From: Acidobacteriota bacterium
GTDB taxonomy: Bacteria > Acidobacteriota > Terriglobia > Terriglobales > SCQP01
Assembly (NCBI GenBank): GCA_021789895.1
Contig: JAJYIU010000021.1
Span: 30-64,029 of the forward strand
Reading direction: 5' to 3'
DNA: 64,000 nucleotides
Part shown: positions 1 to 64,000 of the stretch, piece after piece
Numbering within the stretch: position 1 is the first letter of the stretch
How the letters are laid out: each line of letters begins with the position of its first letter
Made by a program: the position numbers and the translations under genes
The notes under the pieces: generated by a model
What the model was told of the DNA's origin: nothing
Seen by the model: only the letters and a program-made list of their open reading frames with translations
The model's database searches: none

Positions 1-401
1 GCCAGCGCCAGCCCCAGCCCGCCCAGCGTCAGCTCGTCCGGCAACTGCTGCCACTCCCAGTCGGTGGCGATCAGCCCCGCCAGCGCCGCCAGCAGCACGC
101 AGGCTTCAATCGCCGCCGGCCTCAGCCCGAGGCGCTCGTAGCCGAGCAGAAACACGCCCCCCGCTGCGGCTTCCAGCAGCGGATAGCGCAGCGCAATCGG
201 CGCCCGGCAGCCGCGGCAGCGCCCGCGCTGCAGCAGCCAGCTCAGCAGCGGCAAATTCTCCCAGGCGCGCAGCCGCCGCCCGCAGCGCGGGCAGTGCGAG
301 CCCGGACGCACCAGTGAAATCCCGTTCGGCAGCCGGTACGCCGCCGCATTCAAAAAGCTGCCGGCCAGCAGCCCGGCTAGAAAAAAAATCGCCCCCGCCA
401 T
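1..401 (-). CDS. pilD: Type IV prepilin peptidase (peptidase A24), N-terminal part; runs off the window
   Basis: My own minus-strand translation from the ATG at 401-399 gives MAGAIFFLAGLLAGSFLNAAAYRLPNGISLVRPGSHCPRCGRRLRAWENLPLLSWLLQRGRCRGCRAPIALRYPLLE... This shows the CxxC...CxxC N-terminal motif and hydrophobic helices typical of PilD-type leader peptidases. It is absent from the ORF track because it is truncated. Its ATG overlaps the TGA of the upstream gene (ATGA). Confidence 0.8.
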   Translation of the reverse strand, partial: MAGAIFFLAGLLAGSFLNAAAYRLPNGISLVRPGSHCPRCGRRLRAWENLPLLSWLLQRGRCRGCRAPIALRYPLLEAAAGGVFLLGYERLGLRPAAIEACVLLAALAGLIATDWEWQQLPDELTLGGLGLAL

Positions 402-1459
402 CACCCTGGCTCCTTTGAGCGCCGCGCCGCCGCGTAGGCTTCCAGCGTGCGCTCCGCCATCCGCGCGGCCGAGTAGTCCGCCACCCGCGCCCGCCCGCGC
501 TCGCCCAGCTCGCGCGCCCGCCGCGGATCGCCCGCCAGCCGCTCCAGCGCCCGGCCCCAGCCGCCGGCGTCGTCCGGTTCGAGCAGCTCGCCGCATCCTC
601 CCGGCTCGACCAGCTCGGGAATGCCGCCGCGCCGCGCCGCCACCACCGGCAGGCCGTAGGCCATCGCCACCAGCAGCGACGACCCCAGGCCTTCGTCCCG
701 CGAGGGCAGCAGGTAAAGATCGCCTGCCGCAACCCAGGCCGCGGCCGGTAGCGCATCCGCCTCGGCGCGGCGAAAATGCACTCGCGTTTCCAGCCGCAGC
801 GCCTGCGCCCGCCGGCGGAACTCTTCCCGCCCCGGCCCCTCGCCCGCCAGCAGCAAATGCATCGTCTGCGGCCCGCGCGCCAGGGCGTCGAGCAGCAGCG
901 GCAGGTTTTTTTCCGGCGTGAAGGCGCTGAGCGTGCAGGCGGCGGGCGCGTCCGCCGCCAGGCCCAGCGCGGCGCGGATTTGCGCCCGCGCCGCCGCGCG
1001 CTCGGGCAGCGCCGCAAGCTCGATCCCGTCGGGCACGGCCGCCACCCGTTCCGCCGCCACGCCCGCGGCCAGCAGTTGCCGCCGCACGTACTCCGAGACC
1101 GCCAGCACGCGGTCGGCGCGGCCGTATTTCCATGCCGTCAGGCGCCGCGGCGCAAACCCCACCCGCCGGCTCGCGACCAGCGCCGCGCGCCGCCGCCGCC
1201 AGCCCAGCCGCCATAGCAGCCAGCTCAGCGCGCGCGCATCGTGCGCATGGCAGAGCGCGCCGCCCTCCAGCCGCGGCGGATCGCTGAATCGCGACACCTC
1301 GAAGCCGGCCGCGCGCATCGCCCCCGCCACTGCCTCGCTGCGCGCCACGATGCGCTGCCGCTGCCCCCGCCGCTCCAGCTCCCGCGCCAGCAGCAGCATC
1401 TGCTGCTGTCCGCCGCGCCACTCGCGCCCGCCATCCACGTGTACGATCCCGCCCGTCAT
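401..1459 (-). CDS. Glycosyltransferase family 1 (GT4-type)
   Basis: Part of ORF 401..1558. I start it at the internal Met (MTGGIVHVDGGREWRGGQQQ...), ATG at 1459-1457. The C-terminal half has ...LYLLPSRDEGLGSSLLVAMAYGLPVVAARRGGIPELVE..., the typical GT1 E-x7-E region. Confidence 0.8.
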   Translation of the reverse strand: MTGGIVHVDGGREWRGGQQQMLLLARELERRGQRQRIVARSEAVAGAMRAAGFEVSRFSDPPRLEGGALCHAHDARALSWLLWRLGWRRRRAALVASRRVGFAPRRLTAWKYGRADRVLAVSEYVRRQLLAAGVAAERVAAVPDGIELAALPERAAARAQIRAALGLAADAPAACTLSAFTPEKNLPLLLDALARGPQTMHLLLAGEGPGREEFRRRAQALRLETRVHFRRAEADALPAAAWVAAGDLYLLPSRDEGLGSSLLVAMAYGLPVVAARRGGIPELVEPGGCGELLEPDDAGGWGRALERLAGDPRRARELGERGRARVADYSAARMAERTLEAYAAARRSKEPG

Positions 1460-1514
1460 CCCGTTTCCGCCTTGCCCTGCGCCGGCATTATCCTCTATCA
1501 TCCATCCCGGCTCC

Positions 1515-2288
1515 GTGACTCCACCTTTTCCGATCAGCGCCATCGTCATTACCCGCAACGAGGAGGATCATATCGCCTCCGCGCTGGCCACGCTCGCCTG
1601 GGCGGCGGAGATCGTGGTGGTGGATTCGAACTCGACCGACCGCACCGTCGAAATCGCCCGCCGCTTCACCCCGCGCGTGCTGACCCATCCCTTCGCCGGC
1701 TACGGCGCCCAGTACGCCTTTGCCCAGTCGCAATGCGCGCATGAGTGGGTGTTCTGGCTCGATGCCGACGAGCGCGTCACGCCTGAGCTGGCCGCGGCGA
1801 TTGCCCGCCTGCCCGCCGAGGGCGGCGCCGACGCCTGGCGCATCGCCCGCCGCACCTGGTACTTCGACCGCTGGATCCGCCACTCCGGCTGGTATCCCGA
1901 CTACCAGGTGCGCCTCTACCGCCGCTCGCTCACTGCCTGGACCCCGGCCCGCGTGCACGCCGCGCCCCGCGTCGCCGGACGCGTCGCCAACCTCGCCGGC
2001 GGCGACCTGCTCCATCATACCCGCCGCGGACTGCGCGAGCACCTCGAGGTGATGAACCGCTATACCGACCTCGCCGTCGCAGACGCGCTCGCCGCCGGAC
2101 GCGCGCCCTCCGCCGCCCGCCTGCTCTGCGGCCCGCCCGCCGCCTGGCTGCGCAGCTATGTCTTCCGCCAGGGCTTCCGCGACGGCTGGCCCGGCTGGCT
2201 GATCGCCGCCCTGGCCGCCGGCTACGTCTTTAGCCGCGAAGCCAAGCTCTTCGAACGCCGCTATGCCCGCCAGCCGCCGCTGGCTTAG
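1515..2288 (+). CDS. Glycosyltransferase family 2 (LPS-core WaaE/KdtX-like)
   Basis: This is the C-terminal 257 aa of ORF 918..2288: ISAIVITRNEEDHIASALATLAWAAEIVVVDSNSTDRT...WVFWLDADERV (GT2 DxD-type motifs). The N-terminal part of that ORF is antisense to the GT1 gene and low-complexity. An in-frame GTG at 1515 is the proposed start; the start is uncertain. Confidence 0.7.
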   Translation: MTPPFPISAIVITRNEEDHIASALATLAWAAEIVVVDSNSTDRTVEIARRFTPRVLTHPFAGYGAQYAFAQSQCAHEWVFWLDADERVTPELAAAIARLPAEGGADAWRIARRTWYFDRWIRHSGWYPDYQVRLYRRSLTAWTPARVHAAPRVAGRVANLAGGDLLHHTRRGLREHLEVMNRYTDLAVADALAAGRAPSAARLLCGPPAAWLRSYVFRQGFRDGWPGWLIAALAAGYVFSREAKLFERRYARQPPLA

Positions 2289-2336
2289 CGCAAAACTCGC
2301 CGCGTTGCATCAAAATTGATTTGGGAGGTGGGCGGC

Positions 2337-3326
2337 ATGCGGATGCGAGCTTTGGGCGATCAGGGACTGGTGGTGGCCGAACTGGCGCTCGGCTGCATGG
2401 GCATGTCGGAATTTTATGCCGGCGCGGCCGGCGGCGAGGCTTCGATCGCGGTCATCCACCGCGCCCTCGATCTCGGCGTGACCATGATTGATACCGCCGA
2501 TATGTACGGGCCGTTCACCAACGAGCGGCTGGTGGGGCGCGCCCTGCGCGGCCGCCGCGAGGGCGTGGTCCTGGCCACCAAGTTCGGCAACCAGCGCCGC
2601 CCGGATGGAACCTGGATCGGCGTCAATGGCCGCCCCGACTATGTCCGCCAGGCCTGCGATGCCTCGCTGCAGCGCCTCGGCGTGGATTGCATTGACCTGT
2701 ATTACCAGCATCGCGTGGACCGCGCGGTGCCGATCGAGGAGACCGTCGGTGCCATGGGCGAGCTGGTGCGCCAGGGCAAGGTCCGCTTCCTGGGCCTGTC
2801 GGAAGCCGGCGCCGCGACCCTGCGCCGCGCCCGCCGCGAGTTCCCGATCTCGGCCTTGCAGACCGAATACTCGCTCTGGTCGCGCGACGTCGAAGCGGAA
2901 ATCCTGCCCGCCGCGCGCGAGTTGGGCGTCGGTTTCGTCGCCTATAGCCCGCTCGGCCGCGGCTTCCTCGCCGGACGCTTCGCCCAGGCCTCCGATCTGG
3001 CCCCCGGCGACGTGCGCGCCCAATATCCCCGCTTCAGCGGCGATAACTTCGAGCGCAATTTCCGCCTCGCCCGGCGCCTGCGCGAGCGCGCCGCCCTCCG
3101 CGGCGTCACCGCCGCCCAACTCGCCCTCGCCTGGCTGCTCGACCGCGGCCCCGATATCGTCCCCCTCTTCGGCACCACCCACCCGCGCCGCCTGGAGGAA
3201 AACCTGGGCGCCGCCGCGCTCGAGCTGACGCCGCCGGATCGTGAGTTTCTCTCAGACGTGTTTCAGCCCGCCGCCGTCGCCGGCGAGCGTTACCCGGAAG
3301 ACCGCATGCGCAGCGTCGATGTATGA
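2337..3326 (+). CDS. Aldo/keto reductase
   Basis: [24 protein letters not shown]...[20 protein letters not shown]...DLYYQHRVD is a classical AKR signature. A GGGAGG Shine-Dalgarno lies 8 nt upstream of the ATG at 2337. Confidence 0.9.
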
Positions 3327-3347
3327 CCATCGCCGCCGGCGCCGCCG

Positions 3348-3995
3348 TTAGCTTTGCAGGTGAATCGAGCCGACGCCGGCGTGCAGACGCAGGCGGAAGC
3401 GGCCGCCGGGATGCGCGTCCAGCGCCTTCGCTACGAACCCCTGCCCCTGGCCCCAGGGCCCGCCGATGATCGAGCCCACGCCGGTGGAGATCTGCACCCG
3501 GCGGTAGTCCGGATTCGGCCCCAGCGCCACGCGTATGTCCCCGACCCCGGTGTTGACGTACTTGTCGCCCGCGATCCCGCCGGCAATCCGGATTTCGCCC
3601 ACCCCGGTCTTTACGTGCAGATTGGTCTGCGCCGGCACGTCCACGATCACGTCAATCTGGCCGGCGTTGGAGGTGCCGGGCGGATAGTGGAAGCTGATTA
3701 CCGCATTCTGTCCCTCGGCTTCGAAACGCAAGCGCGCGCGGCTCTCCGCCGGCGACCACCCCCAGAAGGCGAAATGATGCTTGCGGATGTGGTAGTGCAG
3801 CCGCAGCCAGTTGCCTTCCGCGATCTCCACATGCACGCTGCCCACCGGCAAGCTGATTTCCAGGTTCCCGCCGGAAGCGAAATGGGCCGAGCGGTCGCCC
3901 GTCCGCGGAAGCTGCCCGTTGCCGATGCTGACACAGCCGGCGACGCTCAACATCGCCGGCAGCAGGCCGGCGAAAATGGCTAATTTTGCCCGCAT
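3348..3995 (-). CDS. Lipoprotein with repeated GVG(E/D/S)I beta-strand motifs (DUF4097/putative-adhesin-like)
   Basis: Signal peptide plus lipobox (LSVAGC). Repeated TGVGEIRI / TGVGDIRV / TGVGSIIG / AGVGSIHL units. Confidence 0.6.
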   Translation of the reverse strand: MRAKLAIFAGLLPAMLSVAGCVSIGNGQLPRTGDRSAHFASGGNLEISLPVGSVHVEIAEGNWLRLHYHIRKHHFAFWGWSPAESRARLRFEAEGQNAVISFHYPPGTSNAGQIDVIVDVPAQTNLHVKTGVGEIRIAGGIAGDKYVNTGVGDIRVALGPNPDYRRVQISTGVGSIIGGPWGQGQGFVAKALDAHPGGRFRLRLHAGVGSIHLQS

Positions 3996-4151
3996 GCTGC
4001 CTCCCCGGCGGATAAGGCTGGGCCCCCGCCTCGCGGAACGCTACATCCGTTATGTACGCATCCGGCCGGCGCCGGGATCGCATGATTTTGCCCCGGACCG
4101 CTAATTTATTTGCCGGGTCCCGATGCGGTTCCGGAACCGTGTGGGCTGGCT

Positions 4152-5297
4152 TTACTGCATTGCCGCCGCCCACGCCTTTACCTCCGTCCAGGCGCCGCTC
4201 GCCGCCGAGCGTTCGACCGCGTCCAGCACGGCGTTGCAGGCCGCGCCATCGGCAAAATCGGGGTGGATCTCGCCGCCTTTCGCCACCGCTTCCAAAAACT
4301 CGGCCATGGCGTGCACGAAAGGATGCTCGTAGCCGAGAATGTGTCCCGCCGGCCACCAGTGCGGAATGAAGGGATGCCGGGCGTCGGTCACCAGGATATT
4401 GTTCCAGCCCTGCAACTCTTCCGGCTGGGTGCGGTCGTAGAACTCCAGCTCGTTGAGCCGCTCGAGATTGAAGCGCAGCGATCCCTGGCTGCCGTTGATC
4501 TCGAGCGTCAGGCAGTTCTTGCGTCCCGGCGCCAGCCGGCTGACCTCGAACTGCGCCGTCATCTCCCCCGCCCGCCCGATGAACAGCGCCGCATCGTCCA
4601 CCGTCACCGGGGCCATCCGGCGCGGCTCGTCGGGCAGCGGGCGCTCGGGAATCAGCGTCGCCATCAGCGAACTCACTTTTTCCACCCGCCGGCCGGTCAG
4701 ATAATGGCAGATATCCACCACGTGCGCCCCCAGATCGCCCAGCGCGCCCGAGCCGGCGATGGTTTTATCCAGCCGCCAGACGCGCGGAAACTGCGGGTCC
4801 ACGATCCAATCCTGCAGGTACTGGGCGCGGAAATGAAACAGCCGCCCCAGCCGGCCGGCTTCGATCCACTGCCGCGCCAGGCGCATCGCCGGCACGCGGC
4901 GGTAGTTGAACAGCACCATGTGGCGCACCCCCGCCGGCTTCACCGCCGCCAGCATCGCCAGCGCTTCGTCGAGCGAGTTGGCCAGCGGTTTTTCGCAGAT
5001 CACGTGTTTGCCCGCCTGCGCGGCGGCAATCGCAATCTCGGCGTGGCTGTCGCCGGGCGTGACGATATCCACGATGCCGATATCCGGACGCGCCACCACC
5101 CGCCGCCAGTCGGTTTCGACCTCTTCCCAGCCGAGCTGGTCCGCGGCCTGCTGCGCCGCCTCCTGCCGCCGGCCGCAGATGACTTTCAGGCGCGGCTTCA
5201 GCGGCCCGGGAAAGAAGTGCGGCGCCTGTCGCCAGGCATTGCTGTGCGCCCGGCCCATGAAGGCGTAGCCGATCATCGCTACATTGATTTCTGCCAT
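4152..5297 (-). CDS. Gfo/Idh/MocA family NAD(P)-dependent oxidoreductase
   Basis: N-terminal Rossmann region MAEINVAMIGYAFMGRAHSNAW... and EKPLANSLDEA, the family motif EKP. Confidence 0.9.
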   Translation of the reverse strand: MAEINVAMIGYAFMGRAHSNAWRQAPHFFPGPLKPRLKVICGRRQEAAQQAADQLGWEEVETDWRRVVARPDIGIVDIVTPGDSHAEIAIAAAQAGKHVICEKPLANSLDEALAMLAAVKPAGVRHMVLFNYRRVPAMRLARQWIEAGRLGRLFHFRAQYLQDWIVDPQFPRVWRLDKTIAGSGALGDLGAHVVDICHYLTGRRVEKVSSLMATLIPERPLPDEPRRMAPVTVDDAALFIGRAGEMTAQFEVSRLAPGRKNCLTLEINGSQGSLRFNLERLNELEFYDRTQPEELQGWNNILVTDARHPFIPHWWPAGHILGYEHPFVHAMAEFLEAVAKGGEIHPDFADGAACNAVLDAVERSAASGAWTEVKAWAAAMQ

Positions 5298-5364
5298 CTG
5301 CGAAGCTCCTGGCGCGCGCGGCGCGCCGGCCGCGCGGCCGTGAAGAAATGGAAAGGGCGCGCTC

Positions 5365-6333
5365 TCAGGCCCACCAGATGCGCGGCCGCGGCTGCCGTAG
5401 AACCAGGCTCTGCAGCAGCGCCACCGCTTTGTTCAGCCCTTCCTCCACCGACATCAGGCTGTCTTCGTGCTCGATCGAGAGCGCCCCGTCGTAGCCCGCC
5501 AGCCGCAGCGCCGAGAGGAAGTGCGCCCACCATTCCGGCCCATGGCCGTAGCCCACGGTGCGGAAAATCCAGCCGCGGTGCTTCTCGTCCGCGTACGGCT
5601 TGCTGTCCAGCACTCCGGTGCGTGCGGCGCAGTTGGTTTCGAAAATGTAAGTGTCCTTGGCGTGCACATGGAACAGCGCGCCCGCCTCGCCCAGCAGCCC
5701 CGCCGCCTCGATCGGTTCGATCCGCTGCCAGAACAGGTGGCTGGGGTCGAAGTTGCAGCCCACCGCCTTGCCCGCTTCCCGGCGCAGCCGCAGCATCGTT
5801 TCCGGCGAATAGACCACGAAGCCGGGATGCATCTCGATCGCGATCCGCACCCCGTGGTCGGCGGCGAATCGGGCATGCTCCTTCCAGAAGGGAATGACTT
5901 TCTTTTCCCATTGCCACTTCAGCAGATCGCTGTACTCGGGCGGCCAGGGGCAGGTGACCCAGTTGGGCCGGGTGGCGCGCTCGCATTCGCCGGGGCAGCC
6001 GGAAAAATCCACCACCGTCTCCACCCCCAGCTTCTCCGCCAGCCGGATGGTGCGCCGGCTGGTCTCGACGAAGCGGCGGCGGAGGGCGGCGTCCGGATGC
6101 AGCGGGTTCCCGTGGCAGCTCAGCGCGCTGATGGCGATGCCGGCGTCGCTCAGCCGCGCGCTGAATTCCTTCAGCCGCCGCGGCTCGCTCAACATGTCCA
6201 GCTTGCAGTGCGGATCGCCGGGATAGTTGCCCGTCCCCAGCTCGACCGTGTCCAGGCCGAGCTCGCGCACCTTGCGGATCGCCTCTTCAAAGCTGTCGTT
6301 GGCCAGCAGCGCCGTGAATAGTCCTACCCGCAT
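5365..6333 (-). CDS. Sugar phosphate isomerase/epimerase (xylose-isomerase-like TIM barrel)
   Basis: MRVGLFTALLANDSFEEAIRKVRELGLDTVELGTGNYPG...IAIEMHPG...LSIEHED is typical of the AP-endonuclease-2/xylose isomerase-like TIM family. Confidence 0.85.
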   Translation of the reverse strand: MRVGLFTALLANDSFEEAIRKVRELGLDTVELGTGNYPGDPHCKLDMLSEPRRLKEFSARLSDAGIAISALSCHGNPLHPDAALRRRFVETSRRTIRLAEKLGVETVVDFSGCPGECERATRPNWVTCPWPPEYSDLLKWQWEKKVIPFWKEHARFAADHGVRIAIEMHPGFVVYSPETMLRLRREAGKAVGCNFDPSHLFWQRIEPIEAAGLLGEAGALFHVHAKDTYIFETNCAARTGVLDSKPYADEKHRGWIFRTVGYGHGPEWWAHFLSALRLAGYDGALSIEHEDSLMSVEEGLNKAVALLQSLVLRQPRPRIWWA

Positions 6334-6492
6334 CGTCCGACCTCCTGGTGAATAGGGGCGCGATCAGAATAGCCCAGCTTTCGCGCCCGGCGCAACGCGC
6401 CCGGCCGCGCGCCGCAAGGCGGCTCGACCCGCCTCCTGCGCCCTTTTTTTCGTCCCGTTGCCCGATTGATCTTCCCTGTTATCATGGTTCGC

Positions 6493-7494
6493 ATGCCGGC
6501 TGTGCTTCCCTACTATTCCATCGGCGTGGACCTGGGCGGAACGAATCTGCGCATCGCCGCGGTCGGCCCCGCGGGCGAGCTGTGTGAAAAAATCGCGCTC
6601 GAAACCGAGGTCAAGGAAGGCCGCGAGCGGGTGGTGGAGGATATGTGCGCGGCCATCGCCGATCTGCGGCTGCGCATGGGCGCCGCCCCGCTGGCCGGCA
6701 TCGGCATCGGCGTGCCGGGCGTCATACACCTTTCCACCGGCATGGTGCTGAACTCCCCCAACCTGCCCGGCTGGACCGATTTTCCCGTGCGTGACGAAAT
6801 CGAGCGCCGGCTGGCCACCCGCGTCATTCTGGAAAACGACGCCAATGCCGCCGCCCTGGGCGAAAAATACCTCGGCGCCGGCAAGAACGTCTCCGGACTC
6901 TGCATTCTCACCCTGGGCACCGGCATCGGCGGCGGGCTGGTGCTCGATGGCCGCATCTGGCACGGCGAAGACGGCATGGGCGGCGAGCTTGGCCATATGA
7001 CGATTGATCCCAATGGCCAGCTCTGCGCCTGCGGCAACCTGGGCTGCATCGAGGCCTATTCTTCGGCTTCGGCTATCGTGCGCATGGCCAATGCCGCCAT
7101 CCGCGTCGGACGTTCCCCCGGCCTGACCGCCGCCGCCGAGGAAGTCGGCGAGCTGACCGCCGAAGTGGTCTATATCAAGGCCCGCCAGGGCGACCGCGTC
7201 GCCTGTGAAATTTTCGAGATGGCCGGCCGCAGCCTGGGCGTGGCCGTGGGCAACCTGATCAATATTTTCAACCTGCCGCTTTACGTGATCGGCGGCGGCG
7301 TGGCCCGCGCCTGGGACGTCTTCGCCCCGGCGCTGATCGCCGAGGTCGAAAAACGCTCGGTGGTTTACCGCTCCCGCCGCCCCCGCATCGAACGCTCCGC
7401 GCTCGATGCCGACGCCGGCCTGCTCGGCGCCGCCTGGCTGCCGCAGCTCGACCGCGCCCGCCTGCAAACCGCCCCGGCGCGCCAGTCGCTTTAG
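6493..7494 (+). CDS. ROK family sugar kinase (glucokinase-like)
   Basis: YSIGVDLGGTNLRIAAV (ATP-binding DxGGT), the ROK signature LENDANAAALGE, and the Zn motif CACGNLGCIEAY. The start is taken at the ATG at 6493; 6484 is also possible. Confidence 0.85.
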   Translation: MPAVLPYYSIGVDLGGTNLRIAAVGPAGELCEKIALETEVKEGRERVVEDMCAAIADLRLRMGAAPLAGIGIGVPGVIHLSTGMVLNSPNLPGWTDFPVRDEIERRLATRVILENDANAAALGEKYLGAGKNVSGLCILTLGTGIGGGLVLDGRIWHGEDGMGGELGHMTIDPNGQLCACGNLGCIEAYSSASAIVRMANAAIRVGRSPGLTAAAEEVGELTAEVVYIKARQGDRVACEIFEMAGRSLGVAVGNLINIFNLPLYVIGGGVARAWDVFAPALIAEVEKRSVVYRSRRPRIERSALDADAGLLGAAWLPQLDRARLQTAPARQSL

Positions 7495-7511
7495 CGCGCC
7501 GCCCTTCGCCT

Positions 7512-8234
7512 GTGCAGATCGTGATTATTTCGCTGGCGGAGCAACTGCAGCGCCGCCGCCATATGGCCGAGCAGATGGTCGCTTGCCCCTTTCCCTGGCG
7601 ATTTCAGGACGCAGTGCGGGTAAATGCCTTCCCGCCCGAATACGACTTTGCCGCCCGCCGCCGCTGGTTTGGCTTCGAATTAAGCTGGGGCGAGATTGGC
7701 TGCTTGCTGAGCCACCGCGCCCTGTGGGCGCAATGCCACGCCGCGAACGGCGGCTGCTGGTGCATCCTCGAAGACGATATACGGCTGCTCCCGGGCTTTC
7801 CCGCGGCCTTGCAGCAATTGGAAGCCGGCGCCGGCGGCTGGGACCTGGTGCGCTTGATGGGCCATATGCCCCGCACCGGCTGGGGAGAGCAGCGCCTGAC
7901 CGGCGGCTGGGAGCTGATGATGCATCCCCGCCAGCCCGGCGGCACGCATGGCTATGTGCTGACCCCGGCGGCGGCCGGCCGGTTGCTGGATTATACCCGC
8001 CGCATTTACGAGCCGGTGGACAATGCCATTGATACTTATTGGCGGCACCGGCTGAACGTCTTTTGCCTGTCGCCGGCCGTCATCGGGCTGGAACCCCAAC
8101 TGCACTCCACGATCGGCTCGCGCGGCTCGCGCCGGCGGCCGCGCTGGCCGGGATTCAAACGCGACCTGCGCAAAGGCTACAGCCTGCTGCAGCGCCTGGT
8201 GTTCAATTGGCGCCGCTACGGACGCTGGCATTAG
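7512..8234 (+). CDS. Glycosyltransferase family 25 (LPS/LOS beta-1,4-galactosyltransferase-like)
   Basis: GTG start. IVIISLAEQLQRRRHMAEQM...GEIGCLLSHRALW...ILEDDI matches GT25 architecture. Confidence 0.7.
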   Translation: MQIVIISLAEQLQRRRHMAEQMVACPFPWRFQDAVRVNAFPPEYDFAARRRWFGFELSWGEIGCLLSHRALWAQCHAANGGCWCILEDDIRLLPGFPAALQQLEAGAGGWDLVRLMGHMPRTGWGEQRLTGGWELMMHPRQPGGTHGYVLTPAAAGRLLDYTRRIYEPVDNAIDTYWRHRLNVFCLSPAVIGLEPQLHSTIGSRGSRRRPRWPGFKRDLRKGYSLLQRLVFNWRRYGRWH

Positions 8235-8300
8235 CCGGCGCCGCCCGCCCGGTCCCCGTTCGCCGCCCAGATTGAAACCTGAAATTCCCAAAATGGTGGC

Positions 8301-8316
8301 TGGCATTCCCATTTCG
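8301..8316 (+). promoter_or_regulatory. Candidate sigma-54 (-24/-12) promoter
   Basis: TGGCATTCCCATTTCG compared with consensus TGGCAC-N5-TTGCW. GG and the -12 element have correct spacing, with one mismatch in -12 (TTTC instead of TTGC). It lies about 235 nt upstream of the sigma-54 activator gene. Confidence 0.3.
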
Positions 8317-8548
8317 GATTGCAGGCCCGGTTGCCGCCCCGCCGTCCGCCCGGGCCGCTGCCTACCGGCCGAAATGGCTAACCCTTTGGCTCACCGGACG
8401 TTGGTCGAATGCCGCGGCTGAAGTTTTGCCCCGCTGACTGCCGTTTGAGAGTATTGTGAATTGCGGCACACATATTGCAAGAGATATACCTGTATTGCAC
8501 ATCTCACCGCCGCGACTGCGGGGGGCGGCGGCTGGATTGAGAGCTTTT

Positions 8549-9949
<1,401 letters not shown>

Positions 9950-9991
9950 GCCGGGCCGCGGCCCGGCTCACTTCGCCGGATCGAGGTGCGC

Positions 9992-10624
9992 ATGTTGCAG
10001 ACGATTCTGCTGGTCAGCCGCGACGCCGAGTTGGCGCAGGCGGTCTTTCGCGGCCTGGGGCCGCTGGCCGATGCTTCCCGGCTGCATGCCGAACTGGAGC
10101 CCCCGCCGGGCAACTGGCGCGTGGTGCTGCTCGATGAGGCGGGTTGCGGCTGGGAGGAAAGCGAAAGCGGCGCCCTCCGCCTCGCCGCCCGGCTGGACCG
10201 GCTGCGCTCGCTGCCGTCGCATCCCAGCCTGGTTTGGCTGGGCTCGCGCCCGCTGCCGCCCGCGGTCGCGGTGCGCGCCGGCGCGCTCGACTTCGTCCAT
10301 AAAGAACGCGGCCTCTCCAAACTCGGCTTCGTGGTGCGCGCCCAGTTGGGCGTCGGCGGCTGGCGCCGCATCCACCAGCGGCTTGAGCAGGAAACCCTGC
10401 CCCGCCTGGAGCCCGGCGCGGCCGACCTGCGCCATGAGCTGAACAACCCGCTGGCCGGCATTCTCGGCAATGCCGAGCTGGCGCTGGCCGGCCGCGCCCG
10501 CCTCAACCCGGAATTGCGGCTGCGCCTGGAACGCATCCTGGCGATGGCCCTGCAGTTGCGCGACCTGCTCTACTGCCCCGCCCCGCCCGCGCCCGTCGCG
10601 CAGGCCCCCTCGCCCGGCCATTGA
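9992..10624 (+). CDS. Receiver-like domain fused to a HisKA (DHp) domain; no HATPase_c domain
   Basis: The N-terminus looks REC-like (TILLVSRD...VVLLDEAG...LVWLGS...GALDFVHKE). An H-box follows (LRHELNNPLAGILGNAELAL) with a second helix. The protein then ends 26 nt before a convergent gene, so no ATP-binding domain is encoded here. Confidence 0.7.
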   Translation: MLQTILLVSRDAELAQAVFRGLGPLADASRLHAELEPPPGNWRVVLLDEAGCGWEESESGALRLAARLDRLRSLPSHPSLVWLGSRPLPPAVAVRAGALDFVHKERGLSKLGFVVRAQLGVGGWRRIHQRLEQETLPRLEPGAADLRHELNNPLAGILGNAELALAGRARLNPELRLRLERILAMALQLRDLLYCPAPPAPVAQAPSPGH

Positions 10625-10649
10625 CCATGCTCCCCGCTCTCGCGCCGCG

Positions 10650-12014
10650 TCAGGCGCCGCGAATTTCCCCCGCGGCCGCGTTCCAAACCGCCGGCGATTG
10701 ATGGAAGTAGGCGTAGTTGGCCATGTGGCAGGCGATCGCGGCGTGATTGCCGAAAACCGCATCCTCGACCGGCGTCTGCCGCGTCCGCACCGATTGAAAA
10801 TAATTCCATAAGTGGTCGCGCGTGTCGTCGTAGCCGGGCGGCGCGGTCCAGGTCCGGCTCACGATCGGCTGCGCCGTGCCGGGCGCGGTTGCGTGTTTTT
10901 TGTACCAGGCCCGCTCGTAGCTTCCCGCCATCGCCCGCGGCCAGGCCGGATCGCAGGGCGAATGATTGCGCCCGTCCTGGGTGTAGATCGAAAACGATTC
11001 CGGGTTCTCGATGCCGCGCATTTCCAGCACCCCGCGCTCGCCCAGGAAACGGTAGATCTCCGGCTGCCCGGTCACCAGCGTTACCCGCAGGCTGGCGCGG
11101 AAGCCGGGATACTCGTAGATGGTGGTCAGCACATCGGGGGCGTCGCGCCCGTCTTTCCAGCGGAACAGCCCGCCGCTCGAGTAGGCGCGGCGCGGCGGCG
11201 CGGTGACGCCCATGACGAAATGGATGCCGGTCAGGCTGTGTATGAACAGGTCGCCCGAGACGCCTTCGCCGTAATCGTTCCAGCAGCGCCAGCGCGCGAA
11301 ACGCTGCGGCGAAAACCGCCGCTTGGGCGCGCTCCCCAGCCAGGTATTCCAGTCGAGCGTGCGCGGCGACAGGTCGGGCGGGATGGCGTAGCGCCAGGCG
11401 CCGCAGGCGTTGCCGCGCCCGAGCGATGACTCCACCAGGCTGACCGGCCCGATCGCGCCCGCGGCCACCAGCTCGCGCGCCTTCTGGTACAGCACCGAGC
11501 CCGGCTCCTGGCTGCCGACCTGCACGAAATGCCCGGTGCGGCGGCAGGCGGCGATGATCTCGGCGCCTTCCTCCGGCAGATGGGTCATCGGCTTTTCGCA
11601 GTAGATGTCCTTGCCCGCCGCTAGCGTATCCAGAATGATCTGCTTATGCCAGTGATCGGGCACGGCGGCGATGACGCAGTCGAGGTCCCTTCGGGCCAGC
11701 AACTGGCGATAGTCGCGGGTCTGCGGCAGCGCCGCCACCGCGGCGGCCGGCTCGACCCCGCGCAGAATCTCGCGCGCCAGCTCCATGCGCCCGTCGTACA
11801 GTTCCGCCACCCCGCCGCAACTCACGCCCGGCAGCCGTATGGCGTGGGAGAGCAGATCGGCGCCGCGCATGCCCACGCCGATCATGCCAAAGCGCACCGG
11901 CGGGGCATTGGCGGCGATCGGCGCCGCGGCGGGCAGCGCTACTTGCGCGGCGGCGGCCAGCGCTCCCGAGGCGGCGGTGGTTTCGAGAAAACGGCGGCGG
12001 GTGATGCGGCTCAT
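10650..12014 (-). CDS. Tat-exported Gfo/Idh/MocA family oxidoreductase
   Basis: MSRITRRRFLETTAASGALAAAA (twin-arginine signal) followed by a Rossmann fold (RFGMIGVGMRG) and EKPM. ATG at 12014 with GAGGAG upstream. Confidence 0.85.
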   Translation of the reverse strand: MSRITRRRFLETTAASGALAAAAQVALPAAAPIAANAPPVRFGMIGVGMRGADLLSHAIRLPGVSCGGVAELYDGRMELAREILRGVEPAAAVAALPQTRDYRQLLARRDLDCVIAAVPDHWHKQIILDTLAAGKDIYCEKPMTHLPEEGAEIIAACRRTGHFVQVGSQEPGSVLYQKARELVAAGAIGPVSLVESSLGRGNACGAWRYAIPPDLSPRTLDWNTWLGSAPKRRFSPQRFARWRCWNDYGEGVSGDLFIHSLTGIHFVMGVTAPPRRAYSSGGLFRWKDGRDAPDVLTTIYEYPGFRASLRVTLVTGQPEIYRFLGERGVLEMRGIENPESFSIYTQDGRNHSPCDPAWPRAMAGSYERAWYKKHATAPGTAQPIVSRTWTAPPGYDDTRDHLWNYFQSVRTRQTPVEDAVFGNHAAIACHMANYAYFHQSPAVWNAAAGEIRGA

Positions 12015-12125
12015 GTTGGGCTCCTCAGGAGAGATGGAACCGCCCAAGTTACTCCAGCCGCGCCGGCTAGCGCAAGCTGCTCGACACGGAGGGTTGAATT
12101 TTTCACAGTTCAGCCCGGCGGCCGG

Positions 12126-13112
12126 TCATGCCGGCGCGGCCAGTTCCGCCAGGGCGCGGCGGGCATAGACGGCGAGGATGTCGCGCCGGTAGGCCGGGGT
12201 CAAGCTGGAAGTGGAGAGCGGCTTGGCCGCCTGCCGCGCCAGCCGCGCCAGCTCGCCGGCCAGCTGCGGATCGCGCGGATCGGCGCCGGCGAGCAGCGCT
12301 TCGGCGCCGGCGATCAGAACGGGAGCGGGATGGACCGCGGTCAGCGCGGCGCGGCCTTGCCGGATGCGCCCGCGCTCGATCTGCAGCGCCAGCGCCAGCC
12401 CGGCCAGCGGATAATCAATCGAACCGCGCACCCGGAATTTGCGATAAGCCCCGCGCCAGCCGGCGCTTTCGCCCGGCAGCAGCACGGCCGCGAGCAGCTC
12501 GCCGGCCGCAAGCCGCAGCGGCCGCGCTCCGTCCGCGCTGAAGAACCCCGCCAGCGGCAGCCGGCGCGTGCCGCCGGGACCGGCTAACTCCAGCTCGGCG
12601 CCCAGCGCCAGCAGCGCCGGAGCGGCGTCGCCCGAGTAAGCCGCCCAGCAGCGGCGCCCGCCCGGCGCGACGTGGCAGACTTCGCCGTCTTTTTTCAGGC
12701 AGAAGCCGCAGGCCCGCCGCCAGCTCCAGGATTGGTTGTACCAGCGGCAGCGGGTGTCCAGGCAAAGATTGCCGCCGAGCGTGCCCAGGCCGCGCTGCAG
12801 CGGGCTGGCGACGCTTTCGACCGCTGCCGCCAGCGCGGGAAACCGCCGCGCCAGTTCGGGCTCGGCCTCGAGCCGCGCCAGCTTGGCCCCGGCGCCCAGC
12901 CGCGCGCCGCCATCGGGAAAGAATTCGATATTTTCCAGATCACGCGCCCGCGACAGCTCGATCACCTGGGGCGGGGCGCAGAGCCCCTGCTGCATCGCCG
13001 GAATCAGGTCGGTGCCGCCGGCCAGCAGCCGCGCCTGCGGCATCGCGGCCAGCCAGGCGGCCGCCTGCGCAGCCGAACGCGGTTGATAGAGCTGGAATTC
13101 GGGCAAGGGCAT
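12126..13112 (-). CDS. Xanthine dehydrogenase/CO dehydrogenase family, FAD-binding (medium) subunit
   Basis: MPLPEFQLYQPRSAAQAAAWL...ARLLAGGTDLIPAMQQG is a CoxM/XdhB-type FAD_binding_5 motif. Confidence 0.85.
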   Translation of the reverse strand: MPLPEFQLYQPRSAAQAAAWLAAMPQARLLAGGTDLIPAMQQGLCAPPQVIELSRARDLENIEFFPDGGARLGAGAKLARLEAEPELARRFPALAAAVESVASPLQRGLGTLGGNLCLDTRCRWYNQSWSWRRACGFCLKKDGEVCHVAPGGRRCWAAYSGDAAPALLALGAELELAGPGGTRRLPLAGFFSADGARPLRLAAGELLAAVLLPGESAGWRGAYRKFRVRGSIDYPLAGLALALQIERGRIRQGRAALTAVHPAPVLIAGAEALLAGADPRDPQLAGELARLARQAAKPLSTSSLTPAYRRDILAVYARRALAELAAPA

Positions 13113-13204
13113 AAGGATCAGCCGGCGCGTTCGGCGTCCGTAACCGCTCCGCCTCGGATGCCAGCGCAGTAGAATGAAGCTGCGCCGAAGTACCGGAAGC
13201 GTTT

Positions 13205-13615
13205 ATGTCCAAATCGCGATCCGTTTCCCTCCTGGCCTGGTTGCCGCTCGTTGCCGCGCTCGCTCTGGCGGCGATGGCCGCCCGTCCCAATCCGTTTCTC
13301 GGCCGTTGGCACGGCACCTCGCGCGGCGACCAGTGGCAGGATTTCACCCTGGTGCTGCAAGCCGCCCCGGCCGGCTCCGCCGAGGCGTTCACCGGCTCCA
13401 TCAGCCTCGAAGATGGCACCGAGTTGCCGCTCTCGCAGATACGCATTCACGGCAACCGCATCGCTTTCCAACTGGACTCTCCCGACGGCGATACCTACAC
13501 CATCACCGGCCGCCTGAGCCATCACCGCCTGCGCGGCAAGTACCACAGCGCCAACAGCTCCGGCACCTGGAAGGCGACGCGGGTGCACGCTAGCCCGCCC
13601 TCCCCGGCGCCGTAG
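13205..13615 (+). CDS. Small secreted hypothetical protein
   Basis: Clear signal peptide (MSKSRSVSLLAWLPLVAALALAAMAA) and non-low-complexity mature sequence. It lies on the opposite strand between Mo-enzyme subunit genes, and its 3' end overlaps the large-subunit 3' end by 26 nt. Confidence 0.5.
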   Translation: MSKSRSVSLLAWLPLVAALALAAMAARPNPFLGRWHGTSRGDQWQDFTLVLQAAPAGSAEAFTGSISLEDGTELPLSQIRIHGNRIAFQLDSPDGDTYTITGRLSHHRLRGKYHSANSSGTWKATRVHASPPSPAP

Positions 13616-15992
13616 CATTTGCGCCATCCGCCCGTTTCAGACGGATCGCCGCCAGCACGCGGTCGGGCGTGAACGGCAGCTCGCGCAGGCGCACCCCGAC
13701 GGCGTCGTAGATGGCATTGGCGATGGCCGGAATCACCGCCGCCAGCGACCCCTCGCCTGCTTCTTTGGCGCCGAACGGTCCTTCCGGATCGCGGCTCTCC
13801 ACCAGAATCGCCTCGATCGGGGGCGAATCCAATGCCGTCGGCACGCGGTATTCCAGCAGGCCGGGATTGGCGAGCAAGCCATTGGGCAGGTAGGTCATTT
13901 CTTCCGACAGCGCCTGCCCGATGCCCATCCACACCGAGCCGATCACCTGGCCCCCGACGGTAACGGGATTGAGTGCGCGGCCGCAGTCGTGCGCCGCCCA
14001 TACCTTCATCACCCGCACTTCGCCGGTCTCCTCGTCCACTTCCACCTCGGCCACCTGCGCGGAGTAGGAATAAGCCGGCGAGGGGCCGACGCCGGCGCCC
14101 TTAAAGCTGCCGCCGCGCGCTTCCTCCGGCGGCCGGTAATCGCCGCTGGCGCGAAGCACCGCCGGACGGGGCGGGGCGGCGGCCGAGGCGGTTGCAGGCG
14201 GAACGTCCCGCTCCAGCGCGCGGCGAACCGCCTCGCCCAGCGGCATTGCGCGGCCATCGCCGGCCTGCACTTCGCCGCGGCGAAATTCCAGCGCTTCCGC
14301 GCGCGCGCCCGGCCAGGCCGCGGCCGCCGCTTCCGCCAGCCGGGCGCGCAGATGGCGCGCCGCCGCCAGCGCGGCATTGCCGGCCATGAAGGTTACCCGG
14401 CTGGAATAGCTGCCGAGGTCTATGGGCGTGCGGGCGGTGTCGGCGGCGATCAGATCCAGGCGATCCGGATCGAGCCCCAGCACCTCGGCCACGATCTGGG
14501 CCTGGACGGTGTCGGCGCCCTGCCCGATCTCGGAGGCACCGGTGAGAATTCGCACCCGGCCCTCGGCATCGGCTTCGAGCTCGACGGTCGAGTGCGGGCG
14601 GTCGGAGCGGTTGATGGGATTCGCCGCGCCGCTGACGTAATGGCTGCAGGCAATGCCGCGGCCGCGGCGCAGCCCCGGCGCGGCGCCGCCGGCCTGCCGT
14701 GCGCGCCGGGCGTCCCAGCCGGCGGCCGCGGCCGCGCGCTCCAGGCATTCCGGCAGGCCGTAGCTGAGCACGCGCAGGCCATTGACGGTCACGCAGGGCG
14801 GTTGCAGCAGGTTGCGCCGCCGCAGTTCCAGCGGATCGAGTTCGAGTTTTTCCGCCAGCTCGTCGAGCTGGGCTTCGAAGGCGAAGCGTATGTTCACCGT
14901 GCCGTGGCCGCGCATGGCGCCGCAGGCGGGCTTGTTGGTCAGCACCCGGTAGCCATCCCAGCGCAGGTGGCGGATGTCGTACATGGCGCCCAGCAGCGCA
15001 CCGGAATAAAGCAGCGTCACCGGGCCGTAACCGCAGTAGGCGCCGCCGTCCTGGATGACGCGCGCCCGGACCGCGGTAATCCGCCCGTCCCGCCGGGCGC
15101 CGGTTTGCAGCTCGATGATCTGCGCCGGACGCCCGCGGTGGGTGTAGAAGACCTCCTCGCGGCTGTAAGTGATCTTCACCGGCGCGCCGGCGCGGCGCGC
15201 CGCCAGCGCGGCAATCACCTCCAGCGGGCAAACCTCGCTTTTGCCGCCAAAGCCCCCGCCCACCAGCGGCTTGATCACCCGCACCGCTTCGAGCGGCAGC
15301 TCCAGCACCCGCGCCAGGGTCATTTGCAGGTAGTAGGGCACCTGGGTCGAAGACCAGACGGTCAGCCGCGGGCCCGCATCGTCCGGCGTGAACTGCGCCA
15401 GGGTGGCGTGCGGCTCCATGGCCGCATGCGTTACCGCCGGGCAGAGATAGCGCCCCTCGACCACGGCCTCCGCCGCCGCCATGCCGGCCTCGGGGTCGCC
15501 GAAGACGTGGTGATATTCCTTTTCCAGGTTGCCGGGGCGCGAGTCGTGCAGCCAGCCTTCCGGCGGCGCGGCCATGGCCGCTTCGGCATCCAGATAATGC
15601 GGCAGTGGCTCGTACTCGACCTCAATGCGCCGCAGCGCCGCTTCCGCGACCGCCTCGCTCTCGGCGGCGACGCAGGCGACGTTGTCGCCGATGTAGCGGA
15701 CTTTTTCCGGCTGCAGCGCGCATTCGTCTTTGCCGATCGGCAGAATGCCGTAGGGAATGCGGGCGTCGGCGCCGGTCAGCACCGCGCGCACCCCGGGCAG
15801 CGCCTGCGCCGCGGCGGTTGCGATGCGGCGGATGCGCGCATGCGGCAGCGGCGAATGCAGCACCTTGCCGGCGAGCATGCCGGGCAGCGCCAGGTCGTCG
15901 GTATAGCGCCCGGCGCCGCCGGTCTTGGCCGCCGCGTCCCGCATCGCCATCGGACGCCCGATGACGGTGGGGTTTTCGCCCGCCGCGCTCAT
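13590..15992 (-). CDS. Xanthine dehydrogenase/aldehyde oxidase family molybdopterin-binding (large) subunit
   Basis: Starts at the internal Met of the 987-aa ORF (MSAAGENPTVIGRPMAMRDAAAKTGGAGRYTDDL...). Its ATG at 15992 overlaps the TGA of the 2Fe-2S subunit (ATGA). The remainder is typical CoxL/XdhA-like. Confidence 0.9.
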   Translation of the reverse strand: MSAAGENPTVIGRPMAMRDAAAKTGGAGRYTDDLALPGMLAGKVLHSPLPHARIRRIATAAAQALPGVRAVLTGADARIPYGILPIGKDECALQPEKVRYIGDNVACVAAESEAVAEAALRRIEVEYEPLPHYLDAEAAMAAPPEGWLHDSRPGNLEKEYHHVFGDPEAGMAAAEAVVEGRYLCPAVTHAAMEPHATLAQFTPDDAGPRLTVWSSTQVPYYLQMTLARVLELPLEAVRVIKPLVGGGFGGKSEVCPLEVIAALAARRAGAPVKITYSREEVFYTHRGRPAQIIELQTGARRDGRITAVRARVIQDGGAYCGYGPVTLLYSGALLGAMYDIRHLRWDGYRVLTNKPACGAMRGHGTVNIRFAFEAQLDELAEKLELDPLELRRRNLLQPPCVTVNGLRVLSYGLPECLERAAAAAGWDARRARQAGGAAPGLRRGRGIACSHYVSGAANPINRSDRPHSTVELEADAEGRVRILTGASEIGQGADTVQAQIVAEVLGLDPDRLDLIAADTARTPIDLGSYSSRVTFMAGNAALAAARHLRARLAEAAAAAWPGARAEALEFRRGEVQAGDGRAMPLGEAVRRALERDVPPATASAAAPPRPAVLRASGDYRPPEEARGGSFKGAGVGPSPAYSYSAQVAEVEVDEETGEVRVMKVWAAHDCGRALNPVTVGGQVIGSVWMGIGQALSEEMTYLPNGLLANPGLLEYRVPTALDSPPIEAILVESRDPEGPFGAKEAGEGSLAAVIPAIANAIYDAVGVRLRELPFTPDRVLAAIRLKRADGANATAPGRAG

Positions 15993-16588
15993 GGCCGCTC
16001 CTCCGGCGTCGCTATCGCTTCTGTTTCCGTTTCCGCCAGCGCCGCACAGACCGCCTGGACGATCTGCACATACCCGGTGCAGCGGCAGAGATTGCCGCTC
16101 AACGCCTGCCGGATCGCCGCCGCATCGGGATGCGGCTGGGCCTGGAGCAGCGCCGCCGCGCTGACAATCATGCCGGGCGTGCAAAAACCGCATTGCGCCC
16201 CGCCAATCTCGCCGAATTTGAGCTGCAGCCGGCGCAGCCGCTCCTCCAGATGCAGGCCCTCGATGGTGGTGATCGGCAGGGCCTCGCCATCTTCGCCGGC
16301 GCAACTTGCGGCCAGCAGGGTGCAGCTCAGCACCGGGCGGCCCGCCACCAGCACCGTGCAGGCGCCGCAACTGGAGTCGTCGCAGCCGCGCTTGGCGCCG
16401 GTCAGGCCCAGCCGCCGGCGCAGGCAGTCGAGCAACAACTCGTTGGGCGCGGCGTGGACCCGGCAGGCGGCGCCGTTGACCAGCAGCCGCAGGCTGCGCG
16501 CGGGCGCCGCCACTGCGGAGGATGCGGCCGGCTGCGGCTGGCCGGCCGCGCATTCGTTACCGCTTTGCTTCAGCTCGATGGACTTCAT
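15989..16588 (-). CDS. Xanthine dehydrogenase family [2Fe-2S] (small) subunit
   Basis: GCDDSSCGACTVLV and CGFCTPGMI...NLCRCTGY are the two canonical 2Fe-2S cysteine clusters. Confidence 0.9.
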   Translation of the reverse strand: MKSIELKQSGNECAAGQPQPAASSAVAAPARSLRLLVNGAACRVHAAPNELLLDCLRRRLGLTGAKRGCDDSSCGACTVLVAGRPVLSCTLLAASCAGEDGEALPITTIEGLHLEERLRRLQLKFGEIGGAQCGFCTPGMIVSAAALLQAQPHPDAAAIRQALSGNLCRCTGYVQIVQAVCAALAETETEAIATPEERP

Positions 16589-16680
16589 CGCAGCAGCCCG
16601 TCATCCGCGCGGCATCGCGAGGCTACCAGAACACTAGCACAGGGGGCAACGCCGGCCCCGGTTCGCCCGCCCGCTGCGCT

Positions 16681-17811
16681 TTAACCCAGCCACTTGGCGC
16701 TCGCCGGCTTGGGCTCGATCCATTCGCCGTCGGCGGATAGCATTTGGTTGACCGCCGCCACGTCGGCCTCGGCCGGCAACACCGCCGCCCGGTGGCGCTC
16801 GTATTCTTCCGGCGCCAGCTTTTCGCCGGTGACGCTGTAGGGCTGGCGCGCGAACTCGCCGATCGAGCGGTTGAAGCGAAGGTCGGGCGCGTACAGGCGC
16901 GGCTCCTCCGGCTTCAGCAGCCGGTTCAGCGAATCAATCAGCCCCTGCACTTCCTCGCGGTAGAGCATCCGCGCCGCCTGGTTCAATTGCTCCAGGTCGG
17001 CCGCCTGCGGGTTCTGATGCTCGTCATAGCGCCCCTTCAGCCCCCAGACATAGGCCCATTGGGCGGAAGTCGAGTAGTCGGTGCCGAACAGATCGTAGGC
17101 GGTCGGAATCCATTTATTGAAATATTTCTGGATATAGACGGTGGGAATGCGCCCGCGCTGCACGATCCGTTTCAAGCCATCGTTGCCGGTGCCCAGGTGG
17201 AAGGATTCTTCCTTCAGCATCGGCACCATGCTCTCGGCCAGCGGCGCGAAACCGGAATGGCTGAGCATTTGGAGCTGGAATTTACCGTCCCGGTCAATGA
17301 ACTGGGTGTAGGTATAAAAATCAAGCCAGTTATCCACCCGCTCGTTGAACGAGCCCAGCAGCCGTTTTTGCTCGAAGGCGCGGCGCTCCAGCAGCTTTTG
17401 CGCCTCGATCCGCCCGGCATGGCCGAAATGGGTGATCAGCAGGTGGCACATCTGATAGCCGTGCCGCATCTCTTCCGCCATCACCCGGCTGAGCGCCTTG
17501 CGGTCGTAATCGCTGGGCGCTCCGGCAAACAGATTGCGCTGCTGCTCGACCGAGCCGAACTCGGTATCGCCCTGGTACACGATCAGATTGAGCAGCGCGT
17601 CTTTCGCCCGCTGATCTGGAATCTGCCGCACCGCGCGCCAGCGGGGGCGGCCGCGATAGGCGCCAAACTCGATTTCCGGGGTGTGCAGCGCGCCATATTT
17701 GGCCTCGAACTGGAATTGGCGGATCTCCGGCAGATCCACGCCAATTTCCCTTTGCCAGACGCGGAACAGGTCAATCCAGTCGTCGAAGGTGGCGATGCGG
17801 GTGGCAGACAT
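16681..17811 (-). CDS. BoxB-like di-iron oxygenase (benzoyl-CoA 2,3-epoxidase subunit B family), short form
   Basis: Blocks LIVYQGDTEFGSVEQQR, AEEMRHGYQM, IDRDGKFQLQML and MLKEESFHLGTGNDG match my recollection of BoxB (VTQGDTEPASVEQQR, EEGRH, DRDGKFQL, EEAHH). Both ExxH iron-ligand motifs are present. It is 376 aa versus about 470 aa for BoxB. Confidence 0.75.
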   Translation of the reverse strand: MSATRIATFDDWIDLFRVWQREIGVDLPEIRQFQFEAKYGALHTPEIEFGAYRGRPRWRAVRQIPDQRAKDALLNLIVYQGDTEFGSVEQQRNLFAGAPSDYDRKALSRVMAEEMRHGYQMCHLLITHFGHAGRIEAQKLLERRAFEQKRLLGSFNERVDNWLDFYTYTQFIDRDGKFQLQMLSHSGFAPLAESMVPMLKEESFHLGTGNDGLKRIVQRGRIPTVYIQKYFNKWIPTAYDLFGTDYSTSAQWAYVWGLKGRYDEHQNPQAADLEQLNQAARMLYREEVQGLIDSLNRLLKPEEPRLYAPDLRFNRSIGEFARQPYSVTGEKLAPEEYERHRAAVLPAEADVAAVNQMLSADGEWIEPKPASAKWLG

Positions 17812-17894
17812 TGAGTCCTCCTCTGCGGTCGTTCAGCCCAGCTAGCTTTCTGCTTTCCTCTCGTTCGCAGCCGCCGGGGCGCGCCCGCCCGGCT

Positions 17895-19403
17895 TCAGCC
17901 CTGCGGCTTAGGCGCGTCCAGGTTGACCCAGACGCACTTGGTTTCGGTGTAAAGCTCCAGCGCCGAGCGCCCCAATTCGCGCCCGAAGCCGCTGGCCTTG
18001 AAGCCGCCAAACGGCGCCGCCGGGTCGTATTGGTTGTAGGTGTTGACCCAGACCGTGCCCGCTTTCAACGCGCGCGCCACGCGATGCGCCCGCCCCAGGT
18101 CGCGCGTCCACACTCCGGCGGCAAGCCCATATTCGCTGGCATTGGCCAGTTGCACCGCTTCGTCTTCGTCTGCAAAGCCGGTGACGGCCAGCACCGGACC
18201 GAAGATTTCCTCGCGCGCGATGCGCATTTGGGGGTTGACCTGATCGAAGATGGTGGGGGCGACAAAGCAGCCCTGCTCCAGCCCCGCAACCTGGGCGGCC
18301 GCGCCGCCGCAGACCAGGCGGGCGCCTTCCTCCCGCCCGCCGGCGATGTAGCCCAGCACGCGCTGCCGCTGCTCTTCGGAAACCAGCGCCCCAAGCCTGG
18401 TTTTGGGATGCAGCGGATCGCCCGGCTGGAGCTTGCGCGCCCGCTCCGCCAGCCGTTCCAGCAACTCGGCTTCCCGCCGGCGCTCCACCAGCAGCCGCGA
18501 GCCGGCGGCGCAGACCTCGCCCTGGCCGTAAAAGATGGCGTTGAAGGCGCCCCGGGACGCCGCTTCCAGGTCGGCATCGGCGAAAACCAGGTTGGGCGAT
18601 TTGCCGCCCAGCTCGAGCGAGACCCGCTTGCCGGTGGCCGCCGCCTCGCGCATCACCTCGCGCCCCACCGCGGTCGAGCCGGTGAAGGCGATCTTGTCCA
18701 CGCCCGCATGCCGCGCCAGCGCCGCCCCCGCCGACGGGCCCCATCCGGGAATCACGTTCAAGACGCCATCGGGCAAGCCCGCGGCTTGCGCCAGTTCCGC
18801 CAGCCGCAAAGCCGTCAGCGGCGTCTGCTCCGCCGGCTTCAGCACCACGGTGCAGCCGCAGGCCAAGGCCGGCGCGATCTTCCAGGCCGCCAGCAGCAGG
18901 GGGAAATTCCAGGGCGTAATCGCGCCCACCACGCCGGCCGGCTGGGGCAGGGTGTAGGCGAGTTGGTTGCCGCTGACGGGAATCACCGAGCCTTCCCGCT
19001 TGTCCGCCCAGCCGGCATAGTAGTCGAAGACCGCCGCCGTCATCGGCAGGTCAATCTGTCCCGACTCGAAAATCGGCTTGCCCGAGTTGCGGGTTTCCAG
19101 TTCCGCCAGCTCGTCGCGGTGGGTCTCGATGGCTTCGGCCAGGCGCCGCAGCGCACGGCCGCGCTCGCGCGCGCTCCAGCGGGACCAGGCCGAGTTTTCC
19201 AGGGCGCGCCGGGCCGCGGCGACGGCCGCATCCACGTCCCCGGCCTCGGCTGCGGACACCTCGGCCAGGAGCTGGCGGCGCGCCGGATCCATTGCCGGCA
19301 GCCGCCCGCCCGACTTCGCCGGCGTTTCCCGTCCGTCAATCCATAAGCCCCAGTTTCGGGCCGGCGCTTCCGCCGTCCGGCGAACATCGGCCGCGGCTTC
19401 CAT
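17895..19403 (-). CDS. NAD(P)-dependent aldehyde dehydrogenase
   Basis: FTGSTAVGREVM, ELGGKSP and EVCAAGSR (catalytic Glu/Cys motifs). Start at the internal ATG at 19403 (MEAAADV...) with GGAGAAAGGA upstream; the longer ORF would overlap the upstream gene. Confidence 0.9.
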   Translation of the reverse strand: MEAAADVRRTAEAPARNWGLWIDGRETPAKSGGRLPAMDPARRQLLAEVSAAEAGDVDAAVAAARRALENSAWSRWSARERGRALRRLAEAIETHRDELAELETRNSGKPIFESGQIDLPMTAAVFDYYAGWADKREGSVIPVSGNQLAYTLPQPAGVVGAITPWNFPLLLAAWKIAPALACGCTVVLKPAEQTPLTALRLAELAQAAGLPDGVLNVIPGWGPSAGAALARHAGVDKIAFTGSTAVGREVMREAAATGKRVSLELGGKSPNLVFADADLEAASRGAFNAIFYGQGEVCAAGSRLLVERRREAELLERLAERARKLQPGDPLHPKTRLGALVSEEQRQRVLGYIAGGREEGARLVCGGAAAQVAGLEQGCFVAPTIFDQVNPQMRIAREEIFGPVLAVTGFADEDEAVQLANASEYGLAAGVWTRDLGRAHRVARALKAGTVWVNTYNQYDPAAPFGGFKASGFGRELGRSALELYTETKCVWVNLDAPKPQG

Positions 19404-19434
19404 ACGGCAATCCTTTCTCCGGCGCGATCCGGGC

Positions 19435-20274
19435 TTAGCGGCCCTGGAACTCGGGCACGCGCTTTTCAACGTAGGCGGTCAGGCCTTCATGCGCATCCTC
19501 GCTGGTGAAAAGCAGCTGCTGCAGCTCGCGCTCGAGCGCCAGCGCCTCGCCGAATCCCATCTCGTTGCCGGTCTGCACCGCGCGCTTGATCCTGCCCACG
19601 GCGCGCGCCGCCTTGGCCGGCGGGCAGAACTGGCGAGCATAGTCCAGCACCGAGGCGATGAAATCCGCGCGCTCGTAGATGTCGTGCACCAGGCCCATTT
19701 CCAGCGCTTCTTCGAAGCTGAAGGTCCGGCCCGTGATCATCAGCTCCATCGCCTTCGCCTTGCCCAGCACGCGCGTCAAGCGCTGCGTGCCGCCGGTGCC
19801 CGGCAGCACGCCCAGCGTCACCTCGGGCAACCCGATCTTGCCCGCGTCGCGGCACGCCAGCCGGATGTCGGCCGCCAGCGCAATCTCCAGGCCGCCGCCC
19901 ACGGTGTGGCCGTTCAGCGCCGCGATCACCAGCTTGGGAGTCTGCTCCAGCCGCGACAACGTCTCGTTGGCGTGCAGGCAGAAGTAGTATTTGAAACCCG
20001 GCTCCGCGGTCGAGAGCATCTTGATGTTGGCCCCGGCGGAAAAGAACTTCTCGCCCGCGCCGCGCAGCACGATCACATGCGCCTGCTCGTCCATGCGCGC
20101 CTGCAGGATGGCCTCATCCAACTGCCGCATCATTTCGTAGGTATAGGTGTTGGCCGGAGGATCGTTCATCTCCAGCACGGCCACGCCCTCGTGCAGGCTA
20201 TAGCTGATCAGCTTCGCCGGCGCTTCTTCCGCAGCCCCGGCGGCATGACTCATCGAGGCTCTTAGGGTTGCCAT
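19435..20274 (-). CDS. Enoyl-CoA hydratase/isomerase (crotonase) family protein
   Basis: VIVLRGAGEKFFSAGANI...ALNGHTVGGGLEIALAADIRL is the crotonase oxyanion-hole signature. Confidence 0.9.
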   Translation of the reverse strand: MATLRASMSHAAGAAEEAPAKLISYSLHEGVAVLEMNDPPANTYTYEMMRQLDEAILQARMDEQAHVIVLRGAGEKFFSAGANIKMLSTAEPGFKYYFCLHANETLSRLEQTPKLVIAALNGHTVGGGLEIALAADIRLACRDAGKIGLPEVTLGVLPGTGGTQRLTRVLGKAKAMELMITGRTFSFEEALEMGLVHDIYERADFIASVLDYARQFCPPAKAARAVGRIKRAVQTGNEMGFGEALALERELQQLLFTSEDAHEGLTAYVEKRVPEFQGR

Positions 20275-20975
20275 GGTTCGTTCTCCTCGGTGGATTGGGA
20301 TGATTCATGACGATCAGGGCTCGTCACCGCTGCCGCCTTTGAAAGCGAGGCAGGCGCTTTCGCCGTGGTTGCTCCGGCGGCGCCGCGCTCGAAAATTTCG
20401 CAGACCAGCTCCGACAACGATTGCGCGTCCAGGTCGCGGCCCGGCCGGTGCCAGGTCGGAATCCAGTTCAACATGCCGAAAAGGCTCAATACCGTGGCTC
20501 GCAGCCGGGCGCCGTCAAGCCGGCGCGGCAGCGCCGCCGCTGCCAGCTCGCGCGTCTGCTCGTAATAGGCGTGCTTGAGCCGGGCGACTTGCAGCGCCCG
20601 CTCGCCTGCCAGCGAGCGGTCTTCATGCGCCAGCACCAGGGCCGCATCCGGTTGCGCCAGAAAATATTCGACATGCCCGCGGATCAGCTCGCGCAGCCGT
20701 TGGCGCGGGGTTGCCGGCATGGATGCCGCCCGGCGGGCGCTTTCCAAAAGCACGCCGAAGGTATGCTTTTCCAGCTCGTACAGCAGCGCCTCTTTGTCGG
20801 GGAAGTAATGATACAGACCCGCCAGGCTGATGCCGGTACTGCGGGCCAGCTCACGCATGCTGGCGCCTTCGAAGCCGTTTTGGCTGAACAACTCCGCCGC
20901 CGCAGCCAGAATTTCCGCTTTTTTACCCTCCGCCGGGGTTGCGGGCACAGGTTCTATCGCTGGTACGGCGGGCAT
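20262..20975 (-). CDS. TetR/AcrR family transcriptional regulator
   Basis: N-terminal HTH ILAAAAELFSQNGFEGASMRELARSTGISLAGLYHYFPDKEAL. It overlaps the crotonase gene by 13 nt, so it is the first gene of the minus-strand operon. Confidence 0.9.
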   Translation of the reverse strand: MPAVPAIEPVPATPAEGKKAEILAAAAELFSQNGFEGASMRELARSTGISLAGLYHYFPDKEALLYELEKHTFGVLLESARRAASMPATPRQRLRELIRGHVEYFLAQPDAALVLAHEDRSLAGERALQVARLKHAYYEQTRELAAAALPRRLDGARLRATVLSLFGMLNWIPTWHRPGRDLDAQSLSELVCEIFERGAAGATTAKAPASLSKAAAVTSPDRHESSQSTEENEPWQP

Positions 20976-20990
20976 CTCGGGAGCTTCCCG

Positions 20991-21008
20991 TTCGAACGTT
21001 CGTTCGAG
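20991..21008. promoter_or_regulatory. Candidate TetR operator (palindrome)
   Basis: TTCGAACGTTCGTTCGAG contains the perfect 10-nt palindrome CGAACGTTCG (20993-21002). It lies 16-33 nt upstream of the TetR start codon. Confidence 0.35.
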
Positions 21009-21157
21009 TTTAGTCTAGCACGGAGGCGTCCCACGTCAGTTCGGATAATAAAAATGAATTAGCGGTTTGGACGAAAGGCAGAAGCCGCGGCTTTAAACCA
21101 TTGCCAACAGTCAGATAGCAGTGGCTGCACTGGCTTGCAACGCGAGCTCGGGCCCTG

Positions 21158-21676
21158 CTATTTTTCGGGATAAATTATTTCCGTAAAGCGTGGATCTTCC
21201 GCGAGCAGGTTGAAATCCTCGTCGCTGCGTGCCTGCCAGCGCATGCGCGGATCGAGCTGAATGGCTGCCTTGAGGTGCTCCAGGGCCGGCTCGACCTGAT
21301 TTTGGAGCGCATTGAGCGCCGCCTGGGCATAGGCGATGGGAGCGCTATTGCCGTTCAGCTTGGCGGCTTTTTGCAGCCATTCCGCGGCCTGCTCATAGCG
21401 CGCCTGATTCATCTCCACCACCCCGAGGGTATAGTATTCGTCGGCGTTTTTCGGAGCGGGGCCGTTGGAGTTCAGCTTTTGCTGGCAAACCACCAGATGG
21501 CGGGCGGCGCGATCGGCGATCGCCGGGATGGGTGCGTGCAGCAATTTTTCCAGCAGCGGGCGCGCTCGCTCAAATTTCTGCTGGGTAAAGAAGCGCATCG
21601 CGGCTTCATATTGTTCCAGGGTGGCGGTGGTTTGATTGTTGGGCTCTTGAGATGCTGCACTGGCCATCGGGCTCAC
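21158..21676 (-). CDS. Tetratricopeptide-repeat protein
   Basis: Repeated A-x3-Y/F-x2-A helical units (YEAAMRFFTQQKFERARPLLEKLL, YYTLGVVEMNQARYEQAAEWLQKAAKL, AYAQAALNALQNQVEPALEHLKAAIQLDP). Confidence 0.75.
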   Translation of the reverse strand: MSPMASAASQEPNNQTTATLEQYEAAMRFFTQQKFERARPLLEKLLHAPIPAIADRAARHLVVCQQKLNSNGPAPKNADEYYTLGVVEMNQARYEQAAEWLQKAAKLNGNSAPIAYAQAALNALQNQVEPALEHLKAAIQLDPRMRWQARSDEDFNLLAEDPRFTEIIYPEK

Positions 21677-21795
21677 TCCTCATTTCCGGACGGCGGAAAG
21701 TTGCGCCCCTCCGGAGTTGAATACCTATCTTAAACTCATACGCAATAGCCTGTCGCCCAAGGCGGCCCCGGGCGGCGACGGCGGCGGCAGGGCGC

Positions 21796-21824
21796 TTGCG
21801 CGACGGGCCGGGCTTCTCTATGCT
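21796..21824 (+). promoter_or_regulatory. Candidate sigma-70-type promoter for the ligase-1 gene
   Basis: TTGCGC-N17-TATGCT, about 18 nt upstream of the ATG at 21842. Confidence 0.3.
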
Positions 21825-21841
21825 GAAAAGGCTCATTGCGC

Positions 21842-23239
21842 ATGTTTGAAAGCGTCCCCACCCTGCTCGAGAATCTGGTTCTGGGCCGCAGTATCGAGCG
21901 TCGGCTGAATTTTGCCAAGCTCTTGCCACATTGGCTTTTAGCCAGAATTCAAGCCTCGGAATTCCAGCAAACCGTCTGCCGCGCCGGCGAGCATTCGAGC
22001 TACTATCGCCGGCGCTTCGCCGCGCAGGGAATCGAAACGCGGCGAGTTCGGCTGCCAGCCGATTTGGGCGATTTTTACACTACCGCGGCCGATCTGCGCG
22101 CGCTGCCGGTGGATGATTTTCTTTGCGCCCGCCCGCAGGCCGGTTTCGAAACCACCGGCACCACCGCCCGCAACAAGCGCGTTTATTTCTCCAACGAAGA
22201 GGTGCACGACATCGGCTTTGAAGGCGCGGTGGGGCTTTGGAACCTGGGCCTGCGCCCGGAAGACCGGGTGGTGGACGCTTTCGATTACGCCTTTTGGAAT
22301 GCCGGCATTACCCTGCTGCACTCTCTGAATGCCATCGGTTGTTTCCACGTGATCGCTTCCAAGCTGCCGCCGGAGGAGTTCTACGAGCGCGTGCGCGAAT
22401 ACCGTTTCAACGTGCTCATCGTGGATACCGCCTGGCTGGTCACTTTGACAGAAATCGCCGAGCGGCGCGGCGTTTGGCCGGTTAAGTTCATCCTTTCCGG
22501 CAGTGAAAACCTGGCCGAAGCCACCCGCGCCTGGATCGAGCGCGTCTGGGCGGCCAAAGTTTACCAGGCCTACGGGCAGACCGAGTCGCTCGGCGCCACC
22601 GGCATCGAATGTCCGGCGCAGCGCGGCTATCATTTGAACGAATTCAACTTTTTATTCGAGCTGCGCCAGCCGAATGCAGAGGGCTGGGGCGAATTGGTCT
22701 TCACCACCCTGACCCGCAAGGTCATGCCGCTGATCCGCTACCGCAGCAACGATATCACCCGCCTGCTCGACGATGATTGCGGCTGCCCGCTGGCCTGCAT
22801 GCGGAGGATTGACAAGATCGCCGGGCGGGCCGACGAAATCATCTCCTGCGGCATGGGCATGATCAGCCCCTGGATATTCGAAACCTGGCTCTCCGGCTGC
22901 CCCGGCCTCGCCGACGATTGGCAGGTGGCGGTCACCCAGCCTGGCGTGCGCGATCGCCTGCTGCTCCGCCTGGAAAGGTCGGCGGGCGCGCCTCCGGCCG
23001 GGGAGATCGAGGCCGAGCTGACCCGCCGCCTGGAGCAGCGCTTCCCTTATTACTATAAAAACTGGCGCATGGGCATGTACGAGATCGGCTTCGAGTTTCT
23101 GGAGCGTGGATCGCTCCGTCCCGCCGGGGTGCGGCGTAAATTGCGCCGCCTGCTGGATGAGCGCATTCCCACACCCGCCCGCCAGCCGCTCTCGGCCGCC
23201 GTGGAGACGCTAGGATCCGAGTTCCAGAGTCAAGACTGA
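21842..23239 (+). CDS. CapK/PaaK (coenzyme F390 synthetase-like) adenylate-forming ligase, paralog 1
   Basis: FYTTAADLRALP...GFETTGTTARNKRVYFS...YGQTESLG...RKVMPLIRYRSNDITR...GRADEII shows phenylacetate-CoA-ligase-family architecture. It is clearly paralogous to the gene at 32611..33960. The track start at 21836 is a TTG; I prefer the ATG at 21842. Confidence 0.8.
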   Translation: MFESVPTLLENLVLGRSIERRLNFAKLLPHWLLARIQASEFQQTVCRAGEHSSYYRRRFAAQGIETRRVRLPADLGDFYTTAADLRALPVDDFLCARPQAGFETTGTTARNKRVYFSNEEVHDIGFEGAVGLWNLGLRPEDRVVDAFDYAFWNAGITLLHSLNAIGCFHVIASKLPPEEFYERVREYRFNVLIVDTAWLVTLTEIAERRGVWPVKFILSGSENLAEATRAWIERVWAAKVYQAYGQTESLGATGIECPAQRGYHLNEFNFLFELRQPNAEGWGELVFTTLTRKVMPLIRYRSNDITRLLDDDCGCPLACMRRIDKIAGRADEIISCGMGMISPWIFETWLSGCPGLADDWQVAVTQPGVRDRLLLRLERSAGAPPAGEIEAELTRRLEQRFPYYYKNWRMGMYEIGFEFLERGSLRPAGVRRKLRRLLDERIPTPARQPLSAAVETLGSEFQSQD

Positions 23240-23456
23240 GCCAGACACACGGCAATCACTACTTTCGGAGGCTACTCGGGCATGAGTCGCAGCTTGCCTT
23301 CCCCCCGCTTGCATTAAAACCCTTTAATACTCTATTAACCCGGAGTTAATGACGCGTGCCGGAAAATGCCTTTCGGGCTTGTGCCGGACGCCTGGCGCCG
23401 GCTGGGAATTTACCGGCTCCGCGAAAGCGCGGACCAGGGATGGAGAGTATAAACAT

Positions 23457-24749
23457 ATGCCCCTCAAAGCATCCGTATCCCGCGCCGAATCCAATGGCCG
23501 TTTGGGCGTGCTGTTGGCCGGCATGGGCGCAATCTCGACCACACTCATCGCCGGCATCGAAGCGATCAAACAAGGCGTGGGCCGGCCGCTGGGGTCGCTG
23601 AGCCAACTGGCGCTGGCGCCGGATATCGATCCGCGCCATCCGGTGGCGCTGAGCGATTATCTGCGCCTGGACCGCATCGAGAACCTGGTCTTCAGCGGCT
23701 GGGACATCAATCCCGGCACGGCTTACGACGCCGCCCGCCGCGCGGCGGTGATCGAGCCGTCGCTGCTGGAACAGCTCCGTCCCCAGCTCGAAGCCATCGA
23801 GCCGATGCCGGGCATCTACGATCCGCGCTATTTGCGGCGCGGGGAAGGCCGGCGGCTGAAACCGGAAACCAACCAGTACGAGCAGGCCGAAGCGCTGCGC
23901 CAGGACATTCGCGCCTTTCAGCAGCGGCATCAACTGCGGCAGGTGGTGGTGCTGTGGTGCGGCTCGACCGAGGTGTTTTCGACCCCCGGCCCGGCGCACC
24001 AGGGACAGCGCATCTTCGAAGCGGCGATGAAGGCCAACGATCCTTCCATCGCGCCCAGCATGCTGTATGCCTGGGCGGCGTTGCAGGAAGGCTGCGCCTT
24101 TGTCAATGCCACGCCCACGCTGACGGTGGATCTGCCGGTGATGATCGAGCTTTCGGAAGCGCACCGCGCGCCCATCTGCGGCAAGGATTTGAAAACCGGC
24201 CAGACCTGGCTGAAGACCGTGCTCGCGCCCGGCATCCGCCAGCGCATGCTCGGCGTCGCCGGCTGGTTCAGCATGAACATACTGGGCAACCAGGACGGCG
24301 CCGTGCTCGACGACCCGGCCGCATTTCGCAGCAAGGAAGAATCCAAGCTCTCGGCGCTGAACCACATTTTGCAGCCCGAACTCTATCCCGAGCTTTACGG
24401 CCATCTGTCGCATCAGGTCAAGATCAACTACTATCCCCCGCGCGGCGACAACAAGGAAAGCTGGGACACGATCGACCTGCTCGGCTGGCTGGGCTATCCG
24501 ATGCAGATCAAGGTGAATTTCCTCTGCCGCGACAGCATTCTGGCGGCGCCGCTGCTGCTCGATCTGGCGCTGTTTTCGGCGGCCGCGCAGCGCGCCGGCC
24601 GCGGTGGGGTGCAGGAATGGCTGGCTTTCTTCTTCAAGAGCCCGCAAGTGCGCGCCGGCCGCCCGGAACACGACCTTTCGGTGCAGTACCAGCATTTGCA
24701 GGCCGCCTGGAAAGAACTGGCGGAAGCCGCCGTCGGCGTGACCGCCTGA
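23457..24749 (+). CDS. ino1: myo-Inositol-1-phosphate (inositol-3-phosphate) synthase
   Basis: FSGWDIN, FVNATPT, SMNILGNQDG and RSKEESKLSAL correspond to the conserved MIPS blocks (GWDI, NGSPQNT, SYNHLGNNDG, SKxxSK). GGAGAG lies 9 nt upstream of the ATG at 23457. The longer track ORF start (23349) adds a non-homologous leader. Confidence 0.9.
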   Translation: MPLKASVSRAESNGRLGVLLAGMGAISTTLIAGIEAIKQGVGRPLGSLSQLALAPDIDPRHPVALSDYLRLDRIENLVFSGWDINPGTAYDAARRAAVIEPSLLEQLRPQLEAIEPMPGIYDPRYLRRGEGRRLKPETNQYEQAEALRQDIRAFQQRHQLRQVVVLWCGSTEVFSTPGPAHQGQRIFEAAMKANDPSIAPSMLYAWAALQEGCAFVNATPTLTVDLPVMIELSEAHRAPICGKDLKTGQTWLKTVLAPGIRQRMLGVAGWFSMNILGNQDGAVLDDPAAFRSKEESKLSALNHILQPELYPELYGHLSHQVKINYYPPRGDNKESWDTIDLLGWLGYPMQIKVNFLCRDSILAAPLLLDLALFSAAAQRAGRGGVQEWLAFFFKSPQVRAGRPEHDLSVQYQHLQAAWKELAEAAVGVTA

Positions 24750-24762
24750 TCGCCGGGGCAGG

Positions 24763-25572
24763 ATGGCGGCGGCAACGCCGCCCCGTGGAGCAACGAGTTT
24801 GACTCAGAAACCCCTCGCTGAACGTGTCGCCCTGGTCACCGGAGCGGCGCGCGGCATCGGCCGCGCGATCGCCCGCCGGCTGGCCGCCGACGGCGCCAGC
24901 GTGCTGATCAATTACGCCACCAGCCATGAGGCCGCCCAGGCCCTGGCGGAGGAGCTGCGCGGGCTGGGCGTGAAGGCTGAAGCCGTGGCCGCCGACGCCG
25001 CTTCCCCGGCCGGGGTGGCGGCGATGCTCAAGGCGATCGAGAGCGGCTTCGGCAACCGGCTCGACATTTACATCAACAATGCGATTGACGTGGCCGCATC
25101 CGGTCCGGCGCTGAAGATGCGCGCCGCGGGCTGGGAACATACCGTGGATACGAACTCCACGGCATTTCTCACGCTCGCCCAGCGCGCGGCCAAGCTGATG
25201 CAAGGGCGCGCGGGCCGCATCGTCACCGTATCTTCGCTCGGATCGCTCTACTACATTCCCAATTACGCCCCGATCGGCGTCGCCAAGGCCGCCGCCGAAG
25301 CGTTGACCCGTTATCTTGCGGTCGAGCTGGGGCCGCTGGGAATCAACGTGAACGCGGTCTCGGCCGGGCCGGTCGAGACCGATGCCTTGCATCTTTATCC
25401 CAATTACGAGCAGATGAAGGCAACCGCCGCCGCGATCTCGCCCGCGCGCCGCATGGGCATGCCGGAGGATATTGCCGCGGTGGTGGCGTTTCTCTGCTCC
25501 GATGCCGCCGCCTGGATCACCGGCCAGACCGTGATCGCCGACGGCGGGCTGTCTTTATTGAGCGTGCGCTAA
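24763..25572 (+). CDS. FabL-type enoyl-ACP reductase (SDR with Tyr-x6-Lys)
   Basis: VALVTGAARGIGRAIA (NAD(P) binding). SSLGSLYYIPNYAPIGVAKAAAEALTRYLAVEL closely resembles the B. subtilis FabL active-site region as I recall it, and carries Y-x6-K rather than the classical SDR YxxxK. Confidence 0.75.
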   Translation: MAAATPPRGATSLTQKPLAERVALVTGAARGIGRAIARRLAADGASVLINYATSHEAAQALAEELRGLGVKAEAVAADAASPAGVAAMLKAIESGFGNRLDIYINNAIDVAASGPALKMRAAGWEHTVDTNSTAFLTLAQRAAKLMQGRAGRIVTVSSLGSLYYIPNYAPIGVAKAAAEALTRYLAVELGPLGINVNAVSAGPVETDALHLYPNYEQMKATAAAISPARRMGMPEDIAAVVAFLCSDAAAWITGQTVIADGGLSLLSVR

Positions 25573-25597
25573 TCCTTTCCAGGAGATTGTTTCCCCG

Positions 25598-26110
25598 ATG
25601 AGTTCCATGACCAACAGCGCTGAAGAAGTGATGAAAATCCGGCAGACCGCCGACCGCGTGCTGGCGACGCGCGAAGACGAAATCGTCACCAAGGTGCGCC
25701 AGGCGGTAGCCGAGGTGCTGGGCCGCGAAGAGGAGGAGATTCAGCCCTCCGCCAGCCTGATCAAAGATCTCAATGCCGAGTCGCTCGACTTTCTGGACCT
25801 GCTCTTCCGGCTGGAGTCGGCCTTCGGCATTAAAATTCCGCGCGGCGGCATTCAGCGCGCCACCCAGGGCTCGCTGACCGACGCCGAGTTCCAGCAGAAC
25901 GGCATCCTGACGGAAGCCGCGCTCGACCGCCTGCGCATACTCATGCCCGAGGTGGACCCGGCGCGCTTGCAGCCGGGGCTGACCGTGCGCGACATTCCCA
26001 GCCTGTTCACCTCGATCACCTTCGCCCGCCTGGTCGCCTGGCGCATCGGCGAACAGCCCGCCGATGCCCCCAACGCGGCGGGGGCTGCCGCCGCCGAAAA
26101 CAAAGCCTGA
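25598..26110 (+). CDS. Acyl carrier protein, unusually long (170 aa)
   Basis: Phosphopantetheine attachment region LIKDLNAESLDFLDLLFRLE (DSL-type Ser). There are about 35 aa before and about 80 aa after the four-helix core. Confidence 0.8.
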   Translation: MSSMTNSAEEVMKIRQTADRVLATREDEIVTKVRQAVAEVLGREEEEIQPSASLIKDLNAESLDFLDLLFRLESAFGIKIPRGGIQRATQGSLTDAEFQQNGILTEAALDRLRILMPEVDPARLQPGLTVRDIPSLFTSITFARLVAWRIGEQPADAPNAAGAAAAENKA

Positions 26111-26124
26111 GAACTGGCCGCCGT

Positions 26125-26649
26125 ATGCGCTATCTGCTGTTGGACCGCATTCTGGAAATCGAAGCCGGCGCTTTCGCCGTGGGGGTGAAAACTCCCGCGA
26201 TGAGCGAAGATTACTTCGCCGACCACTTCCCCGGCTTTCCGGTCATGCCCGGGGTGCTGCTGGTGGAGGCGATGGCGCAGCTTTCCGGTCGCCTGCTCGC
26301 CTACACGGTGCTGGCCACCGAACGGCGGCAGGTGCTGCCGGTGCTGCTGACGGTGCAGAACGCCCGTTTCCGCCATTTCGTGCGCCCCGGCGACCGGGTG
26401 GTGCTGCGCAGCAAGCTGCTGGCGCTGAACGAGAATGCCGGCCGCTGCCAGGTTATCGCCCAGGTCGGGGAACAGACCGTGGCCACGGCGGAAATGATGC
26501 TCGGCTTCGACGCTGCCGGGGAAAGCGGAGTCCTTCCCGACGCCATTCGCGAGCATCTGTTCAGTTGGGCCAACCGGGTGAATCGCGCCCTGCTGGAAGG
26601 CGCCAAGCTGACCCCGCCGCTGGAGGCGCTGGAGGCGGCGGCATGCTGA
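26125..26649 (+). CDS. fabZ: 3-Hydroxyacyl-ACP dehydratase (FabZ/FabA hotdog family)
   Basis: DHFPGFPVMPGVLLVEAMAQ contains the catalytic His and Glu of FabZ. A C-terminal extension of about 35 aa is present. Confidence 0.85.
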   Translation: MRYLLLDRILEIEAGAFAVGVKTPAMSEDYFADHFPGFPVMPGVLLVEAMAQLSGRLLAYTVLATERRQVLPVLLTVQNARFRHFVRPGDRVVLRSKLLALNENAGRCQVIAQVGEQTVATAEMMLGFDAAGESGVLPDAIREHLFSWANRVNRALLEGAKLTPPLEALEAAAC

Positions 26650-27992
26650 GCCACTCCTCGACCAACGGGCGAACTCCCGGATCGCCCCGCCGGGTGGTGG
26701 TGACCGGCATCGGCGCGGTGACGCCGCTCGGTCTCAATGCCGCCGATACCTGGGCCGGAATTCGCGCCAACCGCTGCGGGGTCGGACCGATCACCGTCTT
26801 CGACGCCTCCCGTTTCGAAACCCGCATCGCCGCCGAAGTTCACGGCTTCGATTTCGCCAAACTGGCAGCGCCTCCCGGCGTCGCCGAAGTGCTCGACCGG
26901 AAAAATTCGTTCGGCTACGCCGCCGCGCTCGAGGCCATGGCTGACGCCGGACTGGCGGATGCCGGCGCATTGAGCCGGGGCAAATTCGCCGAAGGCGGCT
27001 ACAGTTTCGATCCGCTCCGCTTCGGGCTGTCGCTCGGCACCGAAGGCCGCCGCGACAGCCTGCTGCCCGAGCTTGCCGCGCGCAAACTGCTGCCGGCGAA
27101 TGCCGCCGAACGCAAACAACGCCTGGCGGAAGTTCCGCGCAGCGAGTACCTGCGCTACTCCCCCTACGGGCTGGCCTTTGCTTTGAGCACGGCCTTCGAT
27201 CTGCGCGGCCCTTCCAGCACGATTTCCACCGCCTGCACTTCCAGCTCGCAGGCGCTGGGCTATGCCTTGCGGCGCATCCGTTCCGGCGACGCCGATATGA
27301 TGCTGGCCGGCGGGGCGGAAAGCCTGATGGAACCCACGCAGGTTGCCGGCTTCATCCTGCTCGGCGCGCTCTCGAAGCGGAATGACGATCCGCAGCGCGC
27401 TTCGCGGCCCTTCGACGCCGAGCGCGACGGTTTCGTGCTCGCCGAAGGGGCGGCGATGTTGGTGCTGGAAGACGCCTGGCATGCCTATCGCCGCGGCGCG
27501 CGCATTTACGCCGAGCTGGCCGGCTTTGGCGCCTCGATCAACTCCTACCGCCTCACCGACTCGCCGCCCGACGGCGAAGGCCCGATGCTGGCAATGCAGG
27601 CCGCGCTCGCCGATGCCGGCGTGCGCCCCGAGGAGGTGGACTATATCAACGCCCACGGCACCTCGACGCTGCAAAACGACGCCAGCGAAACCACCGCGAT
27701 CAAGCGTTGTTTCGGCCCGCAGGCCCAAGCCATTCCGGTGAGCTCCACCAAGTCCATGACCGGACACATGGTGAACGCCGCCGGCGCGATCGAGGCGATT
27801 CTTTCGCTGCTCGCCATGCGCGACGGTTATCTACCCCCTACCATCAATTACGAGCGCGCCGACCCGGCCTGCGACCTCGACTACATCCCCAACCGCGGGC
27901 GCGCGGCGCAGGTGAAGGTTGCCGTTTCCAATTCCTTCGGTTTCGGCGGCTCCAACGGAAGCGTGGTGCTTCGTGCTTACCCCGAAAAATAA
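26643..27992 (+). CDS. Beta-ketoacyl-ACP synthase I/II type (KS1, intact Cys-His-His)
   Basis: The internal ATG at 26643 (MLSHSS...RRVVVTGIGAVTPLG) overlaps the fabZ stop by 7 nt. ISTACTSSSQA (Cys), NAHGTSTLQND (His), SMTGHMVNAAG (His). Confidence 0.9.
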   Translation: MLSHSSTNGRTPGSPRRVVVTGIGAVTPLGLNAADTWAGIRANRCGVGPITVFDASRFETRIAAEVHGFDFAKLAAPPGVAEVLDRKNSFGYAAALEAMADAGLADAGALSRGKFAEGGYSFDPLRFGLSLGTEGRRDSLLPELAARKLLPANAAERKQRLAEVPRSEYLRYSPYGLAFALSTAFDLRGPSSTISTACTSSSQALGYALRRIRSGDADMMLAGGAESLMEPTQVAGFILLGALSKRNDDPQRASRPFDAERDGFVLAEGAAMLVLEDAWHAYRRGARIYAELAGFGASINSYRLTDSPPDGEGPMLAMQAALADAGVRPEEVDYINAHGTSTLQNDASETTAIKRCFGPQAQAIPVSSTKSMTGHMVNAAGAIEAILSLLAMRDGYLPPTINYERADPACDLDYIPNRGRAAQVKVAVSNSFGFGGSNGSVVLRAYPEK

Positions 27993-29439
27993 CGGACGCC
28001 GCGTCGTGGTGACCGGCCTGGGCGCCATCTCGCCGCTGGGCTGGGGCGCGGAAGAGTTCTGGAATAGCCTCACCCAGGGGCGCAGCGGGATCGGCGCGAC
28101 CGCCCATCTCGATCTGGCTCCCTTCCGCAGCCGGGTAGCCGGCGCGGTGCACGGCTTCCAGGCGCGCAAGCATCTTTCCGACCCGAAGACGCTCAAGCTG
28201 ATGACCCGCTCGGTGAGCCTGGGCGTGGCCGCCGCCGAAGCCGCCATCGCCGACTCCGGCTGGAAACCCGGCGCCGACGATCCCGCCCGGATCGGCTGCT
28301 TTGTCGGCTCTCCCGGTCATGCCGGCGAGCGGGATGAGCTGCTGCCGGCGCTGGCGCTGGCCTGGCGAGAGGGCCGGCTCGACCTGGGCACCTATGGCGA
28401 ACAAGGCATTGCCGCCACCAATCCGCTCTGGCTGCTGAAAAGCCTGGCCAACATCGTGTTGTATTTCGCCAGCCTCAAGCTGGGCTCGCACGGCCCCAAC
28501 GCCAACATCTGCATGTCGGGGGCGGGCGGGGTGATGGCGGTAGGCGAAGCGGCGGCGGAAATCCTCGCCGGCCGCGCCGATCTGGCGCTGGCGGGCGGCT
28601 ATGAATCGCTGCTGGACGACGAGCGCCTGGAAAGCTTCGAGCGCTCCGGCCTGCTGTGCCTGGAAGCCGGCGACGGGCCCGCCGCCAGCCGCCCCTTCGA
28701 CCGCGGGCGGCAAGGGTTCGTCCCCGGGGAAGGCGCGGGCTTTCTGATGCTGGAAGAGCGCCAGCACGCCCAGGCCCGCGGCGCCCGCATTTACACCGAG
28801 TTGCTCGGCTACGGGCAGGCCGCACCCGGGCGCGAATGCCAGCCTTTCCGCGCCCACGAAACTCCAGCCGCGTTCGCGCATGCCGCCGCCGCCGCGCTCG
28901 CCGAAGCGCGGCTCAGCGCCTGGCAGCTCGACGCCATCTTCGCGCACGGCCTGGGCACGCCCGCCAGCGACCGCGCCGAAGCCGAAGCGCTGCTGCAACT
29001 GCTGGGCGCCCGCGCCGCCTACATCCCGATTACGGCGGTCAAGTCGCTGACCGGCAATCTGGCGGCGGCTTCCGGCCCGCTCGAAATCATCGCCGCGGCC
29101 GGCTGCTTTGCCCCGCGTTCCATGCCGGTGCCGGCGATTGCCAACCTGGACGATCCCGATCCGGTCGGCCTCGATTACGTGCGCCGGTCGCCGCGGCCGC
29201 TGGCCGGCGCCACCGAATACGCCTCCCGGCCCCTGCCGGCGGGCGCCGCAACCGGCCTGGCGCAGACGGCGCCGGAGCGCGGCGAATTCGCGCGCCGCAT
29301 TCTGATCAACTCGGCCAGCTTGACCGGCGTTGCCGCCTGCCTGGTGCTGGGCGAAAGCCCCGCCGCGGATGCCGGGTTGCCAGCGGTCGAGGCTGCCATC
29401 AGCGTGCCTGCCCTACAGCCCGCCTGCGAGGCCAAATGA
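27973..29439 (+). CDS. Divergent beta-ketoacyl synthase-like protein (KS2; Cys-His-Asn, insertions and C-terminal tail)
   Basis: RRVVVTGLGAISPLG; NICMSGAGGVMA (Cys kept); AHGLGTPASD (His kept); SLTGNLAAASG (second His replaced by Asn). There is an extra Pro/Ala-rich insertion before ILINSASLTG and about 40 aa of tail. Start is either the GTG at 27973 (20-nt overlap with KS1) or the ATG at 27919. Confidence 0.75.
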   Translation: MLTPKNNGRRVVVTGLGAISPLGWGAEEFWNSLTQGRSGIGATAHLDLAPFRSRVAGAVHGFQARKHLSDPKTLKLMTRSVSLGVAAAEAAIADSGWKPGADDPARIGCFVGSPGHAGERDELLPALALAWREGRLDLGTYGEQGIAATNPLWLLKSLANIVLYFASLKLGSHGPNANICMSGAGGVMAVGEAAAEILAGRADLALAGGYESLLDDERLESFERSGLLCLEAGDGPAASRPFDRGRQGFVPGEGAGFLMLEERQHAQARGARIYTELLGYGQAAPGRECQPFRAHETPAAFAHAAAAALAEARLSAWQLDAIFAHGLGTPASDRAEAEALLQLLGARAAYIPITAVKSLTGNLAAASGPLEIIAAAGCFAPRSMPVPAIANLDDPDPVGLDYVRRSPRPLAGATEYASRPLPAGAATGLAQTAPERGEFARRILINSASLTGVAACLVLGESPAADAGLPAVEAAISVPALQPACEAK

Positions 29440-30221
29440 ATCCGCCCTCCCCACCTGCGTCAACCACGGGCAGCAGCCTCCGCCTCGACGGCCGCACCGC
29501 GCTGGTGACCGGCGCCGGGCGCGGCATCGGCCGCGCCATCGCCCTGCGGCTGGCGCGCGAGGGCGCGCGCGTGGCGGTGAACTACAACCGCAGCCGCAAC
29601 GATGCCGCAGCCGTGGTCGCGGCCATCCGCGCCGAAGGCGGGGAAGCCGAGGCCTTTGCCGCCGATGTCAGCCAATCCGCCGCCGCCCAGCAATTGATCG
29701 AAGCCGTCGAGCGCGGCTTCGGCAAGGTCGACATCCTGGTCAACAACGCCGGCGTGATCCGCGATCAGTTGCTGATCAGCATGGAAGACGACGATTGGCG
29801 GGCGGTCATGAGCGCCAATCTCGACAGCGTTTTTTACTGCTGCCGCGCGGCGGTGCGCTTCATGCTCCGCCGCCGCTACGGCCGCATCATCAACCTGTCG
29901 TCGGTCGCCGGCACCCGGCCGGGCAAGGGTCAGGCCAACTACGCCGCCTCCAAAGGCGGCATCAACGCTTTCACCAAAGCGCTGGCGGCGGAGCTGGCGG
30001 GACGCAATATCACCGTCAACGCCATCGCCCCGGGCGTGATCGAGACCGAAATGTCGCAGGCGATTCGCGACGCCGCGGCCGAGGAAATCCTGGCGCACAT
30101 CGGGCTCAAGCGTTTCGGCCGGGTGGAGGAGATTGCCGGCGTCGCCGCTTTCCTGGCCTCCGCCGATGCCGGCTATATCACCGGCGAGGTCTTGCACGTG
30201 GACGGAGGCTTGCGCGGCTGA
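29436..30221 (+). CDS. fabG: 3-Oxoacyl-ACP reductase
   Basis: The ATG at 29436 overlaps the KS2 stop (ATGA). ALVTGAGRGIGRAIA, NNAG, SSVAG...YAASKGG (YxxxK), HVDGG. Confidence 0.9.
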   Translation: MNPPSPPASTTGSSLRLDGRTALVTGAGRGIGRAIALRLAREGARVAVNYNRSRNDAAAVVAAIRAEGGEAEAFAADVSQSAAAQQLIEAVERGFGKVDILVNNAGVIRDQLLISMEDDDWRAVMSANLDSVFYCCRAAVRFMLRRRYGRIINLSSVAGTRPGKGQANYAASKGGINAFTKALAAELAGRNITVNAIAPGVIETEMSQAIRDAAAEEILAHIGLKRFGRVEEIAGVAAFLASADAGYITGEVLHVDGGLRG

Positions 30222-31246
30222 TGAAAGCGTTGCGCGATGTCGTGGTCACCGGCCAGGGCTGGCTGCTGCCGCCGGGGATGACGCCGGCCAGTTTCGAAAC
30301 CCCGCTGGCGTCCGATGCCGGGCCGGCGGCGCGCCAGTTGCACGGCTTCGATGCCGCCGCCTACGTGGGAGACCCGAAAGTGCTGCGCGCCATGAATCGC
30401 GTTTTCCAGATCGCCGCCGCGGCTTCGGTGCTGGCGATGCGGCCGGCCGGCTTCATTGCCCCCGCCGATCTGGAACGCGCAGGGCTGGTTCCCGAGCGCT
30501 GCGGCATCGCGACCGCGATGACGGAAATCTCGCCGGTGGACGCCAACCTGATCGACGCCATCCGGGACAGGAGCGCCGGTGAGAAGTTCGACCTGGGCGC
30601 TTTTGGCGAGTCGGCGCGCCATCGCCTGCATCCTTTCCGCCGGCTGATGCTGCTGGCTAACATGGCGGCGGCGCACAGTTCCCTGCTGTTCGGGCTGCAG
30701 GGGCCCAGCTTTACCTTCAACTCCGGCACCAGTTCCGGATTGCAGGCGATTCGCGAGGCCTGCTGGACGATCGCCAGCGGACGCGCCGACCTGATGCTGT
30801 GCGAGGCGGCCGATTCACCCCAAAACTCGCTGCATTGCCATCCGGTGACCGAAGCCGCCGCCGCGCTGGTATTGGAAGCGGAAGCAGTAGCCCGTCGCCG
30901 TGGCGCCCGCATCCTGGCCTGTCTGCGACCCGGCCCGGAGCAGCCCTGTCCTTCGCATCCCCGCGTGGGGGAGCCGTCCAGCGAAGCGGCATTTTGTCAT
31001 CACGCGCCGGCTGCCGCCGGGCTGCTCGCCGTCCTGGCGCGGCTGCCTGACGGCCGCGCGGCAGCGGAACGCCAGCAGCCGGGCTCTTTGCGGGAGACGG
31101 CGCCCGGCTACCCGCCGGAGGCGAGCGCGGCGCAGGCGCGGCCGGCAGTTTTATCGAGCTTGGAAATCGTGCCCTGCGCGCCGGACCCAGCCGCGCTGAC
31201 GGGGCCCTCGGCTGCGCTGGCCGCTGAAAAAGTTGGTACGCGATGA
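30221..31246 (+). CDS. Truncated KS-beta/chain-length-factor-like protein (no active-site Cys)
   Basis: The ATG at 30221 shares one base with the fabG stop (TGATG). The N-terminus VVVTGQGWLLPPG is KS-like. The active-site position reads FNSGTSSGLQA (Cys replaced by Thr). There is no HGTGT or GHxxxAAG block, and the C-terminal third is Pro/Ala-rich. Confidence 0.65.
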   Translation: MKALRDVVVTGQGWLLPPGMTPASFETPLASDAGPAARQLHGFDAAAYVGDPKVLRAMNRVFQIAAAASVLAMRPAGFIAPADLERAGLVPERCGIATAMTEISPVDANLIDAIRDRSAGEKFDLGAFGESARHRLHPFRRLMLLANMAAAHSSLLFGLQGPSFTFNSGTSSGLQAIREACWTIASGRADLMLCEAADSPQNSLHCHPVTEAAAALVLEAEAVARRRGARILACLRPGPEQPCPSHPRVGEPSSEAAFCHHAPAAAGLLAVLARLPDGRAAAERQQPGSLRETAPGYPPEASAAQARPAVLSSLEIVPCAPDPAALTGPSAALAAEKVGTR

Positions 31247-32472
31247 ACGACGTTTGGATTACCGGCATGGGCATCGTCTCGCCGCTGGGCGCGGGATTGG
31301 AGGCGCACCGCGCCGCACTCGCCGCCTCCCAATGCGGCATCCGCTATATACACCAGTTCCCGACCGATCGCTTTCCGGTGCGGATTGCCGGCGAGATTCC
31401 CGACCCGGAGCTGCCGCATGCCGCCGCCGGGCGGACCAGCATTCTGCTGGAGCGGGCGCTGGATCAGGCATTTGAGGATGCCGGCCTGGACCTCGCCAGC
31501 GCCAGCCCGCGGCGCGCCTTGAGCTGCGCCTTGGGCAAGCAGACGGTGCGGCTGGAAACCCTGGCGGCGGCCTTGTCCGCGCCCGAATCTGATCCCGCCG
31601 CCGAGCCGCCACGCTGGCCGCGCGAATTCGTTTGTGATTGGGAACGGCGCGAGCCGGCGAGCGAATTAGACCGCCTTGCCCGCCGGGCGGGCGCGCTGGG
31701 CCCGGCTTATTGCTGCTATACCGCCTGCGCCTCCGGCAACGACGCGCTTGGCATGGGCAAGCGGCTGATCGAGCGCGGCGAGGCGGACGTGGTGGTGGCC
31801 GCCGCCGCCGACTGCCAGGTGAATCCGCTCAGCCTGTTGGAATTCGATCTGCTCGACGCCCTCGCTCAAGGCGAGCCGGAGCGTGCCTGCCGGCCCTTTG
31901 ACCGGCAGCGGACCGGCTTCGTGGTGGGCGAAGGTGCGGCGGTGCTGGTGCTCGAATCCGCCCCGCATGCGCGCCGCCGCCGCGCCCGCGCGCGCGGCTA
32001 CTTGAGCGGCTACGGCAGCGCGCTCGATTGTTTTGGCCTGACCAAGTGCCACCCGCAGGGGCGTGGCGCCGCAATGGCGATCGCCGCCGCCCTGGCCGAC
32101 GCCGGCCGCCGCCCCGAAGAAGTCGGCTACATCAACGCCCATGGCACCGGCACCGTGCTCAACGACCGCGCCGAATCCGCCGCGATTTACCACGTCTGGG
32201 GCGCCGGCGCCCGGCGCCTGCCGGTCAGTTCGACCAAATCGATGACCGGCCATCTGATTGCCGCCGCCTCCGCTGTCGAGGCGGTGCTGACGCTGCTGGC
32301 GCTCGAAATGCAACTGCTGCCGGCCACGCTCAACTACGCCACCCCGGATCCGGAATGCGATCTGGCGGTGGTCGCCACACCCCGTTCCGCCGAGTTCCGG
32401 GTGGCGATGTCGAATGGCTTTGGCTTTGGCGGACAAAATTCCGCGCTGGTGCTGGAGGCGCCATTGCCATGA
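31243..32472 (+). CDS. Beta-ketoacyl-ACP synthase I/II type (KS4, intact Cys-His-His)
   Basis: The ATG at 31243 overlaps the preceding stop (ATGA). YTACASGNDA, NAHGTGTVLND, SMTGHLIAAAS, NGFGFGGQNSALVLE. Confidence 0.9.
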   Translation: MNDVWITGMGIVSPLGAGLEAHRAALAASQCGIRYIHQFPTDRFPVRIAGEIPDPELPHAAAGRTSILLERALDQAFEDAGLDLASASPRRALSCALGKQTVRLETLAAALSAPESDPAAEPPRWPREFVCDWERREPASELDRLARRAGALGPAYCCYTACASGNDALGMGKRLIERGEADVVVAAAADCQVNPLSLLEFDLLDALAQGEPERACRPFDRQRTGFVVGEGAAVLVLESAPHARRRRARARGYLSGYGSALDCFGLTKCHPQGRGAAMAIAAALADAGRRPEEVGYINAHGTGTVLNDRAESAAIYHVWGAGARRLPVSSTKSMTGHLIAAASAVEAVLTLLALEMQLLPATLNYATPDPECDLAVVATPRSAEFRVAMSNGFGFGGQNSALVLEAPLP

Positions 32473-32495
32473 AAAGCGGCACGGCCGCTTTTACA
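32472..32495 (+). terminator. Candidate intrinsic terminator after KS4
   Basis: AAAAGCGGC-ACG-GCCGCTTTT forms a perfect 9-bp stem starting at the last base of the stop codon. The short T run is part of the stem. Confidence 0.45.
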
Positions 32496-32610
32496 TTCAG
32501 GCGCGGGAACCGGAACGAACCCCGCGCTGCGGCCTGCCACGCGCTGCGCGGGTACCCGTTCCCGGAGATGAACGCCTGCCCGATTCGGCCGTTGGGAAAA
32601 ATAAGATTAT

Positions 32611-33960
32611 ATGTCCACCCTGCTTGAACCCACCTTCGATTGGCTCGATCGCAACCTGCTGCGCAGCCCGGCGGCGCGGCTGTGGATCGCCCGGCACCTG
32701 ACGCCCGGGTTCATCTCGCTCCTGCAGGCGAGCAAGTTCCGCCGGCTGGTGCGCTATGCCGCGCGGCATTCCAAGTTTTATCGCGAAGCTTTCCGCCAGC
32801 ATGGAATCGACCCGAAGCGCGTCCGCTGCCATGCCGACCTGGGCAATTTCTTTACCACCCCCGAGGACCTGAAGACGCATCCGATCGAGGATTTTCTTTG
32901 TGCTCCCGGGGAGTGCGGTTTCGAGACCACCGGCACCAGCATGGGGATCAACAAGCGGGTTTATTTCTCTTACCAGGAGATGTTCGACTATGGGCGCGAC
33001 GGTGCCGCCGGGCTGTATAACCTCGGGATGCGCCGCGGAGACGTGGTGCTTGACGGCTTCGATTATTCATTCTGGAACGCCCCCTTCACCGCCTATTACT
33101 CGCTGATGCCGCTGCGCTGCCTGCACGTGATCGGCGGCTTCATCGAACCCCAGGAACTGTACGACCGGATGAAGGTGTACCGTCCCAACGTGCTGCTGGG
33201 CGTGCCCACGCACATGGTGCGGGTGACCGAGGTGGCGGAAAAGAACGGCGCCTGGCCGATGAAGTTCATGCTGCTGGGCGGCGAAAATCTCAGCGAGCGC
33301 ACCCGCAAGTATCTCGAATCGGTTTGGCGCGGCGCGCGGGTTTACCTCAGTTACGGCCAGACCGAAAACTTCGGCATCACCGGAATCGAATGTCCCGAAA
33401 AGGGCGGCTATCACGTCAGCGGCCTCAGCCTGGTATCGGAAATCATCGAGCCGGACGAGAATGGTTACGGCGAGATGGCATACTCCACGCTCAATCGCAA
33501 GGTGATGCCGCTGATCCGCTACCGCTCCGCCGACATTACCCGCTGGGCGGACAACGGGACGTGCACTTGCGGGCTGAAAGTCATGCCGCGGCTGGACAAA
33601 GTGGTCGGCCGCACGGACGAGCTGATCAACTGCTCGATGGGCAATATCAGCCCCTACTGGTTCGAGGAAATTCTGCGCGACATCACCGCCGTGAGCGGCG
33701 ACTGGCAAGTGATCGTGCGCCGCGGCGACCGCGACGATGCCATCGAAATGAATCTGGAGCCGGTCAACGGCGCCAACCCGCAGGCGATCCGGGAGCAGGT
33801 GCTGGCCAACATCCAGGCGCGCTTCCCCGATTGCTGGCGTTATTACACCAAGGGCTTTTTCGCGCTCGACATCAAGTTTCATCCCCGGCATAGCCTGGCC
33901 GGGGATGGCCGCAAGCTGCGCCGGCTGATTGACGCCCGGCGCGACGCCTGGAACAAATAA
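32611..33960 (+). CDS. CapK/PaaK (coenzyme F390 synthetase-like) adenylate-forming ligase, paralog 2
   Basis: FFTTPEDLKTHP...GFETTGTSMGINKRVYFS...YGQTENFG...RKVMPLIRYRSADITR...GRTDELI. It is collinear with the 21842..23239 protein over its whole length. Confidence 0.8.
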   Translation: MSTLLEPTFDWLDRNLLRSPAARLWIARHLTPGFISLLQASKFRRLVRYAARHSKFYREAFRQHGIDPKRVRCHADLGNFFTTPEDLKTHPIEDFLCAPGECGFETTGTSMGINKRVYFSYQEMFDYGRDGAAGLYNLGMRRGDVVLDGFDYSFWNAPFTAYYSLMPLRCLHVIGGFIEPQELYDRMKVYRPNVLLGVPTHMVRVTEVAEKNGAWPMKFMLLGGENLSERTRKYLESVWRGARVYLSYGQTENFGITGIECPEKGGYHVSGLSLVSEIIEPDENGYGEMAYSTLNRKVMPLIRYRSADITRWADNGTCTCGLKVMPRLDKVVGRTDELINCSMGNISPYWFEEILRDITAVSGDWQVIVRRGDRDDAIEMNLEPVNGANPQAIREQVLANIQARFPDCWRYYTKGFFALDIKFHPRHSLAGDGRKLRRLIDARRDAWNK

Positions 33961-33994
33961 GCAGCCGAACGCAATGATTGATGGAGTGAATGAT

Positions 33995-35320
33995 ATGTCC
34001 CAACTAGCCTTAAACGGCGGCGCCCGGAGCGTTCCCGCCCAGCCCGGAAAAATCGCCTGGCCGATCGTCACCCCGGAGGACAAGGCCGCGGTGCAGCGGG
34101 TGCTGGATCGCGGGGTCCTGTGGGCCATGACCACGCTGACCGGGTTGAACTGCCCCGAACAGGATGCGCTGGAGCGCGAATTCGCGGAGTTCCTCGGCGT
34201 GCCGTACGCCCTCGCCGTCAACGGCGGCACCGCCGGGCTGCACATGGCGCTGGTGGCCGCCGGGGTGGAAGCCGGGGATGAAGTCATCACCTCCGCCTTT
34301 TCTTTTCTCGCCACTCCCGCCGCCATCCTGCACGCCGGCGCCATCCCCGTCTTCGTGGATGTTGACCCGCGCACCTGGAACATCGATCCGCAACGCATCG
34401 CGGAGAAAATCACTCCCCGCACCCGCGCCATCCTGGCGGTGGACATCCACGGCTTGTGCGCAGATTGGGATGCCATTCTCGAACTGGCCCGCCGCCACAA
34501 CCTGCTGGTGCTCGAGGACGCCTGCCAGGCCCCCGGCGCTTCCTATCGCGGGTGCCCGGCGGGCAGCTTCGGCCGCGCCGCCGGCTTTTCGGTGAATGGC
34601 ACCAAAAACTTCGCCGTCGGCGAAGGCGGCTTCATGGTCACCTCCGACGCTGAAATTCTCGCCCGCGGCGCCTGGCTCAAGCAGGTGGGCGAGACTCTGC
34701 CCGCCGACAACCCCGCCATGCGCCAGCAGCATCTGCTGGCCTGGAATTACCGGGTGCAGGAAATGCCCTGCGCTTTTGCCCGCAGCCAGCTCCGCCGCCT
34801 GGCCGCGGTCAACCAAACCGCGCGCCGCAATGCCGCTATCGTGGACGGCTACCTGCGGGAAACGCCCGGCCTGCGGGGGCCATATATTCCCGACGGCTGC
34901 GTTTCGGTCTATCACAAATACCGCATCACGCTGGTTCCGGAAGAATTAGACACGCCGCTGCGCGGGGTCGAGCTGCGCGACGCCTTCATGGCCGCGCTCG
35001 GCGCCGAGGGCGTGGACGTTGACCTTTGGGGCACCGCTCCTCTGGCGGCGCATCCAATGATCCGGGCGCGGCATGGCTTCGGCCACGGCTTCCCGTGGCG
35101 TCTGGCCGGCGCGCCGGAAAGCTATACCTACCGCGCCGAAGACTATCCGGTCACGCTGGAGATGTTCGCCAACAGTTTCTGCCTGACCAACGACGAGTTT
35201 CCGATTTACGCGCAACCCGAGCCGGTCATGCATGCCTACGGGCGGGCGCTGCAAAAGGTAGCGCAAAACGCGCGCGAGCTGGCGCAGGCGAAAGTGGCCG
35301 CGTGGCAGACGGCAACGTAA
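33995..35320 (+). CDS. DegT/DnrJ/EryC1/StrS family PLP-dependent aminotransferase
   Basis: ALAVNGGTAGLHMALVAAGV...EVITSAFSF.ATP...FVDVD...LLVLEDACQAPGA...GFSVNGTKNF (PLP Lys). GGAG lies upstream of the ATG at 33995; an ATG at 33974 is also possible. Confidence 0.85.
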   Translation: MSQLALNGGARSVPAQPGKIAWPIVTPEDKAAVQRVLDRGVLWAMTTLTGLNCPEQDALEREFAEFLGVPYALAVNGGTAGLHMALVAAGVEAGDEVITSAFSFLATPAAILHAGAIPVFVDVDPRTWNIDPQRIAEKITPRTRAILAVDIHGLCADWDAILELARRHNLLVLEDACQAPGASYRGCPAGSFGRAAGFSVNGTKNFAVGEGGFMVTSDAEILARGAWLKQVGETLPADNPAMRQQHLLAWNYRVQEMPCAFARSQLRRLAAVNQTARRNAAIVDGYLRETPGLRGPYIPDGCVSVYHKYRITLVPEELDTPLRGVELRDAFMAALGAEGVDVDLWGTAPLAAHPMIRARHGFGHGFPWRLAGAPESYTYRAEDYPVTLEMFANSFCLTNDEFPIYAQPEPVMHAYGRALQKVAQNARELAQAKVAAWQTAT

Positions 35321-35329
35321 AACGGCGCG

Positions 35330-36055
35330 CTAATGGGCCAGGCTGAATCTCACCCGGATCAGGGTTTCGACTTCGACCGGCATGCCGTTGAGCCGTGTGG
35401 GAGCATAACGCCAGGCGCGCACCGCCGCAATTGCCGCCTGAGCCAGAAGACCCGGACCGCTGACCAGCGCCAACTGCCGGATGCGGCCATGGCGTCCGAT
35501 GCGGGCGCGCAACACCACCGTGCCTTGTATGCGAGCCTGCCGGGCGAGGAAAGGATAGCGCGGCGGCGGGCAATCCAGGCACCGGGCCGCCTCCACATCG
35601 CCGCCGATGCGGTACACCGGCGCGGACAGCGCCGGTGGTTCGGGCGCCGGCGGGGCAGCGGCGCGGGGCAGGCTGTACCATGGCGCAAGGCCGGTGCTAG
35701 CCCCGTTCCGGCTGCCAACAATCACCCCCGTGGCTTGCGGCGCGGGCGGCAAAGCGGCGGCAGCCGGCATGGCGACATGTTGCGGAATCCAATGCGGCGT
35801 CTGGGGCAGGGGGGCAACCGGCGCGGAGCGATGAAACATCCGGGGGGCCGGTGCCGGCGCAGCCGCAGTCGGAGGTGGAGCGAGCGGCGCGATTTGCGCT
35901 GTCATCCGCACGAGCGGCAGCGTATGGGTTCCGATCAGCGGCAGCAGCAACAGTGCGCCGGCTGCCGCCAATTGCACTCCCAGCGAGATTAAAAAGCTCA
36001 GGGGCTTCGAACCCCATCCGCAGCGGCTTTTCAGCCAGATGCTTGTTTCGAACAT
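35330..36055 (-). CDS. tonB: TonB family energy transducer
   Basis: One N-terminal TM helix, a Pro/Ala-rich spacer, and the C-terminal TonB domain (PPPRYPFLARQARIQGTVVLRARIGRHGRIRQLALVSG...AVRAWRYAPTRLNGMPVEV). Start at the ATG at 36055 with GGGAGG upstream. Confidence 0.85.
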   Translation of the reverse strand: MFETSIWLKSRCGWGSKPLSFLISLGVQLAAAGALLLLPLIGTHTLPLVRMTAQIAPLAPPPTAAAPAPAPRMFHRSAPVAPLPQTPHWIPQHVAMPAAAALPPAPQATGVIVGSRNGASTGLAPWYSLPRAAAPPAPEPPALSAPVYRIGGDVEAARCLDCPPPRYPFLARQARIQGTVVLRARIGRHGRIRQLALVSGPGLLAQAAIAAVRAWRYAPTRLNGMPVEVETLIRVRFSLAH

Positions 36056-36300
36056 AGGCGCCTCCCAAGCCAATTGCCGCTGCACTGAAATAGACACCGG
36101 CGGGCGGAAATTGTTTCTTAACTGCTCTCTGCCGTCAGGCGTTTGGTGGCCCGCGGGGACCGCCGCAGGGGTAATAACGCAACCCCTAGGAAATTGCGTC
36201 AGCGGGAGACCGGCGGCCCCTTATTTGCTTGCCCCGGCGGGGGCAATGATTTAGGCTGAGGCCGGGCGCCGGGCACCGGGGAGCCGCCGGCGGGAATGCG

Positions 36301-36672
36301 ATGAGAACCATACTGGTCGTGGATGACAATCCCGAAGCCGCGCGCGAGTTGCAGACCCAGCTCGAATCCACCGGCCGTTTTCTGGTGGTTTGCGCCCACA
36401 ATGGCCCGGCCGCGCTCAACCTGGCGCGTTCCGCGCCGCCCGACCTGGTGCTCTGCAATGTGGAGATGCCGGGCATGGACGGCGGCAGCCTGGCCTGCGC
36501 GATGCAAGAAGAACCGGTGCTGCAAAAGCTGCCGTTGATCTTTCTCTCTTCCCTGATTTCCCCGCAGGAAAACGCGACCCGGCCGACGCTGGGGCGCTGG
36601 CCGATCGTGTCCAAACAATCCGCCTTTGAAATCATCGTCCGGCGGATTGACGCCGTACTCGCGCGCGTTTGA
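36301..36672 (+). CDS. Stand-alone receiver-domain protein with Asn at the phospho-acceptor position
   Basis: MRTILVVDDNPE... then PDLVLCNVEMPGMDG. The residue normally Asp in the DxxMPxMDG context is Asn. Confidence 0.8.
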   Translation: MRTILVVDDNPEAARELQTQLESTGRFLVVCAHNGPAALNLARSAPPDLVLCNVEMPGMDGGSLACAMQEEPVLQKLPLIFLSSLISPQENATRPTLGRWPIVSKQSAFEIIVRRIDAVLARV

Positions 36673-36682
36673 AAGGAAGCCT

Positions 36683-37156
36683 ATGCTGCGTCGTTTCTAC
36701 CGTTCTGCCGCTGTGGCCGGCGCCGCCGCCTTGCTGCTGGCGCTGGCGTCCGGCTGCAGTTCTTCGATCCCCTCGTACACGCTGCCGGTGGTGAAGGCGC
36801 AATCGGGCGATTCCAACTCCAGCCTGCAAGGGGCCTACGCCTTCCGTTTTCAGGGCTTTGAAAGCGGCGATCAGCACATTGTCGCCAACGGCCTGCTGAC
36901 CTTCGACGGCAATGGCAACATCACCGGCGGCTCGGAACAGCGCACCGAAGACGGGATCGAGTTTCAGTTTTCGCTTTCCGGCACCTATGCCGTCAACAGC
37001 GACGGCACCGGCACGTTGAGCATCACCTTCGCGCCGAACAGCGTGGACACCTGGAACATGGTGCTGGCCGATGCGGGCAAGCGGGCGGAAATCGTCTCCA
37101 TCGAGCCGAACAATTTTATCGGCGGGGCGCTATCGGGCGAGTTGATCAAGCAATAA
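36683..37156 (+). CDS. Hypothetical lipoprotein
   Basis: MLRRFYRSAAVAGAAALLLALASGCSS (lipobox LASGC). AAGGAAG lies upstream of the ATG at 36683. Confidence 0.65.
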   Translation: MLRRFYRSAAVAGAAALLLALASGCSSSIPSYTLPVVKAQSGDSNSSLQGAYAFRFQGFESGDQHIVANGLLTFDGNGNITGGSEQRTEDGIEFQFSLSGTYAVNSDGTGTLSITFAPNSVDTWNMVLADAGKRAEIVSIEPNNFIGGALSGELIKQ

Positions 37157-37197
37157 GCGGCCGGGATCATACCAATAACTCTTCATCCAGTCACCCC

Positions 37198-37225
37198 TTG
37201 AACTCACTATTTTTTATGTTATGAT
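37198..37225 (+). promoter_or_regulatory. Candidate sigma-70-type promoter
   Basis: TTGAAC-N16-TATGAT in a locally AT-rich spacer, about 30 nt upstream of the ATG at 37256. Confidence 0.4.
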
Positions 37226-37255
37226 CCTACGATTGGCGCAGCCCAAGGCCAGTTT

Positions 37256-37801
37256 ATGGTGATTTCGCGCATGTCTACTGCGATGCAAGGCCCCTATTCG
37301 CATTGGCGTTTCCGGCGCCGCGGCGCGTTGGGGCTGCTACTGGCGCTGACCAGCCTGTCCGGCTGCGCGCCCTACTATGCCCGGCCGCGCTATCGCCCGG
37401 CGCCGTGCAGCACACCGGTGGCGCCGATCCGCAATACACAGATCGTGCTGGTGCTGGTTTTCAAATACACCTATCAGCCGGATAAAGACAACACGCTCTG
37501 GCACCGGCAAATCATCATGAACCGCCTGAACGAGCTGGGGCGGCCCGATGGCAACAGTTTCGTGGAAGCGAACGGACAAGCGATCAACTTCCACCTGTAC
37601 GTCAACCAGAGCACCACCCTGGACCGGTACCATTTTGACGGCAACGCCGCGCTATACGGCTGGGGCCAGGGCTACATCACCACCCAATACATCAACGCCG
37701 CCTATACCGACCCGGGGCAGCTTTCGCGCGATCTGGCCGATAAGATCTATACCTTCATCCACGAAGGCTGGCACGACTCCCGGCCGCAGTGCCCGCATTA
37801 G
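37256..37801 (+). CDS. Hypothetical lipoprotein
   Basis: Signal peptide with lipobox (LLLALTSLSGC). The mature part is not low-complexity, and I recognise no family. Confidence 0.6.
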   Translation: MVISRMSTAMQGPYSHWRFRRRGALGLLLALTSLSGCAPYYARPRYRPAPCSTPVAPIRNTQIVLVLVFKYTYQPDKDNTLWHRQIIMNRLNELGRPDGNSFVEANGQAINFHLYVNQSTTLDRYHFDGNAALYGWGQGYITTQYINAAYTDPGQLSRDLADKIYTFIHEGWHDSRPQCPH

Positions 37802-38082
37802 GGAGAGCGAAGAAGTCGGTGCCGCCTGGGCCGCATTCGAAAAATTAAAACTAACGGCGATCAATCCCGGCCGGGCGAGCGGCATCGGGCGGGGTCTGGG
37901 ATTTCCCTGAGGAATTTTCAGAGTTTTCCCTACATATTTTTTCAAAGCATGCATTTACATTGTTGCTGATCAGCCGGTTTTCCGGGTCAAGCGCCACGGG
38001 CTGGAATACCGCGAACATGGGAGCAGGGGTCGTTCTGTGTTTAAAGTCGGCGCTTGCAATTTGCCCCCCCCGGGAAGCTGTA

Positions 38083-38466
38083 ATGAAACAACTGGTTTTA
38101 GTGGTAGATGATGAACGTTTTTTCCGCAAACTGGTGATGCGCATCCTGGCAGAGAAATACGAAGTCTATGAAGCGATCAATGGGTATGATGCGATCGAGC
38201 AGGTGCGGCGTTTGCATCCCGATCTGGTGATCATGGACCTGGCCATGCCGGAGTGCAACGGGTTGGAGGCGATCCGGCGGCTGCGGGAAGAATCGCCGGC
38301 GTGCAAGATCGTGGCCTGCACGGTGCATAGCGATCCCCAATACCGGGTAGCGGCGCTGGAGAGCGGCGCCCAGGCCTTTTTACCCAAGCGGCTGATCTTT
38401 TCACAGATAACTCCGCTGCTCAATTCGATGTTGAATTCCGGAAACCGGCCGCAATCGCGAGCCTAG
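38083..38466 (+). CDS. Stand-alone response regulator receiver protein (CheY-like)
   Basis: MKQLVLVVDDERFFRKLV...PDLVIMDLAMPECNG...AQAFLPK. The acidic pocket and acceptor Asp are intact. GGGAAG lies upstream of the ATG at 38083. Confidence 0.85.
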   Translation: MKQLVLVVDDERFFRKLVMRILAEKYEVYEAINGYDAIEQVRRLHPDLVIMDLAMPECNGLEAIRRLREESPACKIVACTVHSDPQYRVAALESGAQAFLPKRLIFSQITPLLNSMLNSGNRPQSRA

Positions 38467-38507
38467 CCGGCGATTGCAGCCGCTTGAAATCGCCGTGTAA
38501 ATCGGGG

Positions 38508-39710
38508 CTACTTAGCATCCGGACTATGGGCGCGGGCGGCTTGCGAAAGCGCGCCGGCGGAGAGCCAGCCGTCGTGCCGCCAAAGCAGGCGTCCGGAGGG
38601 GGAGCCGAGCGCGTACCAGGGCAGGTCGTTGACTTGATATGCATCGGCGAGGCCTCCGCTGGAATCGGCGACGAGGGGGATGCGCAGGCCGGCAGCGAGG
38701 GAGGCGAGCCGGCGGCGGGCGGCGGCGGGCGAAGGTTCCGCAGGAAGCACGTCCACGGCGACGGGCGAGGGCCAATGATGGAGCTTGGCCGACAAAGCGT
38801 AGTGGCCCAGGGCGGCCAGATGCCGGCGCAGCACCGCCGGCGAAGCCAGCCAGCCGGCAAAGAAAAGCACGAGATGCGGGTGGGCGTTGGCGAAGCTGAT
38901 GCGCCCCGGCGCAGGGGCGGCGCGCAACCGGTCATGAGCGGAGGTACGATCCGGCCGCGGTTCGATGATGGGATAGCTCAGCTTGGCGGCCGGCAGTGCG
39001 GCCGGCGGCGGCTCGGTGAGCGAGAGTGAAACGAGCGGCGGCTGGGCGGCGGCGAGCGCGGGAGGGCCGGGAAGGAGCGGCGCGATTGCCTTGGCCAGCG
39101 CCGCGCTATCGCTGCCGACGGCGGCATAGCGCATGGGCGTGCTGAAGACGGCGCGTTCGCGGCCATGCGGGCCGATGACATAGGTGACGGAGAAATGTTC
39201 CACGTCACCGCCGGGCGAGATGGCCACATACACGTGGTAGGCGCGCCAGACTTTTTTCAATTGCGCGGGCGAGCCGGTCAAAAAACGCCAGTGGCGGCGC
39301 AGGGCATGTATGCGGGAGTAGGCGGCCACGTCCGCGACCTGCAGACGCTGGAGGTTGACGTTGACGCCGAGCAGCTCGACCTTCTGGGCTGCGGCCGGGC
39401 CGAGCCGCTGCACGGCATCGAGCATGCTTTGGGTGGTCAGGGGGCAGAGCTGGCGGCAGATGGGGTCGAGGAATGTGAGCAGCACCACTTTGCCGCGGAA
39501 TTGGTCGAGGGAAGTCCGGCGTCCGCGCTGGTCGCGCAGGAGGAAATTGGGCGCCGGCGGGGCGGCGGGAGCGGGCGGCTGCAGAGGCGGCAGAAATTTT
39601 GCCAGCAGGAGAAAAGCGGCGGCCAGCGCGGCGGCGGCGAGGAGCGGCAGGCGCCATGACCAGGGCGATTGAAGGAAGGCGCGCGCGCGATGAAAGGGCG
39701 ATGAAGGCAT
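38508..39710 (-). CDS. SCO1/SenC family protein fused to a second thioredoxin-fold-like domain
   Basis: TM anchor, then FRGKVVLLTFLDPICRQLCP (CxxxC) and ...HFSVTYVIGPHG (conserved His) forming a SCO1 domain. The C-terminal approx. 170 aa (HLVLFFAGWLASP...IPLVADSSGGLADAYQVNDLPWYAL) is TlpA/redoxin-like but has no CxxC. Confidence 0.7.
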   Translation of the reverse strand: MPSSPFHRARAFLQSPWSWRLPLLAAAALAAAFLLLAKFLPPLQPPAPAAPPAPNFLLRDQRGRRTSLDQFRGKVVLLTFLDPICRQLCPLTTQSMLDAVQRLGPAAAQKVELLGVNVNLQRLQVADVAAYSRIHALRRHWRFLTGSPAQLKKVWRAYHVYVAISPGGDVEHFSVTYVIGPHGRERAVFSTPMRYAAVGSDSAALAKAIAPLLPGPPALAAAQPPLVSLSLTEPPPAALPAAKLSYPIIEPRPDRTSAHDRLRAAPAPGRISFANAHPHLVLFFAGWLASPAVLRRHLAALGHYALSAKLHHWPSPVAVDVLPAEPSPAAARRRLASLAAGLRIPLVADSSGGLADAYQVNDLPWYALGSPSGRLLWRHDGWLSAGALSQAARAHSPDAK

Positions 39711-39928
39711 GAAAACCGAATAACCTCTGCCATACATGATAGCGGCCGGCGGCACAGCTGCGATCCATGCACCGCGTGGATAACCGAAGTAGGCGCTGAC
39801 GCTATCGCAAGCATCCGGCCGCAACCGTATAGCTTGCGAAACGTGTGGATCGATCTGATCTCTTAAATTTTGCCGTTAAACCTGTCCGGTGCGGCAGGAA
39901 GACACCATCCTGAATTGAAAACCAAATT

Positions 39929-42697
39929 TCATTGTGCAGTTTCGGTGAAGGTGACGGTGGGGTGGCCGAGGGGGTAGGGGGCTTCGGCGGTGACGGTGAC
40001 GGCGCCGGGGGTGGCAGGCAATGTGAGTTTCACGCTGGCCGTGCCGTTGGCATCGGTCGTGACCAGCAGCATGGAACCGGGGGTTGAAGGCGCGACCGTG
40101 CCGGAAGGAGCGGCGAGGGTACCGGCACTGGCGGTAAACATCAAATCCTGGCCGGCGGCATTGGCGCCGCTCGAACCGGGCGCGACGGTAACGCTCAAGG
40201 TCAGGGTCGAGCCGGGCGCGGCGGTTTGTCCATTGCCGGTAGCGGAGAGGGTGGCGGCGGGATTGCCGGCTTCGACGATGCCGGCTTGGGTTTGGATTAT
40301 GCCGGCGGCATCTTTGCCGGTAACGGTGTAGTTGTAGAAGCCGGGCGTGGTCGAAGCGGGCACGCCGATGGAGAGGGCGCCATTCTGGCCGGCAGTGAGG
40401 GTTGGCTGGGTGATTGTAAAGGTGATACCGGAACTGGAATCGGCGGTGACGCCGGTCAATGTGACCGGGCCGGCGCCGGTGACCAGGGCGGGGTGAATGA
40501 CGGCGGTGGTTCCGGCTGAGACCATGATGGTGCCGGAGGCGGCGTAGGTGGTTGTGGCCGGGGCCAGGCTGGGGTTGAGCGCCCAATCGGCGGCGGGCAA
40601 GGCAGGCATGCTGCCGGAAATCACCAGCAGCGTGGCTGAATAAGGCGGAAACGTCTGGCTGGGGGAAAAGGCCGCGGGACTGGAAGCGGTGATCTGGTTG
40701 GGGTTGGCGGCGCTAATGCGATAGCTGGCGACCGAGGCAGCGGTGAAATTCTTCAACTCGAGCGAGGCCGTTAGGGCGTCATAGGGACTGTTGTTAATCA
40801 CCAGCAGAGTCATTTGGGTGCCGTCGGGGGAGACGGCGGCGAAGCTGGAGCAGAGATAAGGCTCGCCGGCGGAAGCGGCGCAGTTATTGGCGGCGGCGAC
40901 GGAGATGGAAGCGAAAGCGTGGTGTTGGCCGTCGTAGTTGCGGAACAGCTTCAAGGCCTCGTAGGAAGCGGTTTCTTTGCTGGGATCGGGAGCGGTCCAG
41001 CGGGCGGCGGCATAGTAATCGTACTGCCCCAGCAAGCCCCAGGCGGTGAGATCGCTGAGCGCGGTGGCGATGGAATCTTCGTTGACCAAGCCGGAGGAGA
41101 GGCCGAAGTTCCATTCCGAGACGCTGACGGGCAGGCCGGGCAGAATGCTGTTGGCCAGCGCCAGGGCGCGCACCAGCCGCGCCTGCACATGCGGCAGCGG
41201 CTGCATGGCGGTCACATCGGCGCCGCCAATCCAGGAATTGGCGTCGGCATAAGCGGTATCCCACCAATCGCGGGTAGCTGCGAGCGAGAGCGCGTCGAGT
41301 TGGAAGGCGCTGGCGCCGGAGGAAACGCTGGTTTCGGGATAGGCATGGAAATCGAAGACGTTCAATAACTGCAAGCCGACGATGCGATCTTCCCAGGCGA
41401 CATCATTCAGCCACCAGGGCCAGAAGTCGAGATTGCCGTGGGCCTGCTTATCACTAGTGCCGGCGGTCGAATTCCAATACACGCCCCAGCAGCAGGAAAC
41501 GGGGCCGAAGGTAATAGCGGCGGGGTCGGCCTGCTTGAGGGTGCGGGCGACATCCACGAAATCGTTGCTCAGCTCGCGGTAGGTGACGCCCTGGGGATGA
41601 ACGTCGCGATGGGTGCCGTTCCAGATGTCCGGCTCGTTATCGAGATCGTAGAAGTGGGGAGCCGAGCCGTAGGCGGGGGCCAGCGCCGCAGCCCATTGAC
41701 TGCGATAGACGGCGCCGGGAGGGTCGTTGGGCGAGGGCGAATCCAGCAGCGGCACATAGGCGTCGGCATAGGCGTTGCCGGAGACATAGACCGGGTTGGA
41801 CGGGGTGAAATAAGACGAAGTCTGGCCGTCGCAGGCGGGCTGGGTCAGTATGCCGTCGCCGATGTCGGAGTTCCAATAATCGGTAACGCAGGCGGTGTAC
41901 TTATATTTCGACTCGGAAAAGCTGTAGTACTGGCCGCCGCCCTTGGCCACCCAGCCGGCGGTCAGGCCGGAGGCGGGATCGGTGGTGATGAGCATCGGCA
42001 TGGTCATCAGCGGATCGGCGCCGGCGGCGACCACTTCTTGCGTAAAAACAAGTGAGTCGGTTCCGGTATTGGAGTTCCCGAGGCCGAGCGCCTGGAAGGG
42101 AGAATCCTGAAAAAACCAATCGTTATCGAGATTGCAATCGAAATTTTTCCAGTTATAGCCGGTGCTGTTATTTCCGCCCCAGCGGACGAAGGTGGTGCCG
42201 CTATCGTTGATATAGGCAGCGTTGGGCGGAAAGTTGACGCCATACACCAAAGGGCTGATGGGATGGCGGTTGGCGAGGGCGTCCACGGAAATTTGGACGC
42301 TGGCCGAGCCGACCGCGGACTGGACGGCGAGTGGGGTGGAGGCGGCGCCGGTGCCGACGGCATTGACCGCGGCCACCTGGTAATCGTAAATGAGGCCGCC
42401 AAGGATGGCGGTATCGGCATAAGAGTTGGACGAGGGGGTGGCGATGACGGTGTAGGGGCCGGCACTGGAGTCGGCGCGCGAAACCTGGTAGGAAGTTGCG
42501 CCGGCGGCGGCGGTCCAGGAGAGCGCGTTGGAGCCGGCCGTGGAGTTGGCGGCGAGGCCGACAACCTGCGACGGCACGGTGGGCGCAGGCGGCGGCGGGG
42601 GAACGCTCCCGCCGCCACCGCCGCAGGCGAAGCTGAAGCACAAGACGGGCAGGAGCCCGGCTAACTGCATTACGCGAGTAAGGAATGAGCGCGTCAT
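39929..42697 (-). CDS. Secreted glycoside hydrolase family 44-like protein with N-terminal FN3 and C-terminal Ig-like domains
   Basis: Signal peptide and FN3-like segment ([28 protein letters not shown]). [12 protein letters not shown] and [16 protein letters not shown] resemble GH44 blocks (GGNxxTGYNWxN). The C-terminal 250 aa are Thr/Ala/Gly-rich beta repeats. Confidence 0.65.
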
Positions 42698-42902
42698 AGA
42701 GGTAATCCCGGATAGTCAGACGCCAGTTTCCATCGTTCCACGAACAGATTCAAGCCGTGAATTAACGACTGGCCGGGATCAGCCGGCAGCCGACAACCAT
42801 CGCCGCGCAACAGCGGCGGATTGCCGGGGCCGGGCGCAATCTCGGCGAAATGGGCCAAGGGCGTTGGGCAATGCTGACGCGGCATATTACAATGCGAAAG
42901 CG

Positions 42903-44429
42903 ATGGAGCAATACATAGCGGCGCTGGATCAGGGAACGTCGAGCACCCGCTGCCTGATTTTCGATCGCGGCGGGCGGGCGGTGGCGTGCGCGCAGCGGGA
43001 ACATCGGCAGTATTATCCGCGGCCCGGCTGGGTCGAGCACGACCCGATGGAGATCCTGGCTAACGCGCAGGCGGTGATGGCGGCGGCGCTGGGTGCGGCG
43101 CGACTGCGGCCGGAGGCGCTTGCCGCACTCGGAATCGCTAACCAGCGGGAGACCACGGTGGTGTGGGACGGCCGCAGCGGTCAGCCGCTGCATCCGGCAA
43201 TCGTGTGGCAAGACATGCGGGTGGAGCGCATGGTCGAGGAGTTGGGCGGCGAGGCGCGGCGCGACCGCTTTCGCGCGCGCACTGGGCTGCCGCTCTCGAC
43301 CTATTTTTCCGGGCTAAAGCTGCGCTGGCTGCTGGAAAACGTGGCCGGGCTGCGGGCGCGGGCGGAGGCGGGCGAGGCGCGGTTCGGCACAATCGATAGC
43401 TGGCTGGCGTGGAACCTGACCGGCGGCGCGGCCGGCGGGCGGCATGTCACCGACGTCACCAACGCCAGCCGCACGCAGTTGATGAATCTCGCCGGCTGCA
43501 CCTGGGACCCGGCCATGCTGGCGGAGTTGGAGATTCCCGCCGCGTGCCTGCCGGAAATACGGTCTTCGTCGGAGGTTTACGGCGAGGTCCGCGGGGCGCC
43601 GCTGCCCGGAGTCCGATTAGCGGGGATGCTGGGCGACCAGCAGGCGGCGCTGGTGGGCCAGGCCTGCTTCGCGCCCGGAGAGGCGAAAAACACCTATGGC
43701 ACCGGCTGTTTCCTGCTGCTGCACACCGGCACGCGGCCGGTGGCCTCCAACGCCGGGCTGCTGACCACGCCGGCTTACCAGTTCGGCGCGTCGCCGCCGT
43801 GCTACGCGCTGGAGGGCGCGATTGCGATAGCGGGCGCGCTGGTGCAGTGGCTGCGGGACAATCTGCAACTGATCCGGGAATCGGGCGAGATCGAGGCGCT
43901 GGCGCGCGCCGTGCCGGATAACGGCGGCGTGTTCATCGTGCCGGCGTTTTCAGGGCTGTATTCGCCTTACTGGAACGCCGGCGCGCGCGGACTGATTGCC
44001 GGACTGACGCGCTTTTCGCACCGCCATCACCTGGCCCGCGCCGCGCTCGAAGCCACTGCCTACCAGGTGCGGGACGTGCTGGAGGCGATGCAGCGCGACA
44101 GCGGCATCGCGCTCGACTGCCTCAAGGCGGACGGCGGGATGGTGGTGAACGAACTGCTGATGCAGTTCCAGTCGGACCTGCTGGGGAGGCGGGTGGTGCG
44201 CCCGCGGATGGCTGAGACTACGGCGCTCGGCGCCGCTTATGCCGCCGGCCTGGCGGTCGGCTACTGGCGTGATCCGGAAGAATTGCGCGCCCACTGGGAA
44301 ATCGAACGCGAATGGAAGCCGGTGATGGCGGAAGCGGAACGCGAGCGGCTGTACGCGGGTTGGAAAAAAGCGGTGGGAAGATCGCTGGATTGGAGCGAAG
44401 ACAGCCGGCCCATGGCGGCCAATGGCTGA
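42903..44429 (+). CDS. glpK: Glycerol kinase
   Basis: [21 protein letters not shown]...[11 protein letters not shown]...[10 protein letters not shown]...TYGTGCFLL is canonical GlpK. Start at the internal ATG at 42903 of ORF 42528..44429. Confidence 0.95.
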
Positions 44430-44507
44430 AACCGGCTGCGTGGAGATGGCGCGAGGCAGGCGGTTTGCCAGCCAGAGAACGCCTAACCGGAAGCTAAGGA
44501 ACAAACG

Positions 44508-45356
44508 ATGCGGTCAGAGCGGCGGCAATTCACGGGCGAGTTGATATCCGAGGCGGTGGCGACCTTCATTATTTTGAGCCTGGGCGATTCGGCCGCGGCG
44601 ATGTACACCCTCTATCAGCCGAGCCCGTACCGGCATGCCTATTGGGGGCTGTGCATGACGTGGGGCATGGCGGTGGCGATGGCCATCTACATCACCGGTT
44701 CGATCAGCGGCACGCACGCCAATCCGGCGGTGACGCTGGCGTTGGCGCTCTACCGGAAATTCCCCTGGTCGAAGGTGGCCGGCTATATGGCGGCGCAGGT
44801 GGCGGGTGCATTTTGCGGCGCAGCCAGCGTGTACCTGCTGTTTTCTCCGGTCATTGACAAGGTAAACGCGCAGCAGCACCTGACCCGCGCCGGGGGCGGG
44901 GCGGCCGCCGTCTTTTTCACGCATCCCGGGCTGGCCATCACCCCGCTGCACGGCTTTGGCGACGAGATTTTTCTGACCGCGATTTTGATTTTCGGCATCT
45001 TCGCGATCACCGAGCAGTACAACGAGATTGCGCCGATGGCGAATACCAGCGCGCTGATCATCGGGCTGCTGGTGGCGGCGATCGGGGGCTCGATGGGCTA
45101 TCTCGAAGCCTGGGCGATCAATCCGGCGCGCGATTTGGGCCCGCGCGTGTTCTGCTTCTTCGCCGGCTGGGGCAGCGCGGCCTTTCCCGCGCCGGGCAAT
45201 TACTGGTGGGTGCCGATTGCGGGTCCGCTGCTAGGAGGCGTTTTCGGCGGGGCGGCCTACCAGGGGCTGATCCATCCTTACCTGCCGGCGCGGCGGCGGG
45301 CGCTGGCGCAGATGGCAGGCGAAGCGGCGGAGTGCAGAACGGCGGCGAGGGATTAA
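44508..45356 (+). CDS. glpF: Aquaglyceroporin (MIP family glycerol facilitator)
   Basis: Two NPA boxes (SGTHANPAVTLA and AINPARDLGPR) and six hydrophobic segments. Confidence 0.9.
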   Translation: MRSERRQFTGELISEAVATFIILSLGDSAAAMYTLYQPSPYRHAYWGLCMTWGMAVAMAIYITGSISGTHANPAVTLALALYRKFPWSKVAGYMAAQVAGAFCGAASVYLLFSPVIDKVNAQQHLTRAGGGAAAVFFTHPGLAITPLHGFGDEIFLTAILIFGIFAITEQYNEIAPMANTSALIIGLLVAAIGGSMGYLEAWAINPARDLGPRVFCFFAGWGSAAFPAPGNYWWVPIAGPLLGGVFGGAAYQGLIHPYLPARRRALAQMAGEAAECRTAARD

Positions 45357-45504
45357 AGAAAGCGCGGCTGTCGCAAAACGCGACAGCGCATCCCGAAAAC
45401 GGACACCCCGGAGGGTTGCAAAGGTTGTAAAAAGCTGATTTATCTAGGATTTAGCGCGTGTGCAAAGCATGCCGGAATGGCTGTCGAGGTGCAGAGTTCA
45501 GGGC

Positions 45505-45612
45505 ATGGCGCACAATCTCATCTACGTGATAGCCGGCGTTTTCGGTTCGATTGTCGCCGCGCTGGTGTGGGCGGCGCAGGCGATCCTGCTGCAGCATTTT
45601 GTGCAGGAATAA
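45505..45612 (+). CDS. Possible 35-aa small hydrophobic protein
   Basis: My own reading gives ATG..TAA encoding MAHNLIYVIAGVFGSIVAALVWAAQAILLQHFVQE, a single predicted TM helix. It is below the ORF-track length cut-off, and no clear Shine-Dalgarno was seen. Confidence 0.25.
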   Translation: MAHNLIYVIAGVFGSIVAALVWAAQAILLQHFVQE

Positions 45613-45693
45613 AGCAGCCGCCAGCCGGTTGAGATCAGCGGTAAGCGATCAGCCGTAAGCCATCAACTGCTGACCGCGGTTTCGCTTGAATTA

Positions 45694-47685
45694 CTAATGC
45701 GGCGCGGAATGCGGTGGGAAGCGCGGCGGGGCGCTGCCGGGCGGAGTGGCTTGAAGGGACAATTGGCGGCGCGCCTGGCGCAGGAAGGCGCGCTCCTTGG
45801 CGCCAAGTTTGCCATCGAGTAGGCGTCCCTGGCGAATCAGCCAGCGGGGGTGATGGGCGCCGAGTTCGATCGGGGCGGCCGCATCGAAGACCCAGGGCTG
45901 AGGCAGAAGGGCGAGTGCGCGCGGGAAGCATTGGGCGGCGGCCTGCCAATGGCGCTCGCGCGCCAGCGCCTGCCCGAGGCCGACCCAGGCGGAGGCGTAG
46001 TTGGGGTCAATCAGCAGCGCATGGCGGAACTGGGCGATGGCAGCGTGGGTATGTCCCCAGGCGGCGAGGTTGCCGGCGTACATGAAATGCACGGTGGCGG
46101 AATTCGGCGCGACGCGCACGGCATAGGCGAATAAGACTCCATTGTCCGACCAGACTTGCCCGCCGCGCCAGTCGGTGCGGGCGTAAATCAGCGCCAGGGC
46201 GAGGGCGGCGGCGAGCGTGATCAATTGCAAGGGGGCGAAGCCGGCTGCGAGATGCCCGCGGGCAAGCGGGCGGGCGGGCGCGGGTGCGGCCGCAGCAGAG
46301 CGCAGGCGGGCGGTGCGGCGCCAGAGCGCTTCCCAGGCTGTTCCGATGACCAGCGCGGCGCCCAGCGAGGGGAGATAGAGCAGACGGTTGGCGTAAATCG
46401 TGCCAATGGGAAAGAGCAGGTTGGCGACCGGCAGCCAGGCGAGGAAGAACCAGGCAAAGCCGAAGAGGGCGGCGCGATGGCGGCGCGCCAGCCCGGCGGC
46501 AAGCGCGCAAGCGCCCAGCAACGCCAGCGCAAGCGCCAGGCGGGGAGAGAACCAGCGGGCGACGACGGGGATCTGGTTATAGGAATAATCGGGAGAAAGG
46601 TGAAAGGGCCAGAGGAGGGCGCGCAAAGCGATGCCGGTGGTGACCAGCGAGGTGCGCCAGCGCTCGACGGCGGGGGCGAAGACCAGCGGGTTCGAGACCG
46701 ACGTGGTCGAGCGCACCATCAGTCCGACCACGCGTATGCGCACGATGAGATAGAGCAGGGTGGCGGCGGCACAGCTCCAGATCGCGGGCTGGCGAAAAGG
46801 GAGCAGAAAGCGGCGGAGTGCGTCACGCGGCGGAGCGGAAAGAGCTGAAGCCGGCGTCGCCGCCGGAGTGTACGACGCCGGGGCCGGAGCCGAGGCAGCG
46901 GCCGCAGCCGGGGCCGGGGATAGCATGGCGTATGAATCCGCCGGCGCGGCCTGTGGCGGCAGCGTGGCCATGCCGTTTGCCGCGGCGGCGGAAGCAGAGG
47001 TAATGCAAGCGGGCGCGGCTTGCGGCGGAGCGGACGGAGCTTCGATCCAGACCATCAGGCAGAGCAGGCCGGCGAGCACGATGGCGCTTTCTTTCGAGCC
47101 CAGCGCCAGCAGCGTCAACGGGAATACGGCCGCGGCGGCAGCCCAGCGCAGGCGGGGAGAACGGAAGCCGGCCTCGGCCGCCCAAAGCGCGAGCAGGGCA
47201 AAGAGCGCCGCGAGCAGGTCGGCGCGCCCGACCAATCCGGCTACAACGCCGATATGCAGCGGCGTGGCGGCAAACCAGGCGGCCGCCACCCAGGCGGCCG
47301 CGGGGCGCAGGCGGAGGCGGGCGAAGCGGAACAGCAGCAGCACGACGGCGGTATGCAGCAGGATATTGGTGGCGTGATAGAAACCGGCGCTGTCGGGACG
47401 CCATTGCCACTCGAGGGCAAAGCTGAGAATCGTGACCGGGCGATACAGCCCCATGTGGAAGAAAGGCGCCCAATAGTCCAGCCGGAACAGGCGCGTCCAG
47501 TGGCGAAGCGAGCGGATCAGAGGATTGTGGAAGACGATGTAAACATCATCGTAGGCGTAAAGATTCAGCCAGGAAGGCAGAAAGCTGATGATGGATAAAA
47601 GCGCCAATAAGGCGGCCTGAAATGCCAGGCCGGGGGCGCGGCGAGGCGGCGCCGGCAAAGCTGGGGTGGATGTGGCCACGCGCAA
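45694..47685 (-). CDS. Polytopic membrane protein, GT-C (PMT_2/TMTC-like) glycosyltransferase fold with C-terminal TPR
   Basis: First loop motif LYAYDDVYIVFHNPLIR, more than 10 hydrophobic segments, and a C-terminal TPR (AIAQFRHALLIDPNYASAWVGLGQALARERHWQAAAQCFPRALAL). There is an internal Ala/Pro-rich insert. Confidence 0.55.
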   Translation of the reverse strand: MRVATSTPALPAPPRRAPGLAFQAALLALLSIISFLPSWLNLYAYDDVYIVFHNPLIRSLRHWTRLFRLDYWAPFFHMGLYRPVTILSFALEWQWRPDSAGFYHATNILLHTAVVLLLFRFARLRLRPAAAWVAAAWFAATPLHIGVVAGLVGRADLLAALFALLALWAAEAGFRSPRLRWAAAAAVFPLTLLALGSKESAIVLAGLLCLMVWIEAPSAPPQAAPACITSASAAAANGMATLPPQAAPADSYAMLSPAPAAAAASAPAPASYTPAATPASALSAPPRDALRRFLLPFRQPAIWSCAAATLLYLIVRIRVVGLMVRSTTSVSNPLVFAPAVERWRTSLVTTGIALRALLWPFHLSPDYSYNQIPVVARWFSPRLALALALLGACALAAGLARRHRAALFGFAWFFLAWLPVANLLFPIGTIYANRLLYLPSLGAALVIGTAWEALWRRTARLRSAAAAPAPARPLARGHLAAGFAPLQLITLAAALALALIYARTDWRGGQVWSDNGVLFAYAVRVAPNSATVHFMYAGNLAAWGHTHAAIAQFRHALLIDPNYASAWVGLGQALARERHWQAAAQCFPRALALLPQPWVFDAAAPIELGAHHPRWLIRQGRLLDGKLGAKERAFLRQARRQLSLQATPPGSAPPRFPPHSAPH

Positions 47686-47964
47686 TTATATGGCAGGCAA
47701 AGGGGAATCAATGGCGGCCGCCGCTCAGCTGCCGCTCATCCGCCGGCCGCTCAGCCGCCGGCCGTTGCATCGCAACTCCCCGCTCCACCATGGCGTGCGG
47801 CCATGCGGTGGATAGGAATGGCATTGATGATTTGGCAGCGGCATTCAGCCGAAGAGGGAAATATCCAAAGTTGCAGAATACGCACAATCACGGATGATCC
47901 AACGCTTTAAGCAACATCCGACATCTCAATTGCCAGGAATCGCGGAATGAAGGAGAGGTGTCGA

Positions 47965-49011
47965 ATGAAGCGCGCGAAGACCTTCGGTGGCATGGCGATC
48001 TTCCCATTGGTGCTGGCGGTGGGAATGTGGGCGCAGTATGGCAACACATCCGGAGCCGCCAACGCCGGCAACGGACAGACGCAAAGCCTGACTCCGGCGC
48101 AGCAGCAGGCACAGCAGATCGGCTACAACGCCGGGTTTCGCGCCGGAGCGCAGGACCGGGAACAGGGCAGTCAGTATAACTTCCGCGCACACGCCGCTTA
48201 CAGGCAAGCCAGCCTGGGCTACAGCCAGAACTCGGGGACCAGCCAGCAGGCCTACAAATTAAATTTTCAAACCGGGTTTGAAAACGGCTACGACGACGGC
48301 TACAACGGGCGGACGAGCAGTCCCAGCAGCACCCAGCGGCAGCGAACGTACTCCAACTTGCCGGCCCAGGGGGCGGCGGCGAATCCCGCCGGGCAGGCGA
48401 ACGCAGCCACCGGCACGGCGCAGCATCATGCTGGAACCATTCCGCAGGGGACGGTGCTGTCGCTGCAACTGAACAACACCTTGAGCACGGAAAGCTCTAC
48501 CGCGGGGCAAACGTTCTCGGCCCGGGTCGTGCAGGCAGTTTATGACCAGCAGGGAAACGTGCTGGTGCCGATCGGCAGCCTGGTGGAAGGCACGGTGGGG
48601 CAGGTGAAGAAAGGCGGCACGCTTTCCGGCACCAGTTCGATCGCGCTGAATTTCCAGCGGTTGGAACTGCCGGACGGGCATGTGGCGGCGCTGCACGCGA
48701 ATTTGGGACAGGTGAATGCGCAAGGCAAAGGCGTGATGGGCACGCTGGGCAGCATCACGCAGGGAACGGCTTCGTCCAACAATGAAGGCCAGGTCACGCA
48801 ATCGAATACCCGGCGCACCGTGGGCAATGTCGCAGCCGGCACGGTGGTGGGCACGCTGATCGGCGCCATGACCGGACACACCGGCGCGGGCGCGGCGATT
48901 GGCGCGGCCGCGGGGTTAGGCGCGGTGCTGATGACGCACGGCCGCACCCTCAATCTGCACGCCGGAACTCCGATGACGATTCGGTTGACCCAGCCGGTGT
49001 ACGTGCGCTGA
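47965..49011 (+). CDS. Secreted hypothetical protein with C-terminal glycine-zipper segment
   Basis: AGGAGAGG lies 6 nt upstream of the ATG at 47965. Signal peptide (MKRAKTFGGMAIFPLVLAVGMWAQ), a Gln/Asn/Gly/Tyr-rich N-terminal region, and a C-terminal GTLIGAMTGHTGAGAAIGAAAGLGAVL. Confidence 0.6.
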   Translation: MKRAKTFGGMAIFPLVLAVGMWAQYGNTSGAANAGNGQTQSLTPAQQQAQQIGYNAGFRAGAQDREQGSQYNFRAHAAYRQASLGYSQNSGTSQQAYKLNFQTGFENGYDDGYNGRTSSPSSTQRQRTYSNLPAQGAAANPAGQANAATGTAQHHAGTIPQGTVLSLQLNNTLSTESSTAGQTFSARVVQAVYDQQGNVLVPIGSLVEGTVGQVKKGGTLSGTSSIALNFQRLELPDGHVAALHANLGQVNAQGKGVMGTLGSITQGTASSNNEGQVTQSNTRRTVGNVAAGTVVGTLIGAMTGHTGAGAAIGAAAGLGAVLMTHGRTLNLHAGTPMTIRLTQPVYVR

Positions 49012-49101
49012 CCCGGCTGTATTCCAGAATCCGAGCCCCGGCAAATACCGGGGCCGGAGGAATGGAGGAAGGAACGCGCTCAGCCGACTGTGGCGCGGAG
49101 C

Positions 49102-50112
49102 TCAGGCCAGGGCGGCGGCGCTGGCGGCGCCAAAGAAGCGAAACCAGGGCTGCGCCGGCCGCAGCGCGGCGTTAACGGCCTCGATATTGCGGCGGCCGTC
49201 GGTGGCCAGCCAGGCCTCGAAGGCCTTCAATCCCTGTTTGGCATAGACGGCGATGCCATCTTTCCAGGTAGCGCGGCCGCAGAGGACGCCGGAAAACGGC
49301 ACGCCGGCTTCGGCAGCGAGCGCCAAGCTGGAAGTGAATTCGGCATTGGAGACGCCGGCGCTGAGATAGATGAAGGGGCGCTTGGCGGCGGCGGCGGCGT
49401 GGCGGAAGTGTTCGATCGCTTCGGCGCGGGTATAGGCTTTCTCGGCGGCACAAGACGGCGAACCTTCGACAAATTTCAGATTGACGGGGATTTCCACCTT
49501 GAGCACGTCCACGCCATAGCGGGCGGCGGAGAACTCGGCCATGCTGCGGGTGACGATTTCGGGTTTGCGGCGGGCGTATTCCAGCCCCTTTTCGTCGCCG
49601 CCGGCGGGATCGTAGCCGACGAACTCGAGAAAGAAGGGGATGTCGCAGGCGGCGCACTCGTCGCCGATGCGCTCGATGAAGGCGTGCTTCTGATCGTTGA
49701 TTTCGGTTTTTTCAAAGGGGGTGTAATAGAGCAGCACCTTGAGGCAGTCGGCGCCGGCGTCGCGCAGGCGGCGGACGGAGTAGTGGGGCAGCAGGTCGGG
49801 AAGGCGTCCGGGGTGAGTATTATCGTAGCCGGATTTTTCGTACGCCAGCAGGAGACCGGCATTATCGGAGCGCTGGCGGGCGGCGGAGAGTCCGTATTCC
49901 GGATCGAGCAGGATGGCGCTGGCGTAAGGGGTGAGGACGCGAGTGACGGCGGATTTGAATTCCTCCATCATGGCGGGTGTGGTGGGCTTCCCGCTTTCCT
50001 TGGCCAGGGATTTTTCCAAGCTCCCGCGCTGATCCATCGCCGCCGCGGCAATCACGCCGCGGCTGTCGGAGACGGCCTGCAACCCCTTGAGTTTTCCCGG
50101 TGAGAGTTTCAT
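49102..50112 (-). CDS. Tagatose-1,6-bisphosphate aldolase family (LacD/class I aldolase)
   Basis: MKLSPGKLKGLQAVSDSRGVIAAAAMDQRGSL...ILLDPEYG...DCLKVLLYY...VLKVEIPVN resembles LacD-type aldolases. The actual sugar specificity is unknown. Confidence 0.65.
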   Translation of the reverse strand: MKLSPGKLKGLQAVSDSRGVIAAAAMDQRGSLEKSLAKESGKPTTPAMMEEFKSAVTRVLTPYASAILLDPEYGLSAARQRSDNAGLLLAYEKSGYDNTHPGRLPDLLPHYSVRRLRDAGADCLKVLLYYTPFEKTEINDQKHAFIERIGDECAACDIPFFLEFVGYDPAGGDEKGLEYARRKPEIVTRSMAEFSAARYGVDVLKVEIPVNLKFVEGSPSCAAEKAYTRAEAIEHFRHAAAAAKRPFIYLSAGVSNAEFTSSLALAAEAGVPFSGVLCGRATWKDGIAVYAKQGLKAFEAWLATDGRRNIEAVNAALRPAQPWFRFFGAASAAALA

Positions 50113-50326
50113 ACGCTTGGCTTCCCTTCCCCGCCGGGTTTGGCGCATCGGCGGATAAAAAGTGATGAAAAATTTATTTTATCCGATTGGAGCGGCGGCC
50201 GCGGCGTAAGCAAGCCGCTGATGATTGAGCGCTGTCAGATATCCGCTGTCAGCAAAACCACGAACGAAATTCCAGGCGGTTGCGATCAGCGGAACAATCG
50301 CATGGCGGCGGATGGACGGCGGGAGT

Positions 50327-51304
50327 TCAGACGGCGACGCTGAGGCTGCGGCCGTTATCGGACTCCGAAGCCGCGGGAGCCAGGGGCAGGGGAACCGGCT
50401 TGCCGATCTGGCGCAGGGTTTCAAGAATGCGTTCGGCGCGTCCCCAATCCGACCAGAGCACGCCCGGCATCTGCAAGGCGCAGACCTTGTCCGGGAAGCG
50501 GGCCAGCACCGCGGAAGAGAAATTGCGCTCGGGCAGACGCTCATACAGGCAGGCGCGCGCGGCTTCTTCGAGCGGGGTGCCGATCAGGCGGCGGTAATCC
50601 TCGAACCGCGCCATTACTTCGGGCAGCGCCTGGCGGCCGAGATCCCAAAGAGCAGCGGCCTGGGCGGCGAGGATGAAGGTATTCCACAGTCCGCCGCGGC
50701 GCATGAGCGCCTCCGCCTGGGTGGAGTTGGGCTTCTCGACGAAGGTCGCGATGGCATGGAGCGCATGGCCGCCGATTTCGCCCAGGCCGAGCCCGGGGCG
50801 AAGCCAGCCATAATCGGGTTCGGGGCGGTCGGGCGGGACGGCGACCAGAATGACGCGGCGGCTCATCAATTCAGCCGCGCCGGCGGCGGCGCGAACCGCA
50901 TGCAGGAAACGGTCCACAGGGTGTATGAAATGGTCGGAGGGGTAGATGAGCACGAGGGCGTGCGGATCGCGGGCCAGCACATGCGCGAGCGGAAGGAAGA
51001 TACCGGCCGCGGTATCGCGGTTTTCCGGCTGCGGGATCACCTCGCCGGGCACGCGGCCGGCCAGTTGGGCGGGCACCTCGGCGCGATGGGATTGGGCGAT
51101 TACGATGACGCGGCGCTCAGCGGGGACGAGCAGATCGGCGCGGTCCACGGTGTGCTGGAACATCGAGCGCTTGCCGGTAAAGGCGCAATATTGCTTGGGT
51201 TTGTCCTGCCCTAAGACGCGCTGCACGTAAGGACGGAGGCGCTCGCCCTCACCGCCCGACAGGATGATGGACCAGAGATGGTTGTTCTGGGTCGGCCCCA
51301 GCAA
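50327..51304 (-). CDS. Sugar-phosphate nucleotidyltransferase (mannose-1-phosphate guanylyltransferase-like)
   Basis: LWSIILSGGEGERLRP (GxGxRL nucleotide-binding loop)...LIYPSDHFI. The proposed start is the TTG at 51304, 6 nt after GGAGG (51315-51311). The track ORF extends to 51427 without supporting features. Confidence 0.7.
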   Translation of the reverse strand: MLGPTQNNHLWSIILSGGEGERLRPYVQRVLGQDKPKQYCAFTGKRSMFQHTVDRADLLVPAERRVIVIAQSHRAEVPAQLAGRVPGEVIPQPENRDTAAGIFLPLAHVLARDPHALVLIYPSDHFIHPVDRFLHAVRAAAGAAELMSRRVILVAVPPDRPEPDYGWLRPGLGLGEIGGHALHAIATFVEKPNSTQAEALMRRGGLWNTFILAAQAAALWDLGRQALPEVMARFEDYRRLIGTPLEEAARACLYERLPERNFSSAVLARFPDKVCALQMPGVLWSDWGRAERILETLRQIGKPVPLPLAPAASESDNGRSLSVAV

Positions 51305-51499
51305 ATCCAACCTCCTGAAATGCCAGCCTGATTGAAGTGCCAGATACAGTCTGGGGTTCGCCGATCGCCGGCATGCAAGTAAACTACAGCGATTATACGA
51401 TGACGCGGCGGTGCAGGCGGGATGCACTTAGGTGAAGAAAATTGCCTACGCGCCAATCACATTGCAATCTGCACCGCCGGATGCCGCCTTCACGCCGGG

Positions 51500-53209
51500 C
51501 TAGAGCGGCAGCAGCAGATGGTCGGGCGAAGACGGCGCCAGGGCGGCGTACACGCGCTCCAGAAATTCGGGATTGCGGGCGAGGATGGCGGCGCTGTTGA
51601 GCACGCGCTCCTGCAGTTGGCGGTGGGGAAAGAGCAAATTGGAGAGATGGGCGGCGTGGCGGCGAAGCTCCTCGTTGCGGCGGGCCATGGATCGGGCGAT
51701 GCGGGCGGCGAGTTGATCGCTCTGATGGCGGATTTTGGCGGCGGCGGTGCGGGCGGCGTCGAGCAAAGTGGGGTCGTAGTTTTCGAGCCGCTGCAGCAGG
51801 GCTTCGAGTCCGGATTGCAGATTGGATTGCAGGCCGGAGAGCGCGGCTTCCAAGCCGGGATCGAGCGAGGCGCGGGCGAGCAGATCGGCGGCGGGGGATT
51901 GGAATAAATCTTCCAGCCGCAGGCGGTGGCGGGAGAGCAGGCGGCGGGCGCGGGCATCGGTGAAGGTCAGACTGGCGCGCGGCCAGGGCTGCGGGGCGGG
52001 CACGCCGAGCAAGGCGCTCAAGGCGGAGGATTGCGCCAGATAGGCGGTTTCCGCCGGCCCGCTGATCTGACAGACGACGGGCAGCAGGCTATCTTGCAAC
52101 AGCGGGCGCAACAACGCCGCCGGCGAGACGCGTTCGGGGCGCTCTTCCAGTCGGCGGCGCAACTCAGCAGCGGCCAACGGCTCGTCGCCAAACAGCCAGC
52201 GCCGGGCCTCGCCGGAATCGGGCAGGCGGCGCAGCAGCCGGCGGGCGGCGCCATCCTGGAGAAATAACAGGCTGGCGGATTCGGCCTGGGTGACCTGCAG
52301 ATGATAGCCGCGCGCTTCCAATTCGCGATCGCGGCGGGCCAGCGCCTGGCGCAGCTCGGCGGCGCGATCGAAGGCGGCAAGGTAAAGCGGGCGGGCGAGT
52401 TCTTCCCAGCCGCGGATAAGCGGATCGAGCAACAACAGGCCCCAGGGCGCAAACCATTCCGCCATCAGGCGAGCGAAGCTGGAAGCGAAGGTCGCGCCGG
52501 GATGGTAGGCGGCGCGCAGCCGGGCGGCAGCGTCGGCCGGAGCGGCGGCGGCAGCCCGAGCGGCGGCGGCAGCGGCGGGAACTGGCGAATCCTGCGAATC
52601 GGACATTGCCGGCACTACGGCGGGGGCGGCACGCTCGGACCACTCCGCCAGCGCGGCCTCAATGCCCTGGCCGAAACCGATTTCGCCTACCGGCTGGCCG
52701 GCGGCGGCGGGCTCGACGCCGGCTTCGACGCAACAAAGCTCACTGTCGCGATCCAGCAGCCAAGCCTGATTGATTTCATCCAGATCATGATCCTGGCTGG
52801 CCAGCCAGAAGACGGGGACGGCCGGGCGGCCGGCGTCACTCAACTCCCGCGCCAGCCGAATGGCAGTGAGGGCCTTGTACAAGGTCAACAGCGGCCCGCC
52901 GAAAAGCCCGGTCTGCTGACCGGCGACAACGACCACCGTGCCGGGACGAGTGAGGCGGTCGAGATTTTCGGCGGCGGCGGGCCCGGGATCAAAACCGGCG
53001 AAGGTGGCGGCCAGCAGGCCGGCGACCCGGCGGCGGAGCTCGAGTGGAAAACGGCGGTCGAGATCAAGCGCCTCGACGCGCTGCAGCAACGCGGGAATCG
53101 AGCGCGGGCCGGCGGGGAAAAAGCCGGCGAGACGCTCGGAATCGTAGAGAAAGTCGGCGTAAAGGCGGCTGGTGCCGGGCAGGCGGCGTTGATCGAGGCG
53201 TTCGTGCAT
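51500..53209 (-). CDS. bshC: Bacillithiol biosynthesis cysteine-adding enzyme
   Basis: N-terminal RLYADFLYD...VVVVAGQQTGLFGGPLLTLYKALTAIRLA...VFWLASQDHD is the characteristic BshC (YllA) signature; length 569 aa. Confidence 0.8.
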   Translation of the reverse strand: MHERLDQRRLPGTSRLYADFLYDSERLAGFFPAGPRSIPALLQRVEALDLDRRFPLELRRRVAGLLAATFAGFDPGPAAAENLDRLTRPGTVVVVAGQQTGLFGGPLLTLYKALTAIRLARELSDAGRPAVPVFWLASQDHDLDEINQAWLLDRDSELCCVEAGVEPAAAGQPVGEIGFGQGIEAALAEWSERAAPAVVPAMSDSQDSPVPAAAAAARAAAAAPADAAARLRAAYHPGATFASSFARLMAEWFAPWGLLLLDPLIRGWEELARPLYLAAFDRAAELRQALARRDRELEARGYHLQVTQAESASLLFLQDGAARRLLRRLPDSGEARRWLFGDEPLAAAELRRRLEERPERVSPAALLRPLLQDSLLPVVCQISGPAETAYLAQSSALSALLGVPAPQPWPRASLTFTDARARRLLSRHRLRLEDLFQSPAADLLARASLDPGLEAALSGLQSNLQSGLEALLQRLENYDPTLLDAARTAAAKIRHQSDQLAARIARSMARRNEELRRHAAHLSNLLFPHRQLQERVLNSAAILARNPEFLERVYAALAPSSPDHLLLPL

Positions 53210-53245
53210 GATCGTAGTGGGCGGGAACGGGCGCGAAGGATAGCC

Positions 53246-54160
53246 TCAAACCGCCGCGGGCACGGCGAGGGCAGCGCTGGTGGCGCGGGCGAAGGCGGCC
53301 TGCAAGGCGGCCAATGCCGCGGCACTGAGCGGCAGCAGCGGCGGGCGCGGCGGTCCCCCCTGGTATCCGTTCAAGTCCATGAGCGCCTTGATCGCGGCGA
53401 CGCCGCCCTGGGCCGTAGCCAGCGCCAGCGGCAGGGCGTCGTTTTGCAGCCGCAGCGCGCGCCCGGGCGAGGTGCGGGCGGCGCTCCAGATGGCGTGACA
53501 GATTTCCGGCGCGCCGCTGGAGAGCGCCAAGATGGCGGCTTCGACCCCCACCGCCAGCGAGGCGTAGATGGTGGCGGCATTGCCGGGCAGGACCTGGAAG
53601 TTATTTTTTGCATTGGAGATAGCCAACAGGCGGCTGATTTTTTCCAGGCTGCCGGAACTTTCCTTGATGCCGGCGATGTTGGGATGCGCGGCCAGCTCGA
53701 TCGCGGTTTCCAGCTCCAGGTCAATGCCGGTCATTTGGGGAAAGTTGTAGATCAGAATCGGGATCGGCGAGGCTGCGGCGAGCTCGAGGAAGAATTGCCG
53801 CAGCGCCGCCGGGGTCATGGCGCGTTTGTAATAATGCGGGGTGCGCACCAGCGCGAGCGCGTAGCCGAGTTCGGCGGCGGCGCGGGTCATGGCCAGGGTG
53901 GCGGCAAGCGATTCCTCGCCGGTGCCGGCAATCAGCAGGCGGCGGCGGGCGGCTTCGCTGCCGGCGGCGGCGCGCAGCACGGCCAACTTTTCTTCGCGAT
54001 CGAGCAGGATGGCTTCGCCGGTCGAGCCGAGCAGGACGTAGCCGGCGAGCGGAGCGGCGGCATAGCGCTCCAATTGCGCGCGCAAGCGGTCGAGATCCAC
54101 GCCGCCATCGGCGCGAAAGGGAGTGGTGAGCGGGGCGTAGATTCCGCTTAAGTTGGGCAT
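53246..54160 (-). CDS. Dihydrodipicolinate synthase/N-acetylneuraminate lyase family (class I aldolase)
   Basis: IYAPLTTPF...GYVLLGSTGEAILL...IAGIKESSG (Schiff-base Lys context). Confidence 0.8.
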   Translation of the reverse strand: MPNLSGIYAPLTTPFRADGGVDLDRLRAQLERYAAAPLAGYVLLGSTGEAILLDREEKLAVLRAAAGSEAARRRLLIAGTGEESLAATLAMTRAAAELGYALALVRTPHYYKRAMTPAALRQFFLELAAASPIPILIYNFPQMTGIDLELETAIELAAHPNIAGIKESSGSLEKISRLLAISNAKNNFQVLPGNAATIYASLAVGVEAAILALSSGAPEICHAIWSAARTSPGRALRLQNDALPLALATAQGGVAAIKALMDLNGYQGGPPRPPLLPLSAAALAALQAAFARATSAALAVPAAV

Positions 54161-54290
54161 GGGCGGGCCTGCAAGCGTGGAAACAACGCGCGTTTAAAGC
54201 TCAGTATCGCACGGCGGCTGAAAGCTAGAGCGATCAGCGAGCAGCCGTTGGCCGCGGCCGCACAACCCCCGCGGAAGATGCTACGGCTGC

Positions 54291-54336
54291 AAAAAACAAA
54301 CGGCCGGCGGTGACGCCTGCGCGTCTCCGCCGGCCG
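54291..54336 (-). terminator. Rho-independent terminator of the Asp-box protein gene
   Basis: On the minus strand: CGGCCGGCGG-A-GACGC-GCAG-GCGTC-A-CCGCCGGCCG followed by TTTGTTTTTT. This is a 15-bp GC stem with one mismatch and a tetraloop, 50 nt downstream of the stop at 54386. Confidence 0.8.
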
Positions 54337-54385
54337 GGAAGGGTCACCGCGCCGGAACGCCGCGGCGGCAGCCGCCGCGAGCGGC

Positions 54386-57300
54386 TCAGCGTTGCGGCGA
54401 GGCGCTGGTCAGCGCCGCCACGGTGGCGTTGGCTTTTTTCAGTTGGATGGGCGCGCCGGCGAAGAGCGTAGTCGCGCCGCTTTTGATCGCCAGATGGTTG
54501 AAAGCGACCACGTCGGTTTTCAGTATCTGGTTGAACTGGTTGAGATAGCCTTCCAATTGCGGCCGCATGCGGCGGATGGCGGCCAGCTCATTCGGCGCCG
54601 GCGGACGATCGTAATTAAATACGCCGAACATCAGCCGCTGATACTGGCCGTGGAAAGCGGTGAGGTAATGTATGTCGTCTTCGCCGACGTTGCGCTGCAC
54701 GTGGGGATTGTAGAGGGTGTCCTGCAGCTTGGCGATTTTCTTGCCGAGCAGCCCGGCCTGGTGCAGCAGGGGCTGGTACTTGGCGCCCTCGCTGCCGAGC
54801 AGGTTGCTGGCGGCGGCAAGTTGCAGGCGCAGGCTATGCATGCGGTTCAGCGCCTGGTTCATGGCGGAGATATCATCGCGCAACTCGAGCGCGGTGCGCA
54901 GATCCGCCTGGAAGGCGGCGGGATGGAAGGGCAACCGCGGATCCGGCACCACGCGCACGGTGGTTTTCTCGGTGACGCCGGCTGCGGTAACAGCGACGTG
55001 GTAGAGCCCCGGGCCGGCGGGCGGGCCAAAGCTGCGGAAGAAGCCGCCGCCGCCGCCCGGACGCCGCCGCGGCGGCTGCAGGCGAAGCGGCTTGGGACCG
55101 GAGTAATTCACGCCCCAGACGAACTGATTGACGCCGGCCTTGGCCGGGCCGTAGAGGGTTTTGATGGTCTGACCGGCGGCATTGGTGATGACAATGCGCA
55201 CCGGGGAGTGATGCTTTTTCCGCTCCGCAGGCGTGGGTTTGAGCGCAGTTTTGAGGTAATAAGTCAACACCGCGCCCGCGGGCGGATTGGGGGTAGTGAA
55301 CGAGCCGGGCTCTTCGAAGCCACTGCGGCGGAAGCCGCGGAACAGCGTCACTTTGGCCGCCGGGAACAGGGTCAGTTTCGAGGCGGCGACCGCATCCGAC
55401 CAGTGCTCGAAGGGAATCAGATTATCCAGCACGAACAAGCCGCGGCCGTGGGTGGCGACGACGAGCGCATGCGCAGCGGGCACGAATTTCAGGTCATAGA
55501 CCGGGGTGGTGGGGAAATTGGCGAGCGGAAAGCGCTGCCACTGATCGCCGTGATTGAACGAGTAGTAGAGGCCGGTGTCGGTGCCGAGCACCAGGAAGCC
55601 GCGGCGGAGCGGATCTTCGCGCAGCACATGAGCGGAGGCATCAGCGGGCAGCCCGGCATCAATCGCCTGCCAGGTATGGCCGAAGTCGGTGGTGCGGAAA
55701 ACGTATGGGTGATTGTCGTCGAGCTCGTGGCGGTCCACGGCGAGATAGCAGGTGCCGGCGGCGAAGGGCGAAGGCTCGATCTGGGAGATGCGTCCCCAGG
55801 GGCCGACGCCGGACAGATTGGCGGCGACGTTGGTCCAGGTCCTGCCGCCGTTGCGGGTATATTGCACCTGGCCGTCGTCGGTGCCGACCCAGATCAGATT
55901 GGGATTGAGCGGCGAGATGCCGATGGAAAGAATGGTGTCGTAGGTTTCGGCGCCGCTGATGTCGTAATCAATCGGGCCGCCGCTGGTCTGCTGCTTGGTT
56001 TTATCGTTGCGGGTGAGGTCCGGGCTGATCGCCTTCCAGTTCAGGCCGCCGTCGGTCGAGCGCAGCAGCACATTGGCGCCCATATAGACGATGTTCGGAT
56101 TGGTGGCGGAAACCGCAATCGGGGTGGTCCAATTGAAGCGGTAGCGCAGCTTGGCGGGGGATTCCTGCGAGACCCCGCGCATGCTCGGCCGGATGTAGCG
56201 GCTGGCGCCGGTTTTGAGATTGATACGCGAGGCGTAGCCGTTCTGCGCTTCGGCATAAATGATCCGCGGATTGCTGGGCGCGGGTACGACGTATTGCCCG
56301 TCGCCGCCGGCCACGGTGTACCAGTTGGAGGGCCCGATATCGAAGCCGCTCAGGTTGTGCGAGATGCCGCACCAGGCGTTGTTATCCTGCAGGCCGCCGC
56401 AGAGATGATAAGGATTGCGGGTATCGGCCGCCACCTGATAGAACTGCTCGATGGGAAGGTTGTTGAAGTAACGGAAATGCGCGCCGGCGTCGGTGGAGAG
56501 GTAGGCGCCGCCGTCATTGCCGACCAGGACGCGATTGGCGTTGGCGGGATCGATCCAGATGGCGTGGTAATCCACGTGCACGCCTTGGGCAATCACGCGG
56601 GCCGTGCGTCCGCCGTCGTTCGATTCCGACATGTTCATGGCCACGAAATAGACCCGGTTGGCATTGTCCGGGGCGACGGCAAGGTGGCTGAAATAGAAGG
56701 GGCGCACGTCGAGCAGGTGGTTGTGGCTGACCAGATGCCAATGGCTGCCGAGATCGCTGGACGCCCAGAGCGTGCCCTTGCGGCTCTCGATCAGGGCATA
56801 AATCAGATTGGGCCGGCTGGGCGCCGCCGCCAACCCGATACGGCCCACCAGGCCGGTGGGCAGGCCGGCATGCAGGCGCTGCCAGGTGGCGCCGCCGTCG
56901 GTAGAGCGGAAGATGCCGCTGGCTTTGCCGCCGCTTTCAAGAATCCAGGGAAAACGCTTGAATTCCCACATGCCGGCAAACAGCACCATGGGATTGCCGG
57001 GATCCATGATCAGGTCGGAACAGCCGGTGTGGTCGTTGACGAAGAGCACTTTTTTCCAAGTGGCGCCGCCGTCGGTGGTGCGATAAACGCCGCGCTGGGG
57101 ATTGGGGGCCCAGACATGGCCCAGGGCGGCTACCAGCACATCATTCGGGTCTTGCGGATTGATGACGATGCGGGTGATCTGCCCGACTGTTCCCAGGCCT
57201 TTGAAGGTCCAGTGGGCGCCGCCGTCGGCGGAAAAGAAGATGCCGGCGCCGGTGGTCACATCATTACGCGGATTGCCTTCGCCCGTGCCGACCCAAACCA

Positions 57301-57613
57301 GGTTGGGGTTCGAGGGGGCGAGCGCGATGGCGCCAATCGAGCCGGTCGGCTGCTTGGTGAAGATCGCCTGCCAGGAGAGGCCGCCATCCTCGGTTTTCCA
57401 TACCCCGCCGCCGGCCGAGCCGACGTAATAAATGTTGGGATTGCCGGGCACGCCGGCCACCGCGGCCACGCGTCCGCCGGCGATCGCGGGTCCGAGATTA
57501 CGGAATTTCAGTCCCAGGAAGGGGTTTTTGGCGGGCGCCGCCGCAGCCAGGGCGGTCAGCGCGATTGCTAGCAAGCCCGCAGCCGCGGCCAGTTTCAAGC
57601 TTCCGGATTTCAT
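54386..57613 (-). CDS. Large secreted Asp-box (BNR) repeat protein, sortilin/VPS10- or GH74-like double beta-propeller
   Basis: Signal peptide (MKSGSLKLAAAAGLLAIALTALAAAAP). At least 10 Asp-box repeats are present (KTEDGGLSW, SADGGAHW, TTDGGATW, STDGGATW, STDGGLNW, TRNGGRTW, TTDFGHTW...). Confidence 0.8.
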   Translation of the reverse strand: MKSGSLKLAAAAGLLAIALTALAAAAPAKNPFLGLKFRNLGPAIAGGRVAAVAGVPGNPNIYYVGSAGGGVWKTEDGGLSWQAIFTKQPTGSIGAIALAPSNPNLVWVGTGEGNPRNDVTTGAGIFFSADGGAHWTFKGLGTVGQITRIVINPQDPNDVLVAALGHVWAPNPQRGVYRTTDGGATWKKVLFVNDHTGCSDLIMDPGNPMVLFAGMWEFKRFPWILESGGKASGIFRSTDGGATWQRLHAGLPTGLVGRIGLAAAPSRPNLIYALIESRKGTLWASSDLGSHWHLVSHNHLLDVRPFYFSHLAVAPDNANRVYFVAMNMSESNDGGRTARVIAQGVHVDYHAIWIDPANANRVLVGNDGGAYLSTDAGAHFRYFNNLPIEQFYQVAADTRNPYHLCGGLQDNNAWCGISHNLSGFDIGPSNWYTVAGGDGQYVVPAPSNPRIIYAEAQNGYASRINLKTGASRYIRPSMRGVSQESPAKLRYRFNWTTPIAVSATNPNIVYMGANVLLRSTDGGLNWKAISPDLTRNDKTKQQTSGGPIDYDISGAETYDTILSIGISPLNPNLIWVGTDDGQVQYTRNGGRTWTNVAANLSGVGPWGRISQIEPSPFAAGTCYLAVDRHELDDNHPYVFRTTDFGHTWQAIDAGLPADASAHVLREDPLRRGFLVLGTDTGLYYSFNHGDQWQRFPLANFPTTPVYDLKFVPAAHALVVATHGRGLFVLDNLIPFEHWSDAVAASKLTLFPAAKVTLFRGFRRSGFEEPGSFTTPNPPAGAVLTYYLKTALKPTPAERKKHHSPVRIVITNAAGQTIKTLYGPAKAGVNQFVWGVNYSGPKPLRLQPPRRRPGGGGGFFRSFGPPAGPGLYHVAVTAAGVTEKTTVRVVPDPRLPFHPAAFQADLRTALELRDDISAMNQALNRMHSLRLQLAAASNLLGSEGAKYQPLLHQAGLLGKKIAKLQDTLYNPHVQRNVGEDDIHYLTAFHGQYQRLMFGVFNYDRPPAPNELAAIRRMRPQLEGYLNQFNQILKTDVVAFNHLAIKSGATTLFAGAPIQLKKANATVAALTSASPQR

Positions 57614-57812
57614 GGATATCTGCCTCTCCAGGCGAAATTTAGGCGGCTCGTCCCACCTGACGAAGGGCGCACCGCCGGAATACGAAACATGGTACGCCAA
57701 CACCGGCCTTCAGGTTACGGGTAAATGCCGGGAAAAAAAGCGGCATCCGCGGGCGGCGCAAGATGTGCCCGGGCGCTTGCGCGAACACGCGGGCATCTGA
57801 TCTGATGGAGCC

Positions 57813-59576
57813 ATGGGGACGGAAGCGCATCCCAGCCCGGGCGGCATCGCGCCAAGCGGGGGCGAATTTCTGCTGCGCCTGCCCGCGCGCATTGCCACGC
57901 CGGAGGATTTCAGCGAACAACAGCGCATGATCGGCGCCACCGCCGAGCGTTTTGCCCGCGAAGAGGTCGAACCCGCGGCAGAAGAGCTGGAGAAGCCCGA
58001 CCTGGAACGCCTGCGCGCGCTGTTGCGCCAGGCGGCGGAACTGGGCTTATGCGCCGCCGACGTGCCGGAAGCCTATGGTGGACTGGGATTGGGGCTGGGG
58101 TGCTCGACCATCATCGCCGACCGGATCGCGCGCTATGGCTCGTTTTCAGTCAGCTTCAGCGGGCACACCGGCATCGGCATGCTGCCCATCCTCTACTTCG
58201 GCACGGAAGCGCAGAAGCAGCGCTATCTGCCGCGGCTGGTTTCCGGCGAATGGATTGGCGCGTATGCGTTGAGCGAATCGGGGGCGGGTTCCGATGCGCT
58301 GGCGGCGCGGGCGCGGGCCGAATTGACGCCCGGCGGCTACCGGCTCGACGGCGAGAAGATGTGGATCACCAACGCCGCGCTGGCCAGCCTGTTCACCGTT
58401 TTCGCCAAGGTGGAAGGCGAGCGCTTTACCGCGTTCCTGGTCGAGCGCGGCTTTGCCGGCGTTTCGCTGGGCGCGGAAGAGCACAAGATGGGGCTCAAAG
58501 GCTCGTCCACCCGCCCCCTGCTGCTGGCGCAGGCGCAAGTTCCCGAAGCCAACGTGCTTGGCGAAATCGGACGCGGGCACGTGGTGGCGTTCAATATCCT
58601 CAATATCGGGCGGTTGAAGCTGGCGGCCGCCTGCCTGGGAGGCGCGCGCACCACGCTGGCCGACGCGGCTGCCTATGCCCGCCAGCGGCAGGCCTTTGGC
58701 CGCGCCATCGCCGAGTTCGGCCTGGTGCGGCAAATGCTGGCCGCGATCGCCGCCGATCTATACGCCTGCGAAGCCGCCGTGTATCGCACCGTCGGCCTGA
58801 TCGAGGCGCGGCTGGAAGCGGCCGCCGGCGCGCCCGGAGCCACGCCGGCCGGGCTGGAAGCCTTTGCGGTGGAATGCTCGCTGCTCAAGGTGGCGGGCAG
58901 CGAGATGCTCGACCGCGCGGTGGATTTGAACGTGCAACTGCACGGCGGCTACGGATATGTCCAGGGCTACGCCGCCGAGCGGGCGTTTCGCGACGCGCGC
59001 GTGAACCGCATTTTCGAAGGCACGAACGAGATCAACCGGCTGCTGATATCCGGGCTGGCGCTGCGCCGGGCGCAAAAGGGAGAATTAGAGCTGATGGCGG
59101 CGATCCAGGCGGCGCAAGACGAACTGCTGGCGCGGCGCGCGCCCGCCGCCGCCGAGCCCGCCGCGCGGATATGGCTGGAAGGGGCGCGCGCGCTGCTGCT
59201 GCTGCTGGCCGGCAGCGCCTGGCGGAAATACCAGGAACAACTGGCCGAAGCCCAACCCGTGCTGGCGGCGCTCTCCGACCTGATGCTGGAGCTATACCTG
59301 GCGCAATCGGCGGCGCTGCGGTCGGCGCAGGCGGCGCCGACGCCGCAGGCGGAGACGCATGCGCTGCTGGCGCGCTCGGCGCTGGCGCGCGGGGCCGAAC
59401 GCTTCGAAACCGCGGCACGCCGCCTGACCGCGGCGGTGGCCGAAGGCGACGCCTGGCGCACGCTCAATGCGGCGCGGCGGCGGCTGCTGGCGCGCGAGCC
59501 GGAAGATCCGTTCCGGCTCGAAAACCAGGTGGCGGAAGCGGTGCTGGAGAAGCGCCGCTATCCGGTGGAGTGGTGA
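57813..59576 (+). CDS. Acyl-CoA dehydrogenase, long form with C-terminal extension
   Basis: GAYALSESGAGSDA, KMWITNA and QLHGGYGYVQGYAAERAFRDARVNRIFEGTNEI are ACAD N/M/C domains. About 150 extra C-terminal residues follow. Confidence 0.9.
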   Translation: MGTEAHPSPGGIAPSGGEFLLRLPARIATPEDFSEQQRMIGATAERFAREEVEPAAEELEKPDLERLRALLRQAAELGLCAADVPEAYGGLGLGLGCSTIIADRIARYGSFSVSFSGHTGIGMLPILYFGTEAQKQRYLPRLVSGEWIGAYALSESGAGSDALAARARAELTPGGYRLDGEKMWITNAALASLFTVFAKVEGERFTAFLVERGFAGVSLGAEEHKMGLKGSSTRPLLLAQAQVPEANVLGEIGRGHVVAFNILNIGRLKLAAACLGGARTTLADAAAYARQRQAFGRAIAEFGLVRQMLAAIAADLYACEAAVYRTVGLIEARLEAAAGAPGATPAGLEAFAVECSLLKVAGSEMLDRAVDLNVQLHGGYGYVQGYAAERAFRDARVNRIFEGTNEINRLLISGLALRRAQKGELELMAAIQAAQDELLARRAPAAAEPAARIWLEGARALLLLLAGSAWRKYQEQLAEAQPVLAALSDLMLELYLAQSAALRSAQAAPTPQAETHALLARSALARGAERFETAARRLTAAVAEGDAWRTLNAARRRLLAREPEDPFRLENQVAEAVLEKRRYPVEW

Positions 59577-59767
59577 ATGGCCCGAGCCAGCCACTTGCGG
59601 CGAGACACCAAGCGCCAAATGAAACTGCCATAAAACTCAGGCAGATATATGAATCTAAAGGATTTATATTTATCTGGAAAGGGCAGGAGAAAATGACAAA
59701 GTGTCTCGCTTCTCATTAAAGTTTTCTAATCGAAAATCACTACAATGGTAGTAACCGTGCGGCGGCA

Positions 59768-60397
59768 TTATTTTTCTCCCGGCGGGAGTTCAACGACATG
59801 GGCGCCGGCGCGCTGCAGTTCCCCGATTGCGGCGCGGCTGGCGGCGGCATTGATGCCGCGCATGGCCGGCGTTAAAAGCAGCACTTCAAAACCGTTTTCC
59901 AGGGCGGCGGCGGCGGTGGCGCGCACGCAATAATCGGTTGCCAGGCCGCCGATCCAGAGCCGGCGCACGCCATCGCGATGCAGCCGGGCGGCGAGGGATT
60001 CGCCGCTCGGGTCGCGTCCGTCGAAGCCGCTATAGCCGTCTTCGGTCTCGCCCACGCCCTTGGAAATAATCACGGTGCGCGGCGGCAGCCGCAATCCGGG
60101 ATGGAAATCCGCTCCCGGGGAGCCGGCGACGCAGTGCGGCGGCCAGGGGCCGGCGGGCTGAAAATGGCGGCTGTTGGGGGGATGCCAATCGCGTGTGGCA
60201 TAGACGTGGCTTGGGCGGCAGCGGCCGAAGAAGTCATTCCAGGCGGGCACGACGGCGTCTCCCTCGGGCACCGCCAGCGCGCCGCCGGGGCAAAAATCGC
60301 GTTGCACGTCCACGACCAGCGCGGCGTCTTCAGGCGGCAAGGGGCAGGGCGGGATGGAACTCGAGGCTGCGTCCATAGAGGTTGCGGCAGCTTTCAT
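59768..60397 (-). CDS. pncA: Nicotinamidase/pyrazinamidase (isochorismatase family)
   Basis: LVVDVQRDFCPGGALAV...ATRDWHPPNSRHF...GGLATDYCV (catalytic Cys context). ATG at 60397 preceded by GGGGAG. Confidence 0.85.
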   Translation of the reverse strand: MKAAATSMDAASSSIPPCPLPPEDAALVVDVQRDFCPGGALAVPEGDAVVPAWNDFFGRCRPSHVYATRDWHPPNSRHFQPAGPWPPHCVAGSPGADFHPGLRLPPRTVIISKGVGETEDGYSGFDGRDPSGESLAARLHRDGVRRLWIGGLATDYCVRATAAAALENGFEVLLLTPAMRGINAAASRAAIGELQRAGAHVVELPPGEK

Positions 60398-60470
60398 TTT
60401 CGCACTCCCCAAGCGATTGACCGGGGCGAAGCGGGCGCGGCATACTTGGGCCATGCAGATGGGAGCGAAG

Positions 60471-61298
60471 ATGCCTGCCAAAACCGCGCCGGAAACCCAC
60501 CCGATGCTGGAGGAATTGGAAACCAGCCTGGGGGGGCTGAAAGCCGTGATCGTGGATGACGAACGGCTGGCGCGCGAGGAGTTGGCCTATCTGCTGCACA
60601 GCTATGCGGAAGTGGAGATTGTCGCCCAGGGCCGCAACGGGCTGGAAGCGGTGCAACTAGTGCGGCAGCACCACCCCGATCTGCTGTTTCTGGACGTGCA
60701 GATGCCCGGGCTCGACGGCTTCGGCGTGATACGCAAGCTGCGGGAGAAGCATATCCCGCTACCGCATCTGATTTTCGCCACCGCCTACGACCAATACGCC
60801 GTCAAGGCCTTCGAAGTCAACGCGGTGGATTACCTGCTCAAGCCGTTCGACAAGGCGCGGCTGGCGAAAGCGATGGAAAAAGTGCGGCGCGAGCGCGCCC
60901 CCGAGCCGGAACAGAAGCTGGACCGGGTGCTGCGGCTGCTGGAGGAGCAGCGCCCGGCGGCGCCCGCGCGGGTGCTGTTGAAAGCCGCCGGGCGCCATTT
61001 CCTGCTCGACCCGGAAGACATCGTCTATGCCCGCATCGAAGACGGGGTGATCACCGTCATTGGACGCCAGCTCGAAGGCCAGAGCAACTTCCGCACGCTG
61101 GAAGAACTGCAGGCGGTGCTCGACGAGAAAATTTTCTGGCGCGCGCACCGTTCCTATCTCGTCAATTTGAACCAGATTCGCGAAGTCGTGCCCTGGTTCA
61201 ACAGCAGCTATCAGCTCCGCATGAACGACCGGCAGCAGGCCGAGATTCCGGTCAGCCGCAACCAGAGCCGGCGCTTGCGCGAGCTGTTCAACCTATAG
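60471..61298 (+). CDS. LytR/AlgR (LytTR) family response regulator
   Basis: REC ([14 protein letters not shown]...[14 protein letters not shown]...VDYLLKPF) plus a LytTR DNA-binding domain ([18 protein letters not shown]). I chose the start at 60471 because GGGAG lies 5 nt upstream; 60453 and 60504 are alternatives. Confidence 0.85.
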
Positions 61299-61306
61299 CC
61301 AAGCCG

Positions 61307-63454
61307 ATGAGAACCAAACCCGAACTCCACGCCGAGCCGGCCCCGCTGCCCGGCGGGCTCAGCCGCGAGCGTCTGCTGGAACTTTACCGCCTGATGCTGC
61401 TGTCGCGCAGTCTCGACGACCGCGAGATCCTGCTCAAGCGGCAGCAGCGCATTTTTTTCCAGATCAGCGGCGCCGGGCATGAAGCGGTGCAATTGGCGGC
61501 GGCGGAGCGCATGCGCTCGGGCCAAGACTGGTTCTATCTCTATTACCGCGACCGGGCGCTGTGCCTGGGGCTGGGGGTAACGCCGGCGGCGATGCTGCTG
61601 CAAAGCGTGGGGGCGGCCGCCGACCCCGCCTCCGGCGGGCGGCAGATGCCTTCGCACTGGAGCGACACCGCGCGCCACATCGTCAGCGGCTCCAGCCCCA
61701 CCGGGACGCAATTCCTGCAGGCCGTCGGCTGCGCCGAAGCCGGGGTACAGTTGCGGCGGCGTCCCGAGCTGGGCGCCTGGCTGGCGGCGCATCCCACGCC
61801 GCGCGCGGCGGAGTGGGCCGAGGAGGAAGTCACGCTGGTGAGCGGCGGCGAAGGCGCCACCAGCGAGGGCGAGTTCTGGGAAGCGGTCAACACCGCCTGC
61901 CGGGAAAAGCTGCCGGTGCTGTTTCTGATCGAGGACAACGGCTACGCCATTTCCGTGCCGGTCGAAGTCCAGACCGCCGGGGGCAGCATCTCGGCGCTGC
62001 TGGCCGGCTTCCCCGCCCTGCTGCGGCGCGAGTGCGACGGCTGCGACCTGTTCGCGTCGCTGACGGCGATGGACGAGGCGCTGGCGTGGTGCCGCGCCGG
62101 CCAGGGCCCGGCGCTGGTGCATGCCCACGTCACCCGCCCGTACTCGCATTCGCTCTCGGACGACGAGCGTTTATACCGGCCCGAGACGGAGCGCGAGGCG
62201 GAGGCAGAGCGCGATCCGCTGCGGCGCCTGAAGCAGTACCTGTTGGAGCAGCGCCTGGCCACCGCCGCCGAACTGAAAGCGGCGGCGGCGGCGGTGCAGG
62301 AAGAAATTCTGGCGGCGACCGACGCCGCGCTGGCCGCCGCGCCCGCCGCCGACGCGCACAGCCAGCTTTACTCGCCGGCGGTGGACATTACCGGCGAGGG
62401 CTTCGCCACGCCGGCGCAGAACGAAGGCGCGCCGCGCACCATGGTCGAGCTGATCAACGCCTGCCTGCGGGACGAGATGCGGCGCGATCCGCGCATCGTG
62501 GTGATGGGCGAAGACGTGGCCGACTGCAGCCGCGCCGCCAACCTGGACAAGATCAAGGGCAAGGGCGGGGTTTTCAAGGTCACCGCCGGCCTGCAGCGCG
62601 AGTTCGGGGAGGCGCGGGTGTTCAATACCCCGCTCGCCGAAGCCGCCATCGTCGGCCGCGCCCTCGGCCTGGCCACGCGCGGGCTGATGCCGGCGGCGGA
62701 AATCCAGTTTTTCGATTACATCTGGCCGGCGATGATGCAGATCCGCAACGAGCTGGCGGTGCTGCGCTGGCGCTCGGCCGGCGGCTGGAGCGCGCCGCTG
62801 GTGCTGCGCGTTCCCATCGGCGGCTATCTCACCGGCGGCGCCATCTACCATAGCCAGTGCGGCGAGGCGCTGTTTACCCACATGCCCGGCCTGCGCGTGG
62901 CCATGCCCGCGACGGCGCTGGATGCCAACGGGCTGCTGCGCACCGCGCTGCGCGGCGACGATCCGGTGCTGTTTCTCGAGCACAAACGCCTCTACCGCGA
63001 GCCCTTCAACCGGCACCCCTATCCGGGGCCGGATTTCTGCATTCCCTTCGGCCGCGCCCGCGTGGTCCAGCCGGGCAGCGATCTCACCGTCGTAACCTAC
63101 GGCGCGGTGGTGCAGCGCGCGGTGCAGGCGGCGCAACGGCTGGCGCGCGAGCGCACCGCCGCGATCGAGATTCTCGACCTGCGCACGCTGCAGCCCTACG
63201 ACTGGGAAGCGATTGCCGCCTCGGCCCAAAAAACCGGCAAAGTCCTGGTGGCCTATGAAGACATGCGCAGTTGGGGCTATGGCGCGGAGCTGGCGGCGCG
63301 GATTGCCGAGGAATTGTTCGATTGGCTGGACGCGCCGGTGCGCCGGGTCGCCGCCCAAGACCTCTACTGCGCTTACCAGCCCAAGCTGGAAGACGAGATA
63401 CTGCCGCAGGCGGAAGATTTATATCGAGCGCTGGACGAGCTGCTGCGCTATTGA
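61307..63454 (+). CDS. Fused alpha-beta E1 component of a 2-oxoacid (branched-chain/pyruvate-type) dehydrogenase, TPP-dependent
   Basis: The N-terminal half has E1-alpha features ([16 protein letters not shown]...[14 protein letters not shown]...[13 protein letters not shown]). The C-terminal half has E1-beta features ([13 protein letters not shown]...VVMGEDV...[12 protein letters not shown]...). It is a single 715-aa reading frame. Confidence 0.85.
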
Positions 63455-63491
63455 AGCCGCCGGCGGCCGCCGCAGCGGTCCGCCGGCGCCA

Positions 63492-64000
63492 TCAGCGCGG
63501 CTTGAGGGCGAAGACTTTGACGCTGGCCGCGGCCTGATTGATATCGAAACGGGCGAGCAGTTGCCGCAAGGCTTCCGACTGCGCCGCCATGCCGCCGGCC
63601 GGCGCGCAGCAGGAACCATCCACGATCGGGAACGTTTCCGCCGCCGGCGGGGCGCCGGAGCAGCAAACGCTCTGGTTTTCCAGCTTGGCGTAGGCATTCA
63701 AGTCGGCGCCGCTGTCGAGGATTTCGACCGGATCGAAGCCGGCCGCCAGCAGGCCGCGGCGATACTCGTCGAGCGGGATGGCGCCGGCGATGCAGCCCAC
63801 GTAGGCAGCCAGGTTGGCAGCGATTTCCGGGGGCAATTCGGCTTTCAGGGCGATATCGCTGACGGCCAGCCTGCCGCCGGGCTTCAGCACGCGGGCGATT
63901 TCGCGAAAAACCGCCGGCTTGTCGGGCGCCAGGTTGATCACGCAATTGCTGATGACGCAATCGGCGGAGGCCTCCGCGAGCGGCAGGCGATCAATCGCGG
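63492..64000 (-). CDS. arsM: Arsenite S-adenosylmethionine methyltransferase-like protein, C-terminal part; 5' end outside the window
   Basis: The frame continues past the listed Met to the window edge (..[34 protein letters not shown]...) and has a Cys-rich C-terminus (CCSG...SCCAP), as in ArsM/AS3MT-type methyltransferases. Confidence 0.7.

What the first reader, a model, noticed from the sequence alone, without database searches (positions are those of the whole stretch)
21842..35320. Orphan FAS-II-like lipid cluster led by an inositol-phosphate synthase, bracketed by two CapK/PaaK-like ligases and closed by a DegT aminotransferase
Twelve same-strand genes run in this order: ligase-1, MIPS, FabL-type enoyl reductase, 170-aa ACP, FabZ, KS1, KS2 (Cys-His-Asn), FabG, a truncated CLF-like KS, KS4, ligase-2 and a DegT aminotransferase. 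From MIPS to KS4 the cistrons are separated by at most 25 nt or overlap. The junctions are 13, 25 and 14 nt gaps, then a 7-nt overlap, a 20-nt overlap, ATGA, TGATG and ATGA, so they look like one translationally coupled operon. The block encodes a complete private elongation cycle (KS/KR/DH/ER/ACP). It has no FabD, FabH, thioesterase, acyltransferase, CDP-alcohol transferase, inositol monophosphatase or exporter. The ACP-FabZ-KS-KS order recalls the dedicated very-long-chain fatty-acid module of rhizobia (acpXL-fabZXL-fabF2XL-fabF1XL). That module, however, has no cyclitol synthase, adenylating enzymes or aminotransferase. I do not recognise this combination as any characterised pathway. It is not aryl-polyene, not PUFA, not VLCFA-lipid A and not the known bacterial inositol-lipid routes. 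A plausible product is a specialised, possibly very long or modified acyl chain joined by the ligases to an inositol- or inosamine-derived head group. The block is flanked by a convergent tonB on the right and a divergent TPR gene on the left, which gives clean boundaries.
Basis: partly seen in the sequence, partly recalled or inferred. Interest (0 to 1): 0.85.

Follow-up and report, generated by a model that had tools for sequence, protein, structure and literature searches.

The report
Acidobacterial inositol-amine fatty-chain gene cluster
This is a real, conserved and so far uncharacterised operon of uncultured soil Acidobacteria that pairs a private fatty-acid/polyketide machine with a dedicated inositol-phosphate synthase and an aminotransferase, and it most likely makes a chain joined to an inositol-derived amino sugar-like head group.

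Summary
Twelve same-strand genes lie at 21842-35320 with the stated order and junctions. One detail is wrong: KS2 has Gly, not Cys, at the catalytic position. The block therefore holds two KS/CLF-type pairs, as in a type II PKS, rather than four synthases.

The cluster is co-conserved. All 24 species-level genomes whose MIPS is at least 69% identical, all of them uncultured Terriglobales MAGs, carry the cluster in the same order wherever the contig reaches. Of 56 genomes with more distant MIPS, 55 lack it.

The exception led to a sister form, here called "type B" (6 of 6 loci sampled). Type B has the same MIPS-ER-ACP-DH-KS-CLF-KR-CLF-KS core. It also has a divergent operon: ligase, DegT, IolM-type cyclitol dehydrogenase (NCBIfam equivalog, 485 bits against a cutoff of 450) and inositol monophosphatase, plus an MBL-fold hydrolase. 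Cluster-linked MIPS forms its own clade.

Three things remain open: the product, the role of the ligases, and how the window's form manages without its own dehydrogenase and phosphatase. I found no characterised counterpart. I rate it a new variant of a known kind, of moderate to high interest.

The parts
21158..21676 (-). Small cytoplasmic TPR protein (172 aa), divergent from lig1. It is a co-conserved accessory gene of the type A cluster.
   Evidence: Pfam TPR_1/TPR_2. tblastn finds an orthologue (43-82% identity) directly upstream of the cluster in 15 of 18 type A loci that extend upstream. None is found in type B.
21842..23239 (+). lig1: PaaK/F390-synthetase-type adenylate-forming ligase (465 aa).
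   Evidence: PF00501. Best NCBIfam matches are the DVU_1553-family ligase at 162 bits (cutoff 300) and PaaK at 119 bits, all below cutoff. Nearest solved structures are PaaK 4r1l and 2y4o, E about 1e-31. The C-terminal catalytic Lys and the TTGTT motif are conserved in all loci. lig1 is absent next to MIPS in L009 and L018 and inverted in L008.
23457..24749 (+). Dedicated myo-inositol-3-phosphate synthase paralogue (430 aa).
   Evidence: PF07994 at 263 bits and PF01658 at 111 bits. Nearest solved structure is the inositol-3-phosphate synthase 7nwr, E 4e-130. In an NJ tree the cluster-linked MIPS (22 type A plus 5 type B) are monophyletic against 57 others. Of 132 columns that are nearly invariant in non-cluster MIPS, 105 are kept in type A.
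24763..25572 (+). FabL-like SDR, the probable enoyl-ACP reductase (269 aa).
   Evidence: NCBIfam FabL at 280 bits (cutoff 328), well above the FabG models at about 170 bits. It has Tyr168-x6-Lys175, the enoyl-reductase spacing, which is invariant in 30 loci. It always lies directly after MIPS in both cluster types.
25598..26110 (+). Atypical 170-aa acyl carrier protein, with an extra N-terminal helix and a roughly 45-aa insertion before the last helix.
   Evidence: PF00550 matches only residues 32-81, profile positions 2-50 of 67. The DSL serine (Ser62) is invariant. The insertion motif KIPRxGI...ALxRLRxLMPEV...LFTxxTFxRLVAWR is conserved in types A and B. It is the most conserved gene of the cluster, at 73-91% identity.
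26125..26649 (+). FabZ/ApeI-like 3-hydroxyacyl-ACP dehydratase (174 aa).
   Evidence: PF07977. FabZ models score 108 bits, just below cutoff. Orthologues also hit PF22818 ApeI-like. The catalytic His34 and Glu48 are invariant.
26643..27992 (+). KS1: active FabF-type ketosynthase (Cys198-His338-His375).
   Evidence: NCBIfam PRK07314 at 444 bits (cutoff 387) and fabF TIGR03150 at 448 bits (cutoff 494). The triad is invariant in 30 loci.
27973..29439 (+). KS2: non-condensing, CLF-type partner of KS1 (Gly183-His325-Asn362).
   Evidence: Alignment to E. coli FabF puts Gly at the Cys163 position and Asn at the His340 position. The Gly is invariant and the first His is variable (H/Q/Y/N/C/L) across 30 loci. 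The gene overlaps KS1. In L086 the two are fused into one 832-aa ORF.
29436..30221 (+). FabG-type 3-ketoacyl-ACP reductase (261 aa).
   Evidence: TIGR01830 at 302 bits, above the cutoff of 298. Ser156-Tyr169-x3-Lys173 is conserved.
30221..31246 (+). CLF2: truncated KS-like protein (341 aa, N-domain only, no catalytic Cys). It is the probable partner of KS4.
   Evidence: Only PF00109 matches, at residues 31-207. Thr170 sits at the Cys position. That position varies freely in type A (T/A/R/I/L/V/P) and is His in type B. Type B orthologues are 403 aa with a weak C-domain. It is the least conserved gene, at 43-79% identity.
31243..32472 (+). KS4: second active ketosynthase (Cys162-His300-His337).
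   Evidence: fabF model at 340 bits, below cutoff. The triad is invariant in 30 loci. It has an ATGA overlap with CLF2.
32611..33960 (+). lig2: second PaaK-type adenylate-forming ligase (449 aa). It always lies directly upstream of DegT.
   Evidence: NCBIfam DVU_1553 family at 139 bits, FlxY at 104 bits and PaaK at 102 bits, all below cutoff. It is 48% identical to lig1. lig1, lig2 and the type B ligase form three separate clades, and the lig1-lig2 distance is the largest. It is present in every type A locus that reaches this far.
33995..35320 (+). DegT/DnrJ/EryC1/StrS-family PLP aminotransferase (441 aa; alternative start at 33974).
   Evidence: NCBIfam PseC, ArnB and similar models at 190 bits or less, all below cutoff. 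Lys211 of the SxxxK motif is conserved, which marks an aminotransferase and not a dehydratase. Nearest solved structure is Fic25 (8gyh), E 2e-75. The inosose aminotransferases 7b0d and 5w70 score E about 1e-49. In type B the orthologue overlaps the start of the IolM-type dehydrogenase gene.

Best explanation
The block is a vertically inherited biosynthetic operon. I call it 'type A': 12 genes plus a divergent TPR gene. It belongs to an uncultured clade of Terriglobales (Acidobacteriota). It couples a private, highly reducing type II PKS/FAS to an inositol-derived aminocyclitol pathway. The most likely product is a largely saturated acyl chain joined, probably through an amide bond, to an inosamine-type head group, that is, a lipo-aminocyclitol.

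Proposed steps:
1. The dedicated MIPS converts glucose-6-phosphate to inositol-3-phosphate. This is a family-level inference; the core motifs are intact.
2. Dephosphorylation and oxidation give an inosose. Sister type B clusters encode both steps (IMPase and an IolM-type dehydrogenase). The window does not, so type A must receive them in trans. This step is inferred and is the weakest link.
3. The DegT enzyme transaminates the ketone to an inosamine (inferred).
4. The atypical ACP is served by two KS/CLF pairs (KS1/KS2 and CLF2/KS4), FabG, a FabZ-like dehydratase and a FabL-like enoyl reductase, which build the chain from malonyl units. Malonyl transfer and, in most genomes, phosphopantetheinylation would come from housekeeping enzymes. 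The catalytic residues are shown; the heterodimers are inferred.
5. A PaaK-type ligase activates a carboxylate with ATP. Either it couples the finished acid to the amine, or it primes the ACP with a starter acid. Which of the two applies is not resolved.
For: - Gene content and catalytic residues.
- Strict synteny in all 24 genomes with a MIPS at least 69% identical, and absence in 55 of 56 genomes with a more distant MIPS.
- Cluster-linked MIPS forms one clade.
- Type B (6 of 6 loci sampled) has orthologues of the core genes at 31-58% identity. It adds ligase-DegT-IolM-like dehydrogenase-IMPase as one overlapping operon, plus an MBL-fold hydrolase. Its flanks are otherwise unrelated, which delimits a self-contained 15-gene unit.
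- The type B dehydrogenase passes the curated equivalog cutoff for scyllo-inosose 3-dehydrogenase IolM, at 485 bits against 450.
- MIPS, phosphatase, dehydrogenase and DegT-family aminotransferase form the route proposed for the hygromycin A aminocyclitol: PMC10949010.
- The FabL-like Y-x6-K motif supports a saturating reductase.
- The KS1-KS2 fusion in L086 and the overlapping genes support KS/CLF pairing.
- A PPTase inserted after the ACP in L087 supports a carrier-protein-based pathway.
Against: - The window and every type A locus lack the dehydrogenase, the IMPase and the MBL hydrolase, both within the 64 kb and within 10 kb either side. I could not identify a type A counterpart elsewhere.
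- No condensation or acyltransferase enzyme and no thioesterase is encoded in type A. Amide formation by a PaaK-like ligase is an inference from remote relatives, the NatL2/AjiA1-type enzymes, E about 1e-8.
- In flexirubin-type systems such ligases are annotated as starter-activating enzymes (FlxY model).
- The closest solved DegT relative, Fic25, acts on a linear carrier-protein-bound keto acid and not on an inosose (PMC11726168).
- About 20% of the MIPS columns that are otherwise nearly invariant have changed in type A, so an altered substrate or product cannot be excluded.
- There is no experimental or expression evidence.
Confidence: 0.5

Rival explanations
1. Amino-polyol starter model. 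The cyclitol is oxidised and ring-opened to a polyhydroxy keto acid, and DegT transaminates it. A PaaK-type ligase adenylates the acid and loads it onto the ACP as a starter. The KS/CLF pairs then extend it. The product would be a fatty acid with an amino-polyol terminus, not an amide-linked cyclitol.
For: - The type B dehydrogenase is an IolM equivalog. From my own knowledge of the Thermotoga maritima inositol pathway, the IolM diketone product is opened by hydrolysis.
- Type B carries an MBL-fold hydrolase with weak lactonase-type matches.
- The nearest solved DegT relative, Fic25, aminates a linear dihydroxy-keto acid bound to a carrier protein (PMC11726168).
- PaaK-type ligases act on carboxylates, and the FlxY model is annotated as a starter-side acyl-CoA ligase.
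- In type B the ligase is co-transcribed with the cyclitol-modifying genes.
Against: - IolM acts on scyllo-inosose, so a first inositol dehydrogenase would still be needed. None is in either cluster type.
- The MBL protein is unrelated to the known ring-opening hydrolase family. This rests on my own knowledge and was not tested.
- Type A lacks both the dehydrogenase and the MBL protein but keeps MIPS, DegT and the ligases.
Confidence: 0.15
2. Inositol (phosphate) ester or ether lipid with an aminated chain. The inositol-3-phosphate or inositol is used as such for the head group. DegT instead aminates a keto group on the growing or finished acyl chain, for example to give a beta-amino fatty acid.
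For: - Type A encodes no cyclitol dehydrogenase or phosphatase.
- The DegT enzyme's best solved relative works on a carrier-protein-tethered aliphatic ketone.
- The 3-ketoacyl-ACP intermediates made by the two ketosynthases would offer a ketone.
Against: - In type B, DegT is translationally coupled to an IolM-type cyclitol dehydrogenase and an IMPase. That points to a cyclitol ketone as its substrate.
- No CDP-alcohol phosphatidyltransferase, glycosyltransferase or acyltransferase is present to attach inositol.
- In Fic25 the carrier is an amino-group carrier protein, not an ACP (PMC11726168).
Confidence: 0.12
3. The block is a member of an already characterised pathway: rhizobial very-long-chain fatty acid for lipid A, aryl polyene or flexirubin pigment, a cispentacin/coronafacate-type carbocycle, or a bacterial inositol phospholipid.
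For:
- The dehydratase orthologues hit the ApeI-like Pfam family.
- KS/CLF pairs and a PaaK-like ligase occur in aryl polyene and flexirubin systems.
- There are weak matches to the AmcE, AmcF and FlxY models.
Against: - Every pathway-specific curated model scores far below its cutoff: AmcF 235 against 325, AmcE 42 against 140, FlxY 81-118 against 520, FlxB 255 against 340, and the ACP model PRK06508 39 against 83.
- There is no LpxXL-type acyltransferase, no LolA/MMPL export genes, no glycosyltransferase, no ammonia-lyase, and no CDP-alcohol phosphatidyltransferase.
- An enoyl reductase is present, which argues against a conjugated polyene pigment.
- None of those pathways contains MIPS plus DegT.
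Confidence: 0.05
4. Accidental juxtaposition. A housekeeping MIPS and a sugar aminotransferase merely sit beside an accessory fatty-acid operon, with no shared product.
For: The 217-nt and 138-nt gaps could hold internal promoters. Promoter and terminator scans are uninformative.
Against: - The same genes stay together in two deeply diverged architectures whose flanks are completely different.
- MIPS is 13 nt from the reductase gene.
- The cluster-linked MIPS form a clade of their own, on a long branch.
Confidence: 0.03

Closest known systems
Hygromycin A biosynthetic gene cluster (Streptomyces): aminocyclitol branch plus discrete ACP/KS-type enzymes
   Same: The aminocyclitol logic is the same: MIPS (Hyg18), phosphatase (Hyg25), inositol dehydrogenase (Hyg17) and a DegT-family aminotransferase (Hyg8) give an inosamine (PMC10949010). 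From my own knowledge, that amine is amide-linked to an acid built with discrete carrier-protein enzymes and a CoA ligase. Type B clusters carry all four aminocyclitol functions.
   Different: - The dehydrogenase here belongs to the IolM-type Zn-ADH family, not to the GFO/IDH/MocA family of Hyg17 (PF01408).
- There are no sugar, methyltransferase or methylenedioxy genes.
- The chain machinery is two KS/CLF pairs plus an enoyl reductase, so a long reduced chain is expected and not a cinnamate.
- The phylum is Acidobacteriota.
- The window's type A form lacks the phosphatase and the dehydrogenase.
Highly reducing type II polyketide synthases (KS/CLF heterodimer systems such as aryl polyene, ishigamide and flexirubin)
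   Same: - Discrete ACP, KR and DH.
- An active KS paired with a Cys-less partner.
- An ApeI-like dehydratase family hit.
- A PaaK-like ligase related to the FlxY model.
- The same insertion-bearing ACP type occurs in other KS/CLF clusters (L093 and L094).
   Different: - A FabL-like enoyl reductase is present.
- There are two KS/CLF pairs.
- There are no export or lipid-anchoring genes.
- KS1 still scores as FabF (444 bits, above the PRK07314 cutoff).
- MIPS and DegT are unprecedented partners for such systems.
Rhizobial acpXL-fabZXL-fabF2XL-fabF1XL very-long-chain fatty acid module
   Different: - There is no LpxXL acyltransferase.
- The ACP is a different type: 170 aa with an insertion, and it scores 39 bits against a cutoff of 83 on PRK06508.
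- It has extra KR, ER, second KS/CLF pair, MIPS, ligases and DegT.
Aminoglycoside aminocyclitol modules (streptamine, actinamine and 2-deoxystreptamine routes)
   Same: A DegT-family aminotransferase is paired with a cyclitol dehydrogenase. From my own knowledge, a Zn-dependent alcohol dehydrogenase performs the cyclitol oxidation in 2-deoxystreptamine pathways. The DegT here matches the solved inosose aminotransferases 7b0d and 5w70 at E about 1e-49.
   Different: There are no glycosyltransferases, kinases or amidinotransferases. The cyclitol genes are linked to fatty-chain synthesis instead of sugar decoration.
Bacteroides-type inositol lipid pathway (MIPS plus phosphatidylinositol-phosphate synthase)
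   Same: The closest solved MIPS is 7nwr, E 4e-130. From my own knowledge this is the Bacteroides enzyme of that pathway.
   Different: There is no CDP-alcohol phosphatidyltransferase and no PIP phosphatase in or near the cluster. The Bacteroidaceae MIPS loci fetched carry none of the cluster genes.

Membership tests
Type II PKS/FAS with KS/CLF heterodimers | A ketosynthase subunit with an intact Cys-His-His triad | tested here: met
   KS1 has C198/H338/H375 and KS4 has C162/H300/H337. Both triads are invariant in 30 loci.
Type II PKS/FAS with KS/CLF heterodimers | An adjacent KS-fold partner that lacks the catalytic Cys | tested here: met
   KS2 has Gly at the Cys position, invariant in all loci. 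The truncated KS has Thr there, and the position is variable.
Type II PKS/FAS with KS/CLF heterodimers | Physical heterodimer of KS and partner | not testable with these tools
   There are only indirect hints: the genes overlap, and KS1 and KS2 are fused into one ORF in L086.
Type II PKS/FAS with KS/CLF heterodimers | Discrete ACP with a phosphopantetheine-attachment serine, plus discrete KR and DH | tested here: met
   ACP Ser62, the KR Ser-Tyr-Lys triad and the DH His/Glu pair are conserved in all loci.
Myo-inositol-3-phosphate synthase (MIPS) | Both MIPS Pfam domains above their gathering scores, with full-length similarity to a solved MIPS | tested here: met
   PF07994 at 263 bits and PF01658 at 111 bits. 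7nwr aligns over residues 12-416 at E 4e-130.
Myo-inositol-3-phosphate synthase (MIPS) | Retention of the positions that are invariant in other MIPS | tested here: inconclusive
   Of 132 nearly invariant columns, 105 are kept in type A and 118 in type B. The changes lie outside the GKD, NILGNxDG, SKExSK and DSxLAAP motifs as judged by eye. Enzyme activity was not tested.
Enoyl-ACP reductase FabL | Score above the NCBIfam FabL equivalog cutoff | tested here: not met
   280 bits against a cutoff of 328. It is FabL-like but not a FabL equivalog.
Enoyl-ACP reductase FabL | Tyr-x6-Lys active-site spacing of FabI/FabL-type enoyl reductases | tested here: met
   Y168-x6-K175 in the window is invariant in 30 loci. 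The KR, by contrast, has Y-x3-K.
Inosamine (aminocyclitol) pathway of the hygromycin A or aminoglycoside type | MIPS plus a DegT-family aminotransferase in one cluster | tested here: met
   The two are co-conserved in all type A and type B loci.
Inosamine (aminocyclitol) pathway of the hygromycin A or aminoglycoside type | Inositol monophosphatase and cyclitol dehydrogenase in the cluster | tested here: not met
   Both are absent from the window and from all type A loci. Both are present in 6 of 6 type B loci: IolM model at 485 bits against 450, and PF00459.
Inosamine (aminocyclitol) pathway of the hygromycin A or aminoglycoside type | Aminotransferase activity on an inosose | not testable with these tools
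   Sequence is not decisive. The best solved relative is Fic25 (E 2e-75), and the inosose aminotransferases score E about 1e-49.
Rhizobial VLCFA (acpXL-lpxXL) cluster | AcpXL-type ACP and an LpxXL acyltransferase adjacent to FabZXL and FabF2XL/FabF1XL | tested here: not met
   The ACP scores 39 bits against a cutoff of 83 on PRK06508. No acyltransferase gene lies in or beside the block.
Aryl polyene / flexirubin clusters | Pathway-specific models (FlxY, FlxB) above cutoff, export or lipid-anchoring genes present, and no enoyl reductase | tested here: not met
   FlxY scores 81-104 bits against 520 and FlxB 255 against 340. No LolA, MMPL, glycosyltransferase or acyltransferase genes are present, and a FabL-like ER is present.
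Cispentacin (Amc) type II PKS-like cluster | AmcF, AmcE and AmcB equivalog scores above cutoff | tested here: not met
   AmcF scores 235 against 325 (KS4) and 206 (KS1). AmcE scores 42 against 140. AmcB scores 17 against 80.
Phenylacetate-CoA ligase PaaK | Score above the PaaK equivalog cutoff | tested here: not met
   The scores are 113-119 bits (lig1) and 94-102 bits (lig2), against cutoffs of 646-700. The fold family is the same but the substrate is unknown.

The most novel reading that the evidence does not exclude
The cluster family (type A in Terriglobales, type B in other uncultured soil bacteria) makes a previously unknown class of lipo-aminocyclitols: N-acyl inosamines or streptamine-like diamines. 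These would serve as lineage-wide membrane or envelope lipids of abundant soil Acidobacteria. A dedicated type II synthase builds them, and its two KS/CLF pairs and insertion-bearing ACP set an unusual chain length. In type A, the second ligase and the loss of the dehydrogenase, phosphatase and hydrolase would mark a rewired route. Examples would be acylation at two positions, or use of inositol phosphate intermediates.
Probability: 0.25. Interest if true: 0.78.

Novelty: new variant of a known kind. Interest (0 to 1): 0.6.

Why it matters
Acidobacteriota are among the most abundant soil bacteria, yet almost nothing is known about their specialised lipids and metabolites. Most lineages, including every carrier of this cluster found here, are uncultured.

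The unit is conserved and self-contained. It has a dedicated MIPS paralogue, an IolM-derived cyclitol dehydrogenase, a DegT aminotransferase and a private KS/CLF synthase.

If the reading is right:
- It would be the first aminocyclitol pathway tied to fatty-chain synthesis.
- It would be, to my knowledge, an aminocyclitol pathway outside the classical actinomycete antibiotic producers.
- It would define a new head-group chemistry for bacterial lipids or a new natural-product family.
- It would give lipid biomarker studies a gene-to-molecule target in soils.

The 15-gene type B unit is compact enough, at about 14 kb, for direct synthesis and heterologous expression. The question is therefore testable now.

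Tried and rejected
- **Rfam scan** of 20900-36400 at E up to 1 gave no RNA family, so there is no riboswitch in the 217-nt or 138-nt gaps.
- **Promoter and terminator scans** gave counts at or near shuffle expectation and are uninformative.
- **AlphaFold2 of the ACP** from a single sequence gave pLDDT 59. That is too poor for a fold search, so none was run.
- **Literature.** Searches on PDB codes and gene combinations found nothing on this cluster. They did identify Fic25 as the 8gyh-8gyj entry set (PMC11726168) and gave the hygromycin A route.
- **Search for a type A counterpart of the type B dehydrogenase**. Below the type B clade (at least 68% identity) the next hits (52% or less) are ordinary catabolic IolM genes in LacI/IolG/ABC-transporter contexts. 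No partner was found.
- **GFO/IDH/MocA gene at 4152-5297**, considered as a trans-acting inositol dehydrogenase. Its best match is levoglucosan dehydrogenase (362 bits) and IolG scores only 115 bits against a cutoff of 355. Nothing links it to the cluster, and its region lies outside the stretches fetched for related loci, so conservation was not tested.
- **Reading the FabL-like SDR as the missing cyclitol dehydrogenase** was considered and rejected. It has the Y-x6-K enoyl-reductase spacing and its FabL score is far above all dehydrogenase models.
- **Taxon names for type B proteins.** Cluster-member look-ups gave almost nothing. The "Betaproteobacteria" label of L085 could not be checked.
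- **DnaA-box search** around the GC-skew switch gave chance-level counts.

Full report
**1. What is in the window**

The window has 61-74% G+C. Between 21842 and 35320 the + strand carries twelve genes. Their frames show the GC3 bias of real genes in this genome, 0.77-0.84.

- a PaaK-type adenylate-forming ligase (lig1);
- a myo-inositol-3-phosphate synthase with both MIPS domains;
- an SDR whose best model by far is the enoyl reductase FabL;
- a 170-aa ACP;
- a FabZ-type dehydratase;
- a FabF-like ketosynthase (KS1);
- a second KS-fold protein (KS2);
- a FabG ketoreductase, above the TIGR01830 cutoff;
- a KS N-domain-only protein of 341 aa;
- a further ketosynthase (KS4);
- a second PaaK-type ligase (lig2);
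- a DegT/DnrJ/EryC1/StrS aminotransferase.

The junctions I computed are 217, 13, 25, 14, -7, -20, -4, -1, -4, 138 and 13 nt. The left flank is a divergent TPR gene followed by TetR, enoyl-CoA hydratase and aldehyde dehydrogenase genes. The right flank is a convergent TonB gene and a response regulator. No Rfam family lies in the region. Promoter and terminator scans are not above chance.

**2. Corrections to the observation**

Aligned to E. coli FabF, KS2 has Gly at the catalytic Cys163 position. KS2 has Asn at the second His position. The truncated KS has Thr at the Cys position and no C-terminal domain.

I checked these positions across 30 related loci:

- KS1 and KS4 keep Cys-His-His without exception.
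- The KS2 Gly is invariant, while its first His drifts (H/Q/Y/N/C/L).
- The Cys position of the truncated KS drifts freely.

So the block encodes two active ketosynthases, each next to and overlapping a non-condensing KS-fold partner. That is the KS/CLF arrangement of type II polyketide synthases. In one related locus KS1 and KS2 are fused into a single 832-aa ORF, which fits a physical pair.

The SDR after MIPS has Tyr-x6-Lys, the spacing of FabI/FabL enoyl reductases. The FabG has Tyr-x3-Lys.

The ACP is not simply extended. It has an extra N-terminal helix and an insertion of about 45 residues before the last helix, with a motif that is strongly conserved.

**3. Is the combination conserved?**

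A protein search with MIPS found a clade at 69-88% identity, all labelled Terriglobales or Acidobacteria MAGs. Identity then drops to 60% or less for MIPS of many phyla.

A scan of one genome per species returned 80 loci. I searched them with all twelve proteins:

- Every one of the 24 loci with MIPS at 69% identity or more carries the cluster in the same order, as far as its contig reaches. Eleven loci show all twelve genes. In L008, one of these, lig1 is inverted. Eight show MIPS through DegT. Six (including L007, which also appears among the 24) are cut by a contig end.
- Of the 56 loci with more distant MIPS, 55 have none of the other genes.

Two further metagenome contigs show the same cluster. 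One of them has an ACPS-type phosphopantetheinyl transferase inserted after the ACP.

The divergent TPR gene is present in 15 of 18 loci with upstream DNA. lig1 is missing next to MIPS in two loci and inverted in one. All carriers are uncultured.

**4. The sister architecture**

The one exception among the distant MIPS loci was L034. It carried a rearranged version with extra genes.

A search with DegT showed about 80 protein clusters at 52-57% identity, below the Terriglobales clade. I inspected the context of five of them. Together with L034 that makes six loci, and all six have one architecture, here called type B:

- MIPS-SDR-ACP-(MBL-fold gene on the opposite strand)-dehydratase-KS-KS-KR-KS(403 aa)-KS;
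- divergent from ligase-DegT-Zn-dependent alcohol dehydrogenase-inositol monophosphatase. The last three genes overlap.

The flanks differ in every locus, which delimits a self-contained 15-gene unit.

The type B dehydrogenase passes the curated equivalog cutoff for scyllo-inosose 3-dehydrogenase IolM, at 485 bits against 450. Its relatives outside the cluster are ordinary catabolic IolM genes.

The orthologues that could be compared between types A and B are 31-58% identical. In a neighbour-joining tree the cluster-linked MIPS of both types form one clade, apart from 57 other MIPS. The link between the inositol enzyme and the chain-building genes is therefore old and maintained.

**5. What it most likely does**

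Type B encodes, in one overlapping operon, the steps proposed for the hygromycin A aminocyclitol: MIPS, phosphatase, cyclitol dehydrogenase and DegT-family aminotransferase (PMC10949010). The dehydrogenase, however, comes from a different family.

The rest of the cluster is a complete reducing elongation cycle on a dedicated ACP. The most economical reading is a reduced acyl chain joined to an inositol-derived aminocyclitol.

How the two halves are joined is not shown. The ligases belong to the PaaK fold, and no curated model claims them. There are two possibilities:

- The ligase re-activates the released acid and forms the amide. The MBL-fold protein of type B could be the releasing hydrolase.
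- The ligase loads a starter acid onto the ACP, as flexirubin-type FlxY is annotated to do on the starter side.

The nearest solved relative of the DegT enzyme is Fic25 (E 2e-75). Fic25 aminates a dihydroxy-keto acid on an amino-group carrier protein (PMC11726168). Inosose aminotransferases follow at E about 1e-49. Sequence alone therefore does not fix the substrate.

**6. What does not fit**

The window's own form (type A) has no dehydrogenase, phosphatase or MBL hydrolase, either in the 64 kb or within 10 kb of any type A locus. Instead it has a second ligase that is deeply diverged from the first. The three ligase groups are separate clades, and the lig1-lig2 distance is the largest.

I could not find a type A partner dehydrogenase. 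A GFO/IDH/MocA gene 16 kb upstream looks like a levoglucosan-type dehydrogenase and not like IolG.

About a fifth of the MIPS positions that are otherwise nearly invariant have changed in type A. So type A either relies on housekeeping enzymes or runs a modified route. This keeps my confidence in the specific product at about 0.5.

**7. Comparison with known systems**

The block is not a member of:

- the rhizobial very-long-chain fatty-acid module: no LpxXL, and a different ACP type;
- aryl polyene or flexirubin clusters: an enoyl reductase is present, there are no export or anchoring genes, and the models score below cutoff;
- the cispentacin system: the Amc models score far below cutoff;
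- the inositol phospholipid pathways: no CDP-alcohol phosphatidyltransferase.

These rest.

It works like a highly reducing type II PKS/FAS combined with a hygromycin-A-like aminocyclitol branch.

The insertion-bearing ACP type is widespread, with 412 representatives at E of 1e-10 or better in a library clustered at 50% identity. It also occurs in unrelated KS/CLF clusters without MIPS: L093, which carries halogenase-like genes, and L094. The chain-building core therefore belongs to a larger, poorly studied group of type II systems. The MIPS, DegT and ligase partnership is specific to types A and B.

**8. Verdict**

The finding is an uncharacterised, conserved biosynthetic cluster family of uncultured soil bacteria. 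It is built from known enzyme families in a combination that the searchable literature does not describe. I rate it a new variant of a known kind, with interest 0.6.

The most direct test is heterologous expression of the compact type B unit, with isotope labelling.

Noticed in passing
window 21158-21676 (- strand): The small TPR protein that diverges from lig1 is co-conserved with the cluster in 15 of 18 type A loci. It is absent from type B. Its role is unknown; it has no signal peptide by eye.
   Followed up: partly
window 25598-26110; L093 10001-10507; L094 2740-3213: The ACP belongs to a widespread subfamily with an insertion of about 45 aa before the last helix. There are 412 representatives at E of 1e-10 or better. 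The same ACP type sits in other KS/CLF clusters without MIPS. One has a KSIII, an ANL ligase and three tryptophan-halogenase-like genes. The other is a minimal SDR-ACP-SDR-KS-KS set.
   Followed up: partly
L086 2080-4578 (- strand): KS1 and its Cys-less partner KS2 are called as one fused 832-aa ORF with two complete KS domains. I did not check whether this is a true fusion or a sequencing error.
   Followed up: no
L087 1972-2415: One type A cluster has an ACPS-type 4'-phosphopantetheinyl transferase inserted between the ACP and the dehydratase.
   Followed up: no
L034 3900-4862 (- strand) and 19588-21213 (+ strand); L090 15348-16979: Radical SAM genes, one with a B12-binding domain, flank some type B clusters but not all of them. 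They could be optional tailoring enzymes or unrelated neighbours.
   Followed up: no
window about 36000-38500: GC skew switches from about -0.05 to about +0.2 at roughly 38.0 kb. There is a local G+C dip to 0.57 and few ORFs. There is no cluster of DnaA boxes (4 matches in the whole window, chance level). This could be a replication-related switch, a strand-bias effect or an assembly joint.
   Followed up: partly
window 2316-7494: A sugar-oxidation gene group: an aldo/keto reductase; a GFO/IDH/MocA oxidoreductase whose best match is levoglucosan dehydrogenase (362 bits, cutoff 650); a xylose-isomerase-like TIM-barrel protein; and a ROK-family protein.
   Followed up: partly
window 51500-53209 (- strand): A BshC-like protein with both bacillithiol-synthesis BshC domains, next to DHDPS-family and nucleotidyl-transferase genes.
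   Followed up: no
window 13590-19469 (- strand): A molybdopterin xanthine-dehydrogenase-family large subunit, a PaaA/PaaC-like protein, an aldehyde dehydrogenase and an enoyl-CoA hydratase lie under a TetR regulator. This is a probable aromatic or heterocycle catabolic operon, and it is shared only with the closest relative, L005.
   Followed up: no

Follow-up and report, generated by a model that had tools for sequence, protein, structure and literature searches.

A PaaK-like ligase and a DegT-family aminotransferase as candidate coupling and amine-forming steps of a putative acidobacterial aminocyclitol pathway

Closest described systems

To our knowledge, nearly all described aminocyclitol chemistry belongs to actinomycete antibiotics or to rhizopine. 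The hygromycin aminocyclitol is amide-linked to an acid, and 2-DOS enzymes start from the product of a DHQS-like cyclase, not from MIPS (myo-inositol-1-phosphate synthase). In Streptomyces, the branch proposed for hygromycin A comprises Hyg18 (MIPS), Hyg25 (phosphatase), Hyg17 (myo-inositol dehydrogenase) and Hyg8 (aminotransferase) (PMC10949010). A comparable succession of MIPS, phosphatase, dehydrogenase and DegT-type aminotransferase, followed by N-acylation of the ring amine, is proposed here for a gene block of an Acidobacteriota bacterium. Besides its host, this putative pathway differs from that of hygromycin A in its dehydrogenase (Hyg17 is a Gfo/Idh/MocA protein, PF01408, whereas an IolM-family zinc alcohol dehydrogenase, Zn-ADH, is encountered here), in an acyl partner that would come from a four-ketosynthase type II FAS/PKS-like machine, in a PaaK-like ligase as candidate coupling enzyme, and in the location of dehydrogenase and phosphatase outside the cluster.

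At the level of individual enzymes, the aminotransferase resembles Fic25 (8GYH/8GYI/8GYJ) and Ser5 (8Y96-8Y98), DegT-family members of amino-group-carrier-protein (AmCP) pathways (ficellomycin DADH), with which it has the long form of about 440 aa, the C-terminal region and the PLP residues in common. The substrate of the Fic25/Ser5 type is a linear 6-oxo-5,7-dihydroxyheptanoate on AmCP (PMC11726168); in contrast, the present cluster contains no AmCP and its genomic partners are cyclitol enzymes. The L-glutamine:scyllo-inosose and 2-deoxy-scyllo-inosose aminotransferases of the StsC/BtrS type (7b0d, 5w70, 2c7t) have their Pfam family in common with DegT, as well as the substrate class proposed here, a cyclitol ring ketone, but they are more distant (see below).

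The ligase resembles PaaK, NatL2, AjiA1 and BagE in its core motifs and its short ANL architecture. Most PaaK-like enzymes act as CoA ligases, and some use the adenylate directly to form an ester or an amide. The present ligase differs from PaaK in its P-loop (ETTGT..K instead of SSGTTG.P), and ligases of its type always adjoined an aminotransferase in the loci examined. As to the dehydrogenase, its relative is IolM of Thermotoga maritima (best PDB match 3ip1). That enzyme is catabolic and oxidises an inosose rather than inositol, whereas the cluster dehydrogenase shares an operon with an aminotransferase and a phosphatase of biosynthetic function.

The gene block and its boundaries

The window, i.e. 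the whole stretch of DNA that was analysed, comprises 64,000 nt of assembly GCA_021789895.1 (contig JAJYIU010000021.1, positions 30 to 64,029, forward strand). The block and its surroundings are organised as follows, in window coordinates.

21842..23239, plus strand: ligase-1, first gene of the block, paralogue of ligase-2 (46-47% identity)
23457..24749 (alternative start 23349), plus strand: MIPS, cluster copy
24763..25572, plus strand: SDR ketoreductase
25598..26110, plus strand: acyl carrier protein (ACP), 170 aa
26125..26649, plus strand: FabA-like dehydratase
26643..29439, plus strand: ketosynthase (KS) pair 1, KS1 and KS2, start codons approximate
29436..30221, plus strand: SDR ketoreductase no. 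2, start approximate
30221..32472, plus strand: ketosynthase pair 2, a KS-like protein and KS4 (31243-32472)
32469..32496, plus strand: hairpin, from sequence and fold
32473..32610, plus strand: intergenic spacer of 138 nt, with an AT-rich stretch immediately 5' of the ligase-2 ATG
32611..33960, plus strand: ligase-2, PaaK-like ANL adenylating enzyme, 449 aa, from profile matches and motifs
33983..33986, plus strand: GGAG ribosome-binding site, 8 nt 5' of the DegT start codon
33995..35320, plus strand: DegT/DnrJ/EryC1-family PLP aminotransferase, 441 aa, long Fic25-like form, proposed inosose aminotransferase
35330..36097, minus strand: TonB-like gene, convergent, 3' boundary

The features of the original prediction were each found where it had placed them. 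MIPS, announced about 9 kb upstream in the block, lies 8-9 kb 5' (23349/23457-24749); a second copy occurs in the same genome on contig C75. The CapK/PaaK-like second ligase does follow the spacer (ORF 32611-33960), and the Gfo/Idh/MocA genes of the window, said to be more than 10 kb away, occur only near 4.9 kb and 11.5 kb. Likewise, the DegT aminotransferase expected 34 nt after the ligase, with its PLP lysine in GFSVNGTKNF, begins at ATG 33995 and carries this lysine as K204. A longer ORF starting from TTG at 33929 was not supported since the homologues begin at Met 33995.

DegT is the last gene of the operon, and neither a dehydrogenase nor a phosphatase lies 3' of it, where the TonB-like gene is convergent. 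ORF 35333-35992 (plus strand) was considered as an extra operon gene or a dehydrogenase remnant and discarded, as it translates into an Arg-rich nonsense sequence and the gene actually present there is the TonB-like one on the minus strand.

Ligase-2 and DegT had further been described as a sub-operon preceded by a hairpin (32472-32495) and a 138-nt spacer. Both elements are present. The KS4 stop codon (TGA, 32470-32472) is immediately followed by AAAAGCGGC-ACG-GCCGCTTTT, folding into a 9-bp stem with loop ACG (approximately 32469-32496), which may weakly terminate or attenuate transcription. Consensus scans neither scored the hairpin as a terminator nor found a sigma-70-like promoter in the spacer, and the whole spacer folded no better than shuffled sequences (z -1.36). 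A sister species (locus L018) displayed a gap of only 35 nt at the same place, without hairpin. As a conserved operon boundary the hairpin was therefore rejected, and the hairpin-bounded sub-operon is peculiar to the genome of the window.

The DegT aminotransferase and its cyclitol partners

DegT matched PF01041, a family of fold type I, with 267.6 bits (gathering threshold 19.8). Its residues K204 (codon 34604-34606), D175 and F104 were invariant across 11 homologues and aligned with Lys211, Asp182 and Phe111 of Ser5, which form the Schiff base, contact PLP N1 and provide the stacking aromatic, respectively (PMC11726168). Relatives were ranked by HMMER scores of the family profile against PDB chains. 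Fic25 (387 bits) and Ser5 (286 bits) were the nearest solved enzymes, followed at rank 3 by the scyllo-inositol transaminase 7b0d (252 bits), level with GDP-perosamine synthase (249 bits); the 2-deoxy-scyllo-inosose aminotransferase chains reached about 210 bits. Among the PDB chains compared, the inosose aminotransferases of StsC/BtrS type, against which the original prediction had proposed to compare DegT, were thus not the closest ones by sequence.

A cyclitol substrate is supported by genomic context. DegT orthologues (at least 53% identity) occurred in 33 loci of the genome collection scanned, all of them from MAGs, and directly followed the ligase orthologue in 31 of the 31 related loci having upstream flank. 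Seven loci of the more distant, Vicinamibacteria-type version of the cluster displayed an operon of ligase, DegT, IolM-like Zn-ADH and inositol monophosphatase (IMPase) whose reading frames overlap or nearly abut, and this unit lies divergent from MIPS and FAS/PKS genes. An eighth locus of this type (L056) contained the dehydrogenase (47%) without an IMPase match. In a compact Vicinamibacteria-type cluster (L003/L047), the full gene set fits into about 20 kb. The loci of a sister group carried DegT, an AAC(3)-like N-acetyltransferase and a Gfo/Idh/MocA gene side by side, with MIPS at most about 0.4 kb from DegT in two out of four; the one annotated in full continues with another DegT and a PfkB kinase. 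A Myxococcota relative displayed an operon of GH3 amido synthetase, MIPS and DegT. In the DegT tree, the ligase-linked DegTs formed a clade (SH-aLRT 100) with this sister group, the Myxococcota operon and two loci without MIPS (L057 and L060). Cyclitol-forming or -oxidising genes (MIPS, IolM-like ADH or Gfo/Idh/MocA, IMPase) accompanied DegTs of the clade in at least four architectures.

The nearest outgroup DegTs (40-46% identity) likewise had MIPS neighbours together with an N-acylating enzyme, either an AAC(3)-type acetyltransferase, a GH3 amido synthetase or a related ligase. One DegT of 44% identity occurred with Gfo/Idh/MocA, MIPS and a same-family ligase of 47% identity, with no KS nearby. 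The loci of two further ligase relatives each encoded a class-III aminotransferase along with a HAD phosphatase, abutting the ligase in one case, so that the ligase remains paired with an aminotransferase even where the latter belongs to another family.

An argument against an inosose role is that the substrates, known or presumed, of the nearest solved enzymes, Fic25 and Ser5, are linear ketones attached to a carrier protein. DegT could accordingly be imagined to aminate a keto-acyl chain on the oversized ACP, yielding an amino fatty acid, with inositol entering the product otherwise. Its match to Fic25 is indeed full-length (E 2e-75, residues 1-430 against 1-424) and extends over a C-terminal region absent from sugar aminotransferases; the substrates of Fic25, and probably those of Ser5, are bound to a carrier (PMC11726168), and the ACP of the block is unusually long for such a protein (170 aa). 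Yet the window contains no AmCP/LysW gene, and the only LysW-like match of the genome, on contig C66, remained below cut-off (35.8 versus 53.2 bits). Moreover, members of the DegT clade were found accompanied by MIPS and an inositol dehydrogenase in loci devoid of ACP and KS genes, and the tight coupling of DegT, ADH and IMPase suggests a free cyclitol as substrate. The likeness to Fic25 itself fits either reading, since the substrate of Fic25 resembles an inosose in having a hydroxylated carbon on each side of the ketone. Amination of an acyl chain was judged improbable.

Even less credit, amounting to a very small chance, was given to DegT being an ordinary NDP-ketosugar aminotransferase whose amino sugar decorates a lipid or the cell envelope. 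Automatic annotation labels DegT homologues as 'perosamine synthetase' or 'dTDP-4-amino-4,6-dideoxygalactose transaminase', and one of the better PDB matches is GDP-perosamine synthase, but it aligned over DegT residues 59-271 or 59-314 only. The NCBIfam sugar-nucleotide equivalogs all remained far under their cut-offs (PseC 189.6 versus 423.5, ArnB 165.8 versus 631), and the clustering with NDP-4-keto-6-deoxyhexose aminotransferases that would have spoken against the original prediction was not seen. No cluster locus examined contained a nucleotidyltransferase, a 4,6-dehydratase or a glycosyltransferase. A separate and more canonical DegT paralogue exists on contig C50 of the same genome (365 bits to PF01041).

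The cyclitol partners extend to a dehydrogenase. The ADH of Vicinamibacteria-type clusters scored 477.6 bits against NCBIfam IolM (NF041097, scyllo-inosose 3-dehydrogenase; cut-off 450). It had been stated that no inositol dehydrogenase is present in the block; this is correct for the block itself, but an IolM-like orthologue occurs on another contig of the genome (G000:C70:13655-14824, 463.6 bits against the same cut-off), 49-51% identical to the cluster ADH and its reciprocal best match. In a sample of the order, 26 of the 27 genomes belonging to the family of the window carried DegT, against none of the 173 from its sister family; the corresponding figures for ADH were 25/27 and 1/173, i.e. 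the same family-level phyletic pattern. In one genus of this family, both genes lie 11-25 kb apart on a single contig. The dehydrogenase absent from the block has thus moved elsewhere in the genome and was not lost. In the genome of the window the phosphatase is unlinked to the cluster as well; it is probably the single member of the inositol monophosphatase family, on contig C48. As Thermotoga IolM oxidises an inosose, not inositol, the exact ketone made by the dehydrogenase is uncertain, and the cluster enzyme may act on inositol itself or on an inosamine.

The previously suggested route from inositol through inosose to inosamine is supported by this context of IolM-type ADH, IMPase, MIPS and N-acylating neighbours. 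On these comparative genomic grounds the aminocyclitol reading is a supported one, and the substrate of DegT quite probably belongs to the inososes.

The ligase and the putative N-acyl-aminocyclitol pathway

Ligase-2 matched the Pfam families AMP-binding (PF00501, 8.8e-11) and AMP-binding_C_2. Its best PDB matches were PaaK structures (E 1e-29), those to NatL2 (6siw) and AjiA1 (6wuq) being weaker. It displayed a variant P-loop FETTGT..KRVYFS, YGQTE, YRSxDIT, GRxDE and a C-terminal RKLRRLxDxR including K435. These ANL core motifs, C-terminal lysine included, aligned with those of PaaK and were invariant in seven aligned ligases. Yet the score against the PaaK equivalog TIGR02155 was 94.3 bits for a cut-off of 646.3, and no paa catabolic genes were found near ligase-2. 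Genomes of the window's family contain two ligases of this type, while Vicinamibacteria-type genomes have a single one, 50% identical to ligase-2 and 52-53% to ligase-1; the three formed a trichotomy in the ligase tree, and either of the two ligases of the block may be the coupling one.

The amide-forming (N-acylating) role of ligase-2 is suggested by gene order, and its chances were estimated as even. A rather unlikely alternative, though the weightiest of those considered, would keep DegT as proposed and make ligase-2 a CoA ligase or a loader of starter acids onto ACP, the chain and the cyclitol being joined by another enzyme or by ligase-1. Activation of starter acids has been proposed for FlxY-like ligases (flexirubin). 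The best named relatives of ligase-2 are CoA ligases (PaaK, and the DVU_1553 family with 139 bits for a cut-off of 300), FlxY following with 103 bits; no FabH-type starter enzyme was found in the cluster, and two paralogous ligases leave room for a division of labour. However, the single ligase of Vicinamibacteria-type loci is co-operonic with DegT, ADH and IMPase and not with the KS/ACP genes, and the related ligase beside MIPS, DegT and Gfo/Idh/MocA belongs to a locus devoid of any KS or ACP. Furthermore, unrelated N-acylating enzymes occupy the place of the ligase in the outgroups, and no other acyltransferase or coupling enzyme was found encoded in the cluster.

Returning to the amide-forming role, the following order of steps and substrates is what we infer from the gene identities, catalytic motifs, gene order and conservation observed above. 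MIPS would provide inositol phosphate, from which an inositol monophosphatase would release free myo-inositol. The IolM-family zinc dehydrogenase, acting in trans, would oxidise the ring to an inosose, which DegT would transaminate to an inosamine by means of the PLP bound to K204. Ligase-2 would then adenylate an acid delivered by the neighbouring KS/KR/DH/ACP machine and transfer it to the ring amine, yielding an N-acyl-aminocyclitol. That, at the end of a conserved acidobacterial pathway, the ligase-2/DegT pair generates the amine and carries out the coupling, with an amino-inositol amide-linked to a fatty chain as product, is a view we hold with slightly better than even confidence.

A broader reading is put forward more tentatively, at somewhat less than even chances: ligases with the ETTGT P-loop may form a dedicated amide synthetase family, coupling acids from private ACP/KS systems to amines made next door (amino-inositols from DegT, or amines from class-III aminotransferases). 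Their products would be undescribed N-acyl-aminocyclitol lipids or pigments, widespread in uncultured soil Acidobacteriota (one Terriglobales family and Vicinamibacteria-type lineages). The literature searched contained nothing relevant on inosamine or aminocyclitol lipids in Acidobacteria, nor any description of an amide of amino-inositol with a fatty chain.

In this proposal a four-step aminocyclitol logic is joined to a fatty-acid/polyene assembly line and a PaaK-like ligase in abundant uncultured soil acidobacteria, where DegT is fixed in a whole family, as judged from the 27 genomes sampled. For annotation, the gain concerns a DegT clade currently labelled 'perosamine synthetase' or 'dTDP-sugar transaminase'. 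Should the product be an N-acyl-inosamine, it would represent a new type of head group for a lipid or a pigment, and the ligase family would provide a new tool for amide-bond formation.

Gene block and its boundaries

The window (~67% GC) is contig C69 of a 3.75-Mb acidobacterial assembly, 95.5% complete, and the proteins closest to its own carry the label Terriglobales. The block is co-directional, from ligase-1 to the PLP aminotransferase DegT:

21842-23239, + strand: ligase-1, PaaK-like ANL adenylating ligase
23457-24749, + strand: myo-inositol-1-phosphate synthase (MIPS)
next, + strand, in this order: ketoreductase, ACP, FabA-like dehydratase, KS1, KS2, second ketoreductase
next, + strand: KS-like protein
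31243-32472, + strand: KS4
32469-32496: 9-bp hairpin overlapping the KS4 stop codon, then a 138-nt spacer
32611-33960, + strand: ligase-2, PaaK-like
33995-35320, + strand: DegT (ATG start preceded by GGAG), 34 nt after ligase-2
35330-36097, - strand: convergent TonB-like gene, ending the block

The layout of the original prediction (hairpin, 138-nt spacer, PaaK-like ligase and, 34 nt on, a DegT with its PLP lysine) was recovered in the sequence, with every stated detail correct. Its further claim, a sub-operon bounded by the hairpin, stood less well. Hairpin and spacer are present, but consensus scans called no terminator at the hairpin and found no promoter in the spacer, which folded no better than shuffled sequences. 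Moreover, a sister species (DegT 89% identical) displays a 35-nt gap without hairpin. A transcription unit of its own, starting after KS4, is less well supported by the hairpin than a first look suggests. An AT-rich stretch, GGAAAAATAAGATTAT, lies at 32595-32610, immediately 5' of the ligase-2 start codon in this 67% GC genome; no sigma-70 consensus was found in it.

The aminotransferase at the sequence level

DegT scored 267.6 bits to PF01041, and its residues K204, D175 and F104 aligned with the catalytic Lys211, Asp182 and Phe111 of Ser5 (PMC11726168). Its nearest solved proteins were Fic25 (8GYH-J; E 2e-75, full length) and Ser5 (8Y96), which both belong to amino-group carrier protein (AmCP) pathways, whereas the window lacks an AmCP. 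When solved proteins were ranked against a profile built from 11 DegT family members, Fic25 (387 bits) and Ser5 (286) preceded scyllo-inositol transaminase 7b0d (252), GDP-perosamine synthase (249), WbpE (217) and the 2-deoxy-scyllo-inosose enzymes (~210). This order places DegT, as far as sequence is concerned, in neither the NDP-hexose nor the StsC/BtrS type. Clustering with NDP-hexose aminotransferases, which had been named as evidence against an inosose substrate, was not observed, and none of the NCBIfam sugar-nucleotide equivalogs came near its cut-off. The suggested kinship with StsC/BtrS-type enzymes was not retained either at the sequence level, where such enzymes scored 252 (7b0d) and ~210 bits against 387 for Fic25. 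It is genomic context, not sequence, that decides the inosose-aminotransferase reading of DegT. A second, more canonical DegT paralogue of the same genome (G000:C50:3739-4791; 385-aa frame, 365 bits to PF01041) is probably its true sugar aminotransferase.

Ligase and aminotransferase neighbourhoods in other genomes

Scanning one genome per species for DegT identities of 53% or more yielded 33 loci, all from acidobacterial MAGs except one labelled Betaproteobacteria. A PaaK-like ligase occurred directly upstream of DegT wherever an upstream flank was available (31/31). Two architectures were distinguished. Terriglobales-type loci (DegT 64-89% identity) were colinear with the window and displayed no cyclitol-related genes 3' of DegT. 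In the Vicinamibacteria type (53-58%), overlapping or near-abutting genes for ligase, DegT, a Zn-dehydrogenase (ADH) and inositol monophosphatase form an operon divergent from a second one (MIPS, ketoreductase, ACP, MBL-fold hydrolase, dehydratase, two KS, ketoreductase, two KS). Cluster proteins of the Betaproteobacteria-labelled MAG (L043, identical to L010; JBLMXQ010000019.1) nested in the tree among their acidobacterial counterparts, with which they shared 77-79% identity; either this MAG was misbinned or mislabelled, or the cluster was transferred recently.

A tree of 54 DegT relatives united the ligase-linked DegTs and several outgroup context types in one clade (SH-aLRT 100). The sister group of the ligase-linked DegTs (43-46% identity; L049:3005-7702, L050, L051:9989-15568 and L052) came from Aerophobetes, Clostridia and Bipolaricaulota MAGs. 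All four loci have genes for an AAC(3)-type N-acetyltransferase and Gfo/Idh/MocA directly 3' of DegT, and two of them have MIPS within about 0.4 kb of it. L051, annotated in full, also carries an ABC sugar transporter upstream, and a second DegT and a PfkB kinase further on. These loci may represent an N-acetylated diaminocyclitol pathway outside actinomycetes. In the same clade, a Myxococcales MAG (Myxococcota; L054:7273-12506) displayed an operon of GH3-family acyl-acid amido synthetase, MIPS, DegT and an AAA_28 P-loop protein, seemingly an independent version of the pairing of an adenylating amide former with an amino-inositol. Two other members, L057 and L060, had no MIPS within their flanks; in L060, a Gfo/Idh/MocA gene stands immediately 3' of DegT. 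Finally, L098:7040-13052 groups a patatin-like lipase, a PaaK-like ligase (47% identical to ligase-2), Gfo/Idh/MocA, DegT (44% identical) and MIPS. KS and ACP genes are absent from this locus, where the ligase-aminocyclitol module exists without the assembly line. MIPS linkage thus recurs in several architectures, each time with an N-acylating enzyme beside the aminotransferase; the window's cluster has no AmCP, and none of these loci carries sugar-nucleotide genes.

ANL core motifs were invariant in all seven ligases aligned, with a variant P-loop (ETTGT..K). Vicinamibacteria-type genomes have a single ligase of this family and the window's family two, and the tree places the three in a trichotomy. 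More distant relatives (45-49% identical; L097:4-9290 and L099:5438-13870) occurred in clusters of ACP, KS, dehydratase or MBL genes, with a class-III aminotransferase and a HAD phosphatase in place of DegT and MIPS. The class-III gene abuts the ligase in one and lies ~3 kb downstream in the other. L099 also carries an MGDG-synthase-like glycosyltransferase. Since either a DegT or a class-III aminotransferase accompanies the ligase, its constant partner is an amine-making enzyme, which is the main argument that the ligase would acylate the amine made by its neighbour.

Cyclitol genes elsewhere in the genome and comparison with hygromycin A

The ADH of Vicinamibacteria-type loci scored 477.6 bits (cut-off 450) to the NCBIfam IolM equivalog, scyllo-inosose 3-dehydrogenase. 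The original prediction considered such a dehydrogenase absent from the block; this is correct for the block itself, but an orthologue (49-51% identical, 463.6 bits, reciprocal best hit) exists on contig C70 of the same genome. Among 201 genomes of the order, the window's own included, DegT was present in 26/27 of the window's family and 0/173 of the sister family, and ADH in 25/27 and 1/173 (the latter 40% identical). In one genus of the window's family, both lie 11-25 kb apart on the same contig. As these genomes are kin, the common pattern may reflect one gain; even so, it shows dehydrogenase and cluster travelling together.

On C70 (~13652-17050; L008:8653-12053, minus strand), an MBL-fold hydrolase, a class-I/II aminotransferase and the IolM-like ADH form a single run in that order, downstream of a histidine kinase and a response regulator. 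The hydrolase shares 36% identity with the MBL of Vicinamibacteria-type clusters, and the locus looks like cluster genes moved away. The genome also has a second MIPS gene (G000:C75:54308-54646), which makes the window's MIPS an additional, cluster-dedicated copy.

No such product or cluster was found described in the literature searched. The logic matches that put forward for the aminocyclitol branch of hygromycin A (PMC10949010), from which the window cluster differs by its dehydrogenase family, its type II FAS/PKS-like acyl source, its PaaK-like coupling enzyme and its acidobacterial host. Together, MIPS, the IolM-like ADH, inositol monophosphatase and the N-acylating neighbours of DegT relatives support in silico the predicted route from inositol through inosose to inosamine, whose ring amine the ligase would acylate with the ACP-derived acid, substrates and product being predicted.
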